In this document: piece after piece, positions 1 through 64,000 of the stretch | Layout: each line of letters opens with the position of its first letter | Position numbering within the stretch: the first letter of the stretch is position 1 | Assembly (NCBI GenBank): GCA_020723805.1 | Contig: DYID01000006.1 | Coordinates: 74,694 to 138,693, forward strand | Direction of reading: 5' to 3' | DNA from: Anaerolinea sp. | GTDB taxonomy: Bacteria > Chloroflexota > Anaerolineae > Anaerolineales > Villigracilaceae | Length of the DNA stretch: 64,000 nucleotides | The notes under the pieces: generated by a model | Databases searched by the model: none | Told to the model about the DNA's origin: nothing | The model's input: the letters and a program-made list of their open reading frames with translations, nothing else | Position numbers and translations under genes: made by a program

Positions 1-1
1 T

Positions 2-1921
2 TATTACACGCCGACCTACATCGTGGATTACATCGTCAAGAATACGGTGGGGAAGTTGCTGGAAGGCGACCTCACCCCTAACCCCTCTCCCAAAGGGAGA
101 GGGGGACTCACGCCTGCGGACGTGGCGAAGTTGAAGATTGTGGACCCCGCCTGCGGCTCGGGGACGTTCCTGCTTGGCGCGTATCAATTTTTGCTCGACT
201 GGCATTTGAATTGGTATGTGAACAACGACCCCGAAAAATGGGTGAAGCAGAAAGCCCTTACCCCCTCCGTCCCTGCCTTCGGCAGGACACCTCCCCCAAA
301 TTCGCAGAATTTGGGGGAGGCTGGGAGGGGGTCTTACCGCCTCACCATCGCCAAGAAAAAGGAAATTCTGCTCAACAACATCTTCGGCGTGGACATTGAC
401 CCCCAAGCCGTGGAAGTGACCAAACTTTCGCTGCTGCTCAAGGCGCTGGAAGGCGTGAGCGGACAGTTGGACCTGGGTATGGAGCGCGTTTTGCCCGACC
501 TGGGAAACAACATCAAGTGCGGCAATTCGCTCATCGGCTGGGATTATTTCGAGGGGCAGTTGATGCCCGACGCGGAAGAAATCCGCCGCGTGAATCCTTT
601 TGACTGGGAACGCGAGTTCCCGCAGGTGTTTACCCCCTCCGTCCCTTCAGGACGCCTCCCCAAAAATCCAGCGGATTTTGGGGGAGGGCAGGGTGGGGGC
701 GGGTTCGACGCCGTGATTGGCAATCCGCCGTATGGAATAGTGTTTGACGAGAGGACTAAACCGTATTTAGAAAGAGCGTATCCAGCCTTTCTTAGAAATA
801 ACGATACCTATGTTGCCTTTTCTCAAAAAAGCGTTTCGTTGTTAAAGGATAACGGAATGTTTGGGTTTATTATTCCGAACACCTTTTTATTAGGAAATTA
901 TTTTGAGGAGTTTAAGAAATATTTGTTGAATAATGTAAATCTTCAGAAAATTATTGACTTTGGTACGGTTCAAATTTTTGATCAGCCAAATGTATTTACC
1001 TCGCTCTTGTTCTTTCAAAAGTCAAGAAAGCCAGAAAACGACGAAGTTGATTTTTGCAAAGTCGAACAAAACGAGTTTTCCTTGAGTGACTTGCCTTTTG
1101 TTAAATTAACAAGTGATTTAATTTATTCACTGACATGGTCAAATATTAATCCCGTTATTTCAAAAATAGCGCATAACAAAACTAAACTGGATGAAATTGC
1201 GTGGGTAAAAGATGTTGGATTGAATTATTGGACACAAGGGCGAGGAAAAACGAGGGGTGGCTCAATTGCTGACCGAACAATGTATGATGGCGAAAGGCAA
1301 GACGATAAAGACCGACCATATATAAAGGGCAGAGATTTAGATAGATATAATCTCAAGTTCGGCAATCACTGGTTGAGGCACAATTACAAGAGGTTACTCG
1401 ATCCCGAAGTAGATACACTGCGGTTTAGTCCAGAATTCCTTGAGAGAACCAAAATTATCTATCGGCAAACGGCTGACCACATAATAGCAACTTTGGATTC
1501 AAACGGTTATTTAACAGACAAAACTGTTCATGTGGTAGTTATTCGTGGTGAATGGGAAAAGAAGATTACCTATCATTACTTATTGGGCTTGCTGAACTCA
1601 AAGTTGTTGACCTATATTTATCGTCAATGGTCGCAAGAAGAAGGACGCACGTTTGCACAAGTTAAAACCTTTCGGATGAAACAACTCCCCATCCGCCCGA
1701 TAGACTTCGCCAACCCCGCCGACAAAGCGGCGCACGACCGCATCGTCTCGCTGGTGGAGCAAATGCTCGAATTGCACAAAAAACTGCCCGCCGCCAAGAC
1801 CCCGCAGGAAAAAGAACGGCTGGAGCGCCAAATCCAGGCGACCGATTCCGCCATAGACGCGCTGGTCTATGAGTTGTATGGGTTGACGGAAGAGGAAATC
1901 AAGATTGTGGAGGGCGGGTGA
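2..1921 (+). CDS. Type IIG/IIL (Eco57I-like) restriction-modification enzyme, N6-adenine methyltransferase plus C-terminal target-recognition region; 5'-truncated by the window edge
   Basis: The frame is open from base 2 ([10 protein letters not shown]). It has MTase motif I (DPACGSG), FGVDID, motif IV (GNPPY), and a TaqI_C-like C-terminus (KIIYRQT...YLLGLLNS...KQLPI...[16 protein letters not shown]). Confidence 0.88.
70..105. repeat. Palindromic REP-like element inside the R-M coding sequence
   Basis: CCCCTCTCCC-AAA-GGGAGAGGGG is a perfect 10-bp hairpin (82-104); it is translated as [10 protein letters not shown]. Confidence 0.75.
258..332. repeat. ~72-bp palindromic element inserted in frame in the R-M gene (copy 1)
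   Basis: Nested hairpins CCTGCC-TTC-GGCAGG and CCTCCCCCAAATT-CGCAG-AATTTGGGGGAGG, with outer CCCCCTCC/GGGAGGGGG; translated as [24 protein letters not shown]. Confidence 0.8.
629..700. repeat. ~70-bp palindromic element inserted in frame in the R-M gene (copy 2)
   Basis: It shares TTACCCCCTCCGTCCCT..CAGGAC.CCTCCCC...TTTGGGGGAGG with copy 1 and lies just before [12 protein letters not shown]. Confidence 0.8.
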
Positions 1922-1950
1922 CCCCCTTCCCGTCCTTCCCCCTCGAAAAT

Positions 1951-1968
1951 CACCAATTACCAATTACC
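1951..1968 (+). repeat. CCAATTA heptamer tandem repeat (single arm)
   Basis: caccaattaccaattacc ends 3 nt before the ynfA ATG. Confidence 0.75.
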
Positions 1969-1970
1969 TT

Positions 1971-2306
1971 ATGAATCTCCTCACCACAACCCTGCTCTTT
2001 GCTGTTACCGCCATTGCCGAAATCCTCGGCTGTTACCTTCCCTTGCTTTGGCTCAAGGGACGCGCGCCGATATGGGTGCTGGCTCCAGCCGCCTTATCGC
2101 TCGCGCTGTTTGTTTACCTGCTGACGCTGCATCCCATCGCGGCAGGACGAGTCTACGCGGCGTACGGCGGGGTGTACGTGGCGACCGCGCTTGCCTGGCT
2201 GTGGTTCGTACAGGGCATTCGCCCCAGCCTGTGGGATGTCCTCGGTGCGTCCGTCGCCATCCTGGGCATGGCGATTATCGTCCTCGCGCCCCGCGCCGCT
2301 CCCTGA
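1971..2306 (+). CDS. ynfA: YnfA/UPF0060 family small membrane protein
   Basis: AEILGCY...[12 protein letters not shown]...[12 protein letters not shown] is the YnfA signature; four TM helices; start moved to ATG 1971. Confidence 0.85.
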
Positions 2307-2309
2307 ACG

Positions 2310-2332
2310 CACCAATTACCAATTACCAATCA
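2310..2332 (+). repeat. CCAATTA heptamer tandem repeat (single arm)
   Basis: caccaattaccaattaccaatcac lies between the ynfA stop and the mmsA RBS. Confidence 0.75.
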
Positions 2333-2348
2333 CTTTTTGGAGTAACTC

Positions 2349-3815
2349 ATGGACATCCTCAACTACATCAACGGCGCATGGATCAAACCAAACGCCCCCG
2401 AATACTTCGACGTAATCAACCCCGCCACGGGGCAGGTCATCGCCCGCACGCCGCTCGGCACGAAAGCCGATGTGGACGCGGCGGCGCGCGCGGCGGCGGA
2501 AGCCTTCCCTGGCTGGCGGCGGGTCCCAGTCAACGACCGCGTGCAGTACCTGTTCAAACTCCGCAACCTCCTGCGCGAACACATGGACGAAATCGCCAAA
2601 CTCATCACTGACGAGTGCGGCAAGACCTTCGAAGAATCCCGCGCCGAGATGGTGCGCGCCGTGGAAAACGTGGAAGTCGCCTGCGGGATGCCGCACTTGG
2701 GCAAGGGCGAGTTTGTGGAAGACATCGCCTCAGGCATTGACGAGACGATGATCCGCCAGCCGGTGGGCGTGTGCGCCACGATTGCGCCCTTCAACTTCCC
2801 CGGCATGATTCCCTTCTGGTACCTGCCCTACGCCCTCGCGGCGGGCAACACCTACATCGTCAAGCCTTCGGAAAAAGTGCCGATGACCATGCAGTACATC
2901 TTCAAACTCATCGAGCAGGTCGGTTTCCCGAAGGGCGTGATCAACCTAGTCAACGGCGCGAAGGAGGCGGTGGACGGCATTCTTGAGCATCCGACCATCC
3001 GCGCGATTACCTTCGTCGGTTCGACCAATGTGGCGAAGTACATCTACGCCACTGCCGCGGCGCACGGCAAGCGCGTACAGGCGCAGGGCGGGGCGAAGAA
3101 TCCCGTCATCATTTTGCCCGATGCCGATATGGAGATGGCGACGAAGATCGTCGCCGATTCCGCCTTCGGGTGCGCGGGGCAGCGCTGCCTGGCAGTTTCC
3201 CTCGCTGTGACGGTTGCCGAGGCGCGCAACACCTTCACCGAGTTGATCTGCGACGCCGCCTCCTCGCGCGTGGTCGGCTACGGCATGGACGCGGGCGTGC
3301 AGATGGGACCGGTCATCAATCAGGCGAGTAAAACGCGCATCGAGCAGTTGATCGGCATCGGGTCCGAGGGAGGCGCAAAGGTCTGCGTGGACGGGCGCGG
3401 GACGGTGGTCAAAGGCTACGAAAAAGGCTCCTTCGTCCGCCCGACGGTCATCGCCGATGTTCAGCCCGGAAGCGAACTCTGGAAGACGGAGGTCTTCGGT
3501 CCCGTGCTGGGGCTGATGCACGTCAACACCATCGAAGAGGCGATTGCGCTGGCGAACAGTCACATGTACGGCAATCAGGCGAGCCTGTTCACATCGAGCG
3601 GGGCGGCGGCGCGCAAGTTCAAGTACGAGGTCGAGGCGGGCAACATCGGCATCAACATCGGGGTTGCCGCGCCGATGGCGTTCTTCCCCTTCAGCGGCTG
3701 GAAGGACAGTTTCTTCGGCGACATGCACGGTCAAAGCATGGACGCGGTGGAGTTCTTCACGCAGAAGAAAGTGGTGGTGGAGCGCTGGCCCCGCGAGTGG
3801 ACGAGGAAGTTTTAA
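2349..3815 (+). CDS. mmsA: CoA-acylating (methyl)malonate-semialdehyde dehydrogenase
   Basis: [28 protein letters not shown] (catalytic Cys), EVFGP and [12 protein letters not shown] are typical of MmsA/IolA. Confidence 0.88.
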
Positions 3816-3884
3816 TTTGGTAATTGGTAAATGGTAATTACCACTTGCCAATTACCAATTACCATTTACTACTCACCAATCACC
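3816..3884. repeat. Heptamer-periodic inverted-repeat element (TAATTGG arm + CCAATTA arm), empty form
   Basis: tttggtaattggtaaatggtaatt followed by accacttgccaattaccaattaccatttac; starts immediately after the mmsA stop. Confidence 0.8.
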
Positions 3885-3899
3885 ATCTCTTGAGGAATT

Positions 3900-5255
3900 A
3901 TGACCTACGACAACGCACTCTCTTACGCAAACACTTGGCTCGACATCATCAAACAGGAGCGCTTCCCCGACGAGGCGCAAGCCAAATGGATCATCAACGA
4001 ATCCAAACACAACTTCGCCGAACACTTCAACCGCGGCTGGCTGGAATACCGCAAGTCGGTGACGGAGGCGGGCGACTGGGCGTCGGTGGAATGGTCGGGC
4101 AATGGCTCGGTCTTCACCGACGTGCTGGGGCGCAAATACATTGACTGGCTGGGCGGCTACGGCATGATGGACCTCGGCTGGGTTCATCCCGAAGTAGTCG
4201 AGGCGGTCATCGCGCAGGCAAAGCGCAGTCCCATGCCCTCGCAGGAATTGATTGACCCGCTGCGCGGCGTGCTTGCCAAACTTATGGCGGAAATCACGCC
4301 GGGCGATTTGAAGTACTCGTGGTTCGCCGCCAGCGGCACCGAAGCCATCGAAGCCGCCATCAAAATTGCCAAACTCTACACGGGCAAATCGGCGTTTATT
4401 GTGGCGGTCAAGGGCTTTCACGGCAAGACAATGGGCTCGCTCTCGATGATGGGCAAAGCCGATTACCGCGAACGCATGGGCGCGCTCTATGGCGGGCAGG
4501 TTTATCACGTGCCATTCGGCGATGCGGAGGCGGTGGAACGGCAGCTTGACATCTGCGAGAAGGTCGGCATCGGCGTGGCGGCGGTCATCTTCGAACCGAT
4601 TCAGGGCGAGGCGGGCGCGATTGTCCCGCCGGATGACTTCTGGTCCCGCATCCGCACCGCGACGAAGAAGCACGGGGTTTTGTTGATTGCGGATGAAGTG
4701 CAGACGGGTCTGGGGCGGACGGGGAAACTGTGGGGCGTGAATCACTGGGATGTCGTCCCCGACATCATCGCCACCGCCAAATCGCTCGGCGGCGGGGTGA
4801 TGCCCATCAGTGCGGTGACCACCACCGAGGAAATCTTCCAGCCGATGATGTACCCGAATCCGTTCATGCACACCACGACGACCGGCGGCGGCGCGTTAGC
4901 CTGCTCTGCCGCCATTGCCGCCATCCGCGTCACGCTTCGCGACCGACTTTGGGAGGGCGCGGCGGCGAAGGGCAGTTACCTCATCGAAAAAGTGAGCGAC
5001 CTGGCGGAGGAGTTTCCGCAAATCTACGAGAAGGTGACCGGCAAAGGCTTGCTCATCGGTCAGCACTTCCGTTCGCCGGCGCTCGGTTACAAGGTGGCGG
5101 CGGAGTTGTTCAAGCGCGGCGTGCTGGTGGCTGGCACGCTCACCAGTTCGCAAACCATCCGCATCGAGCCGCCGCTCATCATCACGCAGGCAGAAATTGA
5201 CGAAGGTTTGAACCGCCTGCGCGATGCGGTCGGCGCAGTGGCAAAGACATTGTGA
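3900..5255 (+). CDS. patA: Putrescine aminotransferase (class III PLP)
   Basis: The N-terminus (HFNRGWLEYRKSVT, DWLGGYG, SQELIDPLR) resembles PatA/YgjG; FHGKT, DEVQTG and the PLP lysine in AKSLGGG are present. Confidence 0.75.
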   Translation: MTYDNALSYANTWLDIIKQERFPDEAQAKWIINESKHNFAEHFNRGWLEYRKSVTEAGDWASVEWSGNGSVFTDVLGRKYIDWLGGYGMMDLGWVHPEVVEAVIAQAKRSPMPSQELIDPLRGVLAKLMAEITPGDLKYSWFAASGTEAIEAAIKIAKLYTGKSAFIVAVKGFHGKTMGSLSMMGKADYRERMGALYGGQVYHVPFGDAEAVERQLDICEKVGIGVAAVIFEPIQGEAGAIVPPDDFWSRIRTATKKHGVLLIADEVQTGLGRTGKLWGVNHWDVVPDIIATAKSLGGGVMPISAVTTTEEIFQPMMYPNPFMHTTTTGGGALACSAAIAAIRVTLRDRLWEGAAAKGSYLIEKVSDLAEEFPQIYEKVTGKGLLIGQHFRSPALGYKVAAELFKRGVLVAGTLTSSQTIRIEPPLIITQAEIDEGLNRLRDAVGAVAKTL

Positions 5256-5284
5256 CCCTCGCCCCTCATCCGAGGGGATGAGGG
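5256..5284. repeat. REP-like hairpin
   Basis: CCCTCATCC-GAGG-GGATGAGGG directly after the stop codon. Confidence 0.55.
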
Positions 5285-5289
5285 TAAAA

Positions 5290-5319
5290 TGTAGGATAAG
5301 TCTATAGACTTGTCCTACA
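5290..5319. repeat. GTAG-family REP-like palindrome
   Basis: TGTAGGATAAGTC-TATA-GACTTGTCCTACA. Confidence 0.65.
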
Positions 5320-5368
5320 ACATGTTCTACAAAAGACAGTATCAAATCCTATCCTGAGGAGAAGATAG

Positions 5369-6487
5369 ATGCGAAGTGAGTTTGCAGTCGAACTACGGGA
5401 TGTCGTAAAACAATTTGTCACACCAGAGGGGAATCTTTTGAACGCCGTGGATCATGTCACCATGCAGATCAAGAACGGCGAGTTCTTCTCGATGCTGGGT
5501 TCGTCGGGCTGCGGCAAGACCACCTCCCTGCGCATGATCGCCGGCTTCGAGTGGCCCACCGCGGGGGAGGTGTATATCGAGGGCAAGCCAATGGGGCATA
5601 CGCCGCCCTTCCAGCGCAAGGTCAATACCGTGTTTCAAAACTATGCGCTCTTCCAGCACATGACGGTCTATCAAAACGTGGCGTTTGGGTTGGAGATGGA
5701 AGGAGCGGACAAGAGCGAAATCGAAAAGCGCGTCAAACGCGCCCTGGAGATGGTTCAACTGACCGGCATGGAGCGGCGTAAACCCCGTCAGCTCTCCGGC
5801 GGGCAGCAGCAGCGCGTGGCGGTGGCGCGGGCGCTGGTCAAACTGCCGGATGTGCTGCTCCTCGACGAACCGCTTGGCGCGCTGGACTTGAAACTGCGCA
5901 AGGAAATGCAGTTGGAACTCAAGGCGCTCCAGAAGGAAGTTGGCATCACTTTTATCTATGTCACCCACGACCAGGAAGAAGCCCTCACCATGTCGGACCG
6001 CATTGCGGTGATGAGCAAGGGCAAGGTCATGCAAATGGGCACGCCGGTCGAAATCTACGAGCGCCCCGCCAACAAGTTCGTGGCAGACTTTATCGGCGAG
6101 TCGAATTTTCTGGATGGAAAGATCAAGTCCATTTCGGCGGATGAAGCGAGCGTCTTTGTCCCTGCCCTGAACGCCGAGTTGAGCGGTGTGCCGATGTCGA
6201 AGGATTTGGTCAACGGCGAAGAAGTCGTCATTTCCATCCGCCCGGAGAAGATCCGCATCGTGGAGTACGACGACGGGAAGGAAGGAATTTTCCGCGCAAA
6301 AATCATCAACTCCATCTACATCGGTTCCGATACGCATGTGTATCTCGACTGCAACGGGGTGCGGTTGAAGGTCATGGAACAGAACCGCATTTCCCGCCTC
6401 GACCCGTTCTCCTTCTATCACAAAGATCAGCAGGTCGGTGTGTACCTGATGCCGGAAAACACGCTGGTCTTGAAAAAGGAGGCGTGA
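5369..6487 (+). CDS. potA: Polyamine ABC transporter ATP-binding subunit
   Basis: Walker [24 protein letters not shown]-terminal TOBE region. Confidence 0.9.
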
Positions 6488-6488
6488 C

Positions 6489-7412
6489 ATGCTTCAACGG
6501 CTTCGTGAAAACAAAGCCTGGCAGGGCACACTGCTGGCGCTTCCGACTACCTTGTGGCTGTTTGTTCTGTTGGTGATTCCGCTTTTCCTCACGCTGGTTG
6601 TGAGTTTTGGCAGGCGCAGCCCGGATGGCGGCGTAATTTACGGCTTCTCCTTTCACAACTACCTTCGGTTATTGGGCTACAGCACCGATTGTCCGGGCGG
6701 GCAAGCCGCCTGCTTCGATCCGCTCTATGCCGGCATTTTGTGGCGCTCGCTCACGCTGGCATTCTGGACGACGGTGATTGTCATTTTGCTCGCCTACCCG
6801 CTGGCGTACTTCATTGCCCGCTCGCACCCCCGCCGCCGCAATACCTTCCTCATGCTGGTGCTCGTACCGCTGTGGACCAACTTCGTCATCCGCGTCTATG
6901 CCTGGATGATGCTCCTGCGCGAGCAGGGCGTCATCAATGGCGTGCTGGGCTGGATTGCGGCACAGTTCGGCATTCCTTTTCAGCCGCTTCAAATGCTCTA
7001 CACGCCCGGCGCGGTGCTGGTCGGCATGGTGTACGAGTTTCTGCCGTTCATGATTTTGCCCATTTTCACTTCGCTGGAAAAAATCGAACTGCCGCTGTAT
7101 GAAGCCGCCGCCGATTTGGGAGCAAACCCGTTCCGCACCTTCCTGCGTGTGACGCTGCCGCTCTCCATGCCCGGCGTGGTGGCAGGCACCATCCTGGTCT
7201 TCATCCCGGTCATGGGGACGTTCATCGTTTCGGACTTGCTGGGCGGCAAACAGGTGATTTTGGTGGGCAACCTCATCCAGAATCAATTCCTTTCGGCGCG
7301 CGACCCAACCTTCGGTTCTGCCGCCTCGTTGATCCTGATGATCATGACCCTCATCGTGACCTACTTCTACACCCGTAAATTCGGATTCGGAGAGGAGATT
7401 ATCGCGGCATGA
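6489..7412 (+). CDS. potB: Polyamine ABC transporter permease
   Basis: EAA loop (EAAADLGA); PotB-type [15 protein letters not shown]. Confidence 0.88.
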
Positions 7413-8290
7413 ACCCCTACCGCCGGCATCCTTTCATCCGTGTTGCCACCGTTCTGGTGTACCTCTTCCTGTACACGCCCATTGTCGTGCTGGTGTTGTA
7501 TGCCTTCAATGCCTCGCGCACGAATATTCTGTTCGAGGGTTTCATTCCTTCGTTTGGACCTCTCCAAACCAGCGGCAGTCTCGTCACCCAAAGCCCGTGC
7601 GGACCCTTTCACTGGTTTTGCGAACTCTCACGCAACCGCGAGGTCGGCGCGGCGGCGCGCAACACGCTGACCATTGCCTTCATCTCCACCCTGACCTCCA
7701 CGGTCATCGGCACGATGGCGGCGCTCGCGCTCCAGCGCTATAACTTTCGGATGAAACCCTTCTCGCAAATTTTCCTCTATATCCCCATCGTCATCCCTGA
7801 AATCGTCATGGGAATTGGAATACTGACCCTCTTCAGCCAGCTATTCGGCGTTTTGAACAGCGCTCTTGGCTTGGCAGGCGATTCCCGCCTCTCCCTCGGA
7901 CTGGGGACGGTCATCGTTTCCCACATCGCCTTCAGCGTCCCCTTTGTGACTTTGGTGGTGCAGGCGCGTTTGCAGGGGTTCGATAAATCCTACGAGGAAG
8001 CCGCCATGGATTTGGGCGCAAATGAACTGGTCACGTTTTGGCGCGTCACCTTCCCGATGATTTTGCCCGGTGTGCTTTCGGGCGCACTGCTGGCTTTTAC
8101 CCTTTCGCTGGATGACTTCGTCATCACCTTCTTTACCACCGGTCCCGGCGCGACCACCCTGCCGATTTATGTGTATGGTCTCTTGCGGCGCATCATCACT
8201 CCGCAGGTCAACGCCCTGTCCACCATCTGGATTGCCATCGTGTTGACGGCGGTCATTCTCCTGCAACGACTGCAAAACCGCGAAGCCTGA
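7409..8290 (+). CDS. potC: Polyamine ABC transporter permease
   Basis: EEAAMDLGA and [11 protein letters not shown]; overlaps the potB stop (ATGA). Confidence 0.88.
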
Positions 8291-8360
8291 AACTTGTTGT
8301 GAAAACCACGGCGAAGTCCGTGTGTTTCAAAAACCAAACAAATCTTCTAAGGAGGAAGAG

Positions 8361-9500
8361 ATGAGCAAAAACCTGTTGTTCAAACTGACGGTGCTTCTGA
8401 CCATGATGAGTCTCGCGCTGGCAGCCTGCGGAGGTGGAGGCGGCGATGAAACTACCCAGAAGGTCACATCGTCTGGCTTTGTCTGCCCCGAGCCGGAGCA
8501 GAAAATGGAGGTTTCTTCTCAGGAGTTGAACCTCTTTGTGTGGACTGAATACATTCCAGCCGAATGGAAGGAATGTTTCGAATTGGTTTATGGTGTCAAA
8601 ATCAATCACGATGAGTATTCCAGCAATGAGGAAATGTACGCCAAGCTTTCAGCAGGCGGCACCAACTACGACCTCGTCCAGCCGACCGATTACATCGTTG
8701 GTTTAATGATCCGTCAGGGCATGCTCCAGAAACTGGATCATGGCAAACTCCCCATGTCCAGTTTCGACCCGAACTATATGGACCTGCCCTTCGACCCGGG
8801 CAACGAATACACCATCCCCTATCAGGCTGGCACGGACGCCATCATCTACAATGCCGACAAGGTGGAGAATCCTCCCAAGTCCTTTGCCGACTTGTGGAAT
8901 CCGGAATACGCCGGGCGCATGGTCTTCCTCGATGACTCGCGCGTCATCATCGGCATGACCCTGCTGACTCTCGGCTACGATGTCAACACCACCGACCCCG
9001 CCCAGTTGGAGGAAGCCAAGGTTAAACTGGCGGAACTGGTGCCGAACGTCAAACTCTTCGACAGCGACAGCCCCAAGACTGCCCTCATCGCCGGCGACGT
9101 GGACCTCGGCATCACCTGGACGGGCGAAGCCTTTCTTGCCGCTCAGGAAAACCCTGCCTTCACCTACGTCTATCCGACTGAAGGGGCAATCCTCTGGCAG
9201 GACAACTGGGCGATTCCTGTCGGCGCTCCGCATCTGGATGCCGCTTACGCCTGGATTAACTACACCATGCAGGGCAACATGTTCTGGATGATGCTGCGCG
9301 ATTTCCCCTACATCAATCCCAGTCTCGCCGCGCTGGAATATGCCAAAGAAAACCAGCCTGACCTCTATAATGCCTACATGGGTTCGCCCATTACCAACGT
9401 CCCGCAAGAGGCGATTGACGCGGGTCACCGCATTGAGGATGTCGGTGACGCCACGCCGCTCTACGACCGAATTTGGACGGAAGTCAAGGGCGGGGAATAA
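8361..9500 (+). CDS. potD: Spermidine/putrescine-binding lipoprotein
   Basis: AGGAGG RBS before ATG 8361; lipobox LAAC; WTEY, YSSNEEMYAK and WQDNWAIP are PotD/PotF motifs. Confidence 0.85.
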   Translation: MSKNLLFKLTVLLTMMSLALAACGGGGGDETTQKVTSSGFVCPEPEQKMEVSSQELNLFVWTEYIPAEWKECFELVYGVKINHDEYSSNEEMYAKLSAGGTNYDLVQPTDYIVGLMIRQGMLQKLDHGKLPMSSFDPNYMDLPFDPGNEYTIPYQAGTDAIIYNADKVENPPKSFADLWNPEYAGRMVFLDDSRVIIGMTLLTLGYDVNTTDPAQLEEAKVKLAELVPNVKLFDSDSPKTALIAGDVDLGITWTGEAFLAAQENPAFTYVYPTEGAILWQDNWAIPVGAPHLDAAYAWINYTMQGNMFWMMLRDFPYINPSLAALEYAKENQPDLYNAYMGSPITNVPQEAIDAGHRIEDVGDATPLYDRIWTEVKGGE

Positions 9501-9519
9501 TCGCCGCTTCTGACCTATC

Positions 9520-9557
9520 AAGCCGCCGATTGCGCCGCAGTCGGCGGCTTTTTGTTT
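9520..9557 (+). terminator. Intrinsic terminator after potD
   Basis: AAGCCGCCGA...TCGGCGGCTT stem followed by TTTGTTT. Confidence 0.8.
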
Positions 9558-9619
9558 CAGTCACCTGCGAAGGAAAATCAATGCGGTGGTTTTTATATTG
9601 ACGAAAAAGAATAAAAATA

Positions 9620-9648
9620 TTGAAATTTTTGAAAAATAGTGATAAAAT
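9620..9648 (+). promoter_or_regulatory. Sigma70-type promoter, probably giving a leaderless transcript
   Basis: TTGAAA(9620)-17 nt-TAAAAT(9643); ATG 9655 lies 6 nt downstream and there is no SD. Confidence 0.55.
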
Positions 9649-9654
9649 ATGGCT

Positions 9655-10122
9655 ATGGAAGAAAAAACTGCTATTCAAACAACCCAGCCGTTAGACGACA
9701 TTGACCGCGCCGTCATCGAAGCCATGCGCAAGGACGGGCGGACGGCGTTCTCTCAAATTGCCGAACAGCTCAACGTCTCGCCGGGCATGATTCGCCTGCG
9801 CTACAACCGCCTGGTCGAACTCGGTTACCTCAAGGTGGTCGCCGTCACCAATCCTTTGATGATGGGCAAGCGCACCATGGCAATGATCGGCGTGCGCACT
9901 GACGGAAGCAAAATGCTCGAGGTGGCGAATCAATTAAGCGACTTTGATGAAGTCGTTTATGTCGTTGTTGTCAGCGGCAGGTATGACTTGATGATCGAGG
10001 TCTTTTGCCGCGACCACGAAGACCTGCTCAACTTCCTCACCGAAAAACTTGCCAAAGTGGATGGCGTCCGCGAGACGGAATCGTTCATGCATCTGAAGAT
10101 TGTGAAGGAGATTTACTTTTAG
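9655..10122 (+). CDS. Lrp/AsnC family transcriptional regulator
   Basis: LDDIDRAVI..MRKDGRTAFSQIAEQLNVS HTH; C-terminal SGRYDL RAM domain; alternative start at 9649. Confidence 0.9.
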   Translation: MEEKTAIQTTQPLDDIDRAVIEAMRKDGRTAFSQIAEQLNVSPGMIRLRYNRLVELGYLKVVAVTNPLMMGKRTMAMIGVRTDGSKMLEVANQLSDFDEVVYVVVVSGRYDLMIEVFCRDHEDLLNFLTEKLAKVDGVRETESFMHLKIVKEIYF

Positions 10123-10222
10123 AGTCTCGAGTCTCATAGTCTGATGGAGTGATCGCTATAAGAAAGTGTTCGATAAGGCGATAAGACTATAAGACTATAA
10201 GACTATAAGACTATGAGACTAG
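10123..10222. repeat. 7/8-mer periodic inverted-repeat element
   Basis: Left arm agtctcgagtctcatagtct; right arm (ATAAGACT)x4 + ATGAGACT at 10181-10220. Confidence 0.75.
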
Positions 10223-10283
10223 TTGACTAACCCAAACTAACTCGCACAACGCGGGTTATAAAACAAACGGAGAAGAAAGGATC

Positions 10284-11510
10284 ATGAAAGTATTACTCGT
10301 AGGAGTGGGGGGAGTAGGGGAGGCAATTGCGGTGCTTGCCAAGCCGCAGCCCTGGCTGGAGCAGATGGTTTTGTGTGATTACAACAAGGCACGCGCTGAA
10401 GAGGTGCAGAAAAAACTGGGCGGCGATGTGAGCCGCTTCCCCGTCGAGTTTGTTGACGCGGGACAGCAGGAGATGGTCGAGGCGTTGGCGCGCAAGTATG
10501 GCGTGGACCTCATCATGAACGCTGTGGATCCCATCTTCAACGAAAAAATCTTCGACGCCGCTTACAACGTCGGCGCGACCTACATGGACATGGCGATGAC
10601 CCTCTCCAAGCCGCACCCGACCGATCCCTTCCGCAAACCGGGCGTTAAACTGGGCGATTATCAATTCGCCAAATCGGCTGATTGGGAAAAGAAGGGACTG
10701 CTGGCGCTGGTGGGCATCGGCGTGGAACCCGGCATGGTGGACGTGTTTGCCCGTTACGCGCAGGATCACCTTTTTGACGAAATCGAGGAGATGGGCGTGC
10801 GCGATGGCGCCAACCTGGAAATTGAGGGCTACGAATTCGCTCCCAACTTTTCGATTTGGACGACCATCGAAGAGTGCCTCAACCCGCCTGTAATTTGGGA
10901 AAAGGACAAGGGCTGGTACACCACCGAGCCGTTCTCTGAGCCTGAAGTGTTCGAATTCCCCGAAGGGATTGGCAAGATCGAAGTGGTCAACGTGGAGCAT
11001 GAGGAAGTGCTGCTCATGCCGCGCTGGATCAACACCAAACGCGTCACCTTCAAATACGGCTTGGGCGAGAAGTTCATCAACGTGCTGAAAACGCTCAAGA
11101 TGCTGGGCTTGGACAATAAGGAGAAAATCAACGTCAAGGGCGTGATGGTTGCGCCGCGCGACGTGGTCGCTGCCTGCCTGCCCGACCCCGCCCACCTCGG
11201 CGACAAGATGAAGGGCAAGACCTGTGCGGGATTGTGGGTGAGGGGAAAGAAAGACGGAAAGATGAAAGAGGTGTATTTGTATCAGGTCACAGACAACGAG
11301 GAATCCATGAAGCGCTGGGGATGTCAGGCGGTTGTCTCGCAGACGGCGTTCAGCGCAGTCATTGCGATGGAACTGCTGGAGCAGGGTGTGTGGAAAGGGA
11401 GCGGTGTGCTGGGTCCCGAAGCCTTTCCGTCCGAGCCGTTCATGGAGCGGATGGAAAAGTATGGCTTCCCATATGGCGTCAGAGAGATGACAAAGGAAGC
11501 CGCTGTTTGA
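10284..11510 (+). CDS. Saccharopine dehydrogenase family oxidoreductase (carboxyspermidine-dehydrogenase-like)
   Basis: GxGGVG Rossmann motif, YMDMA, GVEPG, EHEEV and VAPRDVV. Confidence 0.8.
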   Translation: MKVLLVGVGGVGEAIAVLAKPQPWLEQMVLCDYNKARAEEVQKKLGGDVSRFPVEFVDAGQQEMVEALARKYGVDLIMNAVDPIFNEKIFDAAYNVGATYMDMAMTLSKPHPTDPFRKPGVKLGDYQFAKSADWEKKGLLALVGIGVEPGMVDVFARYAQDHLFDEIEEMGVRDGANLEIEGYEFAPNFSIWTTIEECLNPPVIWEKDKGWYTTEPFSEPEVFEFPEGIGKIEVVNVEHEEVLLMPRWINTKRVTFKYGLGEKFINVLKTLKMLGLDNKEKINVKGVMVAPRDVVAACLPDPAHLGDKMKGKTCAGLWVRGKKDGKMKEVYLYQVTDNEESMKRWGCQAVVSQTAFSAVIAMELLEQGVWKGSGVLGPEAFPSEPFMERMEKYGFPYGVREMTKEAAV

Positions 11511-11525
11511 ACATTACACTTTGGC

Positions 11526-11550
11526 GTAGCGGACGTTCTCTAGCGTCCGC
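11526..11550. repeat. GTAG-family REP-like hairpin
   Basis: GTA-GCGGACG-TTCTCTAG-CGTCCGC; a related stem GGCGGACGC/GCGTCCGCC occurs at 36751-36774. Confidence 0.6.
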
Positions 11551-11640
11551 ATAACATTACTGGGGTGATGGTCTCGTCTTGCACGGGGAGGAAAAGGTAT
11601 TTCGGACGGGATCAGGCATCGGGTCGGAAAGAAGCGAAGT

Positions 11641-11675
11641 GTAGGGACGCAGAATCTTTCGAGGTCTGCGTCCCC
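11641..11675. repeat. GTAG-family REP-like hairpin
   Basis: GTA-GGGACGCAGA...TCTGCGTCCC. Confidence 0.6.
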
Positions 11676-11700
11676 TTTTGTCTGTTTCGGCAAGGTCAGG

Positions 11701-11729
11701 TTGTGATTCCCTCATCCCGCCTGTATAAT
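11701..11729 (+). promoter_or_regulatory. Sigma70-type promoter upstream of AOR1
   Basis: TTGTGA-17 nt-TATAAT, followed by a GGAGGAGG RBS before ATG 11761. Confidence 0.6.
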
Positions 11730-11760
11730 TGAAAAAACTCGATACTTGGAGGAGGTCGCC

Positions 11761-13662
11761 ATGCCATACGGTTACAATGGCAAAATTCTGCATGTGGATT
11801 TGACGAAGGGTGAATTGACGGTGGAGGAGCCGCCCGAGTCGTTCTATCGCAAGTATTTGGGCGGGAGCGCGATGGGTATGCATTACATCCTGCGCGACAT
11901 GCCCAAAGGCGCCGACCCGCTGGGACCTGAAAATGTGCTGACGCTGTTTACAGGCGTGACGACGGGCGCGCCGATCTCGGGTCAGAGCCGCCTGAACGCC
12001 AACGCCAAATCGCCCATCAGCGGCGGCATCGGCGACTCGCAAAGCGGCGGGTTTTTCCCTGCCGAGTTGAAGTTCGCAGGCTTCGACGGTATTGTGATTA
12101 AAGGCAAGTCGCCCAAGCCTGTGTATCTGGCGATTGTGGATGGCAAAGCCGAACTGCGCGACGCCTCGCATTTGATGGGAAAGATCACGGGGGAGGTGGA
12201 CGATATCCTTCACAAGGAAGTGGATCCGAAAGCCGAAATCCTTCAGCATGGTCCCGCCGCCGAAAAGGGCGTGCTGTTCTCGTCGCTGGTGAGCATGTCC
12301 AATCGCCACAACGGACGCACGGGCATGGGCTTGGTGATGGCTTCCAAGAATCTCAAGGCGGTTGTCGTGCGCGGGACGAAGAAGGTGGAGGTCGCCGACC
12401 CCAAGGCGCTGACCGAATTGAACCGCATCGGTCCCAAAGCCATCCCCGAAAACGGCGACATGGACGGGCTGGCAAAGTTCGGCACGGCGGTTGTGGTGTT
12501 GTTCAACAATACAATCGGCTGTCTGCCGACCCGTAACTACAACGAAGGTCAGTTCGAGGGGTGTGAAGCCATCAGCGGCGAGAAGATGGCAGAGACCATC
12601 CTCAAGGAACGTGATACTTGCTACGCCTGCGTGGTCAAGTGCAAGCGCGTGGTTGAGGTCAAGGAAGGGGCGTACAAGGTGGACCCGCGCTATGGCGGTC
12701 CCGAATACGAAACGCTCGGCACGTTCGGCTCGTATTGCGGCGTGAGCGATTTAGCGGCGGTCTCGCTGGCGAATCAAATCTGCAACGAGTACGGCGTGGA
12801 TACCATCGCCTGCGGCGCGACGATTGCCTTTGCGATGGAGTGCTACGAAAAGGGCATCATCACTAAAGAGCAGACCGACGGCATCGAATTGAAATTCGGT
12901 GACGCCGACGCAATGCTGGCGGCGTTGAACAAAATCGTCAAAGGCGAGGGCGAGCTCGGCAAAACGCTCGGCATGGGGTCGGAACGCGCGGCGAAGAAGT
13001 GGGGCAACGGCGCGGACGAGTGCCTCATCACGGTCAAGGGTGCAGAAGCGCCCGCGCACATGCCTCAGGCGAAGCGTTCGCTCGGTCTCATCTATGCGGT
13101 CAATCCGTTCGGCGCGGATCACCAATCCAGCGAACACGACCCCTACTACGAAGAAGGCGTTGGAGACTTCAACCTAAACCGCCTCAAGCAAATCGGACTT
13201 GGTTCGCCTCAGCCCGCCTACAGCCTCACGGAGGAAAAAGTCCGCTTCGCTTACGAGACCGAGGTCTTCTACTCCATGCTCGACTCGCTCGAACTCTGTC
13301 AGTTTGTCTGGGGTCCCACGTGGACGCTCTACGACGGCGAACAGACCGCCGCCATGCTGCGCGCGGTCACAGGCTGGGATGTAACCCTCGACGAATTGAT
13401 GGAAGTCGGACGCCGCCGCCTGAACCTCTTCCGCGTGTTCAACGCCCGCGAGGGATTCGGGCGCAAGGACGACAAACTGCCGAAGAAGTTCTTCAAACAA
13501 TTGCAGGGGACGGGTCCCACTGCTGGCTTCGCGCTGACTCACGAAGAGATTGATTCCGCCATAGACGCCTACTACAAGATGGCAGGCTGGACCGCCGACG
13601 GCGTGCCGACCGCCGAGACGCTCAAGAAACACGGCGTCGAGTGGGCGGCGGAGTATCTCTAG
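11761..13662 (+). CDS. aor: Aldehyde:ferredoxin oxidoreductase family protein (W/Mo-bis-pterin, AOR1)
   Basis: GYNGKILHVDL, AKSP..GG, GLVMASKNLKA, CYACVVKC [4Fe-4S] motif, PEYETL, CNEYGVD, FNAREG, DKLPKKF. Confidence 0.88.
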   Translation: MPYGYNGKILHVDLTKGELTVEEPPESFYRKYLGGSAMGMHYILRDMPKGADPLGPENVLTLFTGVTTGAPISGQSRLNANAKSPISGGIGDSQSGGFFPAELKFAGFDGIVIKGKSPKPVYLAIVDGKAELRDASHLMGKITGEVDDILHKEVDPKAEILQHGPAAEKGVLFSSLVSMSNRHNGRTGMGLVMASKNLKAVVVRGTKKVEVADPKALTELNRIGPKAIPENGDMDGLAKFGTAVVVLFNNTIGCLPTRNYNEGQFEGCEAISGEKMAETILKERDTCYACVVKCKRVVEVKEGAYKVDPRYGGPEYETLGTFGSYCGVSDLAAVSLANQICNEYGVDTIACGATIAFAMECYEKGIITKEQTDGIELKFGDADAMLAALNKIVKGEGELGKTLGMGSERAAKKWGNGADECLITVKGAEAPAHMPQAKRSLGLIYAVNPFGADHQSSEHDPYYEEGVGDFNLNRLKQIGLGSPQPAYSLTEEKVRFAYETEVFYSMLDSLELCQFVWGPTWTLYDGEQTAAMLRAVTGWDVTLDELMEVGRRRLNLFRVFNAREGFGRKDDKLPKKFFKQLQGTGPTAGFALTHEEIDSAIDAYYKMAGWTADGVPTAETLKKHGVEWAAEYL

Positions 13663-13683
13663 TAATTGGTAAATGGTAATTGG
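13662..13683. repeat. TAATTGG heptamer arm (left arm of the filled element)
   Basis: gtaattggtaaatggtaattgg; 20 nt are identical to 3820-3839. Confidence 0.8.
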
Positions 13684-13737
13684 GGATGAGATGACGTGTC
13701 TCGTCCCCAATTTGTCAATCGCATTGGATGAATTCAA

Positions 13738-14535
13738 ATGAATCGACCCTCGATAGACTCCCCCTTTCGCTCGTTGATTGGAATGGGCGAAATACAGGCG
13801 GTATACAAACAGGGGATGGCATCGAAACTTTCCAATGCTTTCGGGAGCCTGCTTTTTTTGCTGGCGGGCGGTTACGTTCTTTATTACGGCTTGAACTACA
13901 AGAATGTTTATCCCGACGTGGCAGCGACGAACACACCGTTTATCGTTGGATTTGCCTTGATCTTGATCGGGGCGGGTGGATACTGGGCGTGGACTCTCTT
14001 TTCACGTTGGAATGAGGTGGCTGTTCTTTACCAAAATGGCTTTGCCCATTTCAACGGACGCGACGTGACGAGCTTCCAATGGAATGACATTACTTCCATC
14101 ACTGCGAAAGTCACCCGCATGACGGTGTATCATTTCATTCCTGCTGGCACGATGCGAAAATATATTTTCGAAAGCCCTTCGGCGCGCTTGAAATTGGACG
14201 GGACGCTTTCAGGCGTGGACGAATTGGTGAACCAAATTCGCCAGAATGTTTTTCCAATTATGGTAAACCGCCTGTCACAGGAATTGAACGCTGGCAAGAC
14301 ACTCTCGTTTGGACCAATTTCAATCAGCAGAACCGAAGGCATTCGATCGAAAAATAAAAAATATGCCTGGGCGGATGTGGCGGGGCTGAGAGTGGTCAAC
14401 GGCATTCTGGAAGTCGTTCCAAAGAAGAAAGGATTGTTTGGCAGAATTAGTTCCGACATCGGTTTCATTCCCAATCTCGACATTCTTATTGCGCTCTCGA
14501 CAGACATGATCCGACAACACAATCAAAATTCATGA
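13738..14535 (+). CDS. Hypothetical membrane protein (two N-terminal TM helices plus a PH-like soluble domain; possibly DUF6585-like)
   Basis: 265-codon ORF that is AT-richer than its neighbours and has no recognisable catalytic motif. Confidence 0.6.
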   Translation: MNRPSIDSPFRSLIGMGEIQAVYKQGMASKLSNAFGSLLFLLAGGYVLYYGLNYKNVYPDVAATNTPFIVGFALILIGAGGYWAWTLFSRWNEVAVLYQNGFAHFNGRDVTSFQWNDITSITAKVTRMTVYHFIPAGTMRKYIFESPSARLKLDGTLSGVDELVNQIRQNVFPIMVNRLSQELNAGKTLSFGPISISRTEGIRSKNKKYAWADVAGLRVVNGILEVVPKKKGLFGRISSDIGFIPNLDILIALSTDMIRQHNQNS

Positions 14536-14541
14536 GTCTTG

Positions 14542-14568
14542 AATTACCAATTACCAATTACCAATTAC
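14542..14568. repeat. CCAATTA heptamer arm (right arm of the filled element)
   Basis: aattaccaattaccaattaccaattac; its reverse complement matches 13662-13683 at 21/22. Confidence 0.8.
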
Positions 14569-14586
14569 TTCCCAAGAAAGAACCCC

Positions 14587-15870
14587 ATGACCAACTCCCT
14601 CTACACCGAAAACTTCCCCCACATGACTCCCGCGTGGAGCCGCATCTTCAACTTCGTCGCCGACCGCGCCGAAGGCTCCTACATCTACACCGACGACGGA
14701 CGCAAACTGCTCGACTTCACCTGCGGCATCGGCGTGACGAACACGGGTCACTGTCACCCGAAAGTCGTCGAAGCGATTCGCGAGCAGGCGGGGAACTTTA
14801 TCCACGCGCAGGCGAATCTCGTCATCCACAAGCCGATGCTGCAACTCATCGAAGAACTGCGCAAGATCGTCCCGCCTTCGATTGACAGTTTCTTCTTCGC
14901 CAACTCAGGCGCGGAGGCGCTGGAAAACGCGGTCAAGATTGCGAAGGTGGCGACGGGACGCCCGAACGTCATCGTCTTCAGCGGCTCGTTCCACGGGCGG
15001 ACTCATGCCACCATGGCGCTGACCACGTCCAAGACGATTTACCGCGCGGGCTTTGCGCCGCTCATGGCGGGCGTGTACGTCGCGCCGTTCCCCTATGCCT
15101 TCCAACTCAAAATGACGGAAGAGGAAGCCAGCCAATACGCGCTGGAGCAGTTGGAGCATCTGCTCGCCTCGCAGACCGCGCCGAAGGAAACCGCCGCCAT
15201 CATCCTTGAAACCGTTTTGGGGGAAGGCGGCTACATCGTCCCGCCCGCCTCGTTCATGAAGGGTCTGCGCGAGATTTGCGACAAGCACGGTATCTTGCTG
15301 GTCCTCGACGAAGTCCAATCGGGCTTTGGTCGCACGGGCAAATGGTTCGCCTTCGAGCATTTCGGCATCGTGCCAGACATCATGACGGTTGCGAAAGGAA
15401 TCGCTTCGGGCATGCCGCTCTCAGGCGTGTTCACCCGCACCGAAATCATGAAGAAACTCGACACAGGCTCCATCGGCGGGACGTATGGCGGGAACGCCGT
15501 CGCCTGCGCCGCGGGAGTCGCCACCATCCGCGCGATGCGGGAAGAGAAGATGCTCGAAAACGCCGCCGAGCGCGGCATCCAACTGATGACGGGACTCCGC
15601 AAATTGCAGGAGGAATATCCGCAAATTGGCGACGTGCGCGGACTGGGGCTGATGGTCGGCACCGAGTTTGTGGTGGATGGAAGCCAGGTAAAAGCCAAGC
15701 CGCTCGTCAAGGAAATCATCCACAAAGCGGAAGAGAAAGGCTTGCTCCTGCTTTCCTGCGGCACCTACGACAACACCGTCCGCTGGATCCCGCCGCTGAA
15801 TGTGACGAGCGGGCAGATCAATGATGGGCTGAATATTTTTAGCGAAGCGTTGAAGGAAACCATAAAATAA
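14587..15870 (+). CDS. gabT: 4-aminobutyrate aminotransferase-like class III aminotransferase
   Basis: DFTCGIGVTNTGH, NSGAEALENAVK, FHGRT, DEVQSGFGRTG, AKGIASG and GGTYGGN; start moved past the repeat to ATG 14587. Confidence 0.7.
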   Translation: MTNSLYTENFPHMTPAWSRIFNFVADRAEGSYIYTDDGRKLLDFTCGIGVTNTGHCHPKVVEAIREQAGNFIHAQANLVIHKPMLQLIEELRKIVPPSIDSFFFANSGAEALENAVKIAKVATGRPNVIVFSGSFHGRTHATMALTTSKTIYRAGFAPLMAGVYVAPFPYAFQLKMTEEEASQYALEQLEHLLASQTAPKETAAIILETVLGEGGYIVPPASFMKGLREICDKHGILLVLDEVQSGFGRTGKWFAFEHFGIVPDIMTVAKGIASGMPLSGVFTRTEIMKKLDTGSIGGTYGGNAVACAAGVATIRAMREEKMLENAAERGIQLMTGLRKLQEEYPQIGDVRGLGLMVGTEFVVDGSQVKAKPLVKEIIHKAEEKGLLLLSCGTYDNTVRWIPPLNVTSGQINDGLNIFSEALKETIK

Positions 15871-15918
15871 TCAAAGGTCAAAAGTCAAAAGTCCGACGTT
15901 CGACCTTTGACTTTCGAC
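15871..15918. repeat. Heptamer-periodic inverted-repeat element (TCAAAAG type), empty form
   Basis: tcaaagg tcaaaag tcaaaag / gacctttgactttcgac; begins right after the stop codon. Confidence 0.8.
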
Positions 15919-15932
15919 AAATCATCATCATC

Positions 15933-17291
15933 ATGTCAAACACTCTCGATAGAAACAAACTCACCCAACTCCTCCAGCAAGAAGAACAACTCTTCCACAA
16001 AACCCATCCCAAATCCTACGAACTCTACCAGCGGGCGCGCAAGTCGCTGCATGGCGGCGTGCCGATGCTGTGGATGATCCGCTGGGCAGGTTCGTTTCCC
16101 GTCTTCGTCAAAGAGGCGAAAGGCGCGCGCTTCACCGACGTGGACGGCAACTCCTACATTGACTTCTGCCTCGGCGACACGGGCGCGATGACAGGTCACA
16201 GCCCCGACGCGACCATTGAAGCCATCAATGAGCAGATTCAAAAAGGCATCACGCTCATGCTCCCCTATGAGGATGTCATCTGGGTCGGCGAAGAACTCCA
16301 GCGCCGTTTCGGTCTGCCCTATTGGCAGTTCGCCCTCACCGCCACCGACGCCAACCGCTTCGCCCTGCGCATGGCGCGCCTCATCACGGGTCGTCCCAAA
16401 ATCCTCGTCTTCAACTACTGCTATCACGGCTCGGTGGACGAGACCTTCATCTCGCTCGACGAAGAAGGCACGCCCATTCCGCGCCCCAACAACATGGGTC
16501 CGCAAATTGACCCGCGCCTCACCAGCAAGGTCATCGAGTTCAACGACGTTGCCGCGCTCGAAACCGCCCTCTCCGCCCGCGATGTCGCCGCGGTCCTCGC
16601 TGAACCCGCCATGACCAACATCGGCATCATCCACCCCGAACCCGGCTACCACGACGCGCTGCGGGAATTGACTCGCAAGTACGGGACCTATCTCATCATT
16701 GACGAGACTCATACCATCTGCGCGGGTCCCGGCGGATACACCGCCTCATTCGGACTTCAGCCTGATTTCCTGACCATCGGCAAGCCCCTCGCTGGAGGCG
16801 TCCCCGCCGCGGTCTATGGCTTCACCGAAGAAGTGAGCCGCGCCTTCGCCGCCAAACTCGCCATCAACGACGCCGACGTGGGCGGCATCGGCGGGACTCT
16901 GGCGGGCAACGCCCTCTCGGTCGCCGCGATGAAAGCCACCTTGCAAAACGTCCTGACCGAGGACTTTTACAAAAAAGCCATCGCCTTGCAGGAAAAATTC
17001 ACCGCAGGCGTGGAGGGCGTCATCAAGGAATTCAACCTGCCGTGGATTGTCAAACGTCTCGGCAACCGCTCCGAATACTGGTTCCGTCCCACGCCTCCGC
17101 GCAACGGTGGGGAAGCGCACGCCGCCGTGGACCCCGAACTCGACCGCTACATGCACCTCTTCGCCCTCAACCGCGGCATCCTCATGACCCCCTTCCACAA
17201 CATGGCGCTCATCTCCGCCGACACCACCGAAGCGGACGTGGATTACCACACGAAGGTGTTCCGCGAGGCGGTGGCGAGTTTGTTTGGATAG
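15933..17291 (+). CDS. Class III aminotransferase, glutamate-1-semialdehyde aminomutase-like subgroup, substrate unknown
   Basis: DVDGNSYIDFCLGD, YHG, IDETHT, PLP lysine in GKPLAGG, GGTLAGN. Confidence 0.75.
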   Translation: MSNTLDRNKLTQLLQQEEQLFHKTHPKSYELYQRARKSLHGGVPMLWMIRWAGSFPVFVKEAKGARFTDVDGNSYIDFCLGDTGAMTGHSPDATIEAINEQIQKGITLMLPYEDVIWVGEELQRRFGLPYWQFALTATDANRFALRMARLITGRPKILVFNYCYHGSVDETFISLDEEGTPIPRPNNMGPQIDPRLTSKVIEFNDVAALETALSARDVAAVLAEPAMTNIGIIHPEPGYHDALRELTRKYGTYLIIDETHTICAGPGGYTASFGLQPDFLTIGKPLAGGVPAAVYGFTEEVSRAFAAKLAINDADVGGIGGTLAGNALSVAAMKATLQNVLTEDFYKKAIALQEKFTAGVEGVIKEFNLPWIVKRLGNRSEYWFRPTPPRNGGEAHAAVDPELDRYMHLFALNRGILMTPFHNMALISADTTEADVDYHTKVFREAVASLFG

Positions 17292-17292
17292 A

Positions 17293-17359
17293 GTAGGTCG
17301 AAGGTCAAGAGTCGAAAGTCTACCTTGTGACCTTCGACCTTCGACCTTCGACTTTTGAC
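17293..17359. repeat. Heptamer-periodic inverted-repeat element (TCGAAGG type), empty form
   Basis: gtcgaaggtcaagagtcgaaagtc / gaccttcgaccttcgaccttcgacttttgac. Confidence 0.8.
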
Positions 17360-17375
17360 TCGTTTGGAGAGAAAC

Positions 17376-19103
17376 ATGACAGAACACACATCCCAAATCT
17401 GGCGCATCAACGCACGCACGCGTGAACTCAAGCGCGAACCCGTCCCCGCCTCCTGGCAGCGGCTTGGCGGGCGCGGACTCATCGCCCGCATCCTGCTCGA
17501 CGAAGTGGACGCGACGACCGCCCCCCTCGGCGCGGGGAACAAACTCATCTTCGCGCCCGGTCTGCTCGTCGGTCACATGCTCTCGTCCACCGACCGCATC
17601 TCCATCGGCGGCAAGTCTCCGCTCACGGGCGGAGTCAAGGAAGCCAACGCAGGCGGGCGGACTGGCTTGCACATGGCGACGATGGGCATCCACGCCCTCA
17701 TCATCGAAGACCAGCCTGCAGACGATTCGTTGTGGGTACTGCATCTCTCACTCAACGGCGCAAAATGGGAAAAAGCGGATGACTTGACAGGCTTGGGCGT
17801 GTACGCTTCCGCCGAAAAATTGCTCGCGCGTTACGGCGATAAAGTCGCCATCGCGCTTATCGGTCCCGGCGGCGAGATGCGGATGAAGTCGGCGGGCATC
17901 CAGAATCTCGACAAGGACAAAATCCCCTCGCGCATCGCGGCGCGCGGCGGACTCGGCGCGGTGATGGGCTCGAAGCGGATCAAAGCCATCGTGTTCGATA
18001 ATGCCGGTGGGCAGAAGCCGCCCATCGTGAGTCCCGAAGCGTTCAAGTCCGCGCAGAAGGATTACACCAAAGCGCTGATGGATCATCCGCAGACGAAAAC
18101 GTATCACGATTACGGCACCGCCGCGATGACGCAATTGACCCAGCGGTTTGCCGCGATCCCTGTCCGCAACTTTTCGCGCGGCACATTCGACGACGTGGAA
18201 AAGATCGGCGGGGAGGCGCTGCGCGAGTTTACGCTCACGCGCGGCAAACCATCCGATCCCTCGCACGCCTGCATGGCGGGATGCACCATCAAATGCTCGA
18301 ACGTGTTCGGCGGAGAGGATGGCAAGGTCATCGTTTCGCCGCTCGAATATGAAACCATCGGCTTGATGGGCTCGAACCTCGACATCAACTCGCTCGACAG
18401 CATCGGGCGGCTGAATTGGCAGGTCAACGACCTGGGACTCGACTCGATTGAAGTCGGCGCGGCGCTCGGCGTCGCGGCGGAGGCGGGCTTGATGAAGTGG
18501 GGGAGCGAAGGAGATGCACTGAGGCTGATCAATGAGATTCGTAACGGCACGGAACTGGGGCGCATCCTCGGCGACGGCGCGGTTGCCACAGGGAAGAAGT
18601 ACAACATCGAGCGCGTCCCCGCTGTGAAGGGACAGGCGATGTCCGCCTATGAACCGCGCTCCATCAAAGGCACGGGCGTGACCTATGCCACCACGCCGCA
18701 GGGCGCCGACCATACCTGCGGACTCACCATCCGCGCCCAAATCAACCACCTTGACCCGAACGTGCAAATCGAGGTCTCGCGCAACGCGCAGTTCAACATG
18801 GCGGGTTACGACACCCTCGGCGCGTGTATCTTCGCGGGCTTCGGCTACGCCGCGACTCCCGATGGTGTGGTGAAACGTCTGCTCGCGGCGCGCTACGGCT
18901 GGGACGACCTGCCCGACAACATCCTCCAGGAACTCGGCAAACAGACCATCAAAATGGAGCGCGAGTTCAACCGCCGCGCAGGGTTCACCGCCAAAGACGA
19001 CCGTCTCCCCGCATGGATGACGAAAGAGCCGCTGCCCGAAACCAACCACGTCTTCGACGTGAGCGAAGACGCGCTCGACCACATCTTCGATGGGATCGAA
19101 TAA
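17376..19103 (+). CDS. aor: Aldehyde:ferredoxin oxidoreductase family protein (AOR2)
   Basis: GGRGL, GKSPLTGGVKEANAGG, AARGGLGAVMGSKRIKA, HACMAGCTIKC, LEYET, DLGLDSI, FNRRAG. Confidence 0.88.
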   Translation: MTEHTSQIWRINARTRELKREPVPASWQRLGGRGLIARILLDEVDATTAPLGAGNKLIFAPGLLVGHMLSSTDRISIGGKSPLTGGVKEANAGGRTGLHMATMGIHALIIEDQPADDSLWVLHLSLNGAKWEKADDLTGLGVYASAEKLLARYGDKVAIALIGPGGEMRMKSAGIQNLDKDKIPSRIAARGGLGAVMGSKRIKAIVFDNAGGQKPPIVSPEAFKSAQKDYTKALMDHPQTKTYHDYGTAAMTQLTQRFAAIPVRNFSRGTFDDVEKIGGEALREFTLTRGKPSDPSHACMAGCTIKCSNVFGGEDGKVIVSPLEYETIGLMGSNLDINSLDSIGRLNWQVNDLGLDSIEVGAALGVAAEAGLMKWGSEGDALRLINEIRNGTELGRILGDGAVATGKKYNIERVPAVKGQAMSAYEPRSIKGTGVTYATTPQGADHTCGLTIRAQINHLDPNVQIEVSRNAQFNMAGYDTLGACIFAGFGYAATPDGVVKRLLAARYGWDDLPDNILQELGKQTIKMEREFNRRAGFTAKDDRLPAWMTKEPLPETNHVFDVSEDALDHIFDGIE

Positions 19104-19140
19104 AAAAAGACATCCGAAGTCTGCACGACTTCGGATGTCT
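19102..19140 (-). terminator. Hairpin between convergent AOR2 and tRNA-Thr (U-tract on the minus strand)
   Basis: 14-bp stem AGACATCCGAAGTC/GACTTCGGATGTCT preceded by an A7 run. Confidence 0.7.
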
Positions 19141-19149
19141 CGTAACTTG

Positions 19150-19222
19150 AGCCACCGATGGGATTTGAACCCATGACCTGACGATTACGAATCGTCTGCA
19201 CTGCCAGCTGTGCTACGGTGGC
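19150..19222 (-). tRNA. tRNA-Thr(CGT)
   Basis: Acceptor stem GCCACCG/CGGTGGC, anticodon arm GACGA-TT-CGT-AA-TCGTC, GGTTCAAATCC T-arm; CCA not encoded. Confidence 0.95.
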
Positions 19223-19224
19223 AT

Positions 19225-19278
19225 GTAACGCAAAATTTATTTTGCGCGCATTACATCGCAAATTGAAATTTGCGCTAC
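19225..19278. repeat. Pair of REP-like palindromes
   Basis: CGCAAAAT-TT-ATTTTGCG, and (minus strand) GTAGCGCAAATTTCAATTTGCG. Confidence 0.55.
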
Positions 19279-19344
19279 AGCGGCGGGGATTATACAGGAT
19301 TACACTTAAAGCCGCAAGTTTTCTCCTCCTCGCGGCGTCTTAAT

Positions 19345-19368
19345 ATTACCACTTACCAATTACCAACC
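19345..19368 (+). repeat. CCAATTA heptamer arm abutting a start codon
   Basis: attaccacttaccaattaccaacc-ATG. Confidence 0.65.
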
Positions 19369-20631
19369 ATGAACATCGCCATGCTCTCTTACCACACCTG
19401 CCCCCTCGCCACCCTTGGCGGCAAAGACACGGGCGGCATGAACGTCTACGTCCGTGATCTGACATGTCAACTTGGCAGAATGGGCATTCACGTGGACGTG
19501 TTCACGCGCTCGCAGGACGAACATGTCCCTCACGTCTTGCATGACCTCGGCTATGGCAACCGCGTCGTCCACGTCCCTGCGGGACCCGAAACGCCGCTTC
19601 CCAAAAAGGAACTGGCGGATTTCATCCCCCAATTTGTGGAAGGGGTGGATGCTTTCGCAAAAGAAAAAGGGATTCGCTACGACATCATCCACAGTCACTA
19701 CTGGATGAGCGGCATCGCCGCCGCTTCTCTCTCGGACCTCTGGGGCGGTACGCCCATCATTCACATGTTCCACACCCTGGGTGAGATGAAGAACCGCATC
19801 GCGCGGAGCGAAGAGGAACGCGAGGGTGCGTATCGGCTCGATGGGGAGAGGCAGGTCCTCCGTCGTGCGAACCGTGTCGTCGTCGCTACGCTGGCAGAGT
19901 TGACTCAGTTGCGCTTCCTCTACAAAGCGGATGTGTCCAGGATGGTCGTCATCCCGCCTGGCGTGGATTTGAGTCACTTCTATCCCATCCCGTCCGATGA
20001 GGCAAAGATGTATGTGGGGATCAAGCCCGAAGACCGCATGGTCCTGTTTGTGGGGCGCATCGAACCGCTCAAGGGTGTGGATACGCTCATCCAAGCCATG
20101 TGCTGTCTGACGTTGAAAGACAAAAGCCGTCCTGTGCATCTAGCAATCATTGGGGGTGACCCCTCTGCCAGCCCTGAGACGATGACGGCGGAAATGAAAC
20201 GCCTTCAGGCGTTGTGCGACGAACTTGCCGTGGGGCAGACAGTCGTATTTTTGGGGAAGCGCGATCAGGACAAATTGCCCTATTACTACTCGGCGGCGGA
20301 GGTGCTGGTGATGCCCTCCCATTACGAGTCGTTCGGTATGGTGGCGCTGGAAGCAATGGCATGCGGCACGCCGGTGATCGCTTCGGAAGTGGGCGGGCTG
20401 GCGTATCTGGTGCGCGATGGCGAGACGGGATTTACCATTCCCGCCGAAGAACCCGATACGTTGTGCGAGAAGATTTCGTGGCTGTTGAACGACAAGGAGT
20501 TACATGCGCGGATGAGCGCCCAGGCGGCAGAATATGCGCGGAATTATGCCTGGGAGAAGATTGCGGCTCAAATTGTGGATGAATATCAGAAACTGGCGGG
20601 GGGAGGGAAGTGTCCAATGTCGTGGGCTTAG
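19369..20631 (+). CDS. GT4 glycosyltransferase, MshA (D-inositol-3-phosphate glycosyltransferase)-like
   Basis: HTCPLATLGGKDTGGMNVYV, HSHYWMSG, FVGRIEPLKG and ESFGMVALEA resemble MshA. Confidence 0.75.
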   Translation: MNIAMLSYHTCPLATLGGKDTGGMNVYVRDLTCQLGRMGIHVDVFTRSQDEHVPHVLHDLGYGNRVVHVPAGPETPLPKKELADFIPQFVEGVDAFAKEKGIRYDIIHSHYWMSGIAAASLSDLWGGTPIIHMFHTLGEMKNRIARSEEEREGAYRLDGERQVLRRANRVVVATLAELTQLRFLYKADVSRMVVIPPGVDLSHFYPIPSDEAKMYVGIKPEDRMVLFVGRIEPLKGVDTLIQAMCCLTLKDKSRPVHLAIIGGDPSASPETMTAEMKRLQALCDELAVGQTVVFLGKRDQDKLPYYYSAAEVLVMPSHYESFGMVALEAMACGTPVIASEVGGLAYLVRDGETGFTIPAEEPDTLCEKISWLLNDKELHARMSAQAAEYARNYAWEKIAAQIVDEYQKLAGGGKCPMSWA

Positions 20632-20848
20632 CCACAGAGAACACAGTGATTTTGAGATTTTTTGGCTCTCCCGTTTCTGGCGGGATTATGCCTCGTGAGT
20701 AAGATTTTATGCCACGAATTTACACGGATTTTCACGAATTTTTAGACAATCCGTGTGAATTCGTGAAATCCGTGGCTAAGGGTTTTGGGCTTTCCCGTTA
20801 AAAACGGTAGAACCGATTTTTCTCAGAGATCTCTGTGATCTCTGTGGC
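20631..20848. repeat. Nested GCCAC-initiated 9-10-mer periodic inverted-repeat elements
   Basis: Outer arms 20631-20649 / 20830-20848 match at 17/19; inner arms 20711-20740 / 20749-20776. Confidence 0.75.
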
Positions 20849-20939
20849 AGAAAAATCTTTAGCCCATTCTTTTGACCTCCACTTTGGCAATATGACGTAA
20901 AATAGTGTTCCATTTTGGCTTCGAGAAGGAAATTACAGA

Positions 20940-21686
20940 ATGACGGCTGAGCGTTTGCAAAAAATACTCGCACAGGCGGGATATGGATCGCGCCGCGCCT
21001 GTGAGGATTTTATTACCGCCGGGCGGGTGCGCGTCAACGGGAAGATTGCCCAACTCGGGCAAAAAGCCGACCCGGCGATTGATTCAATTACGGTGGATGG
21101 CAAACCCATCGAAGCGGCGGAGCAACTGGTTTATATTGCCCTGCACAAGCCGCGCAACGTCCTTTCGACAGTGGATGCAGAACCAGGCGACGGACGCCGC
21201 ACCGTGCGCGACTTGGTGGACGTGCCGGAACATGTCCACCCGGTGGGCAGACTGGATTACGAAAGCGAAGGTCTGGTGCTGATGACCAATGATGGCGATC
21301 TGACGAACCGCCTCACACATCCGCGTTACGGGCATGAAAAAGAGTACCGCGTCCTGTTGGCGAAGCGTCCGGACCAGGAACAATTGGCGGCGTGGGGGAG
21401 AGGCGTTGTTCTCGAAGACGGATACAAGACAGCGCCGGTGGATGTCCGCTTGGAAACGACACAAGGCAAAGGCGCATGGGTGAGGGTCATCATGCAGGAG
21501 GGACGCAAGCGGCAAATCCGCGAGACCTGCAAACAACTCGGGCTTCCCGTGGTGCGCATTGTGCGCACCCGCATCGGAACCTTGCGCCTGGGTAATCTCA
21601 AGCCGCGTCAATGGCGGTATCTGACGAAAACCGAGATCGAAGAACTGAAAGCAGGCAAGGCATTAAATCAAAAGAACCGCCGTTGA
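20940..21686 (+). CDS. rluB: RsuA/RluB family rRNA pseudouridine synthase
   Basis: S4 domain (ERLQKILAQAGYGSRR), catalytic GRLD, EGRKRQIR. Confidence 0.8.
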   Translation: MTAERLQKILAQAGYGSRRACEDFITAGRVRVNGKIAQLGQKADPAIDSITVDGKPIEAAEQLVYIALHKPRNVLSTVDAEPGDGRRTVRDLVDVPEHVHPVGRLDYESEGLVLMTNDGDLTNRLTHPRYGHEKEYRVLLAKRPDQEQLAAWGRGVVLEDGYKTAPVDVRLETTQGKGAWVRVIMQEGRKRQIRETCKQLGLPVVRIVRTRIGTLRLGNLKPRQWRYLTKTEIEELKAGKALNQKNRR

Positions 21687-21702
21687 GGCGGTTCCTGTTT
21701 TT
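21672..21702. terminator. Bidirectional terminator between convergent genes
   Basis: GAACCGCC-GTTGA-GGCGGTTC with A-rich and T-rich flanks. Confidence 0.7.
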
Positions 21703-21713
21703 GAGTGTGCTGT

Positions 21714-22355
21714 CTAACTCTGCCGGATATCCCAGAACTTTTTAACGACATCCTTCAGGGCAGTTTTGACATCATTGGGTTTGATGCCATCCACTTTGAA
21801 GGTCAGAATTTTGGTGCTGGCATCTTCACCTGCAAAAAAGCCAAACGAAACAAAGTTGCCGCCTGCGTTGGCGATGGCTTTGGTGACCTTGGCAAGTTCG
21901 CCGGGCTTGTCCTCGATGGTTGCCGTCACGCGGACGCCTTTGTCGCGGGCGCCCATGAGTTCCAGGAAGACCTTGAACAAATCGGTCTCGGTAATCATGC
22001 CGACCACACGGTCGCCGTCCACCACCGGCAAGCCGCCGATCTTTTTGTCCGCCATGATGCGGGCGGCTTCCTCGATGGGCGTATCGCGGCTGACCGTGAT
22101 TACCTTTTTGGTCATGACGTTCTTGACCTTGACCTTGCTGATGAGATAGTTCATCTCCCACACGCTGAGCGTGGTTGCAGAGGAGGGAGCAGCATTCAGC
22201 AAGTCCTTTTCCGAAACAATGCCAACCAGTTTGCCGTCTTTCATGACCGGCGCACGGCGGATATGTTCCTTTTTGAACATCGCCAAAGCGTCGTTAATGG
22301 GCGTTTCTGGCGTGACGGAAATGACAGGGCGGGACATTCTTTCACCGACGAACAT
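21714..22355 (-). CDS. acuB: CBS-pair + ACT domain protein (AcuB-like)
   Basis: Two CBS domains (IRRAPV, KIGGLPV, GMITETD) followed by an ACT domain (DKPGELAKV). Confidence 0.7.
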   Translation of the reverse strand: MFVGERMSRPVISVTPETPINDALAMFKKEHIRRAPVMKDGKLVGIVSEKDLLNAAPSSATTLSVWEMNYLISKVKVKNVMTKKVITVSRDTPIEEAARIMADKKIGGLPVVDGDRVVGMITETDLFKVFLELMGARDKGVRVTATIEDKPGELAKVTKAIANAGGNFVSFGFFAGEDASTKILTFKVDGIKPNDVKTALKDVVKKFWDIRQS

Positions 22356-22448
22356 GGTAACCTCCTAAGTGATTAAAGGGTGGAGTTCGCTAAAAAAATT
22401 ATACGATGGGTCGTTGGCGCGAGAGTCACGAAATTGGAGTGACTTAGG

Positions 22449-23807
22449 TCACTTTGCAAACTCCTTGATGACGCGCGCCATGTGACGGGCATGCTTGAGG
22501 TACAGGTCAATGCGGATGTTTTCGTTCGGGGCGTGGGCGCGGGTGTCGGGGTAACCCAAGCCGGCGGTCGCCACCGGCAGACCGAGGTCATGCACGAACG
22601 GATAGTTCGGACCCGAGCCTCCCACCATCGGGACAAGCTGCATCGGCTGTTCGTATACCTCCTCCGCCGCCTGCACCACGGTTCGGACGAAGGGGTGGTC
22701 TGGATCTGTCCGAGCGGCTGGTTCTCCGCCCAGGAATTTGATCTGCACATCCTCGAAGCCGTGCGCGTCGAGATGGGCGCGCAGTTTTTTGAGGATGTCC
22801 TCAGGCTTCTGATTGGGGACGAGGCGGAAGTCCACTTTGGCGGAGGCGAAGGCAGGCTGGACGGTCTTCGAGCCGGGTCCCTGGTAACCGCTGGTCAGAC
22901 CGCAGATGGTGCAGGTGGGCGTGAAGACTTCCTCCATCTTGAGGTCGGTGCCGCCCGTCAATCCCTTGATGAATTGCTTGACGCCGTAGCGGGTCTTGTA
23001 TTCCTCCGCCACGTCAGGCAGGGCGTCCATCAGTTCGCGGTCGCGCTCGCTGGGCGGGACGACATCATCGTAGAAGCCGGGAATGCGGATGCGTTCATCG
23101 GGTCCCTTCAGCGTGGATAACGCCCAAACGAGACGCCACGCCGCATTCGGGAAGATGGAACCGCCGAGTCCCGAATGCACGTCAATGCCGAGCGCTTCGA
23201 CAGAGAGTTCCACGTAGCAGATGCCGCGCAGTCCGAGGTATTGCATGGGCACGTCGCGGTGATCCACGCCGCCGAATTCCCAAATGCAGGCATCGGCTTT
23301 GAGTTTGTCTTTGTTGGCGCGGATGAAATCGTGCAGATGCACGCTGGAGGTTTCCTCCTCGCCCTCGATGATGAATTTGACGTTGCAGGGCAGTTCGCCT
23401 TCGGTCTCAAGGATGGAGTCAATGGCGTGCAGGCGCGAGACGATATGCCCCTTGTCGTCGCTCACGCCGCGTCCGTACATTTTGCCGTTGCGAATGGACG
23501 GTTCGAAGGGCGGCGTTTCCCACAGTTCGAGCGGTTCGGGCGGCTGAACGTCGTAGTGGTTGTAGAAGAGCAGCGTTTTATCGCTTTTCCCCTTGCGTTC
23601 GGCAAGGACAACGGGCGCGCCTTCGGTTTCGGCGATTTCAGCAGTGAAACCGCGCGCGCGGAGCATGTCCGCGACGAGGGCGGCGCATTCCTTCAAGCCG
23701 ACGCCCTGCGCGCTGATGCTGGGCTGCGCCACCAGCCTGCCGAGTTCGGCAAGGCTTTTGTCGAGGTTGGCTTCGAGGTAGGTGTCAATCTTTTGATATT
23801 CCGACAT
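22449..23807 (-). CDS. M20/M25/M40 family metallopeptidase (dipeptidase-like)
   Basis: YNHYDVQP, GRGVSDDKG, EGEEE, HAPNE. Confidence 0.88.
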   Translation of the reverse strand: MSEYQKIDTYLEANLDKSLAELGRLVAQPSISAQGVGLKECAALVADMLRARGFTAEIAETEGAPVVLAERKGKSDKTLLFYNHYDVQPPEPLELWETPPFEPSIRNGKMYGRGVSDDKGHIVSRLHAIDSILETEGELPCNVKFIIEGEEETSSVHLHDFIRANKDKLKADACIWEFGGVDHRDVPMQYLGLRGICYVELSVEALGIDVHSGLGGSIFPNAAWRLVWALSTLKGPDERIRIPGFYDDVVPPSERDRELMDALPDVAEEYKTRYGVKQFIKGLTGGTDLKMEEVFTPTCTICGLTSGYQGPGSKTVQPAFASAKVDFRLVPNQKPEDILKKLRAHLDAHGFEDVQIKFLGGEPAARTDPDHPFVRTVVQAAEEVYEQPMQLVPMVGGSGPNYPFVHDLGLPVATAGLGYPDTRAHAPNENIRIDLYLKHARHMARVIKEFAK

Positions 23808-23819
23808 GCTGTCTTCTCC

Positions 23820-24620
23820 TTATCGCATGAAATTGGTCAGCCATTCCAGGGAATAATACCCTGCCATTGCAAAGAAGAGCATTTTGATGATTTGCCCCGC
23901 CCATGTGAAGACCAGAAAGGTCTGCACCGGCAGTTTGACCATACCAGCCGCAATCCCCGCCACGTCGAAGAACGGGTTGGGAATAGCAGACAAGACGAAC
24001 ACCGCCCAGCCGCCGTATTTTTCCACCCAGGGGTGCAGGCGTTCGTAGATGTGCGTCCTTTCGACGATGGCTTGCCCGCTGAAGCCTGCCAGATAGCCGG
24101 AGAGTTCGCCGAGCGCGCCGCCCGTCCCTGCCGCCAGCCCCACCCAAAGCGGGTTGAACACCGCGCCCATCGCGTAAATGATGGCAACGCCCGGCGCGGG
24201 CAGGAGCACGGTCGCGTTTGCCATCAAAGCGATGATGAAAATGCCGGCATAGCCAAATCGCTCGAACTCCTCCACACGGCTGCGGATGCTGTAGATGTAG
24301 GCGGTAATCCCGATGACCGCCAGCAGGGCAAGCAGGCGCAGTAAATTGGTGGGGAGGGAGGTCTTCGCTTTTTCAGGCGGAACGGAAACGGGCAGCGCCG
24401 CCGCCATTTCCGCCGGGACGACGGCTGGAGCCGCCTGCGCCGCCGCTTTACGGACGCTTCTTTTCGCCCCGCTGCCTGCTTTTTGTGCCCCGGTTGTTTT
24501 CTCCGCTGCGGCTTTGGCGGGCTTCGCGGAGACGCGCGCAGAGCGCCCGGCAGGACGTTTCTTCTGCCCGGCGGCGGACGTTGTAGAGATCTTCTTATTC
24601 GCTTTCTTCGATGGTGACAC
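23820..24620 (-). CDS. DedA/VTT (SNARE-associated) family membrane protein with a basic N-terminal extension; start uncertain (GTG 24620 or ATG 24407)
   Basis: [29 protein letters not shown]. Confidence 0.8.
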
Positions 24621-25107
24621 GGGTAATCTTTACTGCGGGGGCATTGCGGTTGTTGGGGTCGCGCGGCGGGATGGACATAAGCACATCCAGTCCTTCCACG
24701 ACCTGACCAAAGACGCTGTGCTTGCCATCCAGCCAGGGGGTGGGGACGTGGGTGATGAAGAACTGGGAGCCGTTGGTGCCGGGTCCGGCATTTGCCATGG
24801 AGAGGACGCCTTGCTTGTCGTGGCGCAGGCTGGGGTGAAATTCGTCCTCGAAGCGGTAGCCGGGTCCGCCCATGCCGGTGCCGGTCGGGTCGCCGCCCTG
24901 CGCCATGAAGTTGGCAATGACGCGGTGGAAGATGACGCCGTCGTAAAAGCCTTCGCGCGAGAGGAAGACGAAGTTGTTCACGGTCTTGGGCGTTTTATCG
25001 GCAAAGAGTTCGATGACCATGGTGCCTTTGTCGGTCTCCATGAGCGCCTTGTATTTTTTCTTCGGGTCAATTTGCATGGCGGGCGGGGTGTTCCATTGTT
25101 TGGGCAT
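24595..25107 (-). CDS. ppiB: Cyclophilin-type peptidyl-prolyl isomerase
   Basis: [43 protein letters not shown]; GAGGAG RBS. Confidence 0.9.
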
Positions 25108-25142
25108 TGGAAATCTCCTCAAGGGGTAATTTGATTTCTGCT

Positions 25143-25189
25143 CACTTTCCACTTTTTACTTTGTGTGGAAGGTGAAAAGTAGAAAGTGG
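25143..25189. repeat. Heptamer-periodic inverted-repeat element (TRRAAAG type)
   Basis: cactttc cactttt tacttt / ggaagg tgaaaag tagaaag tgg lies between udk and ppiB. Confidence 0.7.
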
Positions 25190-25198
25190 ATGGACAGA

Positions 25199-25822
25199 TT
25201 ATTTCAACAGCGCTTCGATGCGCGCCACGACCATATCCAGCGCGGCGGTGTTGTGCCCGCCTTCGGGGATGATGACGTCGGCGTAGCGCTTGGAAGGTTC
25301 GACGAATTCCAGGTGCATGGGGCGGACAGTTGACTGATATTGTTTGATGACCGATTCGGTGGTGCGCCCGCGTTCTTTCAAGTCGCGTTCGAGGCGGCGG
25401 ATGAAGCGGATGTCGGAGTCCGTATCCACGAAGATTTTCACGTCGAACATTTCGCGCAGGGCGGGTTCGGTGAAGATGAGGATGCCCTCCACCAAGATGA
25501 CGGCGCGCGGCTGGACGGTGTAGGTTCGGCTGGTACGGCTGTGGGTGGAGAAATCGTAAATCGGGACCTCGACAGGCTTCCCGTCGCGGAGTGAAGCGAT
25601 GTGCTGAATGAGAAGTTCGGTTTCGAGGGAGTTGGGATGGTCGAAGTTGACTTCCGCGCGTTGGGCAGGGGGGAGTCCGCTCAGGTCTTTGTAGTAGGAG
25701 TCGTGTTGGATGAAGGCGATGCGGTCGGGTCCGACGCGCTGAAGGATTTCCTGAGCGACGGTGGTCTTGCCGGAGCCCGATCCGCCTGCAATGCCGATGA
25801 CCAGCGGGTGAGGATGTTTCAT
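25199..25822 (-). CDS. udk: Uridine kinase
   Basis: GIAGGSGSGKTT, NFDHP, VEGIL, EPSKRYADVIIP; TATAAT lies 6 nt before ATG 25822 (leaderless pattern). Confidence 0.92.
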   Translation of the reverse strand: MKHPHPLVIGIAGGSGSGKTTVAQEILQRVGPDRIAFIQHDSYYKDLSGLPPAQRAEVNFDHPNSLETELLIQHIASLRDGKPVEVPIYDFSTHSRTSRTYTVQPRAVILVEGILIFTEPALREMFDVKIFVDTDSDIRFIRRLERDLKERGRTTESVIKQYQSTVRPMHLEFVEPSKRYADVIIPEGGHNTAALDMVVARIEALLK

Positions 25823-25842
25823 GCCCCGATTATAACCGTAAT

Positions 25843-25872
25843 AAAAACCCCTCTCCGCAGAGAGGGGTTGAG
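25843..25872 (-). terminator. Intrinsic terminator after degV
   Basis: Minus strand ACCCCTCTC-TGCG-GAGAGGGGT followed by TTTT. Confidence 0.65.
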
Positions 25873-25874
25873 GT

Positions 25875-26729
25875 TCACATGCCTGCCATGAAGGCAAGCC
25901 CCACAGTGCCGGGACCGGCGTGGTTTGCCACCACCGGGCTGACTTCGGCGAAGATGCTTTCGACCGGGTTGAGTTCCTTTTCGGCTTTGGCGAGCAGGGC
26001 TCTGGCGTCGTCGGCGGCGTTGGCGTGGAGGGTGGCGAGGCGGACGGGTGACTTGCCTTTGGTTTGTTCGACGACCAGTTCGAGGACGCGTTCATGCGCC
26101 TTGGTCTTGGTGCGGATGCGTTCCAAGCCTTCGACTTTGCCGTCCTGCAGCGCCAGGATGGGTTTCATGTTGAGCAAAGTGCCGAGGAAACGCTGGGCTC
26201 CGCCAATGCGCCCGCCGCGATGGAGAAATTCGAGCGTGTCTACGGCGAAGAAAACGCCTGTGTTTTCGCGGGCTTTTTCTGCCAATGCCAGGCAGTCTTT
26301 GAGGCTTGCTCCGCTTTCGGCGGCGCGCGCGACTGCAAGTACCTGGAAGCCCATTGCCATGGCGGTGGAGGCGCTGTCGAAGATGGTGACTTTTTCGCCC
26401 GCCGCGCCCATCAGTTCGCGCGCCTGCGTGGCGGATTGAATGGTGCCGGAGAGTTTGGATGAGATGAAGATGCCGAAGACATCGTATCCTTTGTCCACCA
26501 GCCCCTGAAAGATGGTTTGCATATCCGGCACTGAGACTTGGGAGGTGGTCGCCATGGTTTTGGAGTTTTTCAAGCGGTTGAAGAACTCCTCCGATTGAAT
26601 ATCCACCCCGTCACGGTAGGTTTTGTCGTCCCAAATCAGCACTTGCGGCGCCACCGTGATGTTGTGCTTTTGCACCAGGTCGGCAGGGATGTAGGCAGTG
26701 CTGTCGGTTACAACGGCGATTTTTGACAT
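25875..26729 (-). CDS. DegV family fatty-acid-binding protein
   Basis: KIAVVTDST, TSQVS, ISSKLSGT, LHRGGRIG, HAGPGTVG. Confidence 0.92.
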   Translation of the reverse strand: MSKIAVVTDSTAYIPADLVQKHNITVAPQVLIWDDKTYRDGVDIQSEEFFNRLKNSKTMATTSQVSVPDMQTIFQGLVDKGYDVFGIFISSKLSGTIQSATQARELMGAAGEKVTIFDSASTAMAMGFQVLAVARAAESGASLKDCLALAEKARENTGVFFAVDTLEFLHRGGRIGGAQRFLGTLLNMKPILALQDGKVEGLERIRTKTKAHERVLELVVEQTKGKSPVRLATLHANAADDARALLAKAEKELNPVESIFAEVSPVVANHAGPGTVGLAFMAGM

Positions 26730-26864
26730 GCTTCCTCCTTAAATTGAGATGAAAAATGGTCTCATTCCCACATCCATTTAAACCCTTTCCCTAATCCGGG
26801 GATACGAATTGTTAGGTATAATAATCTGCAAATTCTGCTTTGACTTTTCATCGAGGAGCCTGCT

Positions 26865-27941
26865 TTGGCGTTCAACCCGATTAATTGGCTTTTGGGCTTG
26901 TTTTCACTGGACATTGCGATAGACTTGGGGACCGCGAATACACTGGTCAATGTGCGCGGCAAGGGCATCGTCATCAACGAACCTTCCTGGGTGACGATTG
27001 ACAAGAGACTTCGGCAGCCTCTTGCCATTGGTTTGGAAGCGAAAGAGATGATGGGGCGGACCCCTGCCAATGTTGCCGTGGTGCGCCCGCTGCGCGACGG
27101 GGTGATTTCGGAGTTCGATGTCACCCAAATCATGCTGGAGTATTTCATCGGGCGGGTGCATGAGCAGAGCGTGGTGCCGCTGCCGCGTCCGCGCGTGGTG
27201 GTGGGGATTCCCACCGGCGTGACCGAGGTCGAGAAACGCGCGGTCTATGACGCGGTCATGGCGGCGGGGGCGCGGGCGGCGTATATGATCGAGGAGCCGA
27301 TTGCGGCGGCGCTGGGCGCCGGTCTGCCTATCCGAGATGTGCGCGGAAGTATGGTAGTGGACATCGGCGGCGGCACGACCGAAGTGGCGGTGCTTTCGAT
27401 GAGCGGCGTGGTGGCGTCTCGTTCCCTCCGTGTGGCAGGCGATGAAATGGATCAGGATATTGTTCAGTACCTGCGGAACAAGTACAACCTGCTGGTGGGC
27501 GAGGGGATCGCCGAACAAGTCAAGTGGCAGATCGGCAGCGCCTATCCGCTGCACCCTGAAAAGACGATGGAAGTGCGCGGGCGCAATCTCGTGACCGGGC
27601 TGCCGGAAAGCATCGAGGTTTCCTCCATCGAAATTCGTGAGGCGCTGTCGGGATCGGTGCAGGTCATCGTGGACACGATCCGCGATGCGCTGGATGAGGT
27701 CCCGCCGGAGATTGTGGCGGATTTGATGGATGTGGGCATCTGCCTGGCGGGCGGCGGCGGCTTGCTCCAAGGGCTGGCAGAACGTTTGACGGATGAGTTG
27801 AAACTGCGCGTGTGGGTGGCGGAAGATCCGCTGACCTGTGTTGCCCGCGGCGCAGCGATGGTCTTTGAAGATTTCGACGGTCTGAGCCGCTATCTGGTTG
27901 GTCTGGAGCGCGGCAGTACGCGCCACGGCGCTTCTTCTTGA
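26865..27941 (+). CDS. mreB: Rod shape-determining protein MreB
   Basis: IDLGTANT, VDIGGGTTE, LAGGGGLL; TTG start with a GAGGAG RBS. Confidence 0.95.
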   Translation: MAFNPINWLLGLFSLDIAIDLGTANTLVNVRGKGIVINEPSWVTIDKRLRQPLAIGLEAKEMMGRTPANVAVVRPLRDGVISEFDVTQIMLEYFIGRVHEQSVVPLPRPRVVVGIPTGVTEVEKRAVYDAVMAAGARAAYMIEEPIAAALGAGLPIRDVRGSMVVDIGGGTTEVAVLSMSGVVASRSLRVAGDEMDQDIVQYLRNKYNLLVGEGIAEQVKWQIGSAYPLHPEKTMEVRGRNLVTGLPESIEVSSIEIREALSGSVQVIVDTIRDALDEVPPEIVADLMDVGICLAGGGGLLQGLAERLTDELKLRVWVAEDPLTCVARGAAMVFEDFDGLSRYLVGLERGSTRHGASS

Positions 27942-27996
27942 TGTGATCGCCGCTCGAGGCGGCGGTTCACGCTGGCTGGTACGCTAACATTAGAGA

Positions 27997-28830
27997 ATGA
28001 GGAATCAACTTTCACGCACGATTCAGACAACGATCATCTTTCTGGTCGTGGGGGGTGTGATGGCGCTTGCGCTGGGGGGATACTTCAGCAGTGCATCGAA
28101 TTTGTTCACCGACTCGCTGGTCAACCTGCAGTTCTGGTTTTCCTCGCGTTTTGTTGCTCTGCAGGATTTTTTCACCGCGCCCCGCGACATCACCTCTCTG
28201 CGCCAGCAAAATGCGGAACTGCAGGCAGAAGTCGCTGAGCTGCAGGCGCAGGTGATTCAATTGCAGCAGCAGGTGGGAGAGACTCAAATCCTCGCCGCGC
28301 TGGTAGACTTTTCCCGTGCGCGCCCTGAGAACACCTACAAAGCCGCCGCAGTCATCGGGCGCGACCCCAGCCCCTTTCTGCACTATATCATCATCAACCG
28401 CGGCTCGAATGACGGAATCCTGCGCGGGATGCCGGTGGTGACGAATCAAGGTCTGGTTGGGCGCGTGGATGCCGTCATTGCCGACGCGGCTCGTGTCCAA
28501 CTGATTACGGACCCTGCTTCGATGGTCAATGTGCGCCTCCAGAACGCCGAGGAGGAAGGCGCGCTGGTCGGCTCGGTGACGGGGGATGTAGTCCTGCAAA
28601 TGATTCCGCAGGATGCCACGATAGAAATCGGCGATCTCGTCCTGACCTCGGGTTTGGGAGGCGGGTATCCGCCCGATTTGATTGTGGGGCAGGTGGTCAA
28701 CGTCCGCACGCGCGACTTCGACCTCTTTCAGCAGGCAACCGTCCAGCCGGTGGTGGATTTCAACCGCCTGCAAATTGTGCTGGTCATTGTCAATTTCAAG
28801 CCGGTGGATATTTCTCCGCTGATTCCCTAA
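27997..28830 (+). CDS. mreC: Rod shape-determining protein MreC
   Basis: TM helix, coiled coil, beta-domain (INRGSNDG, TSGLGGGYP); synteny. Confidence 0.9.
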   Translation: MRNQLSRTIQTTIIFLVVGGVMALALGGYFSSASNLFTDSLVNLQFWFSSRFVALQDFFTAPRDITSLRQQNAELQAEVAELQAQVIQLQQQVGETQILAALVDFSRARPENTYKAAAVIGRDPSPFLHYIIINRGSNDGILRGMPVVTNQGLVGRVDAVIADAARVQLITDPASMVNVRLQNAEEEGALVGSVTGDVVLQMIPQDATIEIGDLVLTSGLGGGYPPDLIVGQVVNVRTRDFDLFQQATVQPVVDFNRLQIVLVIVNFKPVDISPLIP

Positions 28831-28837
28831 TCCTGAT

Positions 28838-29338
28838 ATGCGGAATCTGATTGCGTTTCCCGTGATTGTTTTGGCTGTGATTCTACAGTCGGCGGTGGTC
28901 AGCCGCCTGACCCTGCTTTCGGGCTTTGGCGACCTGCCAATGGTCATGCTGGCGGCGTGGGCGCTGCAGGATAACGTCGACTCTGCCTGGCACTGGGCGG
29001 TTGCTACCGGTATTCTTGTGGGGTTTGTCTCCGGCATTCCATGGGCGGTGTATGCGCTTGGATACGTGCTGGTCGTGGCAATGGCAAAAGTCTTACGGAT
29101 GCGCGTGTGGCAGGCGCCTTTGCTTGCCATGTTCAGTGTGACGTTTTTGGGGACGGTGTTGGTGAGCGTGTTGTCTCTGGCTGTTTTGCGCGTGTTCGGG
29201 GTGGCGATACCGCTTCAGGATGCGTTTGGCTTGTTGATTTTGCCGGGCGTGCTTTTGAATTTATTACTGGCAATCCCAGTGTACGCCGTGATGCGTGACC
29301 TGGCGCACTGGGCTTATCCATCTCTGGAGGTAGAATGA
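28838..29338 (+). CDS. mreD: Rod shape-determining protein MreD
   Basis: Hydrophobic multi-TM protein between mreC and mrdA. Confidence 0.8.
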   Translation: MRNLIAFPVIVLAVILQSAVVSRLTLLSGFGDLPMVMLAAWALQDNVDSAWHWAVATGILVGFVSGIPWAVYALGYVLVVAMAKVLRMRVWQAPLLAMFSVTFLGTVLVSVLSLAVLRVFGVAIPLQDAFGLLILPGVLLNLLLAIPVYAVMRDLAHWAYPSLEVE

Positions 29339-31620
29339 GTTCGGGTACGACGAACCGTTATCAGGTCCCGCGCTGGCGCGTGTGGACGGTTTACAGCCTG
29401 ATGTTCGCTTTTATCGGTATCATCATCTTCCGGCTGATTAGTTTGCAAATTATTACGGCGGAAAGTTGGCAGGCTCAGGCGGTGGAGAACTTCACCCTGA
29501 CCATCAGCGATCCCGCCCTGCGCGGCATCATTTATGACCGCAACGGGTATGTGCTGGCTCGCAATATTGCTTCCTATAATGTGGTCATCACCCCCGCCGA
29601 CCTGCCCGATGATGACGCCGATGTTCAGCGCATCTACCGTGAACTTTCTGCTCTCACCGGTGTGCCGGCGGGGGGACCGGTTACCGAAGAGACCTTGAAC
29701 TTTGCCAAGTTATTCTCCGCCTGTGTGCCGGGACCGAGCATTGCGGACATGGTGGCGTTGGGCGCTTCGCTGGCGCCTTATACTCCCGTAAAAATTGCCT
29801 GCAACATCGGTGAGGAACTTGCCCGCGTCATCGGCGAGCGGTCTGTCAATTGGCCTGGTGTGGACATCGAAATCGAACCGGTGCGCGATTACCCAACCGG
29901 CTCGCTGACGGCGAATGTGGTGGGGTTCCTCGGTCCCATCCCGGCGGCGCTGCAGGATGTTTATGAGGAACGCGGCTTTGTGGTCAACCGCGACAAGATT
30001 GGGTATGCCGGCGTGGAAGCCTCGCTGGATGACATCCTGATTGGGAAGAACGGTTTGCGGGTGGTACAGAGGGACGTGGCTGGCGCGATTTTACGCAACC
30101 TCGAACCGCCTATTCCGCCCACGCCCGGCAACAACGTGGTGCTGACCATTGACACCCGCTTGCAAAAAGCCGCCGAGGCGGCTTTGCTGGATGAAATTGA
30201 TTATTGGAACAATCGCTACTTTGGCTACATCCGTATTTCGAGCGGGGTGGTGATTGCCATGAATCCGAAGACCGGCGAAATCCTCGCCATGGTTACTTAT
30301 CCTACCTACGAGAATAACCGCCTGGCGCGTTTTATTCCCGGCTATTACTACGACCAATTGAGTCAGGACCCGCGCCGCCCGCTGGTGAACAACGCCATCT
30401 CCGCCGAACTGGCGCCCGGTTCGGTTTACAAATTGACCACCGCCACCGGCGCTTTCAACGAGGGCGTCATCAAACCGGGACAGATTGTGCAGACACCCGG
30501 CAAATTGACGTTGTGCGAGCGTTTCTCGCCAAATGACCCTTGCATCGAGGGCGTCAATGTGCGCCCGTTCGTGGACTGGATTTACGAGCGCAACGGCGTC
30601 ATCAATGAAGCCGGGTTTGGCGCGCTGGATTTTTACCGCTGTATCGCCTATTCCAGCAACGTTTGTTTCTACAAGTTGGGCGGCGGGTTTGAAGATGAGA
30701 TTCCCGAAGGGTTGGGCATTTTCCGCCTGGGTGAATATGCCCGCGCATTGGGGTATGGCGAACGTTCGGGCATCGAGTTGCCGGGCGAAGAAAACGGGCT
30801 TGTTCCCTCGCCGCAGTGGAAGCGCATCAACACCGGCGAGAACTGGTCCACCGGCGACACCTACATTGCCAGCGTGGGGCAGGGATATGTGTTGGCGACG
30901 CCTCTGCAGGTTCTCATGTCTGGCGCGACGATTGCCAATCGCGGCAAACTCATGCAGCCCACCATTGTCCGCGAAGTGCAGGATAGCGAGGGGCGCGTCA
31001 TCCCCGTATGGTTCGACCCGAAGACGTTTTCGGTGTATGAAGTGCGTCAGGTGGTGGACCGCACGGGCGCGACGCGGGAGATGTGGGTGAACCCGGTCAA
31101 CCCCGCCGAAATGTATCCTGCGCCGCCGGAAGGCAGTTACCAAATCTCGCCGTTTGTCCCCAACATGAAATGGGACATTACCCAAACGCCCATCATCCGC
31201 GAATGGAGCTGCGAAGCCGGCTACTGTGACCCGACCGGTGAAATGAAAACCGTCGCTCCCGAAACCGTCGAGGCGGTACGCACCGGCACGCGCATGGCAG
31301 TGACGGAAAACCCGCTCGGCACGCTGTATCGCGTGTTCAATATTGATTATCCCCTCGATGTGGCTGTGGCAGGCAAGACCGGCACCGCCGAATACTGCGA
31401 CGACGTGGCGCGCGCGGCGAACAAATGTCAATTCGGCGCCTGGCCCACCCATGCCTGGACGCTCGCCTACGCACCCTACGATGACCCGGAAATCGCCGTA
31501 GTCGCTTTTGCCTACAACGGCGGCGAAGGCGGCACGGTCGCTGCGCCAATTGTGGCGCGTGTTCTGCAGGCGTACTTCGAGCTGAAGTCTATTGACATCG
31601 CCCAGGGCGCCGGTCAGTGA
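29335..31620 (+). CDS. mrdA: Penicillin-binding protein 2 (class B)
   Basis: RGIIYDRNG, SxxK (GSVYK), SxN (SSN), KTG (GKTGTAE). Confidence 0.92.
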   Translation: MSSGTTNRYQVPRWRVWTVYSLMFAFIGIIIFRLISLQIITAESWQAQAVENFTLTISDPALRGIIYDRNGYVLARNIASYNVVITPADLPDDDADVQRIYRELSALTGVPAGGPVTEETLNFAKLFSACVPGPSIADMVALGASLAPYTPVKIACNIGEELARVIGERSVNWPGVDIEIEPVRDYPTGSLTANVVGFLGPIPAALQDVYEERGFVVNRDKIGYAGVEASLDDILIGKNGLRVVQRDVAGAILRNLEPPIPPTPGNNVVLTIDTRLQKAAEAALLDEIDYWNNRYFGYIRISSGVVIAMNPKTGEILAMVTYPTYENNRLARFIPGYYYDQLSQDPRRPLVNNAISAELAPGSVYKLTTATGAFNEGVIKPGQIVQTPGKLTLCERFSPNDPCIEGVNVRPFVDWIYERNGVINEAGFGALDFYRCIAYSSNVCFYKLGGGFEDEIPEGLGIFRLGEYARALGYGERSGIELPGEENGLVPSPQWKRINTGENWSTGDTYIASVGQGYVLATPLQVLMSGATIANRGKLMQPTIVREVQDSEGRVIPVWFDPKTFSVYEVRQVVDRTGATREMWVNPVNPAEMYPAPPEGSYQISPFVPNMKWDITQTPIIREWSCEAGYCDPTGEMKTVAPETVEAVRTGTRMAVTENPLGTLYRVFNIDYPLDVAVAGKTGTAEYCDDVARAANKCQFGAWPTHAWTLAYAPYDDPEIAVVAFAYNGGEGGTVAAPIVARVLQAYFELKSIDIAQGAGQ

Positions 31621-31663
31621 TGACCGCAGGCTTCATGCTATAATCCTGCCAACATCTGCCGCT

Positions 31664-32347
31664 ATGAATGAGACGAATTCCCTGATTCAAATCAAAGGTC
31701 TGCGCGATGGACTGCTCGTCTCATTGAGCGATGCGCCCTGGGACGAGCAGCTTTCTGCGCTTCTCTCCCGCGTGGACGCGCAGCCTTCCTTTTTTCAGGG
31801 CGCCCGGCTCGCTTTGGATGTCGCCAGTCAGGTACTGAAAGTGGATGACCTTGTGGCGCTGCGCGACCATCTCTCCGAACGCGGCATCTTCCTGTGGGCG
31901 GTGATCAGCGAGTCGCCAACCACCCAGCAAACCGCCCAATTGCTCGGGCTTGCCACCCGCATTTCAAAACCCAGACCCGAAGAGACCCGTCAGTTTGCTG
32001 TGGAAGATTTGGGCGAGGAAACGGCTCTTTTTCTGGACCGTACCCTGAGGTCCGGAATGCGAATCGAGTTTCCCGGTCATGTCGTCATTCTGGGAGATGT
32101 CAATCCGGGCGCCGAAATCGTGGCGGAGGGCAATGTCATTGTTTGGGGACGTTTACGCGGCATGGTACACGCCGGCGCAAAGGGCAACCGTCAGGCGGTC
32201 GTCTGCGCGCTCGAATTTTCTCCCATGCAGTTGCGTATCGCCGACGAAGCCTCCGCCGCCATGAGTCCGCAAACGCAGTCGAAACCGCAAATTGCCCGCA
32301 TTAACCAATTTGGCAACCTGCAGGCTGAAAACTGGTCACCCGCCTAG
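31664..32347 (+). CDS. minC: Septum site-determining protein MinC
   Basis: IKGLRDG, LRSG, GDVNPGAEI, WGRLRG..HAG; a TGCTATAAT element lies upstream. Confidence 0.9.
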   Translation: MNETNSLIQIKGLRDGLLVSLSDAPWDEQLSALLSRVDAQPSFFQGARLALDVASQVLKVDDLVALRDHLSERGIFLWAVISESPTTQQTAQLLGLATRISKPRPEETRQFAVEDLGEETALFLDRTLRSGMRIEFPGHVVILGDVNPGAEIVAEGNVIVWGRLRGMVHAGAKGNRQAVVCALEFSPMQLRIADEASAAMSPQTQSKPQIARINQFGNLQAENWSPA

Positions 32348-32379
32348 TTGACGCCCACTCTGATTTTAGGACGAACACA

Positions 32380-33177
32380 ATGACCGCACAAGTTATCACA
32401 GTCACCTCCGGCAAAGGCGGCGTGGGGAAGACCACCGCCGTTGCAAATCTGGCAGTTGCCCTCGCTTCCAACGGGTCGCGCGTGGTTTGCATAGACGGCG
32501 ACATCGGTCTGCGCAACCTCGATGTCATTCTGGGACTGGAGAATCGCATCGTTTACGACATTGTGGATGTCATCGAGGGGCGCTGCCGCCTAAAGCAGGC
32601 GATGATCAAGGACAAGCGTTTGCCCAACCTTCATCTCATCCCTGCGGCGCAGACGCGCGACAAAAATGCGGTCTCTGCCAGCGACATGACCCGCCTCACC
32701 AAAGACCTGCGCGCCGAGTGCGACTTTATATTGATTGACTCTCCGGCGGGCATCGAGCGCGGCTTCAAAAACGCCATCGCCCCGGCGGACCGCGTTCTGG
32801 TGGTGACCAATCCCGAGGTCAGCGCCGTGCGCGATGCGGACCGCGTCATCGGCATTTTGGAGGCGGAGGATAAAGGTCCCGGCGCGCTCATCATCAATCG
32901 TCTTAATCCGAGCCTTGTGCGGCGGCAGGAAATGCTCTCGGCAGATGACGTTCTCGACCTGCTTGCCATCGAATTGATTGGCATCGTCCCCGAAGATGAA
33001 GGCGTGCTGATTGGTTCCAATCGCGGCGCGCCGGTGGCGCTCGACCCGAAAAGCAAAGCAGGCGAGGCGTTTCGTAACATCGCCCGCCGCCTGAAGGGTG
33101 AGGAAGTCCCCTTCCTCGATCTGGAAAGCGGCAGCAGCCTCTGGGAGCGCATTCAAAAACTGGCGGGGAGGAGGTAG
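32380..33177 (+). CDS. minD: Septum site-determining ATPase MinD
   Basis: SGKGGVGKTT, DIGLRNLD, DSPAGIERG. Confidence 0.95.
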   Translation: MTAQVITVTSGKGGVGKTTAVANLAVALASNGSRVVCIDGDIGLRNLDVILGLENRIVYDIVDVIEGRCRLKQAMIKDKRLPNLHLIPAAQTRDKNAVSASDMTRLTKDLRAECDFILIDSPAGIERGFKNAIAPADRVLVVTNPEVSAVRDADRVIGILEAEDKGPGALIINRLNPSLVRRQEMLSADDVLDLLAIELIGIVPEDEGVLIGSNRGAPVALDPKSKAGEAFRNIARRLKGEEVPFLDLESGSSLWERIQKLAGRR

Positions 33178-33179
33178 TG

Positions 33180-33467
33180 ATGTCGTTTTTGGACAAACTC
33201 TTCGGCAAAAAGAACAGCGCCGACAGCGCCAAGGAACGCCTTCAACTTGTCCTCATCCATGACCGCACGGATCTGACTCCTGCCGAGCTTGAATCGCTTC
33301 GAGACGATTTGATCGCCACCGTCAGTCGCCACGTCGAAATTGACGTAACCGCCATGCAGTTTGGCATGGAGCATGACGGACGCACCCAGCGCCTGGTCGC
33401 CGACATTCCCATCAAAAGCGCCGCCCGCCGCCGCGCTTCCTCCTCGAGGAAACCCAAAGCCAGATAA
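33180..33467 (+). CDS. minE: Cell division topological specificity factor MinE
   Basis: SADSAKERLQLVLIHDR. Confidence 0.92.
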   Translation: MSFLDKLFGKKNSADSAKERLQLVLIHDRTDLTPAELESLRDDLIATVSRHVEIDVTAMQFGMEHDGRTQRLVADIPIKSAARRRASSSRKPKAR

Positions 33468-33475
33468 GCCGTTTT

Positions 33476-34603
33476 ATGCTTCGTAACATCTCGTGGCGTT
33501 ATTTCGACTTCTGGCTGTTGGGCGCAGTGGTGCTTGCCACTGCCTTCGGTACAACCATGATTCGTTCGGCAATTGCGGGGAATGAAGAACTCCTGCCGCT
33601 CATCAACCGTCAGATTTACTTTGCGCTCGCAGGGCTCGTCCTGATTTTCGTCGTTGCCGCCATTGACTATCGCTTTTGGATGGCAATCTACCGTCCCATC
33701 TTTATTGTGATGAGTCTGCTGTTGTTCTTCCTGTTCCTGAGCGCGCAGGCGGTCTTCGGCGCGGCGCGCTGGTTTCAGGTGGGGGTGCTGTTCGTTCAGC
33801 CGACGGAGTTTGCCAAGATTGCGGCAATTCTCCTGCTCGCCCGTTACTTCGAGAAGACCCAGCATCAACCCCGCGACCTGCGCTGGATAGCAGGTGCATT
33901 CTTATGGGTGATGGGACTTGCCATCTGGATTCTGCTCCAGCCCAACCTGAGCAATGTGGTGGTGCTGATGGTCATCCTGGCGTCCCTGCTCTGGTTCAAT
34001 GGGATGGAAATCAAGCATATTATCCTGTTAGGGGGGATTGGCATTCTGCTGGTTGCCGCTGTTGTTCTCCTTTCGGTGGCAGGCGTGGATATTCCCTTTC
34101 TTCAGGATTACCAGCAGCAACGTATCGTCAATTTTGTTATCCCCGACCCGAATGCAACCTTCGGCGAAACCTACAACATTGACCAGGCGAAAATCGCCAT
34201 CGGCTCCGGCGGACTTTTTGGCAAAGGCTACGGTCATGGCACGCAGACCCAACTGCGCTTCTTGAAAGTGCGCCACACCGACTTCATCTTTTCTGCCATT
34301 GCAGAGGAATTCGGATTGGTGGGTGCATTGCTGGTCATTCTTGTCATTGTTCTCATCATCTGGCGATGCTTGCGCGCCGCTCAGAAAGCGCGCGATGTGG
34401 CCGGCATGACCATCGCCTATGGTGTGGCGACCCTGATTTTCTTCCAAGGCATGGTCAACGTTGGCGTTAACCTGAATATTGTGCCGGTCTCCGGCTTGCC
34501 GCTGCCGTTCATCAGTTACGGCGGCAGCGGGCTCACATCGCTCATGCTGGGCATCGGTCTTGTGGAAAGCGTGGCGATGCGTTATAAGGAACTCGATTTC
34601 TAA
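33476..34603 (+). CDS. rodA: SEDS family peptidoglycan polymerase RodA
   Basis: QPTEFAK, AIGSGGLFGKG, HTDFIF, LPLPFISYGGS. Confidence 0.9.
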   Translation: MLRNISWRYFDFWLLGAVVLATAFGTTMIRSAIAGNEELLPLINRQIYFALAGLVLIFVVAAIDYRFWMAIYRPIFIVMSLLLFFLFLSAQAVFGAARWFQVGVLFVQPTEFAKIAAILLLARYFEKTQHQPRDLRWIAGAFLWVMGLAIWILLQPNLSNVVVLMVILASLLWFNGMEIKHIILLGGIGILLVAAVVLLSVAGVDIPFLQDYQQQRIVNFVIPDPNATFGETYNIDQAKIAIGSGGLFGKGYGHGTQTQLRFLKVRHTDFIFSAIAEEFGLVGALLVILVIVLIIWRCLRAAQKARDVAGMTIAYGVATLIFFQGMVNVGVNLNIVPVSGLPLPFISYGGSGLTSLMLGIGLVESVAMRYKELDF

Positions 34604-34622
34604 CGTTGGAGGAACTTTACTC

Positions 34623-36101
34623 TTGAAACCTGCACGCACCCGCATGGCTCCCTCGCCGACGGGGCGCTTCCATCTGGGAGGCGCCCGCACTGCTCTCTTC
34701 GATTACCTGCTTGCCCGCAAAACAGGCGGGCAATTCATTCTGCGTCTCGAAGACACCGACCAAAAACGCTTCGTCCCCGGCGCGGAGGAGGAAATCATCC
34801 GCAGTCTCGACTGGCTGGGGCTCACGCCAGATGAATCCCCCGTTCACGGCGGTCCCTATGGACCCTACCGTCAGACCGAGCGGCGCGAAATCTATCAGTA
34901 TTACGCCAACCTGCTGGTGGAAAAAGGTCACGCCTATCCGTGCTTCTGCACCCCCGAAAGGCTGGAAAAAAGCCGCCAGGAACAGCAGGCTCGCAAGGTG
35001 GAGCGCGTGAAGTACGACGGTCTGTGCCGCGGGATAGACCCCGATGAAGCCGCCCGCCGCGTCCGCGCCGGCGAAAAGCACGTCATCCGTTTCAAGATGC
35101 CGCAGGAGGGCGTGACAATTGCCCACGACCACCTGCGCGGCGACATCGTCACCGAAAACCAATACCTCGATGATTATGTTCTGCTGAAGTCGGACGGCTT
35201 GCCTACCTACCATCTCGCCGCCATGGTGGACGATCATGAAATGAAAATCACCCACGTCCTGCGCGGCTCGGAGTGGCTTCCAACTTTCCCTTTGCATGTG
35301 AACATCGTCCGCGCTTTTGGGTGGGAGGAGCCGGTTTGGGTTCATCTTTCTGTGTTTCTCAAGCCAAGCGGCAAAGGCAAGATGAGCAAACGCGAATCGG
35401 CGCAGGCAATCAAAGACGGCTACTCCATCTTTGTGGATGACATGAAAGACCTGGGCTACATCCCCGAAGGCGTCTTGAACTGGATTGCATTGATGGGCTG
35501 GGGCGTGCCTGAAGACGACGTGATGACCCTCGACCAGATGATCGAACGTTTCAGCATTGACAGCCTGACGCCCTCGCCCGCCGCGATCAACTTCCAGAAA
35601 CTGGATCACTTCAACGGGACTCACATCCGCCTCCTGACGACCGAGGACCTGTCCGCCAGGATCAAGCCTTATTTTGCCGCCGCAGGCTTGGAGGTCCAGG
35701 ATGAAACGCTGCTCAAGGTCACTCCGCTTATCCGCGAGCGGCTGGTCACGCTGGATGACTGTCTCGCGTTTGCGGCATTCTTCTTCAAGGAGGATGTCGA
35801 GCCGAACCCGGAGGAGTTGATTGCCAAAGGGCTGGATGCGAAGCAGTCGGCGGAGGTGGCGCGGAGGGTGTATCAAATTTTGGAAGCGCAGCCAGACCTC
35901 AGTCACGAACGATGCGAGCCGCCTCTGCGGGCGTATGTGGAGGAGAGCGGCTTGAGCGTTAATCAGGTATTTGGCATCCTGCGCGTGGCGGCGACGGGGC
36001 AAAAGGTCAGCCCGCCGCTATTCGAGTCGCTGGAAATCATCGGGCGCGAAAAAGTCCTCAGGCGTTTGAGGCGCGCCATCGAGATGCTGGAACGCATGTA
36101 A
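34623..36101 (+). CDS. gltX: Glutamate--tRNA ligase
   Basis: RMAPSPTG, HIGH-like HLGG, EDTD, KMSKR; TTG start downstream of GGAGG. Confidence 0.92.
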   Translation: MKPARTRMAPSPTGRFHLGGARTALFDYLLARKTGGQFILRLEDTDQKRFVPGAEEEIIRSLDWLGLTPDESPVHGGPYGPYRQTERREIYQYYANLLVEKGHAYPCFCTPERLEKSRQEQQARKVERVKYDGLCRGIDPDEAARRVRAGEKHVIRFKMPQEGVTIAHDHLRGDIVTENQYLDDYVLLKSDGLPTYHLAAMVDDHEMKITHVLRGSEWLPTFPLHVNIVRAFGWEEPVWVHLSVFLKPSGKGKMSKRESAQAIKDGYSIFVDDMKDLGYIPEGVLNWIALMGWGVPEDDVMTLDQMIERFSIDSLTPSPAAINFQKLDHFNGTHIRLLTTEDLSARIKPYFAAAGLEVQDETLLKVTPLIRERLVTLDDCLAFAAFFFKEDVEPNPEELIAKGLDAKQSAEVARRVYQILEAQPDLSHERCEPPLRAYVEESGLSVNQVFGILRVAATGQKVSPPLFESLEIIGREKVLRRLRRAIEMLERM

Positions 36102-36105
36102 ACAA

Positions 36106-36135
36106 TCCGCCCGCTCGAAAGCGGGCGGTTCTGTT
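36106..36135. terminator. Terminator-like hairpin between convergent genes
   Basis: CCGCCCGCT-CGAA-AGCGGGCGG. Confidence 0.6.
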
Positions 36136-36551
36136 TAGAGGGTCTTGCGGGTTTTGCGGGGAGTGCGCCGTTGCTTGCGGGGGGCGGGTCTTCGGCGGGG
36201 ATTTGCCCAGCGCTCATATTTGCGCCAGATGCGGCGGGCGATTTCGCCGGTCATGGTGGCGATGCGCTCTTCGTTGCGCTCGGAAATGGTCATGCCTTTG
36301 CGTGTGAGCACCCAGTCAAAGATGAGATGCTGAACTTCGTGGGCGACAAGTTCCTGCGCCATGGGGGAGTGGTTCAGTTCGCTGAGGTAGATGTGCCCAA
36401 ACAGCCCCCGTCGCTGCTTGCGGACATCTGCCGCGATGTAGTAGGCATGGCACTGGTTCTTGCGCTTGAAATGGGTGGGGTTCTTTGCCACGTAGATGTT
36501 GACCCACTGCTTATTGTCGTTGAAGTAAACGCGGAAGGCTGGCTTGGACAT
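36135..36551 (-). CDS. Small hypothetical protein with an HExxH motif and Arg-rich tail
   Basis: GAGGTG RBS, upstream TATAAT, ELVAHEVQH. Confidence 0.65.
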   Translation of the reverse strand: MSKPAFRVYFNDNKQWVNIYVAKNPTHFKRKNQCHAYYIAADVRKQRRGLFGHIYLSELNHSPMAQELVAHEVQHLIFDWVLTRKGMTISERNEERIATMTGEIARRIWRKYERWANPRRRPAPRKQRRTPRKTRKTL

Positions 36552-36750
36552 ACGATTCACCTCTCACATGGCTTGGGGAGTTCGCCACATTATATAGCCA
36601 TTGCGGCGGGGTGAAAAGAACTCTAACCTTTTCGACATGTTTTTTTAAGAAAACAGCACGCGTGTTCTAGTTTTGAGGTATAGACAAAAATTCTGACCGT
36701 CAAACTTTTCGTGTAGCCAACAAGGTGCAAAGCCAGATACCCAAGCATAC

Positions 36751-36828
36751 GGCGGACGCTGAAGGGCGTCCGCCGGTCAATGCGAGAGATTTATCTCGTG
36801 GTTTCGGGCGACATGAATATCGCCCTAC
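36751..36828. repeat. Cluster of REP-like hairpins
   Basis: GGCGGACGC/GCGTCCGCC and (minus strand) GTAGGGCGATATTCATGTCGCCC. Confidence 0.6.
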
Positions 36829-36858
36829 GAAAAATTACGAACAATCCCTTAACTCGCG

Positions 36859-37491
36859 TTATCGGCTTTGAGGTGTTTGATTGGGGGAGATCGAGTAAGC
36901 CGTGATGTTGTGCCCGGAAATGGAAACGGTGATTTCGCGCGCGCGGATGCCTGCTTCAGGGGGAATGCGTTCCATGGCTTCTTTGGTGATGAGGATTTCA
37001 CGCGCCGCCGCCACGTCTTCTCCCAATTTTGAAGCGCGGTTCACCGCGTCGCCGAAGCAGTCTTCGCCTGGGATGACCAGAATTCTGCCGTAATCTATTC
37101 CGCACGAGATGTAAATGTCCATGTCGTCGGAGGTCAGGATGTTCGAGGTTTCGAAGGCGTGCTGCATGACCAAGGAGGCTTTGACCGCCGCCAGCGGATC
37201 GGGGAAAACGGCAAAGCAGTTATCCGCCTCGTATTTGATCATGCTCCCGCCATACGATTTGACGATGGGCTCGGTGGTCACTTGCATGCGCTTGACCATC
37301 GAAAGATAATGGACGATTCCGTATTTACGCGTGAGCATGGAGAAGCCGGACATATCGAGCACAAAGACAGCCATTTCGGCGCCGAACTCCTCCCAAAGGT
37401 CCGACTCGATGCGGCGGCGTTTTTCTGCATCTCCGGCTTGGGAGAAGGCGAGGAGCAGTTCCTGGAATCGCTTTTTGGCTTCGGTGGTCAT
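36859..37491 (-). CDS. Stand-alone class III nucleotidyl (adenylate/guanylate) cyclase domain protein
   Basis: VLDMSGFS (metal Asp), IKYEADN (Lys, second Asp), FGDAVNRASKL (Asn/Arg). Confidence 0.85.
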   Translation of the reverse strand: MTTEAKKRFQELLLAFSQAGDAEKRRRIESDLWEEFGAEMAVFVLDMSGFSMLTRKYGIVHYLSMVKRMQVTTEPIVKSYGGSMIKYEADNCFAVFPDPLAAVKASLVMQHAFETSNILTSDDMDIYISCGIDYGRILVIPGEDCFGDAVNRASKLGEDVAAAREILITKEAMERIPPEAGIRAREITVSISGHNITAYSISPNQTPQSR

Positions 37492-37494
37492 GTC

Positions 37495-39204
37495 CTACTT
37501 GCTTTTCTTTTCGAGTTTTGCCCAACTATCCTTCAGGGTCACGGTGCGGTTGAAGACCGGCTTGCCGGGGCGCGAATCGGGATCGAGACAGAAATAGCCG
37601 GTGCGCTCGAATTGCAGGCTTTCGCCCAGTTTGGCTTCGCCCAGCGCCGGCTCCACAAAGGCATTCTCGATGACCTCCAGCGAGTTAGGGTTGATGATGT
37701 CTTCCAGTTCGGCGTCATCGGGTTTTTCGACGGTGAAGAGTTGGTCATAGAGACGGACTTCCGCTGGGATGGCATGCTGCGCCGAAACCCAGTGAATGGT
37801 GGATTTGACCTTGCGCCCGTCCGGCGCGTCGCCGCCGCGGGTGGCGGGATCGTAGGTACAATGGACTTCGGTCACGTTCCCCGCTTCGTCTTTGACGACA
37901 TGCGTGCATTTGACGATGTAGGCATAGCGCAGGCGGACTTCGTTGCCGGGGTACAGCCGGTAATACTTGGGCGGCGGCACTTCGCGGAAGTCATCCTGCT
38001 CGATGTACAGCACTTTCGAGAACGGCACTTTGCGCGTCCCTGCCGAGGGGTCTTCGGGGTTGTTGATGGCATCCATTTCCTCGATGACGCCTTCGGGGAA
38101 ATTGTCAATGACCAGTTTGAGCGGATGCAGGACTGCCATGCGGCGCAGGGCGCGCTTGTTCAAGTCATCGCGGATGACGGCTTCGAACTGCGCCATCTCC
38201 ACCCACGAGTCGTTTTTCGTCTCGCCCAAGCCCGTGATGAAGTTGATGATGGCTTCCGGCGTCACGCCGCGCCGCCGCAGACCGCGCAAGGTAGTCAGAC
38301 GCGGATCATCCCAGCCGCGCACCACGCCGGTTTCCACCAGTTTGCGCAATTTGCGTTTGCTCATCATGGCGTAAGTCAGATTCAAGCGTGTAAATTCGAT
38401 CTGACGGCTGGGAAATTCCCCAAGTTTTTCCAGGAACCACTCGTACAGCGGGCGGTGGATGATGTATTCGTTGGAGCACAGGGAATGGGTGATGCCCTCC
38501 ATCGAGTCGTTCTGCCCGTGTGACCAGTCGTAGGTGGGGTAGATGTGCCACTTGTCACCCGTGCGGTGATGGGGGATGTGCATGATGCGGTACATGACCG
38601 GGTCGCGCATGAGCAGGTTGGGATGGTTCATGTCAATTTTGGCGCGCAAGACGCGGCTTCCCTCGGGAAACTCGCCGTTCTTCATGCGCTCCAGCAAATC
38701 GAGATTTTCCTCCACCGAGCGGTTGCGCCACGGCGAATCAACGCCCGGGCGGATGTTCGGCTCCGTCTCGCTCCACTTTGTCCCTTTCGGCAGTGTGCCG
38801 CGCGCCGCGCTCATCTCCTCCTGTGATTGGTCGTCCACATACGCCAGCCCCATTTTGACGAGCCGTTTTGCCCACTCATAGAGGCGGTCGAAGTAATCGG
38901 AGGCGTAAGTCTCCTTTACCCACTTAATGCCCAGCCAGGCGGCGTCCTCCTTGATGGCATCCACGAACTCGGTTTCTTCCTTGGACGGATTTGTATCATC
39001 GAAGCGCAGATAGAGTTCACCGCCGAATTCCTGCGCCGTGAAATAATCAATCAAAAACGCTTTGACATGCCCGATATGTAAATAGCCGTTGGGCTCGGGT
39101 GGCAGACGCGTGCGGACGTAAGTAAACCGTCCCGTGCGTAAATCTTCCGCGACTGCCTCACGGATGAAAGATGGGATTCTGCTTTTGGTTTCTTCTGGAC
39201 TCAT
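37495..39204 (-). CDS. glnS: Glutamine--tRNA ligase
   Basis: [49 protein letters not shown]. Confidence 0.93.
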
Positions 39205-39342
39205 TCGCTGCACCTTTTTGGAATAATCGCTTCTTTCCTGACCTCTGCCTGCCGCTCCCTCCCGGAACTTTTCCCAGCCGGCAGCGTCTTGGAAACGTAT
39301 TATAACAAAGGTAAATGCCCTATAATGAACATGGAGGAAGTT

Positions 39343-39684
39343 ATGAGCGAATCAAACGAAACGCAAGGCAAATTTCTCGGCGCATATTTCGACCGTGACG
39401 GAGTTTTGCGCCTTTCCCGCTGGGCGGAAGGGACCGCCTGGGTCGTCCTGACCGTCTATCTTTTGTCGTGGCTGTTCTCGCTGCTGCTGTTCATCACCCA
39501 GTTTTCAAGCGGACTGTTCTTTGAAAAGGGCATGACCTTCCTAAGCGCATTCAGCATCTTCAAGCCGTATCTTACAGAGCCTCTGCCCGGCTTGCTCTAC
39601 TTCTTTGGGCTTCAAGGCATCTCGAAGGTATTGCTCATCCTGCTGGATGTGGAAGACAATTCCCGCCGCGCCGCACGGAAGTAA
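39343..39684 (+). CDS. Hypothetical membrane protein
   Basis: GGAGG RBS; two hydrophobic segments. Confidence 0.65.
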
Positions 39685-39785
39685 GCGGCGTCACTTTGAA
39701 GTTCGAATTTTTCTTGCAATGGTCTTTGATTTGCGGCAGACAATGTCTGTTGTGTTTTTGTGATGCCGTGAGACCGTGAGACAAT

Positions 39786-39826
39786 AAAAACGCCCGCGCT
39801 TTTCCAAAAAAAACGAAGCGCGGGCA
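39786..39826 (-). terminator. Terminator downstream of tRNA-Leu
   Basis: GCCCGCGCTT/AAGCGCGGGC stem with a T-run on the minus strand. Confidence 0.6.
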
Positions 39827-39831
39827 TTTTG

Positions 39832-39915
39832 TGGGGCGAGAGGGGGTCGAACCCTCACGGTGTTGCCACCGACAGATTTTAAGTCTGTTGCGTCTGCCGA
39901 TTCCGCCATCGCCCC
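39832..39915 (-). tRNA. tRNA-Leu(TAA)
   Basis: Acceptor GGGGCGA/TCGCCCC, anticodon arm ACAGA-CT-TAA-AA-TCTGT, long variable arm; CCA not encoded. Confidence 0.95.
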
Positions 39916-39967
39916 GGAGCGATTCGCCTATATTCTACCTTAAATCGTAATCGGTCATGTTGGAACA

Positions 39968-40702
39968 CTATGCTTCCACTTGTTTTGATCTCGCCTTCCA
40001 ATCTTGGACTGCAAATGGGGCATATAGCAACAACACAGTAGCCAGCCCAATCGCCTCCATGTACAGGATGTAAAGGGGCCAGTCTGGAAGCAAATCGAGC
40101 AGGCTGGGGGTCGCGGGTTTGTGGTTGATCATCAGATAGTTGCTGCCAACGGCGTTGTTGATGAAGTACACGATGACCACGTAGATGTTCATCCAAATCG
40201 CCACACGACCTATCGAACCCCAAGTGGGACGAAATCCTTCTACAACGGTCATGTAGATGGCGGAGGTGACGATCAATCCGTGTGAGATGAAGGTCTGGAA
40301 AAAGCGAAAGTGTGGAAAGCCGTAAATGCCTAGGTCGGGGGTGGCAAGCGCCTGTATCGCACCGCCGATGCCCATCAGATACATGAACTCATAAATGCGA
40401 TAGTTTTTTGTGACCAGCATCATTGCGCCGGCCCACACCAGCACACTGCATAGATGCAGGGGGAGCATGGTTTGAATCGTCCATTTGCCTACGGCATAGT
40501 TCCAAACGTGCCAGGCAATCTCGTTGCCCCACAGGATGAGCGCCAGCGTCCAGCGGACGCGGGAACGGGTGCGTTCGTCTGCATGTCTGAAGCGGAGGAG
40601 GTATACGTTCAACAGAATCAGCGCCAACAGCGCGCCAAGATGCGCTGGTCCTAAAAACTGAAAGGCGGGACCAGGATAGTCGCCGGCGAAGAACTTGCCC
40701 AT
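39968..40702 (-). CDS. YwaF/TIGR02206-type integral membrane protein
   Basis: LPLHLC, ALATPDL, FISHG, GSNYLMINHKP. Confidence 0.8.
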   Translation of the reverse strand: MGKFFAGDYPGPAFQFLGPAHLGALLALILLNVYLLRFRHADERTRSRVRWTLALILWGNEIAWHVWNYAVGKWTIQTMLPLHLCSVLVWAGAMMLVTKNYRIYEFMYLMGIGGAIQALATPDLGIYGFPHFRFFQTFISHGLIVTSAIYMTVVEGFRPTWGSIGRVAIWMNIYVVIVYFINNAVGSNYLMINHKPATPSLLDLLPDWPLYILYMEAIGLATVLLLYAPFAVQDWKARSKQVEA

Positions 40703-40720
40703 GAGCGGATTTCCTTTTGG

Positions 40721-41668
40721 TTAGAATACCCCTGCGCTGACCAGCGCCAAAACCAACAGACCGAATGCCAACGCCCAAACCATCCAGCCGCCGGAAAATC
40801 GCCGGTCCAGCACGGATTCGGCGGGCGCCTTGGGGTTGTAATAAACCGTAACCGGACTCCTTGGCGGATATTCCGCAACCTTTTCCTCAGCGAATTGGGG
40901 GGTGCTCCAGCCTGTCTCGACCCCAAGGCTGTATCTATCGCTGATATATTCGTGCGTGTTCACGGTAAAGCGGTAGGTAATGCCGGGAGTATACAACTGG
41001 CGTTTGATCCCGTCTTTCCATTGCGTGAACGAGCGTACTTCTGAAGCGACCACTGTACCCTGTGTTGATTGCCAAGTCTGTGCCGCGAGCGCCTGACGTT
41101 CCTGTACAAAGCCAAACACCAGGAGGAAAAGTCCCAGCCCTCCGCTAAGCGTCACAAACAGGGCGTTTTCTGGATTGGGCAAGAGAGGAGACAAAAATTC
41201 AGGGACTTTGGCGAGCGTCAGCAAAACCAATACGGCTCCGCCGCCTACAACTGCAACCGCTCCCGTCAGTCCCTTGCCAAAGTCCACCGGCAGGTCACGC
41301 TCCAGCACCGCCTGCCTGGGATTGGCTGGATTGTAGTAAACGGTTACCTCTTTACCAAGCGGATAGCGGTTCAGGATTGATTCGATTTCGCTTTCGGGGA
41401 TAGTCTCTGCCAAACTGATGCGGGCACCAGTGAAGCGTTTCCCATTGACGGTGTACTCATATTCCACCGCCGGAATGCTCTGTGTTCGCTCGCGGTTGTC
41501 CATATCCCGCCGCTTCTGGGCACGGACATCGGAACGAGTGACCCTGCCAATTGTTGTACTCCAACTTTGAGCGCCCTTTACTTCCCGCATTTTAACCGTG
41601 GCGGCAAGGATTAGCGCGCCGATCATTACTGCTGCAAAAATGCCGACATAGAGAAGAATTTCATTCAT
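40721..41668 (-). CDS. Membrane protein with two DUF3592-like domains
   Basis: The unit W.ST.G.V..S...Y.YTVNG...V.VYYNP..P.. VL occurs twice. Confidence 0.75.
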   Translation of the reverse strand: MNEILLYVGIFAAVMIGALILAATVKMREVKGAQSWSTTIGRVTRSDVRAQKRRDMDNRERTQSIPAVEYEYTVNGKRFTGARISLAETIPESEIESILNRYPLGKEVTVYYNPANPRQAVLERDLPVDFGKGLTGAVAVVGGGAVLVLLTLAKVPEFLSPLLPNPENALFVTLSGGLGLFLLVFGFVQERQALAAQTWQSTQGTVVASEVRSFTQWKDGIKRQLYTPGITYRFTVNTHEYISDRYSLGVETGWSTPQFAEEKVAEYPPRSPVTVYYNPKAPAESVLDRRFSGGWMVWALAFGLLVLALVSAGVF

Positions 41669-41780
41669 ATGAATTAGTGATATATCACGTTTTTATTGAA
41701 ATCCGATTTTATGATTTTGGATATGTTCTCCAGTGGGAAACCGAAGTGTAGTTTCTCAATCTAGTAAATCTGTGATTGTT

Positions 41781-42809
41781 TTATTTCTGGTTGCTCAGCG
41801 CCGCAAACAACTTCTGACTAAATATTCTTTTCCCACAATTGCTAAGATGACTGCTGTTGTAGAATAGTTCGGGCTGTTCTCGAATCTCCGGCTCGTTTGA
41901 AAAGTTGTAATATTCTACCCGATATATTCGTTGGATTTTTTTGATCTTGTTTTGCATGTTGTCAATGATGTAACTTCCGTGTTGCATAAAATATTCGGTA
42001 TATTTTTTATAATAAGTGGGGGTAAATAAAATAACCCGAATTCCCTTTGCTTGTAAGTGATCTATTATTCTAGCCAGCGCATTGAAAGCATCTTGTTCCA
42101 GTCCCTTGTGCCTTGCTGCCATCTCGATGGAACTGGATACGTTGAAATTAGCAATATCCCAAGCTTCTTTCTCCAGTTGGTCTGCTGTGTAATGAATACA
42201 TATCCCCCATGCAGAGCTTGTAACCACGCTGTCTGGCGGGAGAAAATTTAATGGTGTGCTGCCGTCAGTAACCCCTTTCCAAACCCCCTGCCAGTTGTCC
42301 GAACGCGCTACACTCATGATATGTGTATAGGCTTCTGCCTTGCCTAGTACGAAATTGTGTATATCCCCTGCAATGGGAGACCAGGTGGGTGCTAACGAGT
42401 AAAATTTTATTCTGCGTGTTCGAAATGGTTCAAAGGTGGCATTGTCGCGGGTGAACGAGTAATAAGAGATCGCAATAAAGACGGTTTTCAAATTGGGTAA
42501 TTCATTTGTTATGAGCATGGCATGTTTTTCAATTTCGAACAAATCGGCAATGGCTAATGTCAGAGATTGTCCGTCAATTTCTGACACCGAATAGTCTATA
42601 GCGTTACCATGAGAATTTCCAAGGGTGATTGCCTCAATCTGTTCGCGACGTTTATCCAGTTCTTGCCATTGCTGTTGGTACTCAACGCGCCAAGCTTCCA
42701 GGGGGGCAATTCTATCTGCCATAGCACCCAAGCAGTTTGAAATTAGGATCAATCCAGCTGTAAATAGAGGCAATTTGACAAAGAAAAATTTCGTGTTAAA
42801 AGCGCGCAT
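41781..42809 (-). CDS. SGNH-hydrolase-like periplasmic/exported acyltransferase partner (AlgJ/DltD/PatB-like)
   Basis: N-terminal TM helix, LGNSH (block I), FYNSSHL (block V); coupled to an MBOAT; AT-rich. Confidence 0.6.
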   Translation of the reverse strand: MRAFNTKFFFVKLPLFTAGLILISNCLGAMADRIAPLEAWRVEYQQQWQELDKRREQIEAITLGNSHGNAIDYSVSEIDGQSLTLAIADLFEIEKHAMLITNELPNLKTVFIAISYYSFTRDNATFEPFRTRRIKFYSLAPTWSPIAGDIHNFVLGKAEAYTHIMSVARSDNWQGVWKGVTDGSTPLNFLPPDSVVTSSAWGICIHYTADQLEKEAWDIANFNVSSSIEMAARHKGLEQDAFNALARIIDHLQAKGIRVILFTPTYYKKYTEYFMQHGSYIIDNMQNKIKKIQRIYRVEYYNFSNEPEIREQPELFYNSSHLSNCGKRIFSQKLFAALSNQK

Positions 42810-44261
42810 AGATGAATTCGCTCCTGCCAAATTTTCCAAACATGACGATGGCCATGACTAATGCATAATAAAACAACCAGCGCACCCAAACTGGCTGATG
42901 GCGGATTGCGTCATGTAGACTGCCTTTTTTTCTTTGCACCCAGTAAATTGTTTCCATCAGGAAAATTGCCAAAATGGCGATAAGCCAATCGTACCAGCCA
43001 AGAGGCATAAGAGCAGATAGGGATGCGCTTGTACCCGGTTTCGTGAATAAATTTTGGATAATGTAAAGTGCGTCCGTCATCGAGTTGGCGCGAAAGAAGA
43101 TCCATGCAAAACAAACCAAGTGAAATGTAACAAGGATATTCACTACCTTAACGCTCCATGACGGCATAAAGGATAGCAAGTTTAGATGTATGTTTTTGAG
43201 ATTCCACAGAATGGAACCCACCATAAAAATACCGTGCAGCGCTCCCCAAACGATGAAATTCCATGTCGCACCGTGCCAGAAACCGCTGGCAAGCATAGTG
43301 AACATGGGAGGAAAAACAAGTATAACGATGTTATTAGGTGCTGTAAATTTTCGCTTCAAGGCGCGATTGAGTGGATAAAAAATATAATCCCTCAACCAAT
43401 TATATAAACTAATGTGCCACCGTCTCCAAAATTCGATAATGGATGGAGCAAGGTACGGTTGGTTGAAGTTTTCCTGCAATTTGATTCCCAAGACACGCGC
43501 TACACCGATGGCAATATCTGCGTAGCCCGAAAAATCGCAATAGATTTGATACGCAAATGCGTAGGTAGCAAGGATTAAGGGAAATCCGGTATATGCTGTG
43601 GGGGCATTGTACACTGCGTTGACTGCTGCTGATAGCCGATCGGCAATGACCAACTTCTTAAAAAAACCCCATGTCACACGTTGAAATCCACTGATGACTT
43701 GTTCGTAATCGGGTACTGGCGCAGCGTGGAATTGTGGAAGTAAATCATTTGCCCGCGCAATGGGTCCCGCCGTTACATGCGGAAAAAAGGCAATAAAGAG
43801 AGCGTAAATGCCGACATGTCTTTCTGTTTTGATGATGCCACGATATATATCAGTGATGTAACTTAGAGTTTGGAATGTGAAGTAGGATATACCTAACGGT
43901 ACTAACAAGTTGAAATCCGTCGGTAAATTCTTATCGCTTACCTGTTCAAAAATGGCTAGTAGCACACTGCTTGTAAATTTGGGAGTTCTAAAAAGGATCC
44001 ACAATCCCAAAATGAAAAACAGGCTGAGAAAAAAAGTGTACGCCGCTTTGATGGCTGAGCCTCTTTCCAAATCATGTAACCGCTTACATATCCAATGATG
44101 GTTATGGCTATAGGTACAACAATATAGTTGACATTCCATCTTGCATAGAAAAAATAACTTGCCCCCAATAGAAAGAGCCAACGCCAGCGGTGCGGGATGT
44201 TAAAACATACGAACGCCACGAATGGAAAGAAAATTAAGAACTCGATAGAGTTAAATTTCAC
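42796..44261 (-). pseudogene. MBOAT family O-acyltransferase (AlgI/DltB-like), frameshifted at a T7 tract (44029-44035)
   Basis: The N-terminal frame MKFNSIEFLIFF...KRRTLF switches to the frame LSLFFILG...PLGISYFTF, AGPI, FSGY, FWRRWHISL, SGFWHGA. One extra T restores a single ORF. Confidence 0.8.
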
Positions 44262-44480
44262 ATCAAATATCCTTTTGCACCGTTACATACTTGAACATCC
44301 AAATCTGTTGCCATTTCAATGGCTTTTGGCAAAATATGTACTTTGGGTTTTACACAAAAATGTTTTTATGTTCGCGTAACTTATCCCGGTCTTGTGACTT
44401 TTGTGCGAAGTAGGCAGATTAATGAGAACTGGGAGGTTTGGACAAGAGAAATGACTTGTTACAGTTTAGCGTAACAAGTG

Positions 44481-44507
44481 CGTAACCAGTCATTGACTGG
44501 TTACGCT
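44481..44507. repeat. REP-like palindrome
   Basis: GCGTAACCAGTC-ATT-GACTGGTTACGC. Confidence 0.6.
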
Positions 44508-44771
44508 GCTAATCCATTCGTTTTCTCCGCGGCTAGAATTGGAATGTCACCTCTAAGTCAAACCCAAGAAGGAAAAAATCTTAGATCAGCTATTCTATTT
44601 TAGCCCGTTTTTCGCAAAAAGTGAGAGTTTTGCGAAGAAAACGTCCCGATTTGCATGCGGCGCGGCCTCACCCAGAGCGTTTGCCTGATTTTGTCCGCGA
44701 TTGTCTTGCTACCATCCGTCTGTTGGACTTGATCGGTCTGCTTGCCTAGGATCAATTCCCCGAACACAGCT

Positions 44772-45217
44772 TAATATTACAGCGCAAGGTTCGGAGAGAG
44801 AGCAGCTGATTGAGCCAATTTTGCTTTGCGACGAGAGCGATAAGCGACAAAATTGCGTTTCTGGTAGAACCCAGCCTTGTTTGGGAATGTTCCTCACCAG
44901 GTCTTTTGGCATTCCCCAGCAAGCCGCGCACATAGGTTGTGCTTCGCGCGATTGCTCTACTCGTCGAAAAGCAGGTTCAAACCGTTCCATGTACTCTGTC
45001 AGTGCTTCCAAAAATCGTTCAACGTCTTCCTGGCTCGAATTGCATTCGGGCGCAGGGCAGGTTTCAACAGGCTCAACCCAACGGGTTTCAGTTACAATCG
45101 TGGCAGGCATGGTTTTCTTCGTCTCCTTCCCACTTGGCCGTGGTTGGAGAAAGATACCATGCCTTCCTATTCCAGGCTGCTCAACCTGCCCCTTCGCGAC
45201 TTTGCGCTGTAATATTA
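44772..45217 (-). mobile_element. Internally deleted IS701-family element (~440 bp, MITE-like)
   Basis: Perfect 16-bp inverted ends TAATATTACAGCGCAA (44772-44787 / 45202-45217). It contains a transposase N-terminus (YMERFEPAFRRVEQ, frameshifted YVRGLL) joined to a C-terminus-like stretch (YQKRNFVAYRSRRK...LAL*). Flanks are CTAA/TTAA. Confidence 0.75.
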
Positions 45218-45568
45218 GGGTGTTTGCGGCAAATTCCTTTCCAAATTCTCGGTAAACAGACGAAGCACTTCTTCCGGCACGCCTTTGCGCGCGCCGAACA
45301 TCAACTTGCGCCCGACAGCGTCGAGCGGATAGATGTCCATGACCAATTTGCTTCCTTCGCCGTCTGATTGAACAACGCAGGTCATTTGCGTCCGGTCGCC
45401 CAGCACTTTGCCTAACAGGGTCTTGTCGAACTTGACTTCGAGCTGGAACGCCTCAGGCTTGGATTTCAGGATTTGTCCTTTGAGTGTTTCCACGGCTTTT
45501 TGCGCGGCGTGATAGACTGACGCAGGGTCTTGTGAATACGTTTTTTCCTGGTGTACTTCGAATGGCAT
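45215..45568 (-). CDS. Small hypothetical protein
   Basis: GGAG RBS; 117 codons with normal composition; the stop codon coincides with the IS end. Confidence 0.65.
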   Translation of the reverse strand: MPFEVHQEKTYSQDPASVYHAAQKAVETLKGQILKSKPEAFQLEVKFDKTLLGKVLGDRTQMTCVVQSDGEGSKLVMDIYPLDAVGRKLMFGARKGVPEEVLRLFTENLERNLPQTP

Positions 45569-45645
45569 GACGGACTCCGTCTTCTTATTGAACATTGTGG
45601 TCTTGGTACGTGGCGCATAAAGCGCCGCTACTCGACCACCACAGA

Positions 45646-46575
45646 TTACAACTTTTCGTACTTCACCTGCTGGAACAATTCCTCGATCAAAGTGCGGGAG
45701 CCGACCTCGGTGCCGCTCATGGAAGCGGTGGCGGCACCGCTGGCGGCGCCCCAGCCCAGGGATTCCTTGAGGGAATATCCTTGCGATAACGCCCACACCA
45801 GCCCGCCAACCATCGAGTCCCCGGCGCCGATGGGATTTTTCTCTTTTACTTTTGGACTGTGCACCAGCCAACTCTCGTCCGCTGTTTGCAGGAGCGCGCC
45901 TTTCTTGCCCATCGAGATGACCACGTTCTGAGCCCCCATTCGCCGCAGTGCTTTTGCAGCGACCACGATTTGCGCGGTTGTATTCACTGGCAAGCCTGTC
46001 AGTTTTCGTGTCTCTTCGGCGTTGGGCTTGACGAGGAAGGGCTTGGCTTCACATCCGAGGTGCAGGCTTTCACCGCTGGTATCCAGGATGGTGATGGCTT
46101 GACGGGCGTTGAGGATCTCGATGATCTGCGCATAGAACGAATCGGGTACGGCGGGGGGAAGGCTTCCTGCCAGCACCCACCAGTCTCCAGGTCCAGCGAG
46201 CGAGGCGATTTTGTCCAGCAGTTCACGCTGTTTGGGCTCGTCAACCGACGGTCCCTTTTCATTGACCTTGATATAGTGGTCATGTTTTTCGGTGACGATG
46301 CTGACGTTGGTGCGCGTCTCGCCTGGGATGGAAACAAAATCAGTTGTGATGCCGAGTTCCTGCAAGCCCAGACGCAGACGTTCGCCCGCCCGCCCGCCGA
46401 CGAATCCGAGTGCAGTGCTGGGCATGCCCATGGATTTGAGCAGGCGCGAAACGTTGAAGCCTTTGCCGCCGAAATCCACCTGTGACCTGACCGCCGTAAG
46501 CACCGAGTCAAATTGTATTTCGGTGACTGTCAATTCGCGGTCAATGGCGGGGTTGAGGGTGAGGGTGTAGATCAT
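45646..46575 (-). CDS. 1-phosphofructokinase family hexose kinase (PfkB/FruK-like)
   Basis: TLTLNPAID, GGKGFNVS, ETRTN, GSLPP, KPNAEE, GAGDS. Confidence 0.88.
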   Translation of the reverse strand: MIYTLTLNPAIDRELTVTEIQFDSVLTAVRSQVDFGGKGFNVSRLLKSMGMPSTALGFVGGRAGERLRLGLQELGITTDFVSIPGETRTNVSIVTEKHDHYIKVNEKGPSVDEPKQRELLDKIASLAGPGDWWVLAGSLPPAVPDSFYAQIIEILNARQAITILDTSGESLHLGCEAKPFLVKPNAEETRKLTGLPVNTTAQIVVAAKALRRMGAQNVVISMGKKGALLQTADESWLVHSPKVKEKNPIGAGDSMVGGLVWALSQGYSLKESLGWGAASGAATASMSGTEVGSRTLIEELFQQVKYEKL

Positions 46576-46599
46576 GGCGGCTCCGATGTCTGCGGCGGT

Positions 46600-48339
46600 T
46601 CAGGCAGGTTCCTGCCAGAGTTTTTCGATGAGCACTTCTTCGGCTGCGTTGGTCCACGTCCAATTAGGACCGAGTTTTTCGGCAACTTCGGGGAGGCGCT
46701 CTTTCAATTCCTTCAGGCTGGTGAGCGGCAGGTTGTGAATTTGCGGGAAGATGACGACCTTGCCCGGATAACGGCTGTCCATCACGGATTGGATGGCTTC
46801 CGCTGCCGTTTCGATTCCACCGATGGCGGCAACAACCCGGCCAGGCGATAACGTCCCTGCGATACGCCGCTCCATCACCGATGCCTGATCCTGAATCGTC
46901 AGCCCCGATGTACCCGTGTATTGTGCGTTCGAGAGATAAACGTTGCTCAGGTTGACTTTACCCAGCGTGCCGTTGGGGACACCAGCAAACAAGACCAACA
47001 TGCCATCGGGCTTCATCACGGTGTCGCCCTCTTCCATCAGCGCGGCGACCGGCACGCAGACGACCACATCATCAGCGCCTTCGCCGTGTGTGGCTTCCAT
47101 GACGAAATCATGGAAGGATTTTTTCGAGGCGTTGGGGTTGAAGATGAGCAGCGTGCGTCCCTGTTTTTCGGCGAGCGGCGTGAACATGTTGACCAGCGTT
47201 TGCAGGCGTTCGTCGCTGATTTCGGTGGCGATGACAGTCTTCGGTCCGTGGGGCAGTTCAAGGGCGCGCTGGACGTGCATCTGTCCCATCGGTCCGCCCG
47301 CGCCGATGAAGACGGCTGTGCCGCCGGCGCGCAGTTCGCAACGGTTGCGCGCCTCGCCATACGAGGCGGCGATGTCGCCGCTGTTGTTGCCTACAAAGGC
47401 AATATAATCATAGTGCAGGCGACCGAGGTCAACAGAGACCAGTCCGTCCAGCGGCTTTGTGCCGACGATGTTCATTGTGCCGCGCCGTGCGATGAAACGC
47501 GCCACCCGACTCACAGCATCCGCTGAAGACGGATTGAGCATGACAATATCGTCGAAGCCTTTATCGGTCAGTTCCTTGCTGAGCGTTTCGTAGTCGTTGA
47601 TCGAAAGACCATTCCGCTCGATGACTTTTGCATTCGTGGCAGAGACCAGTTTCTTGACCGAGGCAGGCGCATCGGTCAGCACGATGACAGCGGGTGCGCC
47701 CAACCCTTTGGAGAAAGTGTATTCGGTGGAGTCGTCGGGTTGACCGATGATCCACATTGTGCCGCCAGGTTTCGGGTCCAGCCTGCGGCGCTGGGTGTAG
47801 GCGGCGACCACGCATCCCCACGGCTCCAGCAATGCGGATTCGGCGTAGCCCATGTCGTCATCCACAGGCAGGAGACAGGCGCCGGCGTCGGTTTCCAGTA
47901 CTTCCTTTCCGATGCAGTGATACTGCACCAGTCCGCCGGGGATGGTGTATCCATAGGCAGTGCTCATGCCGTTCTGATAAATGTCGGGTTGCACGGCGAG
48001 ACGTTGACCGGGGCGATATTTATCTGCCAAATTTTTGCCGACCTTGATAATGGTAAGCGAGACCTCGTGTCCGAGGCGCGTGGGTTCAACGGCAAGGTTG
48101 CGGTTGTAGAGTTTGGGATGACTGCTACCCTGTTTGAGAATCTTCACATCTGAAAAGCAAATGCTGACGCTGTCAATGCGGACGAGCAGTTGATCGTCGT
48201 TCGGTTCGGGAATGGTGAACGGTTCGGGCTTGCCGTTTTTGCCCATGTTTTCCATGCCCGCCCCGTAGAGATTCCACGCATAACTTTGTTGCGGCAGAGA
48301 ATGATTTGCCGCACGGTATTTTTGAAATTTTTCTCCCAT
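46600..48339 (-). CDS. Zinc-dependent MDR dehydrogenase, L-sorbose-1-phosphate-reductase (SorE)-like, with a duplicated Rossmann domain
   Basis: ICFSD, GHE, LLEPWGC, GAGGPMG, TGTSG, GKVVIFP; 579 aa. Confidence 0.75.
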   Translation of the reverse strand: MGEKFQKYRAANHSLPQQSYAWNLYGAGMENMGKNGKPEPFTIPEPNDDQLLVRIDSVSICFSDVKILKQGSSHPKLYNRNLAVEPTRLGHEVSLTIIKVGKNLADKYRPGQRLAVQPDIYQNGMSTAYGYTIPGGLVQYHCIGKEVLETDAGACLLPVDDDMGYAESALLEPWGCVVAAYTQRRRLDPKPGGTMWIIGQPDDSTEYTFSKGLGAPAVIVLTDAPASVKKLVSATNAKVIERNGLSINDYETLSKELTDKGFDDIVMLNPSSADAVSRVARFIARRGTMNIVGTKPLDGLVSVDLGRLHYDYIAFVGNNSGDIAASYGEARNRCELRAGGTAVFIGAGGPMGQMHVQRALELPHGPKTVIATEISDERLQTLVNMFTPLAEKQGRTLLIFNPNASKKSFHDFVMEATHGEGADDVVVCVPVAALMEEGDTVMKPDGMLVLFAGVPNGTLGKVNLSNVYLSNAQYTGTSGLTIQDQASVMERRIAGTLSPGRVVAAIGGIETAAEAIQSVMDSRYPGKVVIFPQIHNLPLTSLKELKERLPEVAEKLGPNWTWTNAAEEVLIEKLWQEPA

Positions 48340-48358
48340 GATTTTTTTCCTTTGAAGT

Positions 48359-50404
48359 TTACATCTTCAATTCTTTTTTCACCAACTCGCGTACGTCGCG
48401 CGCGGTGGCGCATTCTAATGCCTGTTGCGCGAGCGCCTGCAGGTCGGATGCTTTCAAGCCGCGTATCTGCGCTTTGACGAGCGGAATGGATGGCACGCTG
48501 ATGCTCAACTCGTCTATGCCCAAGCCAATCAAAATCGGCACGGCATACGGGTCGGAGCCGAGTTCGCCGCAAATGCCCGCCCATTTGCCGTGTTTGTGCG
48601 CGCCTTCGATGGTCTTTGCAATCAACCTCAGCACGGCGGGATGCAAGCCGTCCTGTTTGGCGGAGAGTAACGAGTGACCTCTATCCATGGCGAGCGTATA
48701 TTGCGTCAGGTCATTCGTCCCGATGGAGAAGAAATCCACTTCCTTCGCCAGCACATCCGCCATCAGCGCGGCAGACGGGACCTCGATCATGATGCCTGCC
48801 GCCACGCGCGGAATCTTCAACTCGATCTGTAGTTCATCCAACATCAGCCGTGCCCGCCGATATTCTTCGATGTCGCCCACCATCGGGAACATGATTTGCA
48901 GATTGCCATACAAGCCCGCCCGCAGAATGGCGCGTAACTGTTGGCGGAACAATTCAGGACGGTTCAAGCACAAACGAATACCGCGTTCGCCCAAAAACGG
49001 ATTGTCCTCCCTTTGCATTTCGATGTAGGGCAGAGGTTTGTCGCCGCCGACATCCAGGGTGCGGACGATGACGGGGCGTTTGCCCATCACCTCCGCGATG
49101 GAGCGATAGACTTCGAATTGCTCCGCTTCGGTGGGCGCCGTGGTCCGCTCCAGGAAAAGAAACTCGGTTCGCAACAACCCGATGCCTGCCGCGCCCATCT
49201 TCAAGGCTTTTTCTGCATCCTCGAGCGATCCCGCATTGGCAACCACCTCCACGTGCCGCCCGTCCACAGTGACTGCGGGCGTCGTTGCATGTTCCAGCGC
49301 GACGCGGCGTTTCTCCAGCCAGGCATTGCGTTCCTGTTCTGCGAGTTGAAGTTCTTCGGGCAGTGGGTTGAATGTCACTGTGCCGTCGCTTCCATGGAGA
49401 ATGATGTACGAATCGTTTTCCAACTTCAAAACGGACTCGTCCACGCCGACCACAGCGGGCAGCCCCAATGCCCGCGCTAGAATCGCCGTGTGCGAGGTTG
49501 GTCCGCCGTTGACAATACAAAAACCAAGTACCAAATCCTTGTTGAACGAAACCGTGTCGGATGGGGAGAGTTCGCGGGCGACGACCACGACGGGTTTATC
49601 GGGGAGTAAATCGGCTTTGTCCTCCGCGCCGACCATCAAGCGCAGCACGCGCCTGCCCACATCGCGCAGGTCATCGGCGCGGGCGGAAAGCAGCGGGTCA
49701 TTCAATGCCGCCACCACCATGGCGCTGTCTTCGATGGTTTCCTTCCAGGCTTTCAGCGCATCCTGCCCCTTTTGGAAGCGTTCATAGACGGCTTCGTTCA
49801 GTTCAGGGTCGTCGAGCAGACCGAGATGCGCGTCGAAGATGGCGGCTTCGGCTTTCATGCCCTGCTCGATCATTTGTTTATTGAGTTTGTTCAATTGTTC
49901 GCGTGCCCGAGCCAGCGCGTCCTGCAAACGTTCCCAGCCCACCACCAGCGTGTCGGAAATCTCGTCAATGGGAATTTCCTGATGCTGAAACTGATACACG
50001 GGACCGATGGCAATGCCAGGTGATGCGCCAACGCCCCGCAGAGCGTTGGTCTTCGTTGGTTTGATTTCCTCGATGGGCTTGGTTTCACTTTTCGATGTGG
50101 GAGGCGCAACAGGTTTTTCCTGCGTCTCTTTCACCGCTTCGCCTTCTCCCAGTCCGGCTAAAATCGCCGCTTCGATCTCAGCCAGCGCGGTTTCTTCGTC
50201 TTCGCCGTTTGCTTCGATTTTCAACAAACTGCCTTTCGATGCCCCCAGTGTCAGCACCGAGATTAAACTTTTGGCATTCGCTTTTTTCTCCCCGTGCCAG
50301 ATGGTGACATTCGACTTGAACTGCTTGACCAGATTTACCAGAGTCTTGGCAGGGCGCGCATGTAATCCCGTTTCATTGGTAATGGTAATTTCCAGCTGCT
50401 TCAT
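48359..50404 (-). CDS. ptsP: HPr-Enzyme I fusion (PEP-protein phosphotransferase)
   Basis: HPr GLHARPA and AKSLISVL, a linker, then EI with GGPTSH, GLLRTEF, RTLDVGGDK, SIGTNDL, CGE. Confidence 0.88.
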   Translation of the reverse strand: MKQLEITITNETGLHARPAKTLVNLVKQFKSNVTIWHGEKKANAKSLISVLTLGASKGSLLKIEANGEDEETALAEIEAAILAGLGEGEAVKETQEKPVAPPTSKSETKPIEEIKPTKTNALRGVGASPGIAIGPVYQFQHQEIPIDEISDTLVVGWERLQDALARAREQLNKLNKQMIEQGMKAEAAIFDAHLGLLDDPELNEAVYERFQKGQDALKAWKETIEDSAMVVAALNDPLLSARADDLRDVGRRVLRLMVGAEDKADLLPDKPVVVVARELSPSDTVSFNKDLVLGFCIVNGGPTSHTAILARALGLPAVVGVDESVLKLENDSYIILHGSDGTVTFNPLPEELQLAEQERNAWLEKRRVALEHATTPAVTVDGRHVEVVANAGSLEDAEKALKMGAAGIGLLRTEFLFLERTTAPTEAEQFEVYRSIAEVMGKRPVIVRTLDVGGDKPLPYIEMQREDNPFLGERGIRLCLNRPELFRQQLRAILRAGLYGNLQIMFPMVGDIEEYRRARLMLDELQIELKIPRVAAGIMIEVPSAALMADVLAKEVDFFSIGTNDLTQYTLAMDRGHSLLSAKQDGLHPAVLRLIAKTIEGAHKHGKWAGICGELGSDPYAVPILIGLGIDELSISVPSIPLVKAQIRGLKASDLQALAQQALECATARDVRELVKKELKM

Positions 50405-50484
50405 TTTCCAAACTCCATGTTGACCAGGCGCCCTCGAACCGTCATTGTTTTGCTGAATGCATTAGAGAACGCACTTAGCGTATT

Positions 50485-50925
50485 TTACTCATCGGGCTCT
50501 CTGCCCAAGTGCTTCAGGACGACTTCGGGATCGGAAGTGTGAATGAGGTCGTTCAGGATGGCTTCATCCTCCACCGCCTCTGCCAGACTTGCCAGCACAC
50601 CGACATGTTCATCTCCCTGCGCGGCGATTCCGATGACGAGATAAACGGGCTCGCCGCCTTCGTCCCATTCCACGCCCTGCGGCAACTGCAAAACGGAAAT
50701 GCCTGTTTGCAAAACATGATCCTTGTTTTCGTACACGCCATGCGGAATGGCGACGCCGCTCCCTAAATACGTGGACATGCTTTCTTCACGCTTCAACATG
50801 CCATCGATGTATTCCGGCAGAACGCAACCCGATTTCACCAGCAAATTGCCCGCCTTGCGGATGGCGTCCGTGCGGTCCGCGGCGGCGGCGTTAAGTTGAA
50901 TTCGTTCGATGGAAAGAATGGACAT
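50485..50925 (-). CDS. PTS EIIA component (mannitol/fructose type)
   Basis: STYLGSGVAIPHG, GIAAQGDEH. Confidence 0.88.
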   Translation of the reverse strand: MSILSIERIQLNAAAADRTDAIRKAGNLLVKSGCVLPEYIDGMLKREESMSTYLGSGVAIPHGVYENKDHVLQTGISVLQLPQGVEWDEGGEPVYLVIGIAAQGDEHVGVLASLAEAVEDEAILNDLIHTSDPEVVLKHLGREPDE

Positions 50926-50928
50926 GGC

Positions 50929-51258
50929 TTACAGGTCCGTGCCGACGATATCTGCCTTGTCCGCCAGGGCTTTCACGAGATTGTCGAACACGGGGTCGTT
51001 GATGAAGTGATTGAATGCCAGGACGACTGCGTTAGGCGCCTTGCTGGCGGCGGTCTTTGCCAGCCCTTTGTGAACCACCACGACCTGCGCGTCGGCGGGA
51101 ATTTCGCGAGCGGGCTTGTGGATGACGGTCACGTCGGTCACTTGTGCGGCTTTGAGTTTTTTCTTGAGCGCATTCACGCTCATCAGGCTGGACCCCATCC
51201 CTGCTTCGCAGGCAAAGATGATGGTCTTCACGTTGGCGGCGGAGATGGTGTTGGGCAT
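50929..51258 (-). CDS. PTS EIIB component (mannitol type)
   Basis: IIFACEAGMGSS phosphorylation loop. Confidence 0.88.
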   Translation of the reverse strand: MPNTISAANVKTIIFACEAGMGSSLMSVNALKKKLKAAQVTDVTVIHKPAREIPADAQVVVVHKGLAKTAASKAPNAVVLAFNHFINDPVFDNLVKALADKADIVGTDL

Positions 51259-51362
51259 GAGTTTTCTCCTTTTGTTTTGTTACAATCTTTCAAAGAAGCA
51301 TTGTATATTTTGCGTGTTAGCGAAGGGCGACGTTAGAGAACGCCGCTTGCGCCTCAGTTGTG

Positions 51363-51426
51363 GAAAACGACAGATGCGACAGGGAGCAATGTGATTGATT
51401 ATAGTGTAGCCGCATCTGTCGTTTTC
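51363..51426. repeat. Perfect 16-bp inverted repeat between EIIC and EIIB
   Basis: GAAAACGACAGATGCG / CGCATCTGTCGTTTTC with a 32-nt loop. Confidence 0.7.
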
Positions 51427-51443
51427 AATTTGAGCGGGTGAGA

Positions 51444-52472
51444 TTATTCCGCCTTATCTTCGGGCACCGGGCGCACACGCAGGATAAAGATGCCCACCAG
51501 CGCAGAGACCACAGCGCCGATTACTACGCCGGTCAACACGGGGAAGTGCTGTCCCGGAGGGGTCACAGCCAGATAGGCAAAAATGGAACCGGGGGAAGGC
51601 GTGGCAGCCAGCCCGGCGCCGCTGAGCGTGAACCACAGGTCGGCAGAGAAGCCGCCGGCGATCATGGCAAGGATCATGATGGGATGCGCCAGTACATAGG
51701 GGAAGTAAATCTCATGGATGCCGCCGAGGAAGTGAATGACCATCGAGCCGGGCGTGGATTCCTTGAGCATGCCTTTGCCGGCAACATAGAAGGCAATCAG
51801 CAATCCCAAACCGGGACCCGGGTTGGTCTCCAGCAGGAAGTGAATGGCGCGCCCGGATTCAGCTGCTGCTGCGACGCCCAAAGGTCCCAGCACGCCGTGA
51901 TTGATGGCGTTGTTCAGGAACAATACCTTAGCAGGTTCGATGAGGATTGCCGCAAAGGGCAAAAGTCGTGCGTTGACCAGCCAGTCCACGCCGGCGCCGG
52001 CGGCATTGCTGAATGCCGAAACGACCGGTCCAATTGCCAGATTGCCCAGCAGGGCAAGCAGCATGCCAAGAATGCCTGCGGAGAAGTTGTTGATCAGCAT
52101 CTCGAAGCCGACCGGGATTTTCTCCTCGAGGGCGTTGTCAACAAGTTTAATCAGCCATCCGCCAAGCGGTCCCATGATCATTGCGCCCAGCATCATGGGA
52201 ATATCGGCGCCCACGATCACACCCATGGTTGCCACAGCGCCGACCACGCCACCGCGCACGTCGCCATGCACCAATTTGCCGCCGGTGTAACCGATCAGCA
52301 GCGGAAGCAGGTACACAATCATTGGACCAACGAGTTTGGCGAGCGTCTCGTTGGGAGTCCAGCCGGTCGGGATAAAGAATGCCGTGATCAAACCCCAGGC
52401 AATGAACGCACCAATGTTGGGTATGACCATGCCAGCCAAAAACCCGCCGAATCGTTGTAACTTCTCTCTCAT
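51444..52472 (-). CDS. mtlA: PTS mannitol-family EIIC permease
   Basis: [41 protein letters not shown]. Confidence 0.85.
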
Positions 52473-52935
52473 TCTTGCATCTCCTTTCAGGATGTGTGTT
52501 TTGCCTGATATCTCAGGCGTGAATTTGCCGGGAGGCTCAGAGGAGCATCTCCCGGGTCACAGGACAGCGGGGCAGAGTGCTGTCGGGTAACCGGAGGCTT
52601 GGGGGTGTGGATCAATCTTCCGCTTCGTACGAACCGTAAGCCTGATCCTGTGTTCGGACATTTCCCGCCGCTGAGGCAGAAACGACAAAAAATTCCATGA
52701 CGCTAAACGGCATGGAATGGGTGTAGTCAAAATATGGTTATGGATTGAGGAGATGCACATGACCCGGTTCGTTGCGAGGTTCGCCTGTTGCCCGCCGATC
52801 TGCATACCGAGTGGCAAATGGTTGATTTGGTTTTGTTGCCGGGCGGTTGTCTGAGACATGGAGCCTCACAAAAGGGTGGCGGCAATGGAGGTGATAGAGG
52901 TATTAGTACTTAGGTGCCGGTTATTAACGGCGGCT

Positions 52936-52963
52936 AGTGTAAACGATTACATTTTTTTGTCAA
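52936..52963 (-). promoter_or_regulatory. PTS operon promoter with an overlapping LacI-type operator
   Basis: Minus strand TTGACA-16 nt-TACACT; the operator-like TGTAAACGATTACA (52938-52951) overlaps the spacer and -10. Confidence 0.65.
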
Positions 52964-53044
52964 GGATGATTACGTTTTTTGGTGCATTTTTCGGTTAAAT
53001 CCGATATTTTCCTCGTTTCTTGAGTTCTATAACACCCGGCTATG

Positions 53045-53056
53045 GAAAACGTTTTC
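53045..53056. promoter_or_regulatory. Second LacI-type operator
   Basis: Perfect palindrome GAAAACGTTTTC upstream of the lacI-family gene; its TATAAT is at 53077, 6 nt before the ATG. Confidence 0.6.
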
Positions 53057-53088
53057 ATCATTTTTTGGTGTGATGATATAATATTGTC

Positions 53089-54084
53089 ATGCCCAGCATT
53101 AAAGATGTTGCCCAAATTGCCGGGGTCTCCACGGCAACCGTTTCCCGTGTTCTCGCCGGCAGTGACCGTGTTAAGGAAGAGACACGCAGGCGGGTATTGA
53201 ACGCAGTTAAGGAACTCAACTATCGTCCCAACTTGGTTGCCCGCAGTTTGCGCTCGCAAAAAAGCGCCAGAATTGGGCTGGTGGTTTCCGATATTCGCAA
53301 TCCGTTCTTTACCGCCATCAGCCGCGCAGTGGAGGATGCCGCCTATGAACAAGGGTATTCGGTGTTGTTGTGTAATACAGATGAGGATCCCGCGAGGGAA
53401 GAACTTTATTTGAATATTTTGCATGATGAAAGCGTTGCCGGCATCATTTTTTCCCCCACGCAACAGTTTAGCGCGCGGCTTTCTACATTCAAATCAGATA
53501 TCCCATTCGTCATTATTGACCGTGCAGTGAATGCCGCCCAAGCCGACATGGTCTTACTGGACAATGTGGCGGCTGGATACGAGTTAACCGCCCATCTGAT
53601 TCAAAACGGCTATACAAAACTTGCGGGTCTGTTTGGCAACGCCAGCACCACCGGCAGGGACAGAAACAAAGGCTTCCGCAAGGCACTGGAAGATTTTCAG
53701 TTAAAACCCCTGACTGAGCAGTTCATTCCGCCGCGTATCCAACAAGGATATGAAACGACGTTAATGTTGTTTGATCAGCCCAATCGCCCGGACGCCATCT
53801 TTACCAGCAACAGCCTGCTCACCGCTGGCGCCTTTCAGGCAATTCGAGATCGTAGGTTGAAGGTACCGGATGATGTGGCGCTTGTAGGGTTCGATGAAAC
53901 CACATGGGGGGCGCTGGTAGATCCGCCCATTACGCTTATCGCTCAACCCACCGAAGAGATCGGGCGAACGGCAACTGAATTGCTCTTTCAGCGCATCGAA
54001 GAGCCAAGCCGCTCGCCGCGCACAGTCATTCTCAAGGGGAAACTCATTGCACGTGGTTCCAGCGCACCGCGGGCAAATAAGTAA
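53089..54084 (+). CDS. LacI family transcriptional regulator
   Basis: SIKDVAQIAGVSTATVSRV HTH, YRPN..ARSL hinge, DIRNPFF. Confidence 0.93.
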   Translation: MPSIKDVAQIAGVSTATVSRVLAGSDRVKEETRRRVLNAVKELNYRPNLVARSLRSQKSARIGLVVSDIRNPFFTAISRAVEDAAYEQGYSVLLCNTDEDPAREELYLNILHDESVAGIIFSPTQQFSARLSTFKSDIPFVIIDRAVNAAQADMVLLDNVAAGYELTAHLIQNGYTKLAGLFGNASTTGRDRNKGFRKALEDFQLKPLTEQFIPPRIQQGYETTLMLFDQPNRPDAIFTSNSLLTAGAFQAIRDRRLKVPDDVALVGFDETTWGALVDPPITLIAQPTEEIGRTATELLFQRIEEPSRSPRTVILKGKLIARGSSAPRANK

Positions 54085-54245
54085 TGCTCCAATTGTAGGA
54101 CCAGCAAAGTTGATGAAGAGCGGCAGCACTATTATCACAGGGGATGACAATGAAGTGAAGGGGTGAGAGCAAGAGACAATTTTGCATCATATTTCCACCC
54201 ACCTGCGAGGAGACAAAAAATCCCTCCCTGAGGAGAGATTTTGTG

Positions 54246-54319
54246 CGGTCCCGACGGGATTCGAACCCGCGATCTCGGCCTTGACAGGGCCGCATGTTAG
54301 GCCGCTACACCACGGGACC
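54246..54319 (-). tRNA. tRNA-Asp(GTC)
   Basis: Acceptor GGTCCCG/CGGGACC, anticodon arm CGGCC-CT-GTC-AA-GGCCG, GGTTCGAATCC; CCA not encoded. Confidence 0.95.
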
Positions 54320-54546
54320 AGTATGACAGCGGGCGAGAGTTTACCATGCGGCTAAGGTTGTGTCAATATGTTTGCGAGATTTTTATCCTGACAGATATCC
54401 CCCGCGTGATTTGCACTTCTGTTAGAGCCAAAGGGATTTTCCAACAGGCTGGCTTGACACATTCCCACCACTACGCTATATTATCCGCAATCCCCGATAC
54501 ATTCAGCCGCAATGGGCTGGAGAGTCTTTTGTGCAGGAGGGTTGTC

Positions 54547-54918
54547 TTGTCCAAGTCACGAACGCAACAAATGGTAGATCGCCTCCGCGAGTTGCAAGCA
54601 TCTTCGCCGGATATCGAAGCCTCCGCCGTGGTCAGTGTGGATGGCTTGAGCATCGCCTCTGCGCTCCCTCAAGGGGTGGAGGAAGACCGCGTCTCGGCAA
54701 TGTCGGCGGCAATGCTTTCCTTGGGCGAACGCATCGCCACCGAATTGGGAAGAGGCTCGCTGGAGCAGGTGTATATCAAAGGTGAAAAAGGATACGTTGT
54801 ACTGATGTCGGTGGGGGAGGAGGCGGTTCTCACCGCCCTGGCGCGTGAGCAAGCCAAACTGGGTTTGATCTTCCTGGATATGCGTCGCGCCGCAGAAGAT
54901 CTGGCAAAATTGATTTAA
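54547..54918 (+). CDS. Roadblock/LC7 (MglB-like) domain protein
   Basis: AVVSVDGLSIAS, RVSAMSAAMLSLGER; GGAGG RBS before TTG. Confidence 0.88.
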   Translation: MSKSRTQQMVDRLRELQASSPDIEASAVVSVDGLSIASALPQGVEEDRVSAMSAAMLSLGERIATELGRGSLEQVYIKGEKGYVVLMSVGEEAVLTALAREQAKLGLIFLDMRRAAEDLAKLI

Positions 54919-54930
54919 CTGGAGTCGAGA

Positions 54931-55566
54931 ATGAGCCCTGTTCAAAGCACCGGGTTATATTACCCCAACAAATTCGGCTTGATTATCATCAAATCCCTCG
55001 AAGAAGTGATGGGCAAAAACGGTCTCAACGCCATCCTCAATCTTGCCGGATTGAATCACTACATCGAAAACTACCCTCCCGACAACCTCGAAAAAGGCTT
55101 CGACTTTGCCGAACTTTCCGCCATTGGCGTCGCATTGGAGGAAATGTACGGTCCGCGCGGTGGACGTGGATTGGCTCTGCGCGCCGGGCGCGCCACCTTC
55201 TCCGATGCGTTGAAGAACTTCGGCGCTTTGGCTGGCGCCGCCGACTTGGCATTCGTCGTTCTCCCGCTCCAGTCCAAACTGCGCATCGGTCTGCCGGCTT
55301 TCGCAAAAATCTTCTCCCAACTCAGTGACCAGTACAGCACCGTGGAAGAACGGGAAACGGAGTTCATCTGGACCATTCACAAGTGTCCCGTCTGCTGGGG
55401 GCGGACCAATGCGGACAAGCCGGTCTGCTACATTGCCACAGGTCTGCTCCAGGAATCGCTCAAATGGGTTTCCGGCGGCAGTGAATTCCGCGTGAACGAA
55501 TCCAAATGCGTTGCCATGGGCGATGCGGTTTGTGAATTTGTCATTCAGAAAGAGCCCATAGCGTAG
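54931..55566 (+). CDS. V4R (4-vinyl reductase) domain protein
   Basis: CPVCWGR...PVC...GLLQE...ESKCVAMGDAVCEF. Confidence 0.82.
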   Translation: MSPVQSTGLYYPNKFGLIIIKSLEEVMGKNGLNAILNLAGLNHYIENYPPDNLEKGFDFAELSAIGVALEEMYGPRGGRGLALRAGRATFSDALKNFGALAGAADLAFVVLPLQSKLRIGLPAFAKIFSQLSDQYSTVEERETEFIWTIHKCPVCWGRTNADKPVCYIATGLLQESLKWVSGGSEFRVNESKCVAMGDAVCEFVIQKEPIA

Positions 55567-55576
55567 AGGGGATACC

Positions 55577-56431
55577 GTGGCTGAAGCCAAACACAAAATC
55601 CTAATCGTCGAAGACGATCCCGATGTCGCGGAAATGCTGAACGCATATTTCCGCGTTCAGGGGTATGAAGTATTTACGGTCAACTGGGGGGAAGATGGCG
55701 TGCGCGCCGGGCAGACCGTTTCGCCCGACATCATCATCCTCGATATCCGCCTGCCCGATATTGACGGCTTCGAAGTAGCGCGCCGCCTGCGCTCTGACCG
55801 GCGTACCCGCGAAATCCCCATCATCTTTCTCACGGAAAAACGCGAACGCGTGGACCGCCTGCAAGGCTTTGAAGTTGGGGCGGACGATTACATCACCAAA
55901 CCGTTCGATGTGCAGGAATTGCGCCTGCGGGTCCGCAACGCCCTCAAGCGGGTCAGCCAGGGTTCGCTGACCAACCCGGTTAGCGGCTTGCCCGAAGGTC
56001 CTCTGGTGGATGAGCGCCTGTCTGACGCGATTCACAAGAGCGGCTGGGCGCTTCTTCATATCTCCATCGCACACCTCGACGCTTTCCGTGAAGCATACGG
56101 TTTTGTAGCGTCAGACGATGTGTTGCGGGCGATCAGCCTGATGATTCACAACACCATCAAAGAGACCGGTACCAGCGATGACTTCCTCGGGCATCTCAGC
56201 CCGACCGATTTCATCGTCATCATGCAGCCCGATACCATGACCACCTTCCGCGAAAAAATTCGCTCGCGGCTGGAGCAATCGCTCGATTACTTTTACCCAA
56301 TCAAAGACCGCGAGAAAGCCTCCAAACTACCCAACAGACTGGCAATTCGAGTTGTGGATGTGCCGCCTGTTTTCGGGCGTTATTCGACTGTGGAGCACTT
56401 AAAGAAAGACCTGTTGAGCAAGAATTTGTGA
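55577..56431 (+). CDS. Response regulator with a degenerate GGDEF-like output domain
   Basis: REC domain (VEDD, LDIRLP, FLT, KPF); the C-terminal fold has SPTDF in place of GGDEF. Confidence 0.82.
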   Translation: MAEAKHKILIVEDDPDVAEMLNAYFRVQGYEVFTVNWGEDGVRAGQTVSPDIIILDIRLPDIDGFEVARRLRSDRRTREIPIIFLTEKRERVDRLQGFEVGADDYITKPFDVQELRLRVRNALKRVSQGSLTNPVSGLPEGPLVDERLSDAIHKSGWALLHISIAHLDAFREAYGFVASDDVLRAISLMIHNTIKETGTSDDFLGHLSPTDFIVIMQPDTMTTFREKIRSRLEQSLDYFYPIKDREKASKLPNRLAIRVVDVPPVFGRYSTVEHLKKDLLSKNL

Positions 56432-56444
56432 AAATGACAATCGT

Positions 56445-56460
56445 ATTACCAATTACCAAC
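56445..56460 (+). repeat. CCAATTA heptamer arm
   Basis: tattaccaattaccaac after the response regulator stop. Confidence 0.55.
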
Positions 56461-56469
56461 CTAGTGACA

Positions 56470-56507
56470 AAGCGGAGAACCTGTTTCAACAAGGTCTCCG
56501 CTTTTTT
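56470..56507 (+). terminator. Intrinsic terminator
   Basis: AAGCGGAGA-ACCT...AGG-TCTCCGCTT followed by TTTT. Confidence 0.75.
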
Positions 56508-56710
56508 ACTTACCTTACGCGGTGATGCGGGTTTTTTGCCCTGAGCCTGCCAAAGAGCATCTCATGTTTTTGCGTGCCATGAACCTATTGCGGGGACGAT
56601 ATGCTGCGCTACAAGAAAACCGCATAGTATCCGCTGTAACAAAATTTACTTCCACAGCAGGACAATGTGAAATTCTGGTGGAATATCCTATTTGACCATT
56701 TGGAGCGCAT

Positions 56711-58519
56711 ATGAAAATCCAACTCCGTCTGGTATTTATCTGGATAGTCATTTTAGGTTTTATTCACGCTTGTTACAGCAGTTTCGATGAATCGCACAAT
56801 GGTAAAACAAGCACTGCATTGCCGATTTCGTCGCATCCAACTGCATCGGCAGTGATGGCAACTGCAACTCGGGAAAGTCAGGTGGGTTTAACGATTCCTT
56901 CATCCACGCCTTTGCCTGTCGCAACCATAGATATCTCAACCTTGCCCCCGAACTTTTGGATGGATATGCCTGTTGTGCCGGATGGCATCAGTGACCGTGT
57001 TCGCGAGATCTATGCACGAGGATTGCTCATGGGCAACAATCCGAATGCGTTTTCGAAGATCGGTGACTGTCACAGTACTCTTCCCTATTTTTTAGCGGAT
57101 TTTGACCGCGGAGTTTACAACCTTGGCGAATATGAGGAATTACAGCCTGCCATCGAATATTTCAAAGGTTCGTTTGGGCGAGAGAGTCTTGCCGCCAAAA
57201 AAGGGCTAAGCACGGCAGGGGTACTGGCTTCTTTATGGTCAGACTGGAAACAATGTGCAAGAAACGAAACTCCACTGGATTGCGAGTACCGTCACCATCG
57301 TCCGAGTTTTGCAATCATTTCACTAGGCACAAACGAAGCATACGATGTGAGGCTCGACAAAACCACCTTCGAAGGACGCCTGCGCCGTATTATTGAGCAT
57401 AGTATTGACCAGGGGGTGGTGCCAATCCTCAGCACCAAGGCGGACAATGATGAAGGCGACCATTACATTAACTTTGTGACTGCAAAACTGGCTTTGGAGT
57501 ATCAATTGCCGCTTTGGAATTTTTGGCGGGCTGTCCAGCCTCTTCCGCAACACGGCATGCGAAGTGCTGATCATTTAACCTTTGCCCCAACAGCATCCTT
57601 TACCGATTTTTCCAAACCCGAGTATCTCGCGTATGGAATGCAGATACGCAATCTGACCGCCCTCCAGATATTGGATGTGATCCGGCGGGAGATCACACGC
57701 TCCGACCCGGTGGTCTCCGCTGACACTACTGCTCCAACCGCATCTCAAGCGTCGGAGATCTACCAGGTTGGGGAGAAAATGGTCTCTGCTGTTGATGGCA
57801 TGAATCTTGTTTATATTCCCGCCGGCGAATTCGAGATGGGATATACGCTGGGAGAAGCGGATGCGCGCCCGATTCACCATGTTTCCTTGCATGCCTTCTG
57901 GATGGACCAAACCGAGGTTACAGCCGCGATGTACGCGCAATTCCTGAATGCAAATGGTAATCAAATCGAAGGCGGAGTCCCATGGCTTGATGTCAGGGAA
58001 CCTTTGGTTTGGGTAACGAATAAAAACGGCAGATGGGAATCTGTTGCGGGCCGTGAGAATTATCCGATTGTGGGCGTCTCGTGGTATGGTGCGATGGCAT
58101 ATTGCAAATGGGCAGGGCGGAGTCTGCCGACCGAGGCACAATGGGAATATGCCGCTGGAGGAAGCGAAGGGTACCGCTTCCCGTGGGGAAATGATGCGCC
58201 GACTTGCCTCCGCTCTCAATTCTTTGGATGTGGAAGTGGAACCGTGGCAAGTGGTAGTTTGCCGCTGGGAGGTAGTCCATTTGGCGTATATGAAATGGCT
58301 GGGAACGTCAAGGAGTGGATCAATGATCGTTATGACGCAGATTATTACAAAATATCACCTGTAGAAAACCCGCCGGGCGCTTCTTTTGGTTATTATCGGG
58401 TATTGCGCGGCGGATCGTGGGGAAGTTCCTATATCGAGTTGCAGTCTTCCCACCGCGATTGGGCAGGCGCAGACACACAGGAAAGTGACATTGGTTTTCG
58501 CTGTGTGCTCAATCCGTAG
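56711..58519 (+). CDS. Secreted/lipoprotein fusion of an SGNH-like domain and an FGE-sulfatase (SUMF1-like) domain
   Basis: Signal peptide, Ser/Thr/Pro linker, KIGDCHS...LGTNE...DHL, then IPAGEFEMG, TEVT, LPTEAQWEYAA, MAGNVKEW, RGGSW, GFRC. Confidence 0.75.
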   Translation: MKIQLRLVFIWIVILGFIHACYSSFDESHNGKTSTALPISSHPTASAVMATATRESQVGLTIPSSTPLPVATIDISTLPPNFWMDMPVVPDGISDRVREIYARGLLMGNNPNAFSKIGDCHSTLPYFLADFDRGVYNLGEYEELQPAIEYFKGSFGRESLAAKKGLSTAGVLASLWSDWKQCARNETPLDCEYRHHRPSFAIISLGTNEAYDVRLDKTTFEGRLRRIIEHSIDQGVVPILSTKADNDEGDHYINFVTAKLALEYQLPLWNFWRAVQPLPQHGMRSADHLTFAPTASFTDFSKPEYLAYGMQIRNLTALQILDVIRREITRSDPVVSADTTAPTASQASEIYQVGEKMVSAVDGMNLVYIPAGEFEMGYTLGEADARPIHHVSLHAFWMDQTEVTAAMYAQFLNANGNQIEGGVPWLDVREPLVWVTNKNGRWESVAGRENYPIVGVSWYGAMAYCKWAGRSLPTEAQWEYAAGGSEGYRFPWGNDAPTCLRSQFFGCGSGTVASGSLPLGGSPFGVYEMAGNVKEWINDRYDADYYKISPVENPPGASFGYYRVLRGGSWGSSYIELQSSHRDWAGADTQESDIGFRCVLNP

Positions 58520-59348
58520 ATAATCTATTTTCGACCAGCCTTTTCCACTCCTCGATGCTCAAAGTCTCCGCCCGCCGCATGGGATCTATGCCCACCTCGC
58601 GGAGCAGTTCTTCTGCCTCTGTCGGGCGAATGTGCAAACCCGCTGAAAGCGCGTTGCGGAGCGTTTTCCGTTTTTGGCTGAAGCCCGCCTTGATGAACTT
58701 GAAAAAGGTATCGAGCGCCTCCTGAGGAACTTGCGGCACAGGGTATATCTCCACGCACAGCACCGCCGAATCCACTTTGGGAGCCGGAAAGAACGCCTCC
58801 GCCGGAATCCGCCCGGCAATGCGCGGCTCTCCATAGACCTGCACACTCAACGCCAGCAAACTCATGCCGCCGGGCTGGGCGCAGATGCGCTCCGCCACCT
58901 CCTTTTGCACGGTCAACACCAGACGGCGCGGCTTGGGCTCATGTTCGAGCAAGTGACGGACGATGGCGGATGTAATGTAGTACGGAATGTTGGCGACCAC
59001 CAGATACCCCGCCTCTCGAACGAGTTCCGACGGAGCAATCTTGAGAATGTCGCCATGCACGACGCGGACGTTGGGATAAGGCTGGAGAACTGCCTTGAGC
59101 GGCGGAATCAGTTCCGGGTCCAGTTCGACCGCGACCACTTCACGGGCAGAGGCGGCGAGATAGCGCGTCAGACTTCCCAGTCCCGGTCCGATCTCCAGCA
59201 CGGTGTCGGTCGGTTGAATTTCTGCGGCGGCGGCGATGCGTTCCAGGGCGTGCGGGTCCTGCAGAAAATTTTGCCCGAGGCGTTTATCGGCGCGCAAGCC
59301 GTACCGTTTGAGCAGAGCGGAGGCATCCAGGCGGGGAATGGAAATCAT
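58509..59348 (-). CDS. rsmA: 16S rRNA adenine dimethyltransferase
   Basis: LGQNFL, VLEIGPGLG, ANIPYYI, PAPKVDS, RRAETL. Confidence 0.93.
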   Translation of the reverse strand: MISIPRLDASALLKRYGLRADKRLGQNFLQDPHALERIAAAAEIQPTDTVLEIGPGLGSLTRYLAASAREVVAVELDPELIPPLKAVLQPYPNVRVVHGDILKIAPSELVREAGYLVVANIPYYITSAIVRHLLEHEPKPRRLVLTVQKEVAERICAQPGGMSLLALSVQVYGEPRIAGRIPAEAFFPAPKVDSAVLCVEIYPVPQVPQEALDTFFKFIKAGFSQKRKTLRNALSAGLHIRPTEAEELLREVGIDPMRRAETLSIEEWKRLVENRLSTD

Positions 59349-59356
59349 TGGCAGGA

Positions 59357-60556
59357 TCAGTCCAAGTTGTACACGATGACCGGCGGAACGGGGGTGAGGA
59401 AATAGACCGTAACCCAGCCGTGCCAACCCTGAAAGTCGTCGTCGCTGTAGCCAAGGTCAATCCACGGTTTGCCCACGCATCCGCCGCAGGCATCTTCGAC
59501 GGTGGCAAAGCCATAGCCGGGGATGTAGAGCGGCTGTCCGCGCATGGCGCGGTAGAGGTCGGTGCGAAGCGCCACCACGCCCTTCTGCAATGTTTTGCCG
59601 CTGGCGGTGGTGGAGCCACAGGTGGGAATGCCCAGCCGGCAGGGAGAGTAGGATGTGGCATACATTTGCACTGCGCGCCAGTATTCGATGGTCACGCCGT
59701 CCACCACAGCGGTTTTGATTTCCACCTTGGTGCCGTAGGCAAGGATGCGTTTTTTGGGCGGGCGCGCGAGCGTTTCCTCCTCAACAACTCGCGAGACCTC
59801 TGCGCCGTCTTCATAGCGCACCCGCACACGCTGAACGCTGAGTCCGTTTTCGCCGGGTGAGAGGATCTGCGTCTGGTCGAGCGGGACATCCGCCGAGGCA
59901 ACCAGTTCACTTTCGAAGGGGATGGATTTTTGGGTCAGGACGATGGCTTCGCTGACCCGCACCACGCGGATCTGCCCGTCGGCTGGCAGCGCCTCATGTT
60001 CCGACGGGAGGCTGTAATCCAGCCCGAGGAGTGGAATCCCCGCCTCAGCCAACGCCTCGCCCACCGTCCGCGCGGAAGATGCGGTTTGCAGGGTCTTACC
60101 GTCGGCGGTGATGGTGAGGGGACGGGCGGGGTTATAGTGAATAGCAATTGGTGAATTGGTTATTGGCGAGGCGGGAGGTGGGTCAATGCGGTCGCTTGCT
60201 GTCAGTTGAATTCCTTCTTGCCTCAGCGCTTCGCCGACGGTGAACGCAGAGGTCTGAATCTGCCGCTCTCCCTGCGGCGTGACGAGCGTCACGGTCACGG
60301 CGCGGCGGATTTGCAGAACGAGGGGCGTCCCTTCGAGGCGCTGGTCGAGCGATGCGGCAGGTTTTCCGTTGACCAGCACGTCATCGTGCACACCGAGCGT
60401 AATTCCTGCCTGAGCGAGCAACCCTTGGAGCGTGCGCTCTTCTGTTTGCAAAGTGATAACCTGTTCGCCGTCCAAGATGGTGACGACGGGAAGAACAGCA
60501 GGTTGACAGGCAGTGAGGAGAAGCGCAAAAAGAAGCGCCAGCATGCGCCGAAACAT
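59357..60556 (-). CDS. YabE/RpfB-like cell-wall protein (DUF348 repeats + G5 + 3D-like domain)
   Basis: Lipobox LTAC, repeated TVGEAL units, G5 (GENG...R...DG), MYATSYS...VEDAC...IDL; adjacent to rsmA as in Firmicutes/Actinobacteria. Confidence 0.78.
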   Translation of the reverse strand: MFRRMLALLFALLLTACQPAVLPVVTILDGEQVITLQTEERTLQGLLAQAGITLGVHDDVLVNGKPAASLDQRLEGTPLVLQIRRAVTVTLVTPQGERQIQTSAFTVGEALRQEGIQLTASDRIDPPPASPITNSPIAIHYNPARPLTITADGKTLQTASSARTVGEALAEAGIPLLGLDYSLPSEHEALPADGQIRVVRVSEAIVLTQKSIPFESELVASADVPLDQTQILSPGENGLSVQRVRVRYEDGAEVSRVVEEETLARPPKKRILAYGTKVEIKTAVVDGVTIEYWRAVQMYATSYSPCRLGIPTCGSTTASGKTLQKGVVALRTDLYRAMRGQPLYIPGYGFATVEDACGGCVGKPWIDLGYSDDDFQGWHGWVTVYFLTPVPPVIVYNLD

Positions 60557-60557
60557 G

Positions 60558-61979
60558 TCAGCGGATTCCTGCCACCTTCAAGCCGTCCTCGAGAATTGCC
60601 TGAACCTTATCCTGGTGCGTCGTCTCGCAATAGACGCGCATAATGGGCTCCGTGCCGCTGAAGCGGATGAGCAGCCAGCCGCCGTCTTCTAGTTTGAACT
60701 GAAAGCCATCCACCGTCACCAGTTCGGTGACCTTCAAGCCGCCAAGTGTTGCGGGTTTGGCATTGAGGATCATCTGTTCGCGGGTCTGGCGGTCGCCGCT
60801 GAAGGGAGTATCAATGCGGTCGTAGAAATGTTCTCCAACCTTGTCGAAGAGCATCTTCAGGAGTTCGGTTGGTTTCTTGCCCGTGCGTACCATGAAATCG
60901 AGGAAATACAGCCCGGCAAGGATGCCATCGCGTTCGGGGACGTTGCCGCGGAAGGCGTAACCGCCGCTCTCCTCGCCGCCGATGAGCGCGTTCGTCTCGA
61001 TCATTTTCGGGGCAACATACTTGAAACCGACGCCCGTCTCATGCACCGGCACGTTGTAGAGTTTGCCCAATTTGTTCAGCATGGTGGTGGTCGAAAGCGT
61101 CTTGACGATGTCGCCGCGTTCGCCGCGCACCTCCAGCAGGTAGAGCGCCAGCAGGGCGTACACGCGCAATTGATTGATGAATTCGCCGTTCTCATCGCCG
61201 ATGCCGCAGCGGTCGGCGTCGCCGTCGGTGATGAGCAGGACATCCGCTTTGTGTTCGACGGTGGCGCGCAAGCCCGCGTCAATGTTGGGGCGGATCGGCT
61301 CCGGGCGTTTCATTTCGGGAAAGATGGGATTGCGCTGGTTGTGGATTTCGATAATCTGCGTCTTGCCGCCGCCGAGCAGTTTGGTGAACCAGCCTGCGCC
61401 GTTGCCCCACATCGGGTCCACCACCACCTTGAAACCGGCGTCTTTGATTTTTTGCAAGTCCACCAGTTTTTGGAGATGAACGATGTATGCCTCGGATGCG
61501 TCGAAATAGACCACCCTGCCGTCCTTCAGAGCATCGGGAAGGGAAACCCGCTTCACCGCCTCGACCGAATCCGGAATCAGCGCTTCGATCTTTTTCAACC
61601 CCTCGGGGTCTATCGCTCCGCCGTGTGGGTCGCGGACCTTGAAACCGTTGTCGGTGGGAGGGTTGTGCGAGGCGGTGATGTTGACGGCTCCGCACGCCCC
61701 TTTATTTACCACAGCAAAGGCAATGACCGGGGTGGGCGTGGCGCCGTCGGTGAGGTAGACGTTCAAGCCATTGCCAGCCAGCACCTCGGCGGCGGCGGCG
61801 GCGAAGTTTTCGGAGTGGAAGCGTTTATCATAGCCGACGACCACCCAGCGTCCGGCGTACCCCTGCTCCAGCAGGTAGGAGGCAAAGCCCTGCGCCGCCC
61901 GCCGCACGTTGTCGAAGGTGTAGTCTTCGGCGATGATTCCGCGCCATCCGTCTGTGCCGAATTTGATTTTGTATGCCAT
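60558..61979 (-). CDS. Phosphoglucomutase/phosphomannomutase family protein
   Basis: [34 protein letters not shown]. Confidence 0.93.
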
Positions 61980-62062
61980 GTTTGCGACTCCCGTAAAGGT
62001 TGTTTGGGCGATTATAACATCCGAAAAAAATGAACCCTGAGGAACGCTCAGGGTTCGTTGCT

Positions 62063-63121
62063 TCATGGTGTGGGGGTGGCGCTGGGAACGATTTCCGGCG
62101 CAGGCGTGGGTGGCGGCGGTGTTGCGGTTACCGCACTCTCCAGCGGTTGACCGCTCATCAGCAACTGCCAGGCGATTTCCAAATCGCCCGATGCCACCAC
62201 CGGGAACGATGGCAGGTTGTTGAGCGCCAGGTCCAGCCGTTCGAGCGCTTGTCCTTGCGCTGTGTCCTGCGTTTCGGCTTGCAGGTTTGCCAAAAGGTCG
62301 CGCGCCGATTGAACGTCGGCTTTTGCCAGCCCGAAGTTGCTTTGGGCGAGGTAGAGCCTGGCGCGGGCGAGCGTGTCGAGGACGCGGGTCAGGAGGACTT
62401 CCCGTTTCAATTCCTGCAAGGTTTTATCGTTGGTTTCCTGGATTGCCGTTTCGAGCGCGGCTTGCATTTCCTCCAGTTTTGCCAGGTTTGCCGTGTACCC
62501 TTCAATTGCTTTTTCGAGGGCGGCGAGGCGGTCGTTGTTTTCTGCCTGCTGTTCTTTGAGTAAGTCAATTTCCTGATTGGCAGTTTCCATCTGACGGTTG
62601 AGTTCGTCCAGTTGGGTCTGCAAGTTTGTCGCCTTGTTTTCCAGTTCGCGGATGCGATAGGTGTTTTGCTCCAACGGCGCGATGAGACGGTCGTTGATGA
62701 ACGGCACGCCGTAGTAAATGGCGGCAACGCCACCGCCAATGACCAGTACCATGAGGACCAGTCTAAGCACCGCCCGCAGAAACCATAGAAACGCCCTGCC
62801 GAGTTTTGTTCCAAAAGAGGTTTGTTCGCCGGCTGGCGGTGTTTTTCCCGGCGGCGGTGTTTCTTCCGCGGGAGCGGGAGTTGCTTGTGTTTCAGCAGGA
62901 GAGGGAGGCAGTTGCGGAGGGGTTTCGTTGTTCATTTTTTCGAATGCGGCTTGTGCGCGGGCAAGCAGGTTTTTGCCCATGCCGCGCACCTTCAGAACAT
63001 CCTCCAGCGAGTGGAAGGGACGCGCGGCAATCAGGTTTTCCGCCAGCGTGGAAGAGATGCCGGGCAGTTGCGTCAGCGTCTCTACATTTGCGGAGTTGAG
63101 GAACTGTAAAAAGTCAGCCAT
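62063..63121 (-). CDS. Helix-hairpin-helix (ComEA-like) + Pro-rich linker + TM + coiled-coil protein
   Basis: [16 protein letters not shown]...KVRGMG HhH pair, one TM helix, long heptad region. Confidence 0.7.
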
Positions 63122-63483
63122 CAGTCCTCCGCCAGCCACTTTTTCGCCGCTTCCACGTCGTCGAAGTATTTCAGCGGCTGACCGGTCAAAGCAGTGAGAA
63201 GGTCGGCGAGTTTGCGCTTGATGCCGGTCACGCCGAGCACTGCGGTTTTATGGACGTGGGCTTTGGTGGCGGCGGAGGCGGTGTTCAGTGCGGGGAGCAA
63301 GTCACTGCCAATGTTGGTGTCGCGAAAATCCGAGAGCACCAGCACGGAATCGGGCGGCTGAGACTTGACGATTTTTTGTACTTCTTCCAATTCGGCTTTG
63401 ACTGCCGCCGAATTGAAGAACAGTTTCGAAAAATCCTGATAGAAGATTTGCTTGCCGTTGTATTCAATCCAATGGGAGCGCAT
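63121..63483 (-). CDS. Hypothetical protein, STAS/SpoIIAA-like fold likely
   Basis: VLVLSDF...KTAVLG...YFDDVEAAKKWL C-terminus; its TGA overlaps the next ATG. Confidence 0.6.
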   Translation of the reverse strand: MRSHWIEYNGKQIFYQDFSKLFFNSAAVKAELEEVQKIVKSQPPDSVLVLSDFRDTNIGSDLLPALNTASAATKAHVHKTAVLGVTGIKRKLADLLTALTGQPLKYFDDVEAAKKWLAED

Positions 63484-63493
63484 GACAGTCCTC

Positions 63494-63907
63494 CTATTTC
63501 TTCAGGTCGTGCCGCAGGGCGATACCGGTGGCAATTGCCCCGACGAGTTCCCAAATGCCCACGCCCAAAAAGCGCAGAGGAGCAAGCCCGCTTAGCGCGG
63601 CGGTGGTGAAGACAAGGAAGGTCAGGGTGCGGAAAGGGACGGTCCATTTGTAGAACGGTTTGAGGTCGTTGAATGAGGCGAGGATGTAGTACACACCCAT
63701 GTTGAAGGAAGCCATCGCCGAAGCGGTCATGAAGACCAGGGTGTAATCGCCGGCGGCGCGGGAGGCGCGGTCCAGCACTTCGAAGCCGAGGATGGATAAA
63801 AGGATTTCGGGGCGTATCAAGCCCAAAAGTCCAAGAAGAAGCGCGAGCGCTCCGAAGATGAACATCGTCCAGCCGGAGGCGTCTTTGATTTTGAAGTTTG
63901 CGGTCAT
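63494..63907 (-). CDS. Hypothetical membrane protein
   Basis: Four hydrophobic segments; AAGGAG RBS. Confidence 0.7.
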   Translation of the reverse strand: MTANFKIKDASGWTMFIFGALALLLGLLGLIRPEILLSILGFEVLDRASRAAGDYTLVFMTASAMASFNMGVYYILASFNDLKPFYKWTVPFRTLTFLVFTTAALSGLAPLRFLGVGIWELVGAIATGIALRHDLKK

Positions 63908-64000
63908 GGGGTCTCTGTCTCCTTGATGGCAGATTATACCGAATCTCCGATAAAAGCCAGCAAATCGGCTATACTATGGCGCATCCCATTTTGCGAGGCA

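Follow-up and report, generated by a model that had tools for sequence, protein, structure and literature searches.

Putrescine is broken down through 4-aminobutanal, GABA and succinate semialdehyde to succinate, and the aminopropyl part of polyamines through 3-aminopropanal, beta-alanine and malonate semialdehyde to acetyl-CoA by an MmsA-type enzyme. In Escherichia coli (PatA/YgjG, PatD/YdcW, GabT or PuuE, GabD) and Pseudomonas (KauB, BauA, BauC/MmsA) a class III aminotransferase converts the amine to an aminoaldehyde, which is oxidised to an omega-amino acid and transaminated a second time to a semialdehyde that is again oxidised. Enzymes of the aldehyde:ferredoxin oxidoreductase (AOR) family oxidise aldehydes with ferredoxin, and the FOR of Pyrococcus furiosus has been reported to accept C4–C6 semialdehydes and dialdehydes; to our knowledge, most natural substrates of this family are unknown. 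A 2022 review recognises five bacterial routes of polyamine catabolism (gamma-glutamylation, aminotransferase, direct oxidation, SpdH and acetylation), names no ferredoxin-linked or saccharopine-dehydrogenase-type enzyme, and assigns direct oxidation to an O2-requiring amine oxidase (PMC9397018). The carboxyspermidine dehydrogenase (CASDH) family normally runs reductively, and the catalytic residues of BfCASDH are a His-Glu-Glu triad together with Glu188 (PMC10413350). The literature searched yielded no description of polyamine breakdown through AORs, in line with an earlier note on this DNA whose author knew of no such route, and nothing tying the tungsten AORs of P. furiosus (AOR and FOR) or Aromatoleum aromaticum to polyamine catabolism.

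The window, the whole stretch of 64,000 nucleotides that was analysed, belongs to an uncultured Anaerolineales (Chloroflexota) bacterium and contains, on contig C26 (143 kb), a locus that is rather likely to be a regulon for taking up and breaking down polyamines, in a member of this order that lives anaerobically or avoids oxygen, with AORs as the predicted aldehyde-oxidising enzymes (Table 1). The logic is that of the E. coli and Pseudomonas routes and PatA-like, GabT-like and MmsA homologues are likewise present, but two AOR-family enzymes replace the PatD/KauB- and GabD-type aldehyde dehydrogenases (ALDHs), and the acceptor would be ferredoxin rather than NAD(P). All 13 genes were found intact at the positions first given for them, and the gene calls agree with the earlier note in that PotABCD, the PatA- and GabT-like enzymes, a third aminotransferase, MmsA, a saccharopine-dehydrogenase-like enzyme (SDH), an Lrp regulator and both AORs are co-oriented.

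Table 1. Features of the locus, in window positions, with the matches on which the assignments rest.
Feature	Position	Strand	Evidence
MmsA, CoA-acylating malonate/methylmalonate-semialdehyde dehydrogenase	2349..3815	+	TIGR01722 556 bits (cut-off 448)
AT1, PatA/YgjG-like class III putrescine aminotransferase	3900..5255	+	NF008570 554 bits (cut-off 612); TIGR03372 452 bits
PotABCD-type polyamine ABC importer	5369..9500	+	four genes, one block
PotA	5369-6487	+	TIGR01187 377 bits (cut-off 356)
PotB	6489-7412	+	BPD_transp_1
PotC	7409-8290	+	BPD_transp_1
PotD-like binding protein	8322-9500	+	22/22 PDB matches are polyamine-binding proteins
Terminator-like hairpin 3' of potD	9520..9550	+	14-bp stem, 9 G-C pairs, T run (consensus scan only)
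Lrp/AsnC-family regulator	9649..10122	+	HTH_AsnC and AsnC_trans_reg domains
SDH, CASDH-like dehydrogenase, predicted NAD-type	10284..11510	+	Sacchrp_dh_NADP and Sacchrp_dh_C domains
AOR1, canonical-type aldehyde:ferredoxin oxidoreductase	11746..13662	+	full AFOR_N and AFOR_C
DUF6585 membrane-protein gene	13738..14535	+	PF20226 92 bits
AT2, GabT/PuuE-like omega-aminotransferase	14539..15870	+	TIGR00700 419 bits (cut-off 507); PDB matches
AT3, class III aminotransferase, PRK07046 (GSA-aminomutase-like) subfamily	15933..17291	+	NF005453 655 bits (cut-off 425)
AOR2, divergent AOR-family enzyme	17355..19103	+	AFOR_N 182 bits, AFOR_C 228 bits

The hairpin after potD divides the locus, giving two transcription units or more, and the arrangement is thus one of several adjacent units rather than a single operon. 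Because of this terminator, and because promoter-like sites at the locus are no commoner than in shuffled sequence, co-regulation is something that we infer; the Lrp/AsnC protein, whose gene is kept just upstream of SDH in relatives, is the likely local regulator. No ferredoxin gene is present in the cluster. The true start of AOR2 is probably at 17376, which gives a protein of 575 aa as in its orthologues. The DUF6585 gene, which the earlier note did not mention, is variable in position (absent or replaced in the related loci L001 and L002) and probably stands outside the pathway.

The importer block combines an ATPase of PotA type with two permeases and a binding protein for polyamines, whose best PDB matches are 7XJM (243 bits) and the PotD of E. 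coli (1POT, 224 bits), with PotF at about 110–125 bits. This protein scores 233 bits on the PotD model (cut-off 582), and the PatA-like and GabT-like proteins also lie under their NCBIfam equivalog cut-offs; in the case of AT1 the PatA model was the best-scoring by a wide margin, yet its cut-off was not reached. In the PDB, AT2 best matches GabT (349 bits) and PuuE (344 bits) of E. coli, and AT3 the 'probable aminotransferase' entries 5YKR and 5YKT (476 bits), with GSAMs and beta-transaminases next. Orthologues of AT1 (64–78% identity, in several families) and AT2 (59–94%) are linked to SDH, those of MmsA (79–93%) hold the same position in relatives, and AT3 travels with AOR2.

SDH, the anchor of the cluster, shares its fold, domain pair, catalytic triad and the equivalent of Glu188 with the carboxyspermidine/carboxynorspermidine dehydrogenases (CASDH/CANSDH, EC 1.5.1.43; 8DEB, 8H4Z, 4INA, 4RL6), of which 4INA, 4RL6 and 8DEB are the nearest PDB entries. 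Residues His239-Glu240-Glu241 and Glu197 align with the catalytic His228-Glu229-Glu230 and Glu188 of BfCASDH (8DEB) and do not vary among 13 orthologues. The protein differs, however, in scoring only 199 bits on NF043000 (cut-off 800), far under the CASDH/CANSDH equivalog level, in its catabolic neighbourhood, in the lack of a decarboxylase partner and at both the cofactor and the amine sites. The stretch at the cofactor site reads VLCD32YN, against ASRT in 8DEB, 4RL6 and 4INA, and Asp32, at the end of strand beta-2, is invariant in the SDH orthologues where CASDHs have an NADP-type Ser-Arg. An Asp in this position of a Rossmann fold is generally read as NAD-preferring, which indicates an NAD-type cofactor site. 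At the amine site, alignment revealed a motif altered with respect to CASDH, CANSDH and CAPADH, with Ser144 not conserved (PMC13683441). The genome, which is 97% complete, has no match to nspC (carboxy(nor)spermidine decarboxylase, TIGR01047) and holds two SpeE-type genes, so that SDH is not needed for making spermidine. The job predicted for it is instead that of SpdH of Pseudomonas aeruginosa, a FAD/haem enzyme that converts spermidine to an amine and an aminoaldehyde for an aldehyde-oxidising enzyme (PMC9397018); SDH, in contrast, belongs to an unrelated family and would be a nicotinamide-dependent Rossmann-fold protein without flavin or haem.

The order AT1-PotABCD-SDH-AOR1-AT2, in some cases joined by AT3-AOR2 and MmsA, is seen again within the family of the window, in six other families sampled from the class and in numerous named MAGs of Anaerolineae, and AOR1 adjoins the SDH orthologue in other Anaerolineae families. 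Since it is found in many genomes of several families, the arrangement is not due to chance, and the linkage of AORs, SDH and aminotransferases stood up to the comparison of neighbourhoods that the earlier note had called for. The SDH orthologues at the loci compared are 60–87% identical, and one scan returned more than 597 such loci, many of them in Streptomyces; about a third of the Chloroflexota loci and most of those in Streptomyces have no polyamine context. An AOR lies within 10 kb of SDH at 35 of 58 Chloroflexota loci and a PatD-type ALDH at three, with both at one locus only, and the figures for Actinomycetota are 0 of 31 for AOR and 8 of 31 for ALDH. AOR and ALDH are near-mutually exclusive beside SDH. 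Those Actinomycetota loci that have an ALDH often also carry PotDABC-like genes, an Lrp regulator, a class III aminotransferase and a DAO-type FAD-dependent oxidoreductase.

A natural case of this replacement is a near relative (locus L054) in which the genes follow one another as in the window. Three ALDHs lie between its SDH and AT2, two of them aminobutyraldehyde dehydrogenases by PRK13473 (684 and 686 bits; cut-off 615), and this trio occupies the stretch that holds AOR1, AT3 and AOR2 in the window; with MmsA the total is four ALDHs, against four predicted aldehyde intermediates. The window, on the other hand, has no PatD- or GabD-type dehydrogenase by the model cut-offs, nor has its contig, and the earlier statement that MmsA is the only ALDH holds over all 143 kb. 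Two further ALDH loci exist in the genome (C31 and C48), both under the cut-offs of the PatD (437 against 615, PRK13473) and GabD models (355 against 646, SSADH), and one of them, the generic ALDH on C31, may contribute.

The two AORs are only 27% identical to each other. AOR1 (AFOR_N 226 bits, AFOR_C 427 bits) aligns over its full length with the tungsten enzymes (P. furiosus AOR 1AOR and FOR 1B25; A. aromaticum AOR 8C0Z), has 9MQX, 9G7J, 1AOR and 8C0Z as nearest PDB entries (355–382 bits) and keeps the CxxCxxxC motif (Cys292, Cys295, Cys299) together with a distal Cys in LELCQF. AOR2 has diverged much further (224 bits), its AFOR_C match reaching model position 349 of 385, and has the variant CxxxCxxxC (Cys299, Cys303, Cys307); these three residues and the Cys in DTLGAC make four Cys available, in an unusual spacing. 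The AOR phylogeny proposed earlier gave a divided answer: the cluster-linked copies of AOR2 form one clade (SH-aLRT 97), whereas SDH-linked copies of AOR1 are interspersed with unlinked ones. AOR1-like genes (53–66% identity) occur in about 186 of 301 genomes of the class, SDH in 25 of 301, and AOR1-type enzymes are common in Anaerolineae without the pathway; this abundance and the mixing of linked and unlinked copies suggest that AOR1 may be a generalist; it belongs to a common AOR clade, probably one of broad specificity. The link of AOR2 to the cluster is limited to one subclade, its homologues in other families (57–68% identity) adjoining sugar-type ABC transporters, SDRs and GntR regulators, and AOR2 is the sole AOR in the cluster of some relatives (L074, L084). 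At least four AOR lineages are found beside SDH orthologues, namely the AOR1 type (in several placements), the AOR2 type, the G272 type and that of Anoxynatronum (Bacillota), whose locus also encodes a 4Fe-4S subunit, a protein of the arginase/agmatinase family and SSF symporters. These lineages have been recruited next to SDH independently.

In the proposed pathway PotABCD would bring in spermidine (and putrescine), and SDH, working with NAD+ in the oxidative direction, would cleave the secondary amine of spermidine to putrescine and 3-aminopropanal, or, with the alternative regiochemistry, to 1,3-diaminopropane and 4-aminobutanal. AT1 would turn the diamine into its aminoaldehyde, and beta-alanine and GABA would be formed from the aminoaldehydes in an irreversible oxidation by AOR1 and/or AOR2, with the electrons going to a ferredoxin encoded elsewhere; this would pull the unfavourable dehydrogenase step forward. 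AT2 (acting on GABA and/or beta-alanine) and AT3 would then yield succinate semialdehyde and malonate semialdehyde, the latter being converted by MmsA to acetyl-CoA in the last step of the C3 branch, and the former to succinate by an AOR, possibly AOR2. The substrate and the aldehyde taken by each AOR are what we infer, with AOR1 proposed as the aminoaldehyde oxidase and AOR2 as a second aldehyde oxidase. Oxidising both aminoaldehydes and succinate semialdehyde, the AORs would hold the place of the PatD/KauB- and GabD-type NAD(P)-dependent ALDHs of aerobes. This substitution, the core of the earlier proposal, is supported by comparative genomics and agrees with every comparative test applied, among them the conserved adjacency, the independent recruitment, the near-exclusion of ALDHs beside SDH and the exchange seen in L054.

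Two unrelated neighbours could give a similar picture, one a PotABCD/PatA/MmsA unit for polyamines or beta-alanine and the other an AOR/aminotransferase unit for general amino-acid fermentation, whose AORs would have no dedicated polyamine role and would act on aldehydes that come from 2-oxoacids, the role suggested for the Pyrococcus AOR. The hairpin 3' of potD, the prevalence of AOR1-like enzymes relative to SDH, their polyphyly with respect to linkage and the sugar-type contexts of AOR2 homologues fit such a division. It is nevertheless quite improbable, as SDH and AORs of four lineages are found side by side in many families and in Bacillota, PatD-type dehydrogenases fill the AOR stretch in the syntenic L054, AOR and ALDH nearly exclude each other beside SDH, and the adjoining aminotransferases are of omega-amine (PatA, GabT) and not of amino-acid:2-oxoglutarate types.

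The same architecture might also serve another amine (norspermidine, homospermidine, cadaverine/aminopropylcadaverine, agmatine-derived amines or a diamine that SDH deaminates directly, in the manner of L-lysine 6-dehydrogenase), in which case the products and roles of the aminotransferases and AORs would differ from the spermidine scheme. We hold this to be unlikely: although the PotD-, PatA- and GabT-like proteins score under equivalog level, the best PDB matches of AT3 are 'probable aminotransferase' entries ahead of GSAMs and beta-transaminases, and the Anoxynatronum locus has its symporters and agmatinase-family gene, the binding protein is nearer to spermidine-preferring PotD than to PotF, MmsA suits a C3 (aminopropyl) branch, and the four ALDHs of L054 agree with the four aldehydes that spermidine should give. 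Another amine is also favoured by the amine-site motif of SDH, which differs from those of CASDH, CANSDH and CAPADH (PMC13683441). A biosynthetic locus, in which an AOR with reduced ferredoxin would reduce beta-alanine or GABA and SDH would condense the aminoaldehyde with putrescine to spermidine or homospermidine, no decarboxylase being required, is hardly credible. Its importer, PatA-/GabT-like aminotransferases and decarboxylating MmsA, the NAD-type site suggested by Asp32, the oxidising NAD(P)-dependent ALDHs in the AOR region of relatives and the two SpeE-type synthases already in the genome all argue against synthesis, even though AORs reduce acids in vitro, nspC is missing from the genome and the CASDH family is normally reductive (PMC10413350).

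A wider proposal is plausible but tentative, namely that the SDH gene encodes an undescribed O2-independent, NAD-linked dehydrogenase of polyamines, acting on secondary amines, with which spermidine catabolism begins in many bacteria. Its aldehyde sinks would be interchangeable: PatD-type NAD-dependent ALDHs in aerobes, and in anaerobes ferredoxin-linked AORs of the tungsten type. The SDH module ranges over Streptomyces, other Actinomycetota, Anaerolineae, Clostridia and Spirochaetes. If the proposal is true, a large, highly conserved and unannotated branch of the CASDH family would gain a function, and aminoaldehydes and semialdehydes would become a class of physiological substrates for the AOR family. 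Decaying biomass, sludge, sediments and guts are rich in polyamines; anaerobes would obtain low-potential electrons from the breakdown of these compounds, and it would be explained how anaerobes, strict or facultative, could draw carbon, nitrogen and energy from spermidine, among them the Anaerolineae found in wastewater and sediments. With AOR and ALDH exchanged between near relatives, the idea lends itself to a direct test.

The gene content of the cluster and its conservation among relatives make it fairly probable that the locus serves polyamine catabolism with aldehyde:ferredoxin oxidoreductases (AORs) as the aldehyde oxidisers. Pfam and NCBIfam scans bore out the gene set named in the earlier note, with one gene (DUF6585) to add, and every long open reading frame between 2349 and 19103 lies on the plus strand, as had been claimed.

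Genes of the cluster with their positions in the window (blank where none is given) and the matches or lengths recorded
Gene or protein	Position	Match or length
MmsA		TIGR01722, 556 bits, exceeds the cut-off of 448
AT1, PatA-like class III aminotransferase	3900-5255	NF008570, 554 bits, slightly below the cut-off of 612
PotA, PotB, PotC and PotD-like binding protein		Pfam/NCBIfam scans
Lrp/AsnC regulator		Pfam/NCBIfam scans
SDH, Sacchrp_dh protein	10284-11510	sole NCBIfam match carboxynorspermidine synthase, 199 bits against a cut-off of 800
AOR1	11746-13662	638 aa
DUF6585 membrane protein	13738-14535	between AOR1 and AT2
AT2, GabT-like aminotransferase	14539-15870	Pfam/NCBIfam scans
AT3, aminotransferase	15933-17291	PRK07046 subfamily
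AOR2	17355-19103	575 aa if translation begins at 17376, the likely start

The PotD-like protein matches 22 PDB entries, all of them polyamine-binding proteins, with PotD-type entries scoring about twice as high as PotF-type ones. Among solved structures AT2 is closest to E. coli GabT and PuuE. Identity between the two AORs is 27%. MmsA had been described as the only aldehyde dehydrogenase (ALDH), and it is indeed the sole ALDH-family gene of contig C26, on which the window lies; elsewhere in the host genome (3.69 Mb, 97% complete) there are two more ALDH loci, a generic ALDH (contig C31) and a P5C-dehydrogenase-like one (C48), both of which fall below the PatD and GabD model cut-offs. No ferredoxin gene was found within the cluster. 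The window proteins match MAGs labelled Anaerolineales or Chloroflexota, one close relative being labelled Candidatus Villigracilaceae.

The best single argument that the window AORs may perform the work of PatD/GabD-type enzymes comes from the locus of a close relative, L054, in which MmsA (82% identity), AT1 (77%), SDH (76%) and AT2 (85%) are arranged as MmsA-AT1-PotABCD-SDH-ALDH-ALDH-ALDH-AT2. The ALDHs fill the stretch between SDH and AT2, where the window has AOR1, AT3 and AOR2, and two of them, at 684 and 686 bits, exceed the cut-off of 615 for PRK13473 (aminobutyraldehyde dehydrogenase). Counting MmsA, this locus holds four ALDHs, as many as the aldehydes that the full breakdown of spermidine should pass through (3-aminopropanal, 4-aminobutanal, malonate semialdehyde and succinate semialdehyde).

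AOR2 has hundreds of metagenome homologues at 83-94% identity, and the order in near relatives is PotBCD-Lrp-SDH-AOR1-AT2-(AT3)-AOR2-GT4. Clear AOR2 orthologues (at least 57% identity) occur in about 20 of the 301 sampled genomes of the class; those outside the window's own family (57-68% identity) adjoin sugar-type ABC transporters (Peripla_BP_4, BPD_transp_2), SDRs, GntR regulators and Iso_dh enzymes. Because of these sugar-type contexts the broad AOR2 family is not tied to polyamines, and SDH, the informative anchor for conservation, was used in place of AOR2. Of the 301 genomes, 25 carry SDH orthologues at 67-87% identity; they represent nine sampled families. In families f11, f14, f20, f43, f49, f57 and f61 the SDH neighbours are varying sets of AT1 (64-75%), PotABCD, an AOR1-type AOR (57-61%), AT2 (59-61%) and an Lrp-type regulator. 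A scan with the alignment of orthologues against one genome per GTDB species gave more than 597 loci. Many Anaerolineae are among the best 80, joined at 60-64% identity by Streptomyces, Nonomuraea, Nakamurella, Phytohabitans, Thermoleophilia, two Anoxynatronum species (Clostridia) and one spirochaete.

Gene contexts of SDH
Context	Arrangement	Where seen
A	AT1-Pot-SDH-AOR1-AT2	
B	AT1-Pot-SDH-AT2-AT3-AOR2, without AOR1	loci L074, L084
C	AOR1 and AOR2 both present	as in the window
D	same order, NAD(P)-ALDHs between SDH and AT2	loci L054, L069
E	ALDH-PotDABC-SDH; in some cases SDH is directly preceded by a DAO-type FAD oxidoreductase gene and accompanied by a divergent Lrp regulator and an aminotransferase	some Actinomycetota
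F	sigma-54 activator-SDH-4Fe-4S subunit-AOR-SSF symporter-arginase/agmatinase-family gene	Anoxynatronum
G	uninformative	most Streptomyces loci and about one third of Chloroflexota loci

In tallies that were not de-duplicated, an AOR lies within 10 kb of SDH at 35 of 58 Chloroflexota loci and a PatD-type ALDH at 3, with both present at a single locus; in Actinomycetota, likewise not de-duplicated, none of 31 loci has an AOR and eight have an ALDH. The recurrent linkage of SDH to AORs, the ALDH exchange at L054 and the rarity of AOR and ALDH together thus lend comparative support to the proposal that AORs would replace PatD/GabD-type NAD aldehyde dehydrogenases here. In the cultured anaerobic alkaliphile Anoxynatronum (A. 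buryatiense, L102 260-12983, and A. sibiricum, L104; SDH identity 63%) the full order is sigma-54 activator, SDH, 4Fe-4S dicluster protein, AOR, SSF symporter, arginase/agmatinase-family enzyme, Cu_amine_oxidN1-domain protein, second SSF symporter and PNPOx-like protein. The conserved SDH neighbours in many Streptomyces (L091-L122) are a divergent TetR, a LysR, a LysE-type exporter, an MFS transporter and a cNMP-binding protein; no polyamine genes surround SDH at these loci, the neighbours give no functional clue, and the role of SDH there may differ.

The phylogeny of the AORs and the conservation of the neighbourhood, which the earlier note had proposed as checks, show the SDH-AOR linkage in many families and with several AOR lineages. 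All cluster-linked AOR2 sequences fall in one clade (21 rows, SH-aLRT 97), whose sister is formed by the unlinked AOR2 sequences of sugar-type context. Of the SDH-linked sequences of AOR1 type, 27 belong to one large clade of 28 rows, and the others appear in four separate places among unlinked sequences. Two further AOR lineages adjoin SDH, the G272 type and the Anoxynatronum type; two rows with very long branches (L124, L132), probably translated in the wrong frame, were left out of the interpretation. About 186 of the 301 genomes have AOR1-like genes (53-66% identity), which are far commoner than SDH. We read this pattern as the repeated recruitment of whichever AOR was available, which argues for a functional coupling in which SDH or the aminotransferases would make aldehyde and the AOR would remove it, and against a narrowly specialised AOR1. 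A dedicated aminoaldehyde subfamily of AOR1 found no support, linked and unlinked copies being mixed in the tree.

The nearest solved relatives of SDH are 4INA, 4RL6 and the carboxyspermidine dehydrogenase (CASDH) of B. fragilis (8DEB). Residues H239-E240-E241 and E197, invariant in 13 orthologues, align with the catalytic His228-Glu229-Glu230 and Glu188 of the B. fragilis enzyme, and the His-Glu-Glu triad is reported to be absent from saccharopine dehydrogenase and lysine 6-dehydrogenase (PMC10413350). SDH has Val152 at the position of CASDH Ser144, which belongs to the proposed proton relay, and an invariant Asp32 after strand β2, a site occupied by Ser-Arg in the three CASDH-type structures. 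By the general rules of the Rossmann fold an aspartate at such a site goes with NAD rather than NADP(H), and NAD is therefore the predicted cofactor of SDH. SDH lacks the acidic motif (E107) that has been proposed as the binding site for the distal amine of putrescine or agmatine (PMC13683441), and has in its place a family-specific, invariant PHPTDP segment.

The aligned catalytic residues suggest that SDH would share with CASDH the interconversion of a secondary amine with an amine and an aldehyde; by the characters that define CASDH, SDH does not qualify as CASDH itself, and its setting is catabolic. A biosynthetic CASDH was rejected on four grounds: no gene for a carboxy(nor)spermidine decarboxylase (nspC) was found in the 97%-complete genome, two SpeE-type aminopropyltransferase genes are present, Asp32 is of NAD type, and ALDHs fill the AOR region in a relative. 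We propose instead, by analogy with the CASDH reaction run in reverse, that SDH would catalyse spermidine + NAD+ + H2O -> putrescine + 3-aminopropanal, although another regiochemistry or the direct deamination of a diamine is possible. This cleavage step and the assignment of substrates to each AOR are held with less confidence than the overall reading.

In the proposed spermidine route, PotABCD would import the polyamine, SDH would cleave it and AT1 would transaminate the diamine; AOR1 and/or AOR2 would then oxidise the aminoaldehydes with a ferredoxin encoded outside the cluster as acceptor. AT2 and AT3 would transaminate GABA and β-alanine, MmsA would convert malonate semialdehyde into acetyl-CoA, and one of the AORs would oxidise succinate semialdehyde to succinate. 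AT3 always accompanies AOR2 in the compared loci, which suggests that the pair serves one branch; the nearest solved relatives of AT3 are 5YKR and 5YKT, an uncharacterised "probable aminotransferase" (476 bits), followed by GSA aminomutases and β-transaminases, and its action on β-alanine is a guess. The proposed steps follow the logic of the E. coli PatA-PatD-GabT-GabD route with the Pseudomonas β-alanine branch attached, and the first of them does what SpdH does with an enzyme that is not related to it.

Five routes of bacterial polyamine catabolism are listed in a 2022 review, which makes no mention of ferredoxin or of saccharopine-dehydrogenase-type enzymes (PMC9397018). Searches of open-access papers and bioRxiv preprints yielded no account of a catabolic route that is AOR-linked or CASDH-like; nothing relevant came up for AORs together with putrescine, spermidine or aminobutyraldehyde, for CASDH homologues with a catabolic role, or for PDB 5YKR. 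The claim of an undescribed route stands within that literature, absence from which is not proof of absence. That the cluster holds a new enzyme activity of wide distribution is possible, and we give it slightly less than even credence.

A single operon is opposed by a strong terminator-like hairpin 3' of potD (9520-9550) and by several intergenic gaps of 150-240 nt (149-236 nt between potD, lrp, SDH and AOR1). The locus is better described as the adjacent units mmsA-AT1-potABCD, lrp, SDH and AOR1...AOR2; promoter-like sites lie ahead of the Lrp gene and AOR1, though shuffled sequence gives sites of this kind at least as often. The intergenic region between AT2 and AT3 contains a long palindromic repeat (15877-15918, 17 pairs, GTCGAAAG/GTCAAAAG-like units) that scores as a minus-strand terminator-like site.

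Several minor features were also seen. The DUF6585 gene ends 4 nt ahead of the AT2 start, and its position in relatives L001 and L002 is empty or taken by a different small ORF; the site looks like a variable insertion point. At residues 299-307 AOR2 and its orthologues carry CxxxCxxxC in place of the CxxCxxxC that serves the [4Fe-4S] cluster in canonical AORs. In GCA_013112685 (JABFGC010000002.1; L055 14873-16700, equal to L001 ~8100-9490) AT3 appears as two separate tblastn pieces with no gene called in the public annotation, and may be disrupted. The SDH orthologue at G056:C12:103194-104403 lies in two overlapping frames (residues 1-162 and 160-404), probably because the gene is a frameshifted pseudogene or the assembly is wrong there. 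The generic ALDH of C31 (G000:C31:128423-130682) continues directly, in frame, into a second ALDH-like domain that runs off the contig end; such a tandem ALDH fusion is unusual. The cluster is immediately preceded by genes for an Eco57I/TaqI-type RM methyltransferase (23-1921) and a YnfA/UPF0060 protein (1905-2306); the first 2 kb of the window have a GC content of 47.5% against ~58%, and the segment 23-2306 may be acquired DNA.

Follow-up and report, generated by a model that had tools for sequence, protein, structure and literature searches.

The window, a 64,000-nt stretch of an Anaerolineales genome, carries four hairpins built from inverted arrays of 7-nt units, and these are ordinary members of a genome-wide period-7 population, with no special junction signal. 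The lineage-wide population of 7-nt (and 8-nt) arrays is the Chloroflexota counterpart of the cyanobacterial STRR heptamers, and its elements behave like invasive DNA that evolves fast, and not like conserved regulatory signals. The explanation that we favour, with modest confidence, is that the hairpins are invasive STRR/REP-like stems which selection filters and which probably make up the gene-less majority of a stem family resembling intervening sequences.

Inverted heptamer arrays at four gene junctions

The four sites were read directly and were also found by TRF, an inverted-repeat finder and folding (MFE -16 to -38 kcal/mol), in agreement with a preliminary description of this DNA that had reported arms of tandem 7-mers followed by their reverse complements close to stop codons. 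Hairpin 1 (3816-3885, plus strand) consists of a G-rich arm of TTGGTAA/TAATTGG x3.3 at 3816-3839 and a C-rich arm of AATTACC-type units at 3840-3885, with an MFE of -25.7 kcal/mol and a z of -4.9. Its first arm starts at +1 nt from the stop TAA (3813-3815) of an aldehyde dehydrogenase gene (2349-3815), and the ATG of a class-III aminotransferase gene at 3900 lies 15 nt past its end. Hairpin 2 (15871-15918, plus strand; MFE -16.2, z -4.3) separates two class-III aminotransferase genes (stop 15868-15870, first arm at +1 nt, ATG 15933) and comprises a TCAAAGG/TCAAAAG x3.3 arm, an 8-nt loop and a GACCTTT/GACTTTC arm, which reads GACCTTTGACTTTCGAC. Hairpin 3 (17293-17359, plus strand; MFE -38.4, z -4.8), with a GTCGAAG-type arm, a loop and a GACCTTC x3.4 arm, begins at +2 nt from the stop of an aminotransferase gene (17289-17291) and is followed by an aldehyde:ferredoxin oxidoreductase gene with GGAG at 17365 and its ATG at 17376. 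Hairpin 4 (25143-25190, minus strand; MFE -22.5 on the gene strand, z -3.5) has a CACTTTC-type arm and then a GAAAGTG-type arm, so that the pyrimidine-rich arm comes first, and it starts 8-9 nt after the stop of a uridine-kinase-family gene (udk) on the minus strand. The near-stop starts were confirmed at these sites, and the distance from the last arm to the next ATG was 15-17 nt at hairpins 1-3 and about 36 nt at hairpin 4. The common T-N-R-W-W-R-G frame proposed for the units did not hold, as CAGTGAT and AAATCGC are major families of the same genome and do not fit it.

Solo CCAATTA arms, also described earlier, were present on the plus strand at 1948-1968, adjoining ATG 1971 of a small membrane-protein gene; at 2311-2330, between a stop (2306) and the start of the aldehyde dehydrogenase gene (2349); at 19345-19366 (CCAATTA-type), adjoining ATG 19369 of a GT4 glycosyltransferase gene; and at 56445-56459, a short array of 2.1 units after a stop codon, with a terminator-like hairpin next to it. 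ATGs 1971 and 19369 have no Shine-Dalgarno motif, as had been noted. A split hairpin was found on the same strand. Its first arm (13662-13683, TAATTGG-TAAATGG-TAATTGG) runs from the stop of the first aldehyde:ferredoxin oxidoreductase gene, and its second arm (14542-14568, AATTACC x3.9, perfect) is complementary to the first and ends 18 nt ahead of ATG 14587. The 'loop' holds a DUF6585 gene (13783-14535, plus strand), which has one copy and is missing from its junction in 3/3 relatives compared. The 21-nt motif of the first arm recurs identically in an arm of the PF05635 gene at C17:29739, and TAATTGG-TAAATGG-TAATT, which hairpin 1 shares with this S23p arm and with the DUF6585 arm, occurs 17 times. 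The window also has a period-8 tandem array of a related class in a spacer at 10173-10229 (plus strand, ATAAGACT x6).

Period-7 arrays across the genome

A strict search of the 3.7-Mb genome found 302 period-7 arrays, 281 of them without runs of N, while shuffled sequence gave 4; under a loose definition the genome held about 660. The genomes used here are metagenome assemblies, in which repeats are under-assembled. TRF rows numbered 751 at period 7, 174 at period 6 and 268 at period 8, and a few unit families dominate them (AATTACC 165, ACTGATC 61, AAAGAGG 46, AAAGTGG 44). An inverted partner accompanied about one-fifth to one-third of the period-7 arrays (56/281 strict ones within 60 nt), and the paired arrays, a minority of all arrays, form 15-30-bp hairpins.

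With gene coordinates from a crude custom gene caller, the 102 period-7 hairpins in co-directional spacers had medians of 3.5 nt from stop to stem and 19.5 nt from stem to start, which bears out the stop-to-start placement first described. Among them, 83 were closer to the stop and 18 to the start, and the spacer minus the element had a median of 23 nt. Convergent spacers contained 10 period-7 hairpins; divergent spacers hold 0/134 period-7 hairpins, which we counted against the favoured explanation. By the loose TRF definition, arrays occurred in every spacer class, at 13-17% per spacer. The purine-rich arm came first in 79 gene-less hairpins versus 33 with the opposite polarity at period 7, and in 42 versus 6 at period 8, the same polarity as that of the S23p arms described below. 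A strand-aware test of stem mismatches counted 63 of G·U type versus 91 of A·C type on the sense strand, and 8 versus 24 inside genes, so this test gave no sign that G·U pairs are tolerated on the mRNA strand.

The elements also occur inside coding sequence, where 21 period-7 hairpins were found. As many as 106 strict arrays lay within called genes, and 77 of these were 150 nt or more away from either gene end, in genes with strong coding scores. All AATTACC arrays in genes (37/37) were in the stop-codon-free orientation. In-frame arrays are present inside conserved genes, for example GlpK and HypF. A CAGTGAG array gives GlpK a 32-aa insert that is missing in six relatives, and the GlpK loop in 19 same-genus genomes is occupied by a 4-16-unit array or by an in-frame REP hairpin, or else has the basal 40 aa.

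Rapid turnover between close species

Species 3-10% apart already differ in copy number and unit family. In the relative G010, one arm of hairpin 1 comprises 1.4 units, against 3.3 here, the array at 1948-1968 keeps its position, the period-8 array at 10173-10229 is missing, and the array at 2311 is missing and another REP-like hairpin sits in its place. The array at 19345 is missing in G006 and G014, and at the site of hairpin 4 G006 has a CTTCTTT/AAAGACA hairpin. The junction of hairpin 3 carries the same family in three relatives (G086, G004, G018). The aminotransferase-aminotransferase junction of hairpin 2 is occupied by the same family in about 8 species of the genus and by other families in about 19, and some periodic array or hairpin was present there in 27/34 species. 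At least 17 state changes were counted among 36 taxa at this junction; label shuffles gave 20-23 (first five of 200). Two genomes, G062 and G044, have the compensatory variant TCGAATG/CATTCGA there, and several species have junctions of 9-30 nt without any element. The number of (CCAATTA)3 matches per genome ranged from 0 to 113, and the reversed control pattern gave 0.

Periodic arms enclose S23p genes

An association with a small protein family, raised earlier as a possibility, was found for PF05635 (S23p/Avd-like). All 6 genes of this family in the genome lie between inverted arms, one G-rich and the other C-rich and complementary, almost always with the G-rich arm first. The arms are periodic at at least 5 of the 6 loci, and the six share only 22-44% identity with one another. 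A related copy of the PF05635 gene on C17 was present in 20/60 relatives, with identity down to 39%, and periodic arms with the G-rich one upstream enclose 19/20 of these copies. Their units vary (TAATTGG, GAGATTG, GAGACTG, RGAGAATT, ATGACYA, GGCTGGGT); the S23p arm unit differs by lineage, yet the two arms remain complementary. In the genus, at least 16 of 30 sampled PF05635 loci had periodic inverted arms according to a crude automatic detector. The family (S23p, PF05635, 23S_rRNA_IVP) is uncharacterised and resembles DGR Avd (PMC10053308), and RNase III excises the intervening sequences of 23S rRNA (PMC11270868). No large insert interrupts the 23S gene of this genome.

CCAATTA abundance tracks the presence of the cognate S23p gene and its arms (Mann-Whitney p = 1e-4), with at least 5 copies in 11/21 genomes with a C17-type gene versus 3/40 without. 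The sole (CCAATTA)3 match of G012 is an arm of its copy of this gene. RGAGAATT counts were 32-229 in all five genomes with an RGAGAATT-armed S23p copy versus 1 in this genome. Against an S23p derivation, the TCRAARG, AAAGTGG and AAAGAGG families account for 3/4 flagged sites, and no S23p-bearing copy of these families was found in this genome; TCRAARG-type arms, like those of hairpins 2 and 3, were present at one of the 30 sampled PF05635 loci.

Discussion

The preliminary description had offered two readings, stems that process or tune polycistronic mRNA and footprints of a mobile cassette mechanism. The latter is the better supported, by gain, loss and family change between close species, by in-frame copies in genes, and by split arms that enclose DUF6585 and the six PF05635 genes. 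The former, in which the hairpins would be dedicated intercistronic RNA elements, selected to stabilise upstream mRNA, to separate cistrons through RNase III or to tune termination and re-initiation, we regard as unlikely. Enterobacterial REP elements act in mRNA stabilisation, cistron separation or termination/re-initiation tuning, and the placement of the hairpins here (83/101 closer to the stop, a residual spacer of 23 nt as at tight operon junctions, and 102 co-directional, 10 convergent and no divergent cases) agrees with such a role, as do the stable stems, the encoded RNase III, the compensatory variant in G062 and G044, and the occupation of the aminotransferase-aminotransferase junction in 27/34 species by differing families. 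Against it stand the stem mismatches, which show no tolerance of G·U pairs on the mRNA strand (63 versus 91; 8 versus 24 in genes). About 100 arrays and 21 hairpins within coding sequence, empty 9-30-nt junctions in several species (occupancy not conserved), a load of 0 to 113 per genome, about 17 family replacements on the 36-taxon tree, and solo arrays, which are the majority and cannot fold, also argue against it.

Two further explanations appear improbable to about the same degree. One is that these are plain microsatellites, with heptamer-favoured slippage in place, no dispersal and no link to a gene. Orthologous sites do differ in unit number, the stop codon and its neighbours match the first array unit in some relatives, and heptameric simple repeats are in excess in many bacteria according to PMC4692102, citing Mrazek 2007. 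However, one unit is shared by more than 100 loci and TAATTGG-TAAATGG-TAATT occurs 17 times, the GlpK array replaces native codons unlike its unit, intact in-frame arrays are common even though a 7-nt step would cause a frameshift, and family abundance tracks the type of arm around the resident S23p gene. The other is that they are REPIN-like miniature elements moved by RAYT (Y1 family) transposases acting on single-stranded hairpins. The genome has 7 Y1_Tnp homologues, and the distribution is REP-like (post-stop, in co-directional spacers and inside ORFs; cf. PMC3733652), but five Y1 genes have non-periodic REP hairpins of their own at their flanks, TAATTGG, TCRAARG and AAAGTGG arrays flank no Y1 gene of the genome, and neither a GTAG nor a CGTC tag occurs in the families concerned. 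ACTGATC arrays do lie 100-300 nt downstream of two Y1 genes, where they adjoin the end of a separate MITE/IS element.

As for the invasive stems that we favour, arrays gain and lose units, the two arms of a hairpin change together, and new copies of a given family turn up at new sites. Replication slippage may cause the unit changes, and template switching at internal 4-nt palindromes (AATT, GATC, TCGA) would change both arms jointly. Selection would retain harmless copies only, in the stop-to-RBS gap of tight operons and, in stop-free orientation, in permissive protein loops; judged from the observed distribution, such a filter would produce the stop-to-start junction pattern. Since S23p arms are of the same build, unit-variable yet complementary, the gene-less hairpins are most likely gene-less members of that family. 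Many hairpins are loopless (GGTAATTACC), so simple deletion from a gene-bearing copy does not account for them. Neither a mobilising enzyme nor a target-site duplication nor a transposition intermediate was found, and PF05635, without known catalytic activity, could therefore be a passenger, or a gene inserting into hairpin loops, rather than a partner. If transcribed, the elements would fold into long stems, plausible RNase III substrates by analogy with the intervening sequences of rRNA, and a side effect could be the cutting or insulation of polycistronic mRNA. The concentration at tight operon junctions, together with an element at one junction in 27/34 species, is not easily predicted by pure 'tolerated junk' and agrees with either a selected function or a process of targeted insertion.

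The comparison with cyanobacterial STRRs made at the outset is apt, with 7-nt tandem units, several families per genome and similar units. Those of heterocystous cyanobacteria, as Mazel et al. reportedly described in 1990, include TTGGTCA and CAACAGT, close to TTGGTAA and the CAGT-core units here. In both systems the copies are numerous and dispersed, and they often lie in operon spacers. The present arrays differ in belonging to another phylum (Chloroflexota, Anaerolineales) and in their documented inverted-array hairpins, in-frame copies in conserved proteins and PF05635 enclosure, for none of which we know of a description in STRRs. Three heptanucleotide repeats of Calothrix PCC 7601 are mentioned in PMC4692102. 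The GGGAATC repeats of Xanthomonas and GGGGA(C/T)T repeats of Nostoc (Rehm et al. 2015, PMC4692102) are likewise intergenic heptamer arrays that vary in length among close species, with some inverted pairs and potential stem-loops; they are G-rich and quadruplex-forming, whereas the units here are mostly A/T-rich without G runs, fall into many unrelated families and have a strong post-stop habit.

REP elements supply stop codons, prefer co-directional and convergent spacers and also occur inside ORFs (PMC3733652). REP/BIME/REPIN elements (PMC3733652, PMC3116915) share with the present ones short post-stop palindromes that sometimes supply the stop, the co-directional preference, some in-frame copies in ORFs, a variable load and several families in one genome. 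In contrast, the arms here consist of tandem repeats, where REPs have a fixed sequence of 20-40 nt, and lack a GTAG or CGTC tag, and the RAYT-like genes are flanked by other REPs, not by period-7 families. The rRNA intervening sequences resemble our elements in the long stem of two inverted flanks, the PF05635 gene in the loop and a sporadic distribution that suggests mobility; the elements here lie between protein-coding genes and not in rRNA, have stems of 7-8-nt repeats and are mostly gene-less. Rickettsia palindromic elements (RPE; mentioned in PMC3733652) are also palindromic repeats in frame in conserved protein genes and translated, but they are fixed-sequence units of 100-150 bp, whereas those here are 7-nt arrays of varying number.

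Inverted heptamer arrays at gene junctions of the window

The preliminary description had claimed four inverted 7-nt arrays in the window, and all of them were present: the tandem-repeat finder (TRF) returned period 7 at four of four sites, and a reverse-complement array followed each. Hairpin 1 (3816-3885) consisted of TTGGTAA and AATTACC units, hairpin 2 (15871-15918) of TCAAAAG and CTTTTGA-type units, hairpin 3 (17293-17359) of GTCGAAG and GACCTTC units, and hairpin 4 (25143-25190) of CACTTTC and GAAAGTG units. Folded as RNA, the four sites had stem energies between -16 and -38 kcal/mol; relative to shuffles, their z-scores lay between -3.5 and -4.9. Hairpins 1-3 began 1-2 nt past a stop codon, with the next ATG 15-17 nt beyond the stem end, and hairpin 4 began 8-9 nt past the stop of its neighbour, a uridine-kinase-family (udk-family) gene on the minus strand. 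The presence of solo CCAATTA arrays at 1948, 2311, 19345 and 56445 was confirmed as well, and two of the four adjoined an ATG without a Shine-Dalgarno motif. The proposed common unit frame T-N-R-W-W-R-G had to be given up, because the major unit families of the studied genome do not fit it. None of the four hairpins carried an ORF. A search of the window against Rfam 15 at gathering score matched three tRNAs only and no curated RNA family for the stems.

Other features of the window were also recorded. Within 13662-14568, TAATTGG and CCAATTA arms flank a single-copy DUF6585 gene; it is missing from this junction in all three relatives compared, and the equivalent junction in one relative, G010, holds a small four-helix-bundle PF05635 gene within a non-periodic inverted repeat. 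At 20631-20940, past a glycosyltransferase stop, a hairpin of 9-10-nt period (CACGAATTTT-type arms, 20713-20765) is nested in outer repeats, and this block is wholly missing in the relative G006. The left end (70-1945) is occupied by a restriction-modification methylase gene with Eco57I/TaqI-type domains.

Heptamer and octamer arrays are dispersed over the whole genome

The studied genome comprises 3.69 Mb in 54 contigs with 57% G+C, the window being C26:74694-138693 of this assembly, and the closest named relatives of its glycerol kinase (GlpK) come from Anaerolineales/Chloroflexota metagenome-assembled genomes. Period 7 was by far the commonest in TRF (751 rows, with 174 for period 6 and 268 for period 8). 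The dominant period-7 families were AATTACC (165), ACTGATC (61), AAAGAGG (46), AAAGTGG (44), AAAGAAG (27), AAATCGC (20), AAGGTCG (18) and AAAGTCG (16), and period-8 unit families were present too. Under a strict definition there were 302 period-7 arrays (281 without runs of N) versus 4 in shuffled sequence. Only 56 of the 281 had an inverted partner within 60 nt, which makes the tandem array the basic unit, with hairpins as a minority form. A looser search near TRF arrays gave 134 period-7 and 57 period-8 hairpins. Several units contain an internal 4-nt palindrome (AATT, GATC or TCGA) at which the arms switch strand without a loop, and one such loop-less form, GGTAATTACC, occurred 23 times. 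These results showed that arrays and hairpins of heptamers and octamers form a dispersed population made up of several unit families.

Gene positions were taken from a home-made, crude codon-usage gene caller (3319 genes, 88% of the genome). Strict arrays that were intergenic or overlapped a gene end fell in co-directional spacers in 153 cases, in convergent ones in 11 and in divergent ones in 7, the base-pair shares of these classes being 63%, 11% and 26%. Period-7 hairpins were distributed as 102 co-directional, 21 intragenic, 10 convergent and none divergent, and period-8 hairpins as 33, 4, 7 and 13. Under the loose TRF definition, period-7/8 arrays per spacer class came to 17% for co-directional, 14.5% for divergent and 13% for convergent spacers, which calls for caution on placement bias. 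The stop-to-start placement held genome-wide: among the 102 co-directional period-7 hairpins, the stem lay a median of 3.5 nt past the stop (interquartile range -2 to 10) and 19.5 nt ahead of the start (14 to 39), 83 being closer to the stop and 18 closer to the start. With the element taken out, the median spacer shrank to 23 nt, which marks these sites as tight operon junctions. Array orientation showed no clear bias relative to transcription (AATTACC, 26 same and 18 opposite).

Arrays also lie inside genes and vary in unit number

Strict arrays wholly within called genes numbered 106, and 77 of them lay at least 150 nt from both ends of strongly coding-scored genes. Clear cases, some of them hairpins, were found in glycerol kinase, HypF, an FAD-linked oxidase, an ABC permease and an oxidoreductase with two inserts. 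AATTACC arrays in genes took the stop-codon-free orientation in 37 of 37 cases, while between genes both orientations occurred. This contrast is the signature of indiscriminate landing followed by selective filtering. Array length modulo 3 within genes was uninformative because array boundaries are fuzzy. Orientation within genes, together with placement just past the stop, indicated that the arrays pass through a selection filter.

The GlpK gene (contig C1:35046-36695) carries a 32-aa insert (SERSSVSSNQSSVISEQ...) that is missing from six relatives at 78-83% identity. The insert is a 16-unit CAGTGAG array, which replaced about six native codons and left no visible target-site duplication. Among 19 same-genus genomes compared at this loop, G066 had 7 array units, G008 and G065 had 4, and G006, G010 and others showed the basal 40-aa state. 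Seven of the 19 held instead an unrelated REP hairpin, GCGGACTTAAGTCCGC, in frame and read as ERGLKSA or ERGLQS (G070, G069, G105, G061, G078, G045 and G038 at loci L183, L191, L195, L197, L187, L192 and L193); four of these seven genomes show no change in protein length. At aa ~256-280 of the studied genome's GlpK there is a further insert of about 23 aa (GRAGGGVSIREERYSTTTAVPKLDAF), likewise missing from six relatives. The arrays alter the ends of genes and supply core enzymes, GlpK and HypF among them, with extra peptide repeats. They also break metagenome assemblies, and they mislead gene callers because they read as open frames.

Rapid turnover between related genomes

Gene order in the operon around hairpins 2 and 3 is kept across the genus. 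The hairpin 2 junction, between two class-III aminotransferase genes, was scored in 34 species, with states assigned by eye: a TCRAARG heptamer hairpin in about 8, an ACAGGTAN 8-mer hairpin in about 10, an AACGTT/AAGGTTGG 8-mer hairpin in about 7, a GACCGCC heptamer hairpin in one, a solo CCACTTT array touching the ATG in one, other hairpins in 4 and an empty 17-30-nt spacer in 3. Every hairpin began 0-5 nt past the conserved stop and ended 11-16 nt ahead of the ATG. On a tree of the downstream gene, the junction state changed at least 17 times among 36 taxa versus 20-23 times in the first five of 200 label shuffles, suggesting almost no phylogenetic signal.

At the hairpin 3 junction, between the aminotransferase and an aldehyde:ferredoxin oxidoreductase gene, the heptamer hairpin was common to the studied genome, G086, G004 and G018, and other genomes had 8-mer hairpins, G+C-rich hairpins, a toxin-antitoxin cassette or an empty 9-nt spacer. 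The toxin-antitoxin-like cassette, found at the equivalent of window 17292 in about 15 genomes (same-genus loci L091, L092, L112, L116, L118, L119, L123, L125-L128, L138, L143 and L144), begins with GTGATGTATAATGTGATGTATA and consists of two small genes, a putative ribbon-helix-helix and PIN pair as judged from their translations; in many genomes its first bases provide the TGA stop of the aminotransferase.

Elsewhere in the window, hairpin 1 (3816) was present in G010 with one arm of 1.4 units versus 3.3 in the studied genome, the solo array at 1948 was conserved in G010, those at 2311 and 19345 were missing in relatives, and the unit of hairpin 4 (25143) differed in G006. A search for (CCAATTA)3 with at most one mismatch found 113 copies in the studied genome, 52 in G006, 28 in G010 and 0-24 in the remaining same-genus genomes searched, these being metagenome-assembled genomes in which repeats are under-assembled. 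In other families of the order most genomes had none and the maximum was 13, and the reversed control pattern gave 0 in every genome searched. All these results showed rapid unit-number change, gain, loss and replacement of arrays.

PF05635 genes are enclosed by stems of the same build

An association with a particular small protein family, raised in the preliminary description, was borne out for PF05635 (S23p, the Avd-like four-helix-bundle '23S rRNA intervening-sequence protein'). All six PF05635 matches in the studied genome were enclosed by inverted arms, each lying between an upstream G-rich arm, which runs from the preceding gene's stop to a GGAGG-like ribosome-binding site, and a complementary C-rich arm, which begins at the PF05635 gene's own stop. 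The arm families were CAGTGAT, TAATTGG, AAGGATG, AAAATCT/AAATCGC, TAGGAGA and AGCCAAAGG, and the six proteins shared only 22-44% identity. Among all of some 3200 genes, by comparison, periodic inverted flanks occurred at only about 30, many of which simply sit between two complete hairpins.

The TAATTGG-armed copy on contig C17 had related copies in 20 of 60 relatives, mostly at one conserved locus and at another locus in the studied genome, G010 and G036. Periodic inverted arms with the G-rich arm upstream were found in 19 of the 20, G030 (39% identity) being ambiguous. The arm unit differed by lineage: TAATTGG (seven genomes), GAGATTG, GAGACTG, RGAGAATT (five genomes), ATGACYA or GGCTGGGT. 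No solved structure for the C17 protein was matched by sequence search. Across the genus, PF05635 genes numbered 3-11 per genome in 15 of 15 genomes and were present in only 1 of 14 control genomes, and a crude automatic detector found periodic arms at no fewer than 16 of 30 sampled PF05635 loci. These results demonstrated that PF05635 genes are specifically associated with stems of the same build as the hairpins, and that the arms stay complementary while the unit changes.

The abundance of array families was then compared with the resident gene. CCAATTA arrays were commoner in genomes with a C17-type gene (Mann-Whitney p = 1e-4 in 61 genomes and 0.018 within the genus, kinship ignored), and counts of five or more were reached by 11 of the 21 genomes that carry the gene and by 3 of the 40 that lack it, again with kinship ignored. 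In G012, the sole (CCAATTA)3 match of the whole genome was the arm of the C17-related copy. The RGAGAATT family had 32-229 copies in five of five genomes with an RGAGAATT-armed copy versus 1 in the studied genome, and was also abundant in some genomes without such arms on the C17-type gene. A PF05635 locus in G001 had GTCGAAG/CTTCGAC arms (TCRAARG type), the family of hairpins 2 and 3. Gene-less hairpins matched the polarity of the PF05635 stems, with the purine-rich arm first in 79 versus 33 (period 7) and 42 versus 6 (period 8). The 19-nt motif TAATTGG-TAAATGG-TAATT, common to the S23p arm, the arm ahead of the window's DUF6585 gene and the hairpin at 3816, occurred 17 times, versus 5 and 3 for other placements of the variant unit.

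Stem mismatches and possible RNA-level function

Maintenance of the stems for their fold as RNA predicts that mismatches read on the mRNA strand lean towards G·U. The counts went the other way: 63 mismatches were of G·U type and 91 of A·C type in co-directional spacers, and 8 and 24, respectively, within genes, so that the sense-strand test for RNA-level selection was negative, with a sign even opposite to that predicted. Intrinsic (Rho-independent) termination fitted no better, since the stems are A/T-rich, no T-run follows them, and for hairpins 1-3 the next start lies 15-17 nt on within the operon. The A·C excess itself is a strand asymmetry of the genome-wide stems. Intervening sequences are cut by RNase III (PMC11270868), and an RNase III gene is present in the studied genome; by analogy, the transcribed stems may be RNase III substrates. 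If so, they would constitute a widespread, fast-evolving means of cutting operon transcripts.

Comparison with known repeat systems

The cyanobacterial short tandemly repeated repetitive (STRR) heptamers have CCCCAGT, TTGGTCA and CAACAGT as canonical units. They have been known since 1990, and we know of no mechanism or function described for them; small dispersed repeats nested in cyanobacterial heptamers were reportedly noted by Elhai et al. in 2008. The likeness suggested earlier was upheld, in that the arrays of the studied genome have at least three head-to-tail 7-nt units and form a few families with many dispersed copies, far above chance. Their units are similar to the canonical STRR units but not identical, and the host is a member of the Anaerolineales (Chloroflexota) rather than a heterocystous cyanobacterium. 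Among known kinds, the STRRs and the heptamers of Xanthomonas and Nostoc (PMC4692102) come closest. Our limited literature search found no published description of heptamer hairpins in Chloroflexota or of PF05635 genes enclosed by them.

Mobilisation by a REP-associated tyrosine transposase (RAYT) would account for several features. REP/REPIN elements sit past stop codons, provide stop codons and occur inside ORFs (PMC3733652); the heptamer hairpins likewise favour transcribed extragenic DNA (co-directional and convergent spacers), follow stops and lie inside ORFs. REP stems, however, carry at one of their ends a conserved tag, GTAG or CGTC (PMC3733652), and the four hairpins had no conserved tag at either end. 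The RAYT-like genes also carry other REPs: five of the seven Y1 homologues were flanked by non-periodic REPs and none of the seven by TAATTGG, TCRAARG or AAAGTGG arrays, and the ACTGATC arrays near two of them formed part of the flank of another element, a MITE/IS with ACTTACGCA ends. A MITE identity was rejected because comparison with empty sites revealed no target-site duplication at GlpK or the junctions and no cognate transposase was found. Transport of a multi-copy cargo also failed, as the DUF6585 gene and a small membrane-protein gene between CCAATTA arrays are each single-copy. In-frame insertion into genes is shared with the Rickettsia palindromic elements.

The stem-plus-gene build of the PF05635 loci is shared with S23p-bearing rRNA intervening sequences. 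The studied genome differs in that its 23S rRNA has no intervening sequence; the gene (C20:112247-115214) spans 2968 nt versus 2925 model positions, leaving no room for a large insert. The PF05635 family resembles Avd and has not been characterised (PMC10053308, PMC11270868). In the reading we consider most likely, arrays would grow by slippage, arm complementarity would be upheld by template switching within the palindrome, and the hairpins without a gene would make up the larger part of a family of intervening-sequence-like stem elements. We propose, tentatively and with more doubt than confidence, that S23p/Avd-like PF05635 proteins are dedicated partners of 7-8-nt-repeat stems, each paralogue binding, maintaining or helping to copy its own family in a RAYT/REP-like manner, and that gene-less Anaerolineae hairpins, cyanobacterial STRRs and S23p-bearing rRNA intervening sequences form one unrecognised class of protein-plus-stem elements. 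S23p may alternatively be a passenger, or a gene that enters the loops of hairpins. STRRs, with no known mechanism or function, and PF05635, widespread and without a known role, meet in this genus. S23p genes inside periodic stems, with family abundance following the resident gene, offer a concrete, testable pair of protein and cognate stem.

Two other kinds of element occur alongside the heptamer families. Five Y1-transposase genes (C35:13247-13882, C27:70878-71498, C9:13338-13874, C1:69560-70177 and C5:177891-178355) each have their own REP hairpin, for example GTAGTGCGACATTAATGTCGCACTAC and GCGGACTTMAGTCCGC, which is the classical REPtron arrangement. A MITE of about 130 bp and longer IS-like elements with ACAGKACTTACGCA ends were found at 36 sites (e.g. 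C23:27513/27625, C11:99296/99408, C53:77328/77440 and several contig ends). Direct contact with CAGT-type heptamer arrays was seen at about 11 of these ends, which means that the elements either insert into existing arrays or seed new ones with their ends.

Follow-up and report, generated by a model that had tools for sequence, protein, structure and literature searches.

A relative of carboxyspermidine dehydrogenase (CASDH) encoded in the genome of Anaerolinea sp. may have turned from the synthesis of polyamines to their breakdown. The chances are about even that this protein works as a dehydrogenase with NAD+ as its acceptor, splitting polyamines of the spermidine type at the secondary amine into an aminoaldehyde and a diamine. 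Held slightly less firmly is the wider reading that its whole clade represents an NAD+-dependent spermidine (aminopropyl-polyamine) dehydrogenase of anaerobic and aerobic breakdown, derived from CASDH when the cofactor switched and the substrate with a carboxylate was lost, and coupled in anaerobes to ferredoxin-linked aldehyde oxidation. A lost partner enzyme, an apparent cofactor switch, and import and breakdown genes as neighbours in several phyla together make oxygen-free polyamine breakdown the most likely role; we infer the substrate, the side of cleavage, and the direction of flux. The gene lies in a window of 64,000 nt, which is the whole stretch of DNA analysed (assembly GCA_020723805.1, contig DYID01000006.1, forward-strand positions 74,694 to 138,693), and all positions below are those of the window.

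The open reading frame at 10284–11510 is genuine, with a ribosome-binding site (GGAG..AAAGGA) 5–15 nt upstream, and homologs of its product can be aligned starting at residue 1. The protein contains the Pfam domains PF03435 (Sacchrp_dh_NADP) and PF16653 (Sacchrp_dh_C) and no others, and its sole NCBIfam match, carboxynorspermidine synthase NF043000, stays below the equivalog cut-off at a quarter of the required score (199.5 bits against 800). Among PDB sequences it matches 4INA, 4RL6, 8DEB, and 8H4Z, the last of which is the Helicobacter pylori CASDH according to Foldseek titles, with E values from 1e-58 to 1e-36, and no saccharopine enzyme appears at E 0.001. The AF2 model has a pLDDT of 95.5, and the CASDH structures 4INA, 8H52, and 8DEB are its top Foldseek matches (TM 0.87–0.90, 24–31% identity). 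The Pfam, AF2, and Foldseek results all show a saccharopine-dehydrogenase-like fold of three domains, the N-terminal one being a Rossmann domain. The ribosome-binding site, the domain and family matches, and the structural relatives bear out the CASDH-like enzyme that the earlier note had recognized here. Public records list thousands of homologs as 'saccharopine dehydrogenase', if not as 'ATP-binding protein', and the cluster names of ten distant relatives are merely the generic 'saccharopine dehydrogenase'.

A phylogeny against CASDH, which the earlier note had suggested, places the protein in a clade separate from classical CASDH (100% SH-aLRT, stem 0.71), to whose representatives it is 29–30% identical. 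The clade occurs in Chloroflexota, Actinomycetota, Bacillota, and Spirochaetota. Its members are 60–65% identical from Chloroflexota to Streptomyces, and orthologs within the genus are 75–90% identical. Close orthologs are found in cultured strains of Streptomyces, Nakamurella, Nonomuraea, and Anoxynatronum, the first three of which are aerobic.

The gene and its neighbours follow one another on the + strand in the following order:

2349–3815, + strand: CoA-acylating (methyl)malonate-semialdehyde dehydrogenase (MMSDH); TIGR01722, 556.2 bits, above the cut-off of 448.5
3900–5255, + strand: putrescine-aminotransferase-like (PatA-like) class-III aminotransferase; NF008570, 553.7 bits, cut-off 612
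5369–9500, + strand: PotA, PotB, PotC, and PotD-like polyamine ABC importer; best NCBIfam matches, all equivalog scores below cut-off
9649–10122, + strand: Lrp/AsnC-family regulator directly upstream of the CASDH-like gene; Pfam AsnC_trans_reg and HTH_24
10284–11510, + strand: CASDH-like dehydrogenase, 408 aa, the subject of this analysis
11644–11687, + strand: terminator-like hairpin with a T tract, 3' of the CASDH-like gene; read directly in the sequence
11701–11729: promoter-like site after the hairpin; consensus scan
11746–13662, + strand: aldehyde:ferredoxin oxidoreductase 1 (AOR1); AFOR_N and AFOR_C
14539–15870, + strand: GABA-aminotransferase-like (GabT-like) class-III aminotransferase; PRK08117 535.6 bits and TIGR00700 419 bits, both below cut-off
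15933–17291, + strand: third class-III aminotransferase, of PRK07046 type; NF005453, 654.6 bits, above the cut-off of 425
17355–19103, + strand: aldehyde:ferredoxin oxidoreductase 2 (AOR2), divergent; AFOR_N and AFOR_C

The Pfam and NCBIfam matches of these neighbours uphold the view that the gene sits among importers and catabolic enzymes behind an Lrp regulator. The PotD-like protein scores 233 bits with the PotD model and 114 bits with that of PotF, and the presence of MMSDH would fit a C3 (beta-alanine) branch. The GabT-like protein also matches a 2-aminoadipate transaminase model, below cut-off. The probable true start of AOR1 is the ATG at 11761, which is preceded by a GGAGGAGG site. The hairpin is visible by eye and is absent from the consensus-scan listing, apparently because its loop exceeds the limit of the scan; together with the promoter-like site, it weakly suggests that the CASDH-like gene forms a transcription unit of its own.

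Full synteny is kept in at least 11 genomes of the same genus, some with a different PotABCD set. Among the 32 Chloroflexota loci that span 12 kb or more, class-III aminotransferases are found in 28, a PotABC(D) importer beside the ortholog in 21, homologs of AOR1 or AOR2 in 20 (with an AOR adjoining the ortholog in many), and the Lrp homolog upstream in 19. The importer also lies beside the ortholog in 6 of 27 Actinomycetota loci. In one Actinomycetota locus (L116), the ortholog is preceded at a distance of 4 bp by an aminobutyraldehyde dehydrogenase that scores above cut-off, and GabT is adjacent; in another (L132), PotDABC is followed by an aminobutyraldehyde dehydrogenase, an FAD oxidoreductase, and the ortholog. 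The Anoxynatronum row consists of a sigma54 activator, the ortholog, a ferredoxin, an AOR, a symporter, and agmatinase, and this AOR is unrelated to that of the window (33% identity). In Chloroflexota and Clostridia, the aldehyde oxidiser beside the ortholog is an AOR linked to ferredoxin, and in Actinomycetota it is an aminobutyraldehyde dehydrogenase. Elsewhere in the order, other genera have orthologs of about 70% identity that lie among unrelated genes, as do most of those in Streptomyces, so the linkage to polyamine genes is frequent, not universal.

The residues that carry the cofactor and active-site comparison, all placed by alignment to CASDH enzymes, are encoded as follows:

10377–10385, + strand: codons of D32-Y33-N34, where strand beta-2 ends, an NAD-type cofactor signature; alignment to Bacteroides fragilis CASDH (BfCASDH)
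10587–10667, + strand: beta5-alpha5 loop, residues 102–128, exceeding its CASDH counterpart by about 8 residues
10845–10874, + strand: motif NFSIWTTIEE, residues 188–197, replacing NFNPEIN(L/I)RE of CASDH enzymes
10998–11006, + strand: catalytic triad His239-Glu240-Glu241, retained; alignment to BfCASDH

An acidic residue where beta-2 ends is the classical determinant of NAD use. In the AF2 model, a strand of residues 27–32 ends at D32, which is invariant or nearly so across the clade. D32-Y33-N34 align to S34-R35-T36 of BfCASDH; the Ser-Arg-Thr site for the 2'-phosphate of NADPH is lost and Asp-Tyr-Asn stands in its place. The cofactor of the enzyme appears to have switched from NADPH to NAD, and we infer a preference for NAD+ from these residues. 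In BfCASDH, the 2'-phosphate of NADP+ is bound by Lys39, Thr36, Ser34 (via water), and an arginine that appears in print as Arg45, and no turnover occurs with NADH (PMC10413350). The sequence of BfCASDH has Lys at 45 and Arg at 35 by count, so the printed Arg45 is read as Arg35.

The catalytic machinery is kept. H239-E240-E241 align to the triad H228-E229-E230 of BfCASDH (PMC10413350), with H239 invariant and E240 and E241 nearly invariant in the clade, and E197 aligns to the conserved Glu188. The triad, D174, and E197 align to positions at which mutation of the corresponding residues of Synechocystis CAPADH reduced or eliminated its activity (PMC10599626); the Synechocystis numbers were mapped through B. 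fragilis numbering with an inferred offset of one. The surroundings of these residues have changed. The CASDH segment F-A-T-N-F-N-P-E-I-N-(L/I)-R-E reads FAPNFSIWTTIEE here, with only N-F and the final Glu retained; Arg187 of BfCASDH, which precedes Glu188, is Glu or Asp in the clade; and Val152 occupies the Ser/Thr position of the proposed CASDH proton relay. In CASDH, CAPADH, and CANSDH, the choice among agmatine, putrescine, and diaminopropane has been attributed by proposal to the beta5-alpha5 loop (PMC13683441), and in the clade this loop has its own conserved motifs PHP and GVKLGD. A basic character of the longer loop was considered as an argument and dropped, as only K122 and D125 are conserved within it among orthologs.

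Carboxy(nor)spermidine dehydrogenases are normally paired in biosynthesis with a decarboxylase (NspC/CASDC). The earlier note saw no such partner in the window and proposed a genome search for nspC; this search extends the absence to the entire source genome (3.69 Mb, 97.2% complete), where TIGR01047 has no match and the single Orn_Arg_deC_N protein, the sole fold-III (alanine-racemase-fold) decarboxylase, is LysA above its curated cut-off. No nspC was found in about 60 related genomes (60–61, of which 41 carry the ortholog), nor in 5 genomes from other phyla that have the ortholog, giving 66 genomes searched, many of them more than 95% complete, and none positive. As controls, D. radiodurans and B. 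thetaiotaomicron were the only 2 of 14 genomes to match the CASDH model, and likewise the only 2 of 14 above the nspC cut-off. Spermidine synthesis in the source genome is covered, apart from the CASDH-like gene, by one SpeD and two SpeE proteins encoded on contig 20, and no gene for DHS/SpeY was found in it. The genome also encodes eight proteins of the Amino_oxidase family (flavin amine oxidases), one of which could be a polyamine oxidase.

According to the proposed mechanism, an NAD+-linked enzyme of CASDH descent would run CASDH chemistry in reverse. The substrate would be an aminopropyl polyamine brought in by the importer, in all likelihood spermidine; oxidation of its secondary amine would give a Schiff base, whose hydrolysis would yield a diamine and an aminoaldehyde. 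The products may be putrescine and 3-aminopropanal, by analogy with CASDH, in which the aldehyde partner gives the three-carbon side. Equilibria of such reactions lie on the amine-formation side, and the flux would thus depend on coupling to aldehyde oxidation, with the neighbouring enzymes pulling the cleavage forward. Beta-alanine and GABA would arise from the aminoaldehydes through AOR or, in aerobes, through aminobutyraldehyde dehydrogenase; primary amino groups would be taken off by the three aminotransferases; and the malonate and succinate semialdehydes would enter central metabolism through MMSDH and the second AOR.

The earlier note had proposed this oxidative, catabolic role as an oxygen-independent entry step. 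The decarboxylase-free genomes, the NAD-type Asp, and the linkage to importers, aminotransferases, and aldehyde oxidisers in three phyla support the role, but the clade is not confined to anaerobes. Since close orthologs exist in aerobic Streptomyces, Nakamurella, and Nonomuraea, oxygen independence is a property of the chemistry and not the reason for the existence of the clade.

Known pathways supply parts of the scheme. The PatA, PatD, GabT, and GabD pathway of E. coli is mirrored by the PatA-like, aminoaldehyde-oxidising, and GabT-like enzymes of the window; in contrast, the E. coli pathway has no enzyme for triamines, and the window has AOR in place of PatD and GabD and adds the CASDH-like enzyme and MMSDH. 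Spermidine dehydrogenase SpdH (EC 1.5.99.6) and the FAD polyamine oxidases open catabolism by splitting spermidine into a diamine and an aminoaldehyde. These are flavin or haem enzymes that use O2 or other acceptors, not NAD+, and their likeness to the window protein would be limited to the proposed overall reaction; the folds are unrelated and there is no homology. The window protein has just the two saccharopine-dehydrogenase Pfam domains and lacks the flavin (and haem) amine-oxidase fold.

An unlikely alternative, and the one that survives best, is a deaminating primary-amine dehydrogenase similar to L-lysine 6-dehydrogenase (LysDH), which would act on putrescine, agmatine, or a diamine akin to them and, using NAD+, release an aminoaldehyde and ammonia. 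LysDH uses NAD+, and both LysDH and homospermidine synthase (HSS) act on polyamine-related amines. LysDH (3ABI) belongs to the same superfamily and is the next-best structural relative after CASDH (TM 0.72), but its identity to the window protein is just 18% and the His-Glu-Glu triad is reported to be absent from it (PMC10413350). In its favour, no aminotransferase was found among the genes scanned in the Anoxynatronum stretch with AOR, symporter, and agmatinase, and the adjacent aminobutyraldehyde dehydrogenase is equally consistent with an aminoaldehyde made by deamination. In the window cluster, however, three aminotransferases for primary amines are already present, one of them PatA-like, and secondary-amine cleavage is the sole step otherwise left with no enzyme.

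Rather less probable is a decarboxylase-independent polyamine synthase, in which an aminoaldehyde, for example 4-aminobutanal from the PatA-like enzyme, would undergo reductive condensation with a diamine to homospermidine or spermidine. This is the thermodynamically favoured direction and that of every characterised CASDH relative (PMC10413350; PMC10599626). The frequent adjacency of a PatA-like gene, the very strong conservation within the genus, and the missing DHS/SpeY also agree with it. On the other hand, the cofactor site is of NAD and not NADPH type, SpeD and SpeE are already in the genome, and the partners are importers along with AOR, aminobutyraldehyde dehydrogenase, GabT, and MMSDH, enzymes that would compete for the aldehyde. 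Bacterial HSS itself (4XQ9, 6Y87), which belongs to the same superfamily and was solved with NAD bound according to Foldseek, differs from the window protein (TM 0.65–0.69, 14–16% identity) and is longer, at about 470 aa compared with 408 aa, which places the latter outside HSS.

A carboxylated secondary amine as substrate (saccharopine, an opine, or imported carboxyspermidine or carboxyaminopropylagmatine), cleaved to an amino-acid semialdehyde, is a still weaker prospect. The public saccharopine dehydrogenase labels, a LysE-type exporter and LysR regulator among Streptomyces neighbours, and the sub-threshold 2-aminoadipate transaminase score would favour it. Against it, the replacement of the CASDH Arg before the active-site Glu by Glu or Asp would create a more acidic pocket, which would suit a substrate free of carboxylate, and the adjoining transporters are of PotABCD type. 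For the preferred oxidative cleavage of polyamines, human AASS offers a precedent within the fold superfamily: its saccharopine dehydrogenase domain (5L78, 5O1P; solved with NAD+ bound, by Foldseek) performs NAD+-dependent oxidative cleavage of a secondary amine to an amine and a semialdehyde in lysine catabolism, and shares with the window protein the superfamily and the proposed cleavage direction. In contrast to the polyamines proposed here, its substrate is an amino acid conjugate, its similarity is modest (TM about 0.68, 14% identity), and its active-site arrangement differs (PMC10413350). Saccharopine enzymes as a group stay well under the CASDH matches in fold similarity (TM 0.67–0.70, 13–14% identity), which also speaks against a carboxylated substrate.

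An ordinary biosynthetic CASDH, CANSDH, or CAPADH with a decarboxylase unassembled or too divergent for detection is very improbable: the top NCBIfam model and top PDB relatives are CASDH enzymes, but the match to the former is far below cut-off, nspC was found in none of the 66 genomes while the controls were positive, neither the NADPH site nor the NFNPEIN(L/I)RE motif is retained, and the protein falls in a separate clade.

The oxidative cleavage of aminopropyl polyamines by an enzyme of CASDH descent remains the preferred reading. With CASDH, CANSDH, and CAPADH (8DEB, 8H4Z/8H50/8H52, 4INA, 4RL6), the window protein has in common the three-domain fold, the triad, and the aminopropyl-binding Asp and Glu (D174 and E197), and its C–N bond chemistry is presumably their Schiff-base and hydride-transfer mechanism. 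It differs from them in its low identity in structural alignment, its clade, the Asp-Tyr-Asn, NFSIWTTIEE, Val152, and longer-loop features, the missing decarboxylase partner in the genomes checked, and a neighbourhood that is catabolic and not biosynthetic.

Bacteria are known to split spermidine by flavin oxidases that need O2, by flavin/haem spermidine dehydrogenase, or after prior acetylation or glutamylation, and to our knowledge triamine mineralisation by strict anaerobes is poorly understood. A literature search, with most subscription journals outside its coverage, returned no description of a catabolic or NAD-linked CASDH relative or of the activity of any clade member; within the literature searched, NAD-linked polyamine cleavage is not yet described for the CASDH family. 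Cultured strains of Streptomyces, Nakamurella, Nonomuraea, and Anoxynatronum carry close orthologs, which opens the hypothesis to direct testing. If it is true, many public homolog records ('saccharopine dehydrogenase', 'ATP-binding protein') would be corrected, pyridine-nucleotide-linked cleavage would provide an oxygen-free entry step for triamines, and a new activity would be added to a family so far known just for polyamine synthesis.

10284-11510, + strand: open reading frame of the carboxyspermidine dehydrogenase (CASDH)-like protein, 408 aa

A ribosome-binding site lies immediately 5' of this frame, and the alignment of the protein's homologs begins at residue 1. The CASDH-like protein has both saccharopine-dehydrogenase Pfam domains; the public database names of its relatives are generic, and the one NCBIfam model that it matches, carboxynorspermidine synthase, gives 199.5 bits where the cut-off is 800. 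Near-identical proteins in the databases bear names that assign the organism to Chloroflexota, order Anaerolineales. By sequence, its solved relatives are only four and all CASDH-type: 4INA, 4RL6, 8DEB, and 8H4Z (E 1e-58 to 1e-36). The AlphaFold model (pLDDT 95.5, 31 homologs as input) superposes on these four with TM 0.87-0.90, compared to 0.72 for lysine 6-dehydrogenase, ~0.7 for saccharopine enzymes, and ~0.68 for homospermidine synthase. The same genome encodes a second Sacchrp_dh_NADP-domain protein of 351 aa with zero NCBIfam matches (contig 15, 35333-35686; L002:1489-2544).

The gene order derived from Pfam and NCBIfam bears out the earlier description of a gene among importers and catabolic enzymes behind an Lrp regulator. 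All on the + strand, it comprises CoA-acylating (methyl)malonate-semialdehyde dehydrogenase (MMSDH), a PatA-like aminotransferase, PotABCD, Lrp, the CASDH-like gene, aldehyde:ferredoxin oxidoreductase (AOR), a small DUF6585 gene, a GabT-like aminotransferase, a third aminotransferase, and a second AOR. This order is wholly or largely retained in at least 11 genomes of the same genus, and in about half of them PotBCD are only ~40% identical to those of the window. Local features around the gene are as follows:

10183-10222, Lrp/CASDH-like intergenic region: short tandem repeat AAGACTAT, four exact copies and one degenerate, with related GAGTCTC words immediately 5'
11644-11687: hairpin and T tract 3' of the CASDH-like gene
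11746-11763: start region of AOR1, where the mechanical frame opens at TTG 11746 and GGAGGAGG precedes ATG 11761, the more likely start

Together, the 3' hairpin and a promoter-like site 5' of the AOR gene weakly suggest that the CASDH-like gene could form a transcription unit by itself, behind the Lrp gene. Within the genus, either of two PotABCD sets occupies the same position 5' of the CASDH-like gene, with PotBCD either ~80-97% (L042, L044, L045, L046, L049, and L053) or ~37-47% (L041, L047, L048, and L052) identical to the window's. Identity of the flanking enzymes is 75-98% throughout, and the pattern suggests that one importer was exchanged for another at this site.

Neighbours were also counted across phyla, in species representatives with loci of at least 12 kb. 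Among 32 Chloroflexota loci, a class-III aminotransferase occurs in 28, PotABC in 21, AOR in 20, and an ALDH homolog (identified by its match to the MMSDH of the window) in 18; the corresponding counts for 27 Actinomycetota loci are 5, 6, 0, and 8. Other lineages build the same theme from different parts. In locus L116, from an uncultured actinomycete, the gene for an aminobutyraldehyde dehydrogenase scoring over its curated cut-off ends 4 bp 5' of the ortholog, and a GABA aminotransferase over cut-off comes after it. The Nakamurella order (L132) is Lrp, PotD, PotA, PotB, PotC, aminobutyraldehyde dehydrogenase, FAD oxidoreductase, and ortholog. This DAO-family oxidoreductase stands between the aminobutyraldehyde dehydrogenase and the ortholog in L123, L130, and L132 (Actinomycetota); it is most similar, though weakly, to a putative aminophosphonate oxidoreductase and to L-pipecolate oxidase. 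The compact cluster of Anoxynatronum buryatiense (L122:260-10283) contains a sigma54 activator with PAS/GAF domains, the ortholog, a 4Fe-4S ferredoxin, an AOR that shares only 33% identity with that of the window, a sodium:solute symporter, agmatinase, and a protein whose N-terminal domain is of the copper-amine-oxidase type. In this cultured anaerobe, the cluster is a candidate for a pathway variant linked to agmatine or aminopropylagmatine. Not all orthologs show this linkage; most of those in Streptomyces, and those of some further genera within Anaerolineales, have unrelated genes around them.

Alignment to the B. fragilis enzyme (BfCASDH), interpreted with PMC10413350, PMC10599626, and PMC13683441, shows that the CASDH-like protein keeps the His-Glu-Glu triad (H239-E240-E241), the Asp (D174) that binds the three-carbon unit through its amino group, and the deep active-site Glu (E197). 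The β5-α5 loop, which is proposed to govern which amine serves as substrate in CASDH-type enzymes (PMC13683441), is in contrast longer by ~8 residues. NFNPEIN(L/I)RE, common to all four solved CASDH proteins, is changed to NFSIWTTIEE, with Glu instead of the Arg adjoining the active-site Glu; in the proposed proton relay, Val152 takes the place of Ser/Thr. In BfCASDH, Ser34-Arg35-Thr36 hold the 2'-phosphate of NADP+, and NADH gives no turnover (PMC10413350). The CASDH-like protein instead has Asp32-Tyr33-Asn34, located at the end of strand β2 in the predicted structure, and the Asp is present in all non-classical rows of the alignment. An acidic residue at the end of β2 is the textbook NAD determinant. 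Orthologs conserve both the changed and the kept states.

Searched without a profile, 1.8 billion cluster representatives yielded 343 relatives with E of at most 1e-30. In the maximum-likelihood tree, the representatives of classical CASDH group in a single clade; the phylogeny against CASDH proposed in the earlier note places the protein in a separate 17-member clade (SH-aLRT 100, stem length 0.71). This clade also holds orthologs of 60-65% identity from Streptomyces, Nonomuraea, Nakamurella, Anoxynatronum (Clostridia), and a spirochaete. In two MAGs of Chloroflexota, a second, paralogous copy lies in tandem directly 3' of the ortholog, at 56-59% identity (L082:11198-12400; L059 about 1420-2593); these paralogs form their own well-supported branch within the clade and may act on a different polyamine.

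The gene repeatedly adjoins an aldehyde-oxidising enzyme, AOR in anaerobes and aminobutyraldehyde dehydrogenase in aerobes, and its product is therefore most plausibly an aminoaldehyde. In the window cluster, secondary-amine cleavage is the only step without another candidate enzyme. The fold superfamily offers a precedent in the saccharopine dehydrogenase domain of AASS, which is NAD+-linked and cleaves a secondary amine in catabolism. On these grounds, an NAD+-linked polyamine dehydrogenase is rated the best explanation, at roughly even odds. A literature search of limited reach found no description of such an activity. By analogy with the CASDH reaction, cleavage might occur on the aminopropyl side, which is a weaker inference. 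A deaminating diamine dehydrogenase is the strongest competitor to this polyamine dehydrogenase, at about one chance in five by our estimate.

Synthesis of polyamines without a decarboxylase is somewhat less probable still; SpeD, an AdoMet decarboxylase gene, lies beside two tandem SpeE genes of the spermidine synthase family on another contig (contig 20, 142272-144359), so that the CASDH-like gene is not needed to make spermidine. A third frame with a Spermine_synth domain, open for 875 aa, is found on contig 31, which may mean that more than one polyamine is synthesised in this organism. Action on carboxylated secondary amines is rated improbable. The absence of a decarboxylase partner, noticed earlier for the window, extends genome-wide: the suggested search for nspC gave no match in the 3.69 Mb, 97.2% complete genome, where the sole alanine-racemase-fold decarboxylase scores over the curated LysA cut-off. 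Orthologs occur in 41 of 61 related genomes, and nspC in none of the 61, nor in five ortholog-bearing genomes of other phyla (two Streptomyces, Anoxynatronum, Nakamurella, and an uncultured actinomycete). Among 14 control genomes, only D. radiodurans and B. thetaiotaomicron match the CASDH model, and because these two alone also exceed the nspC cut-off, the normal pairing is detectable by search; that the protein is an ordinary CASDH whose partner escaped detection is very improbable.

As a polyamine dehydrogenase, the CASDH-like enzyme would perform the secondary-amine cleavage, after which putrescine would be converted through GABA to succinate (C4 branch) and 3-aminopropanal through β-alanine to acetyl-CoA (C3 branch). 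With three aminotransferases for primary amines and the CoA-acylating malonate-semialdehyde dehydrogenase, the window cluster would provide for both branches.
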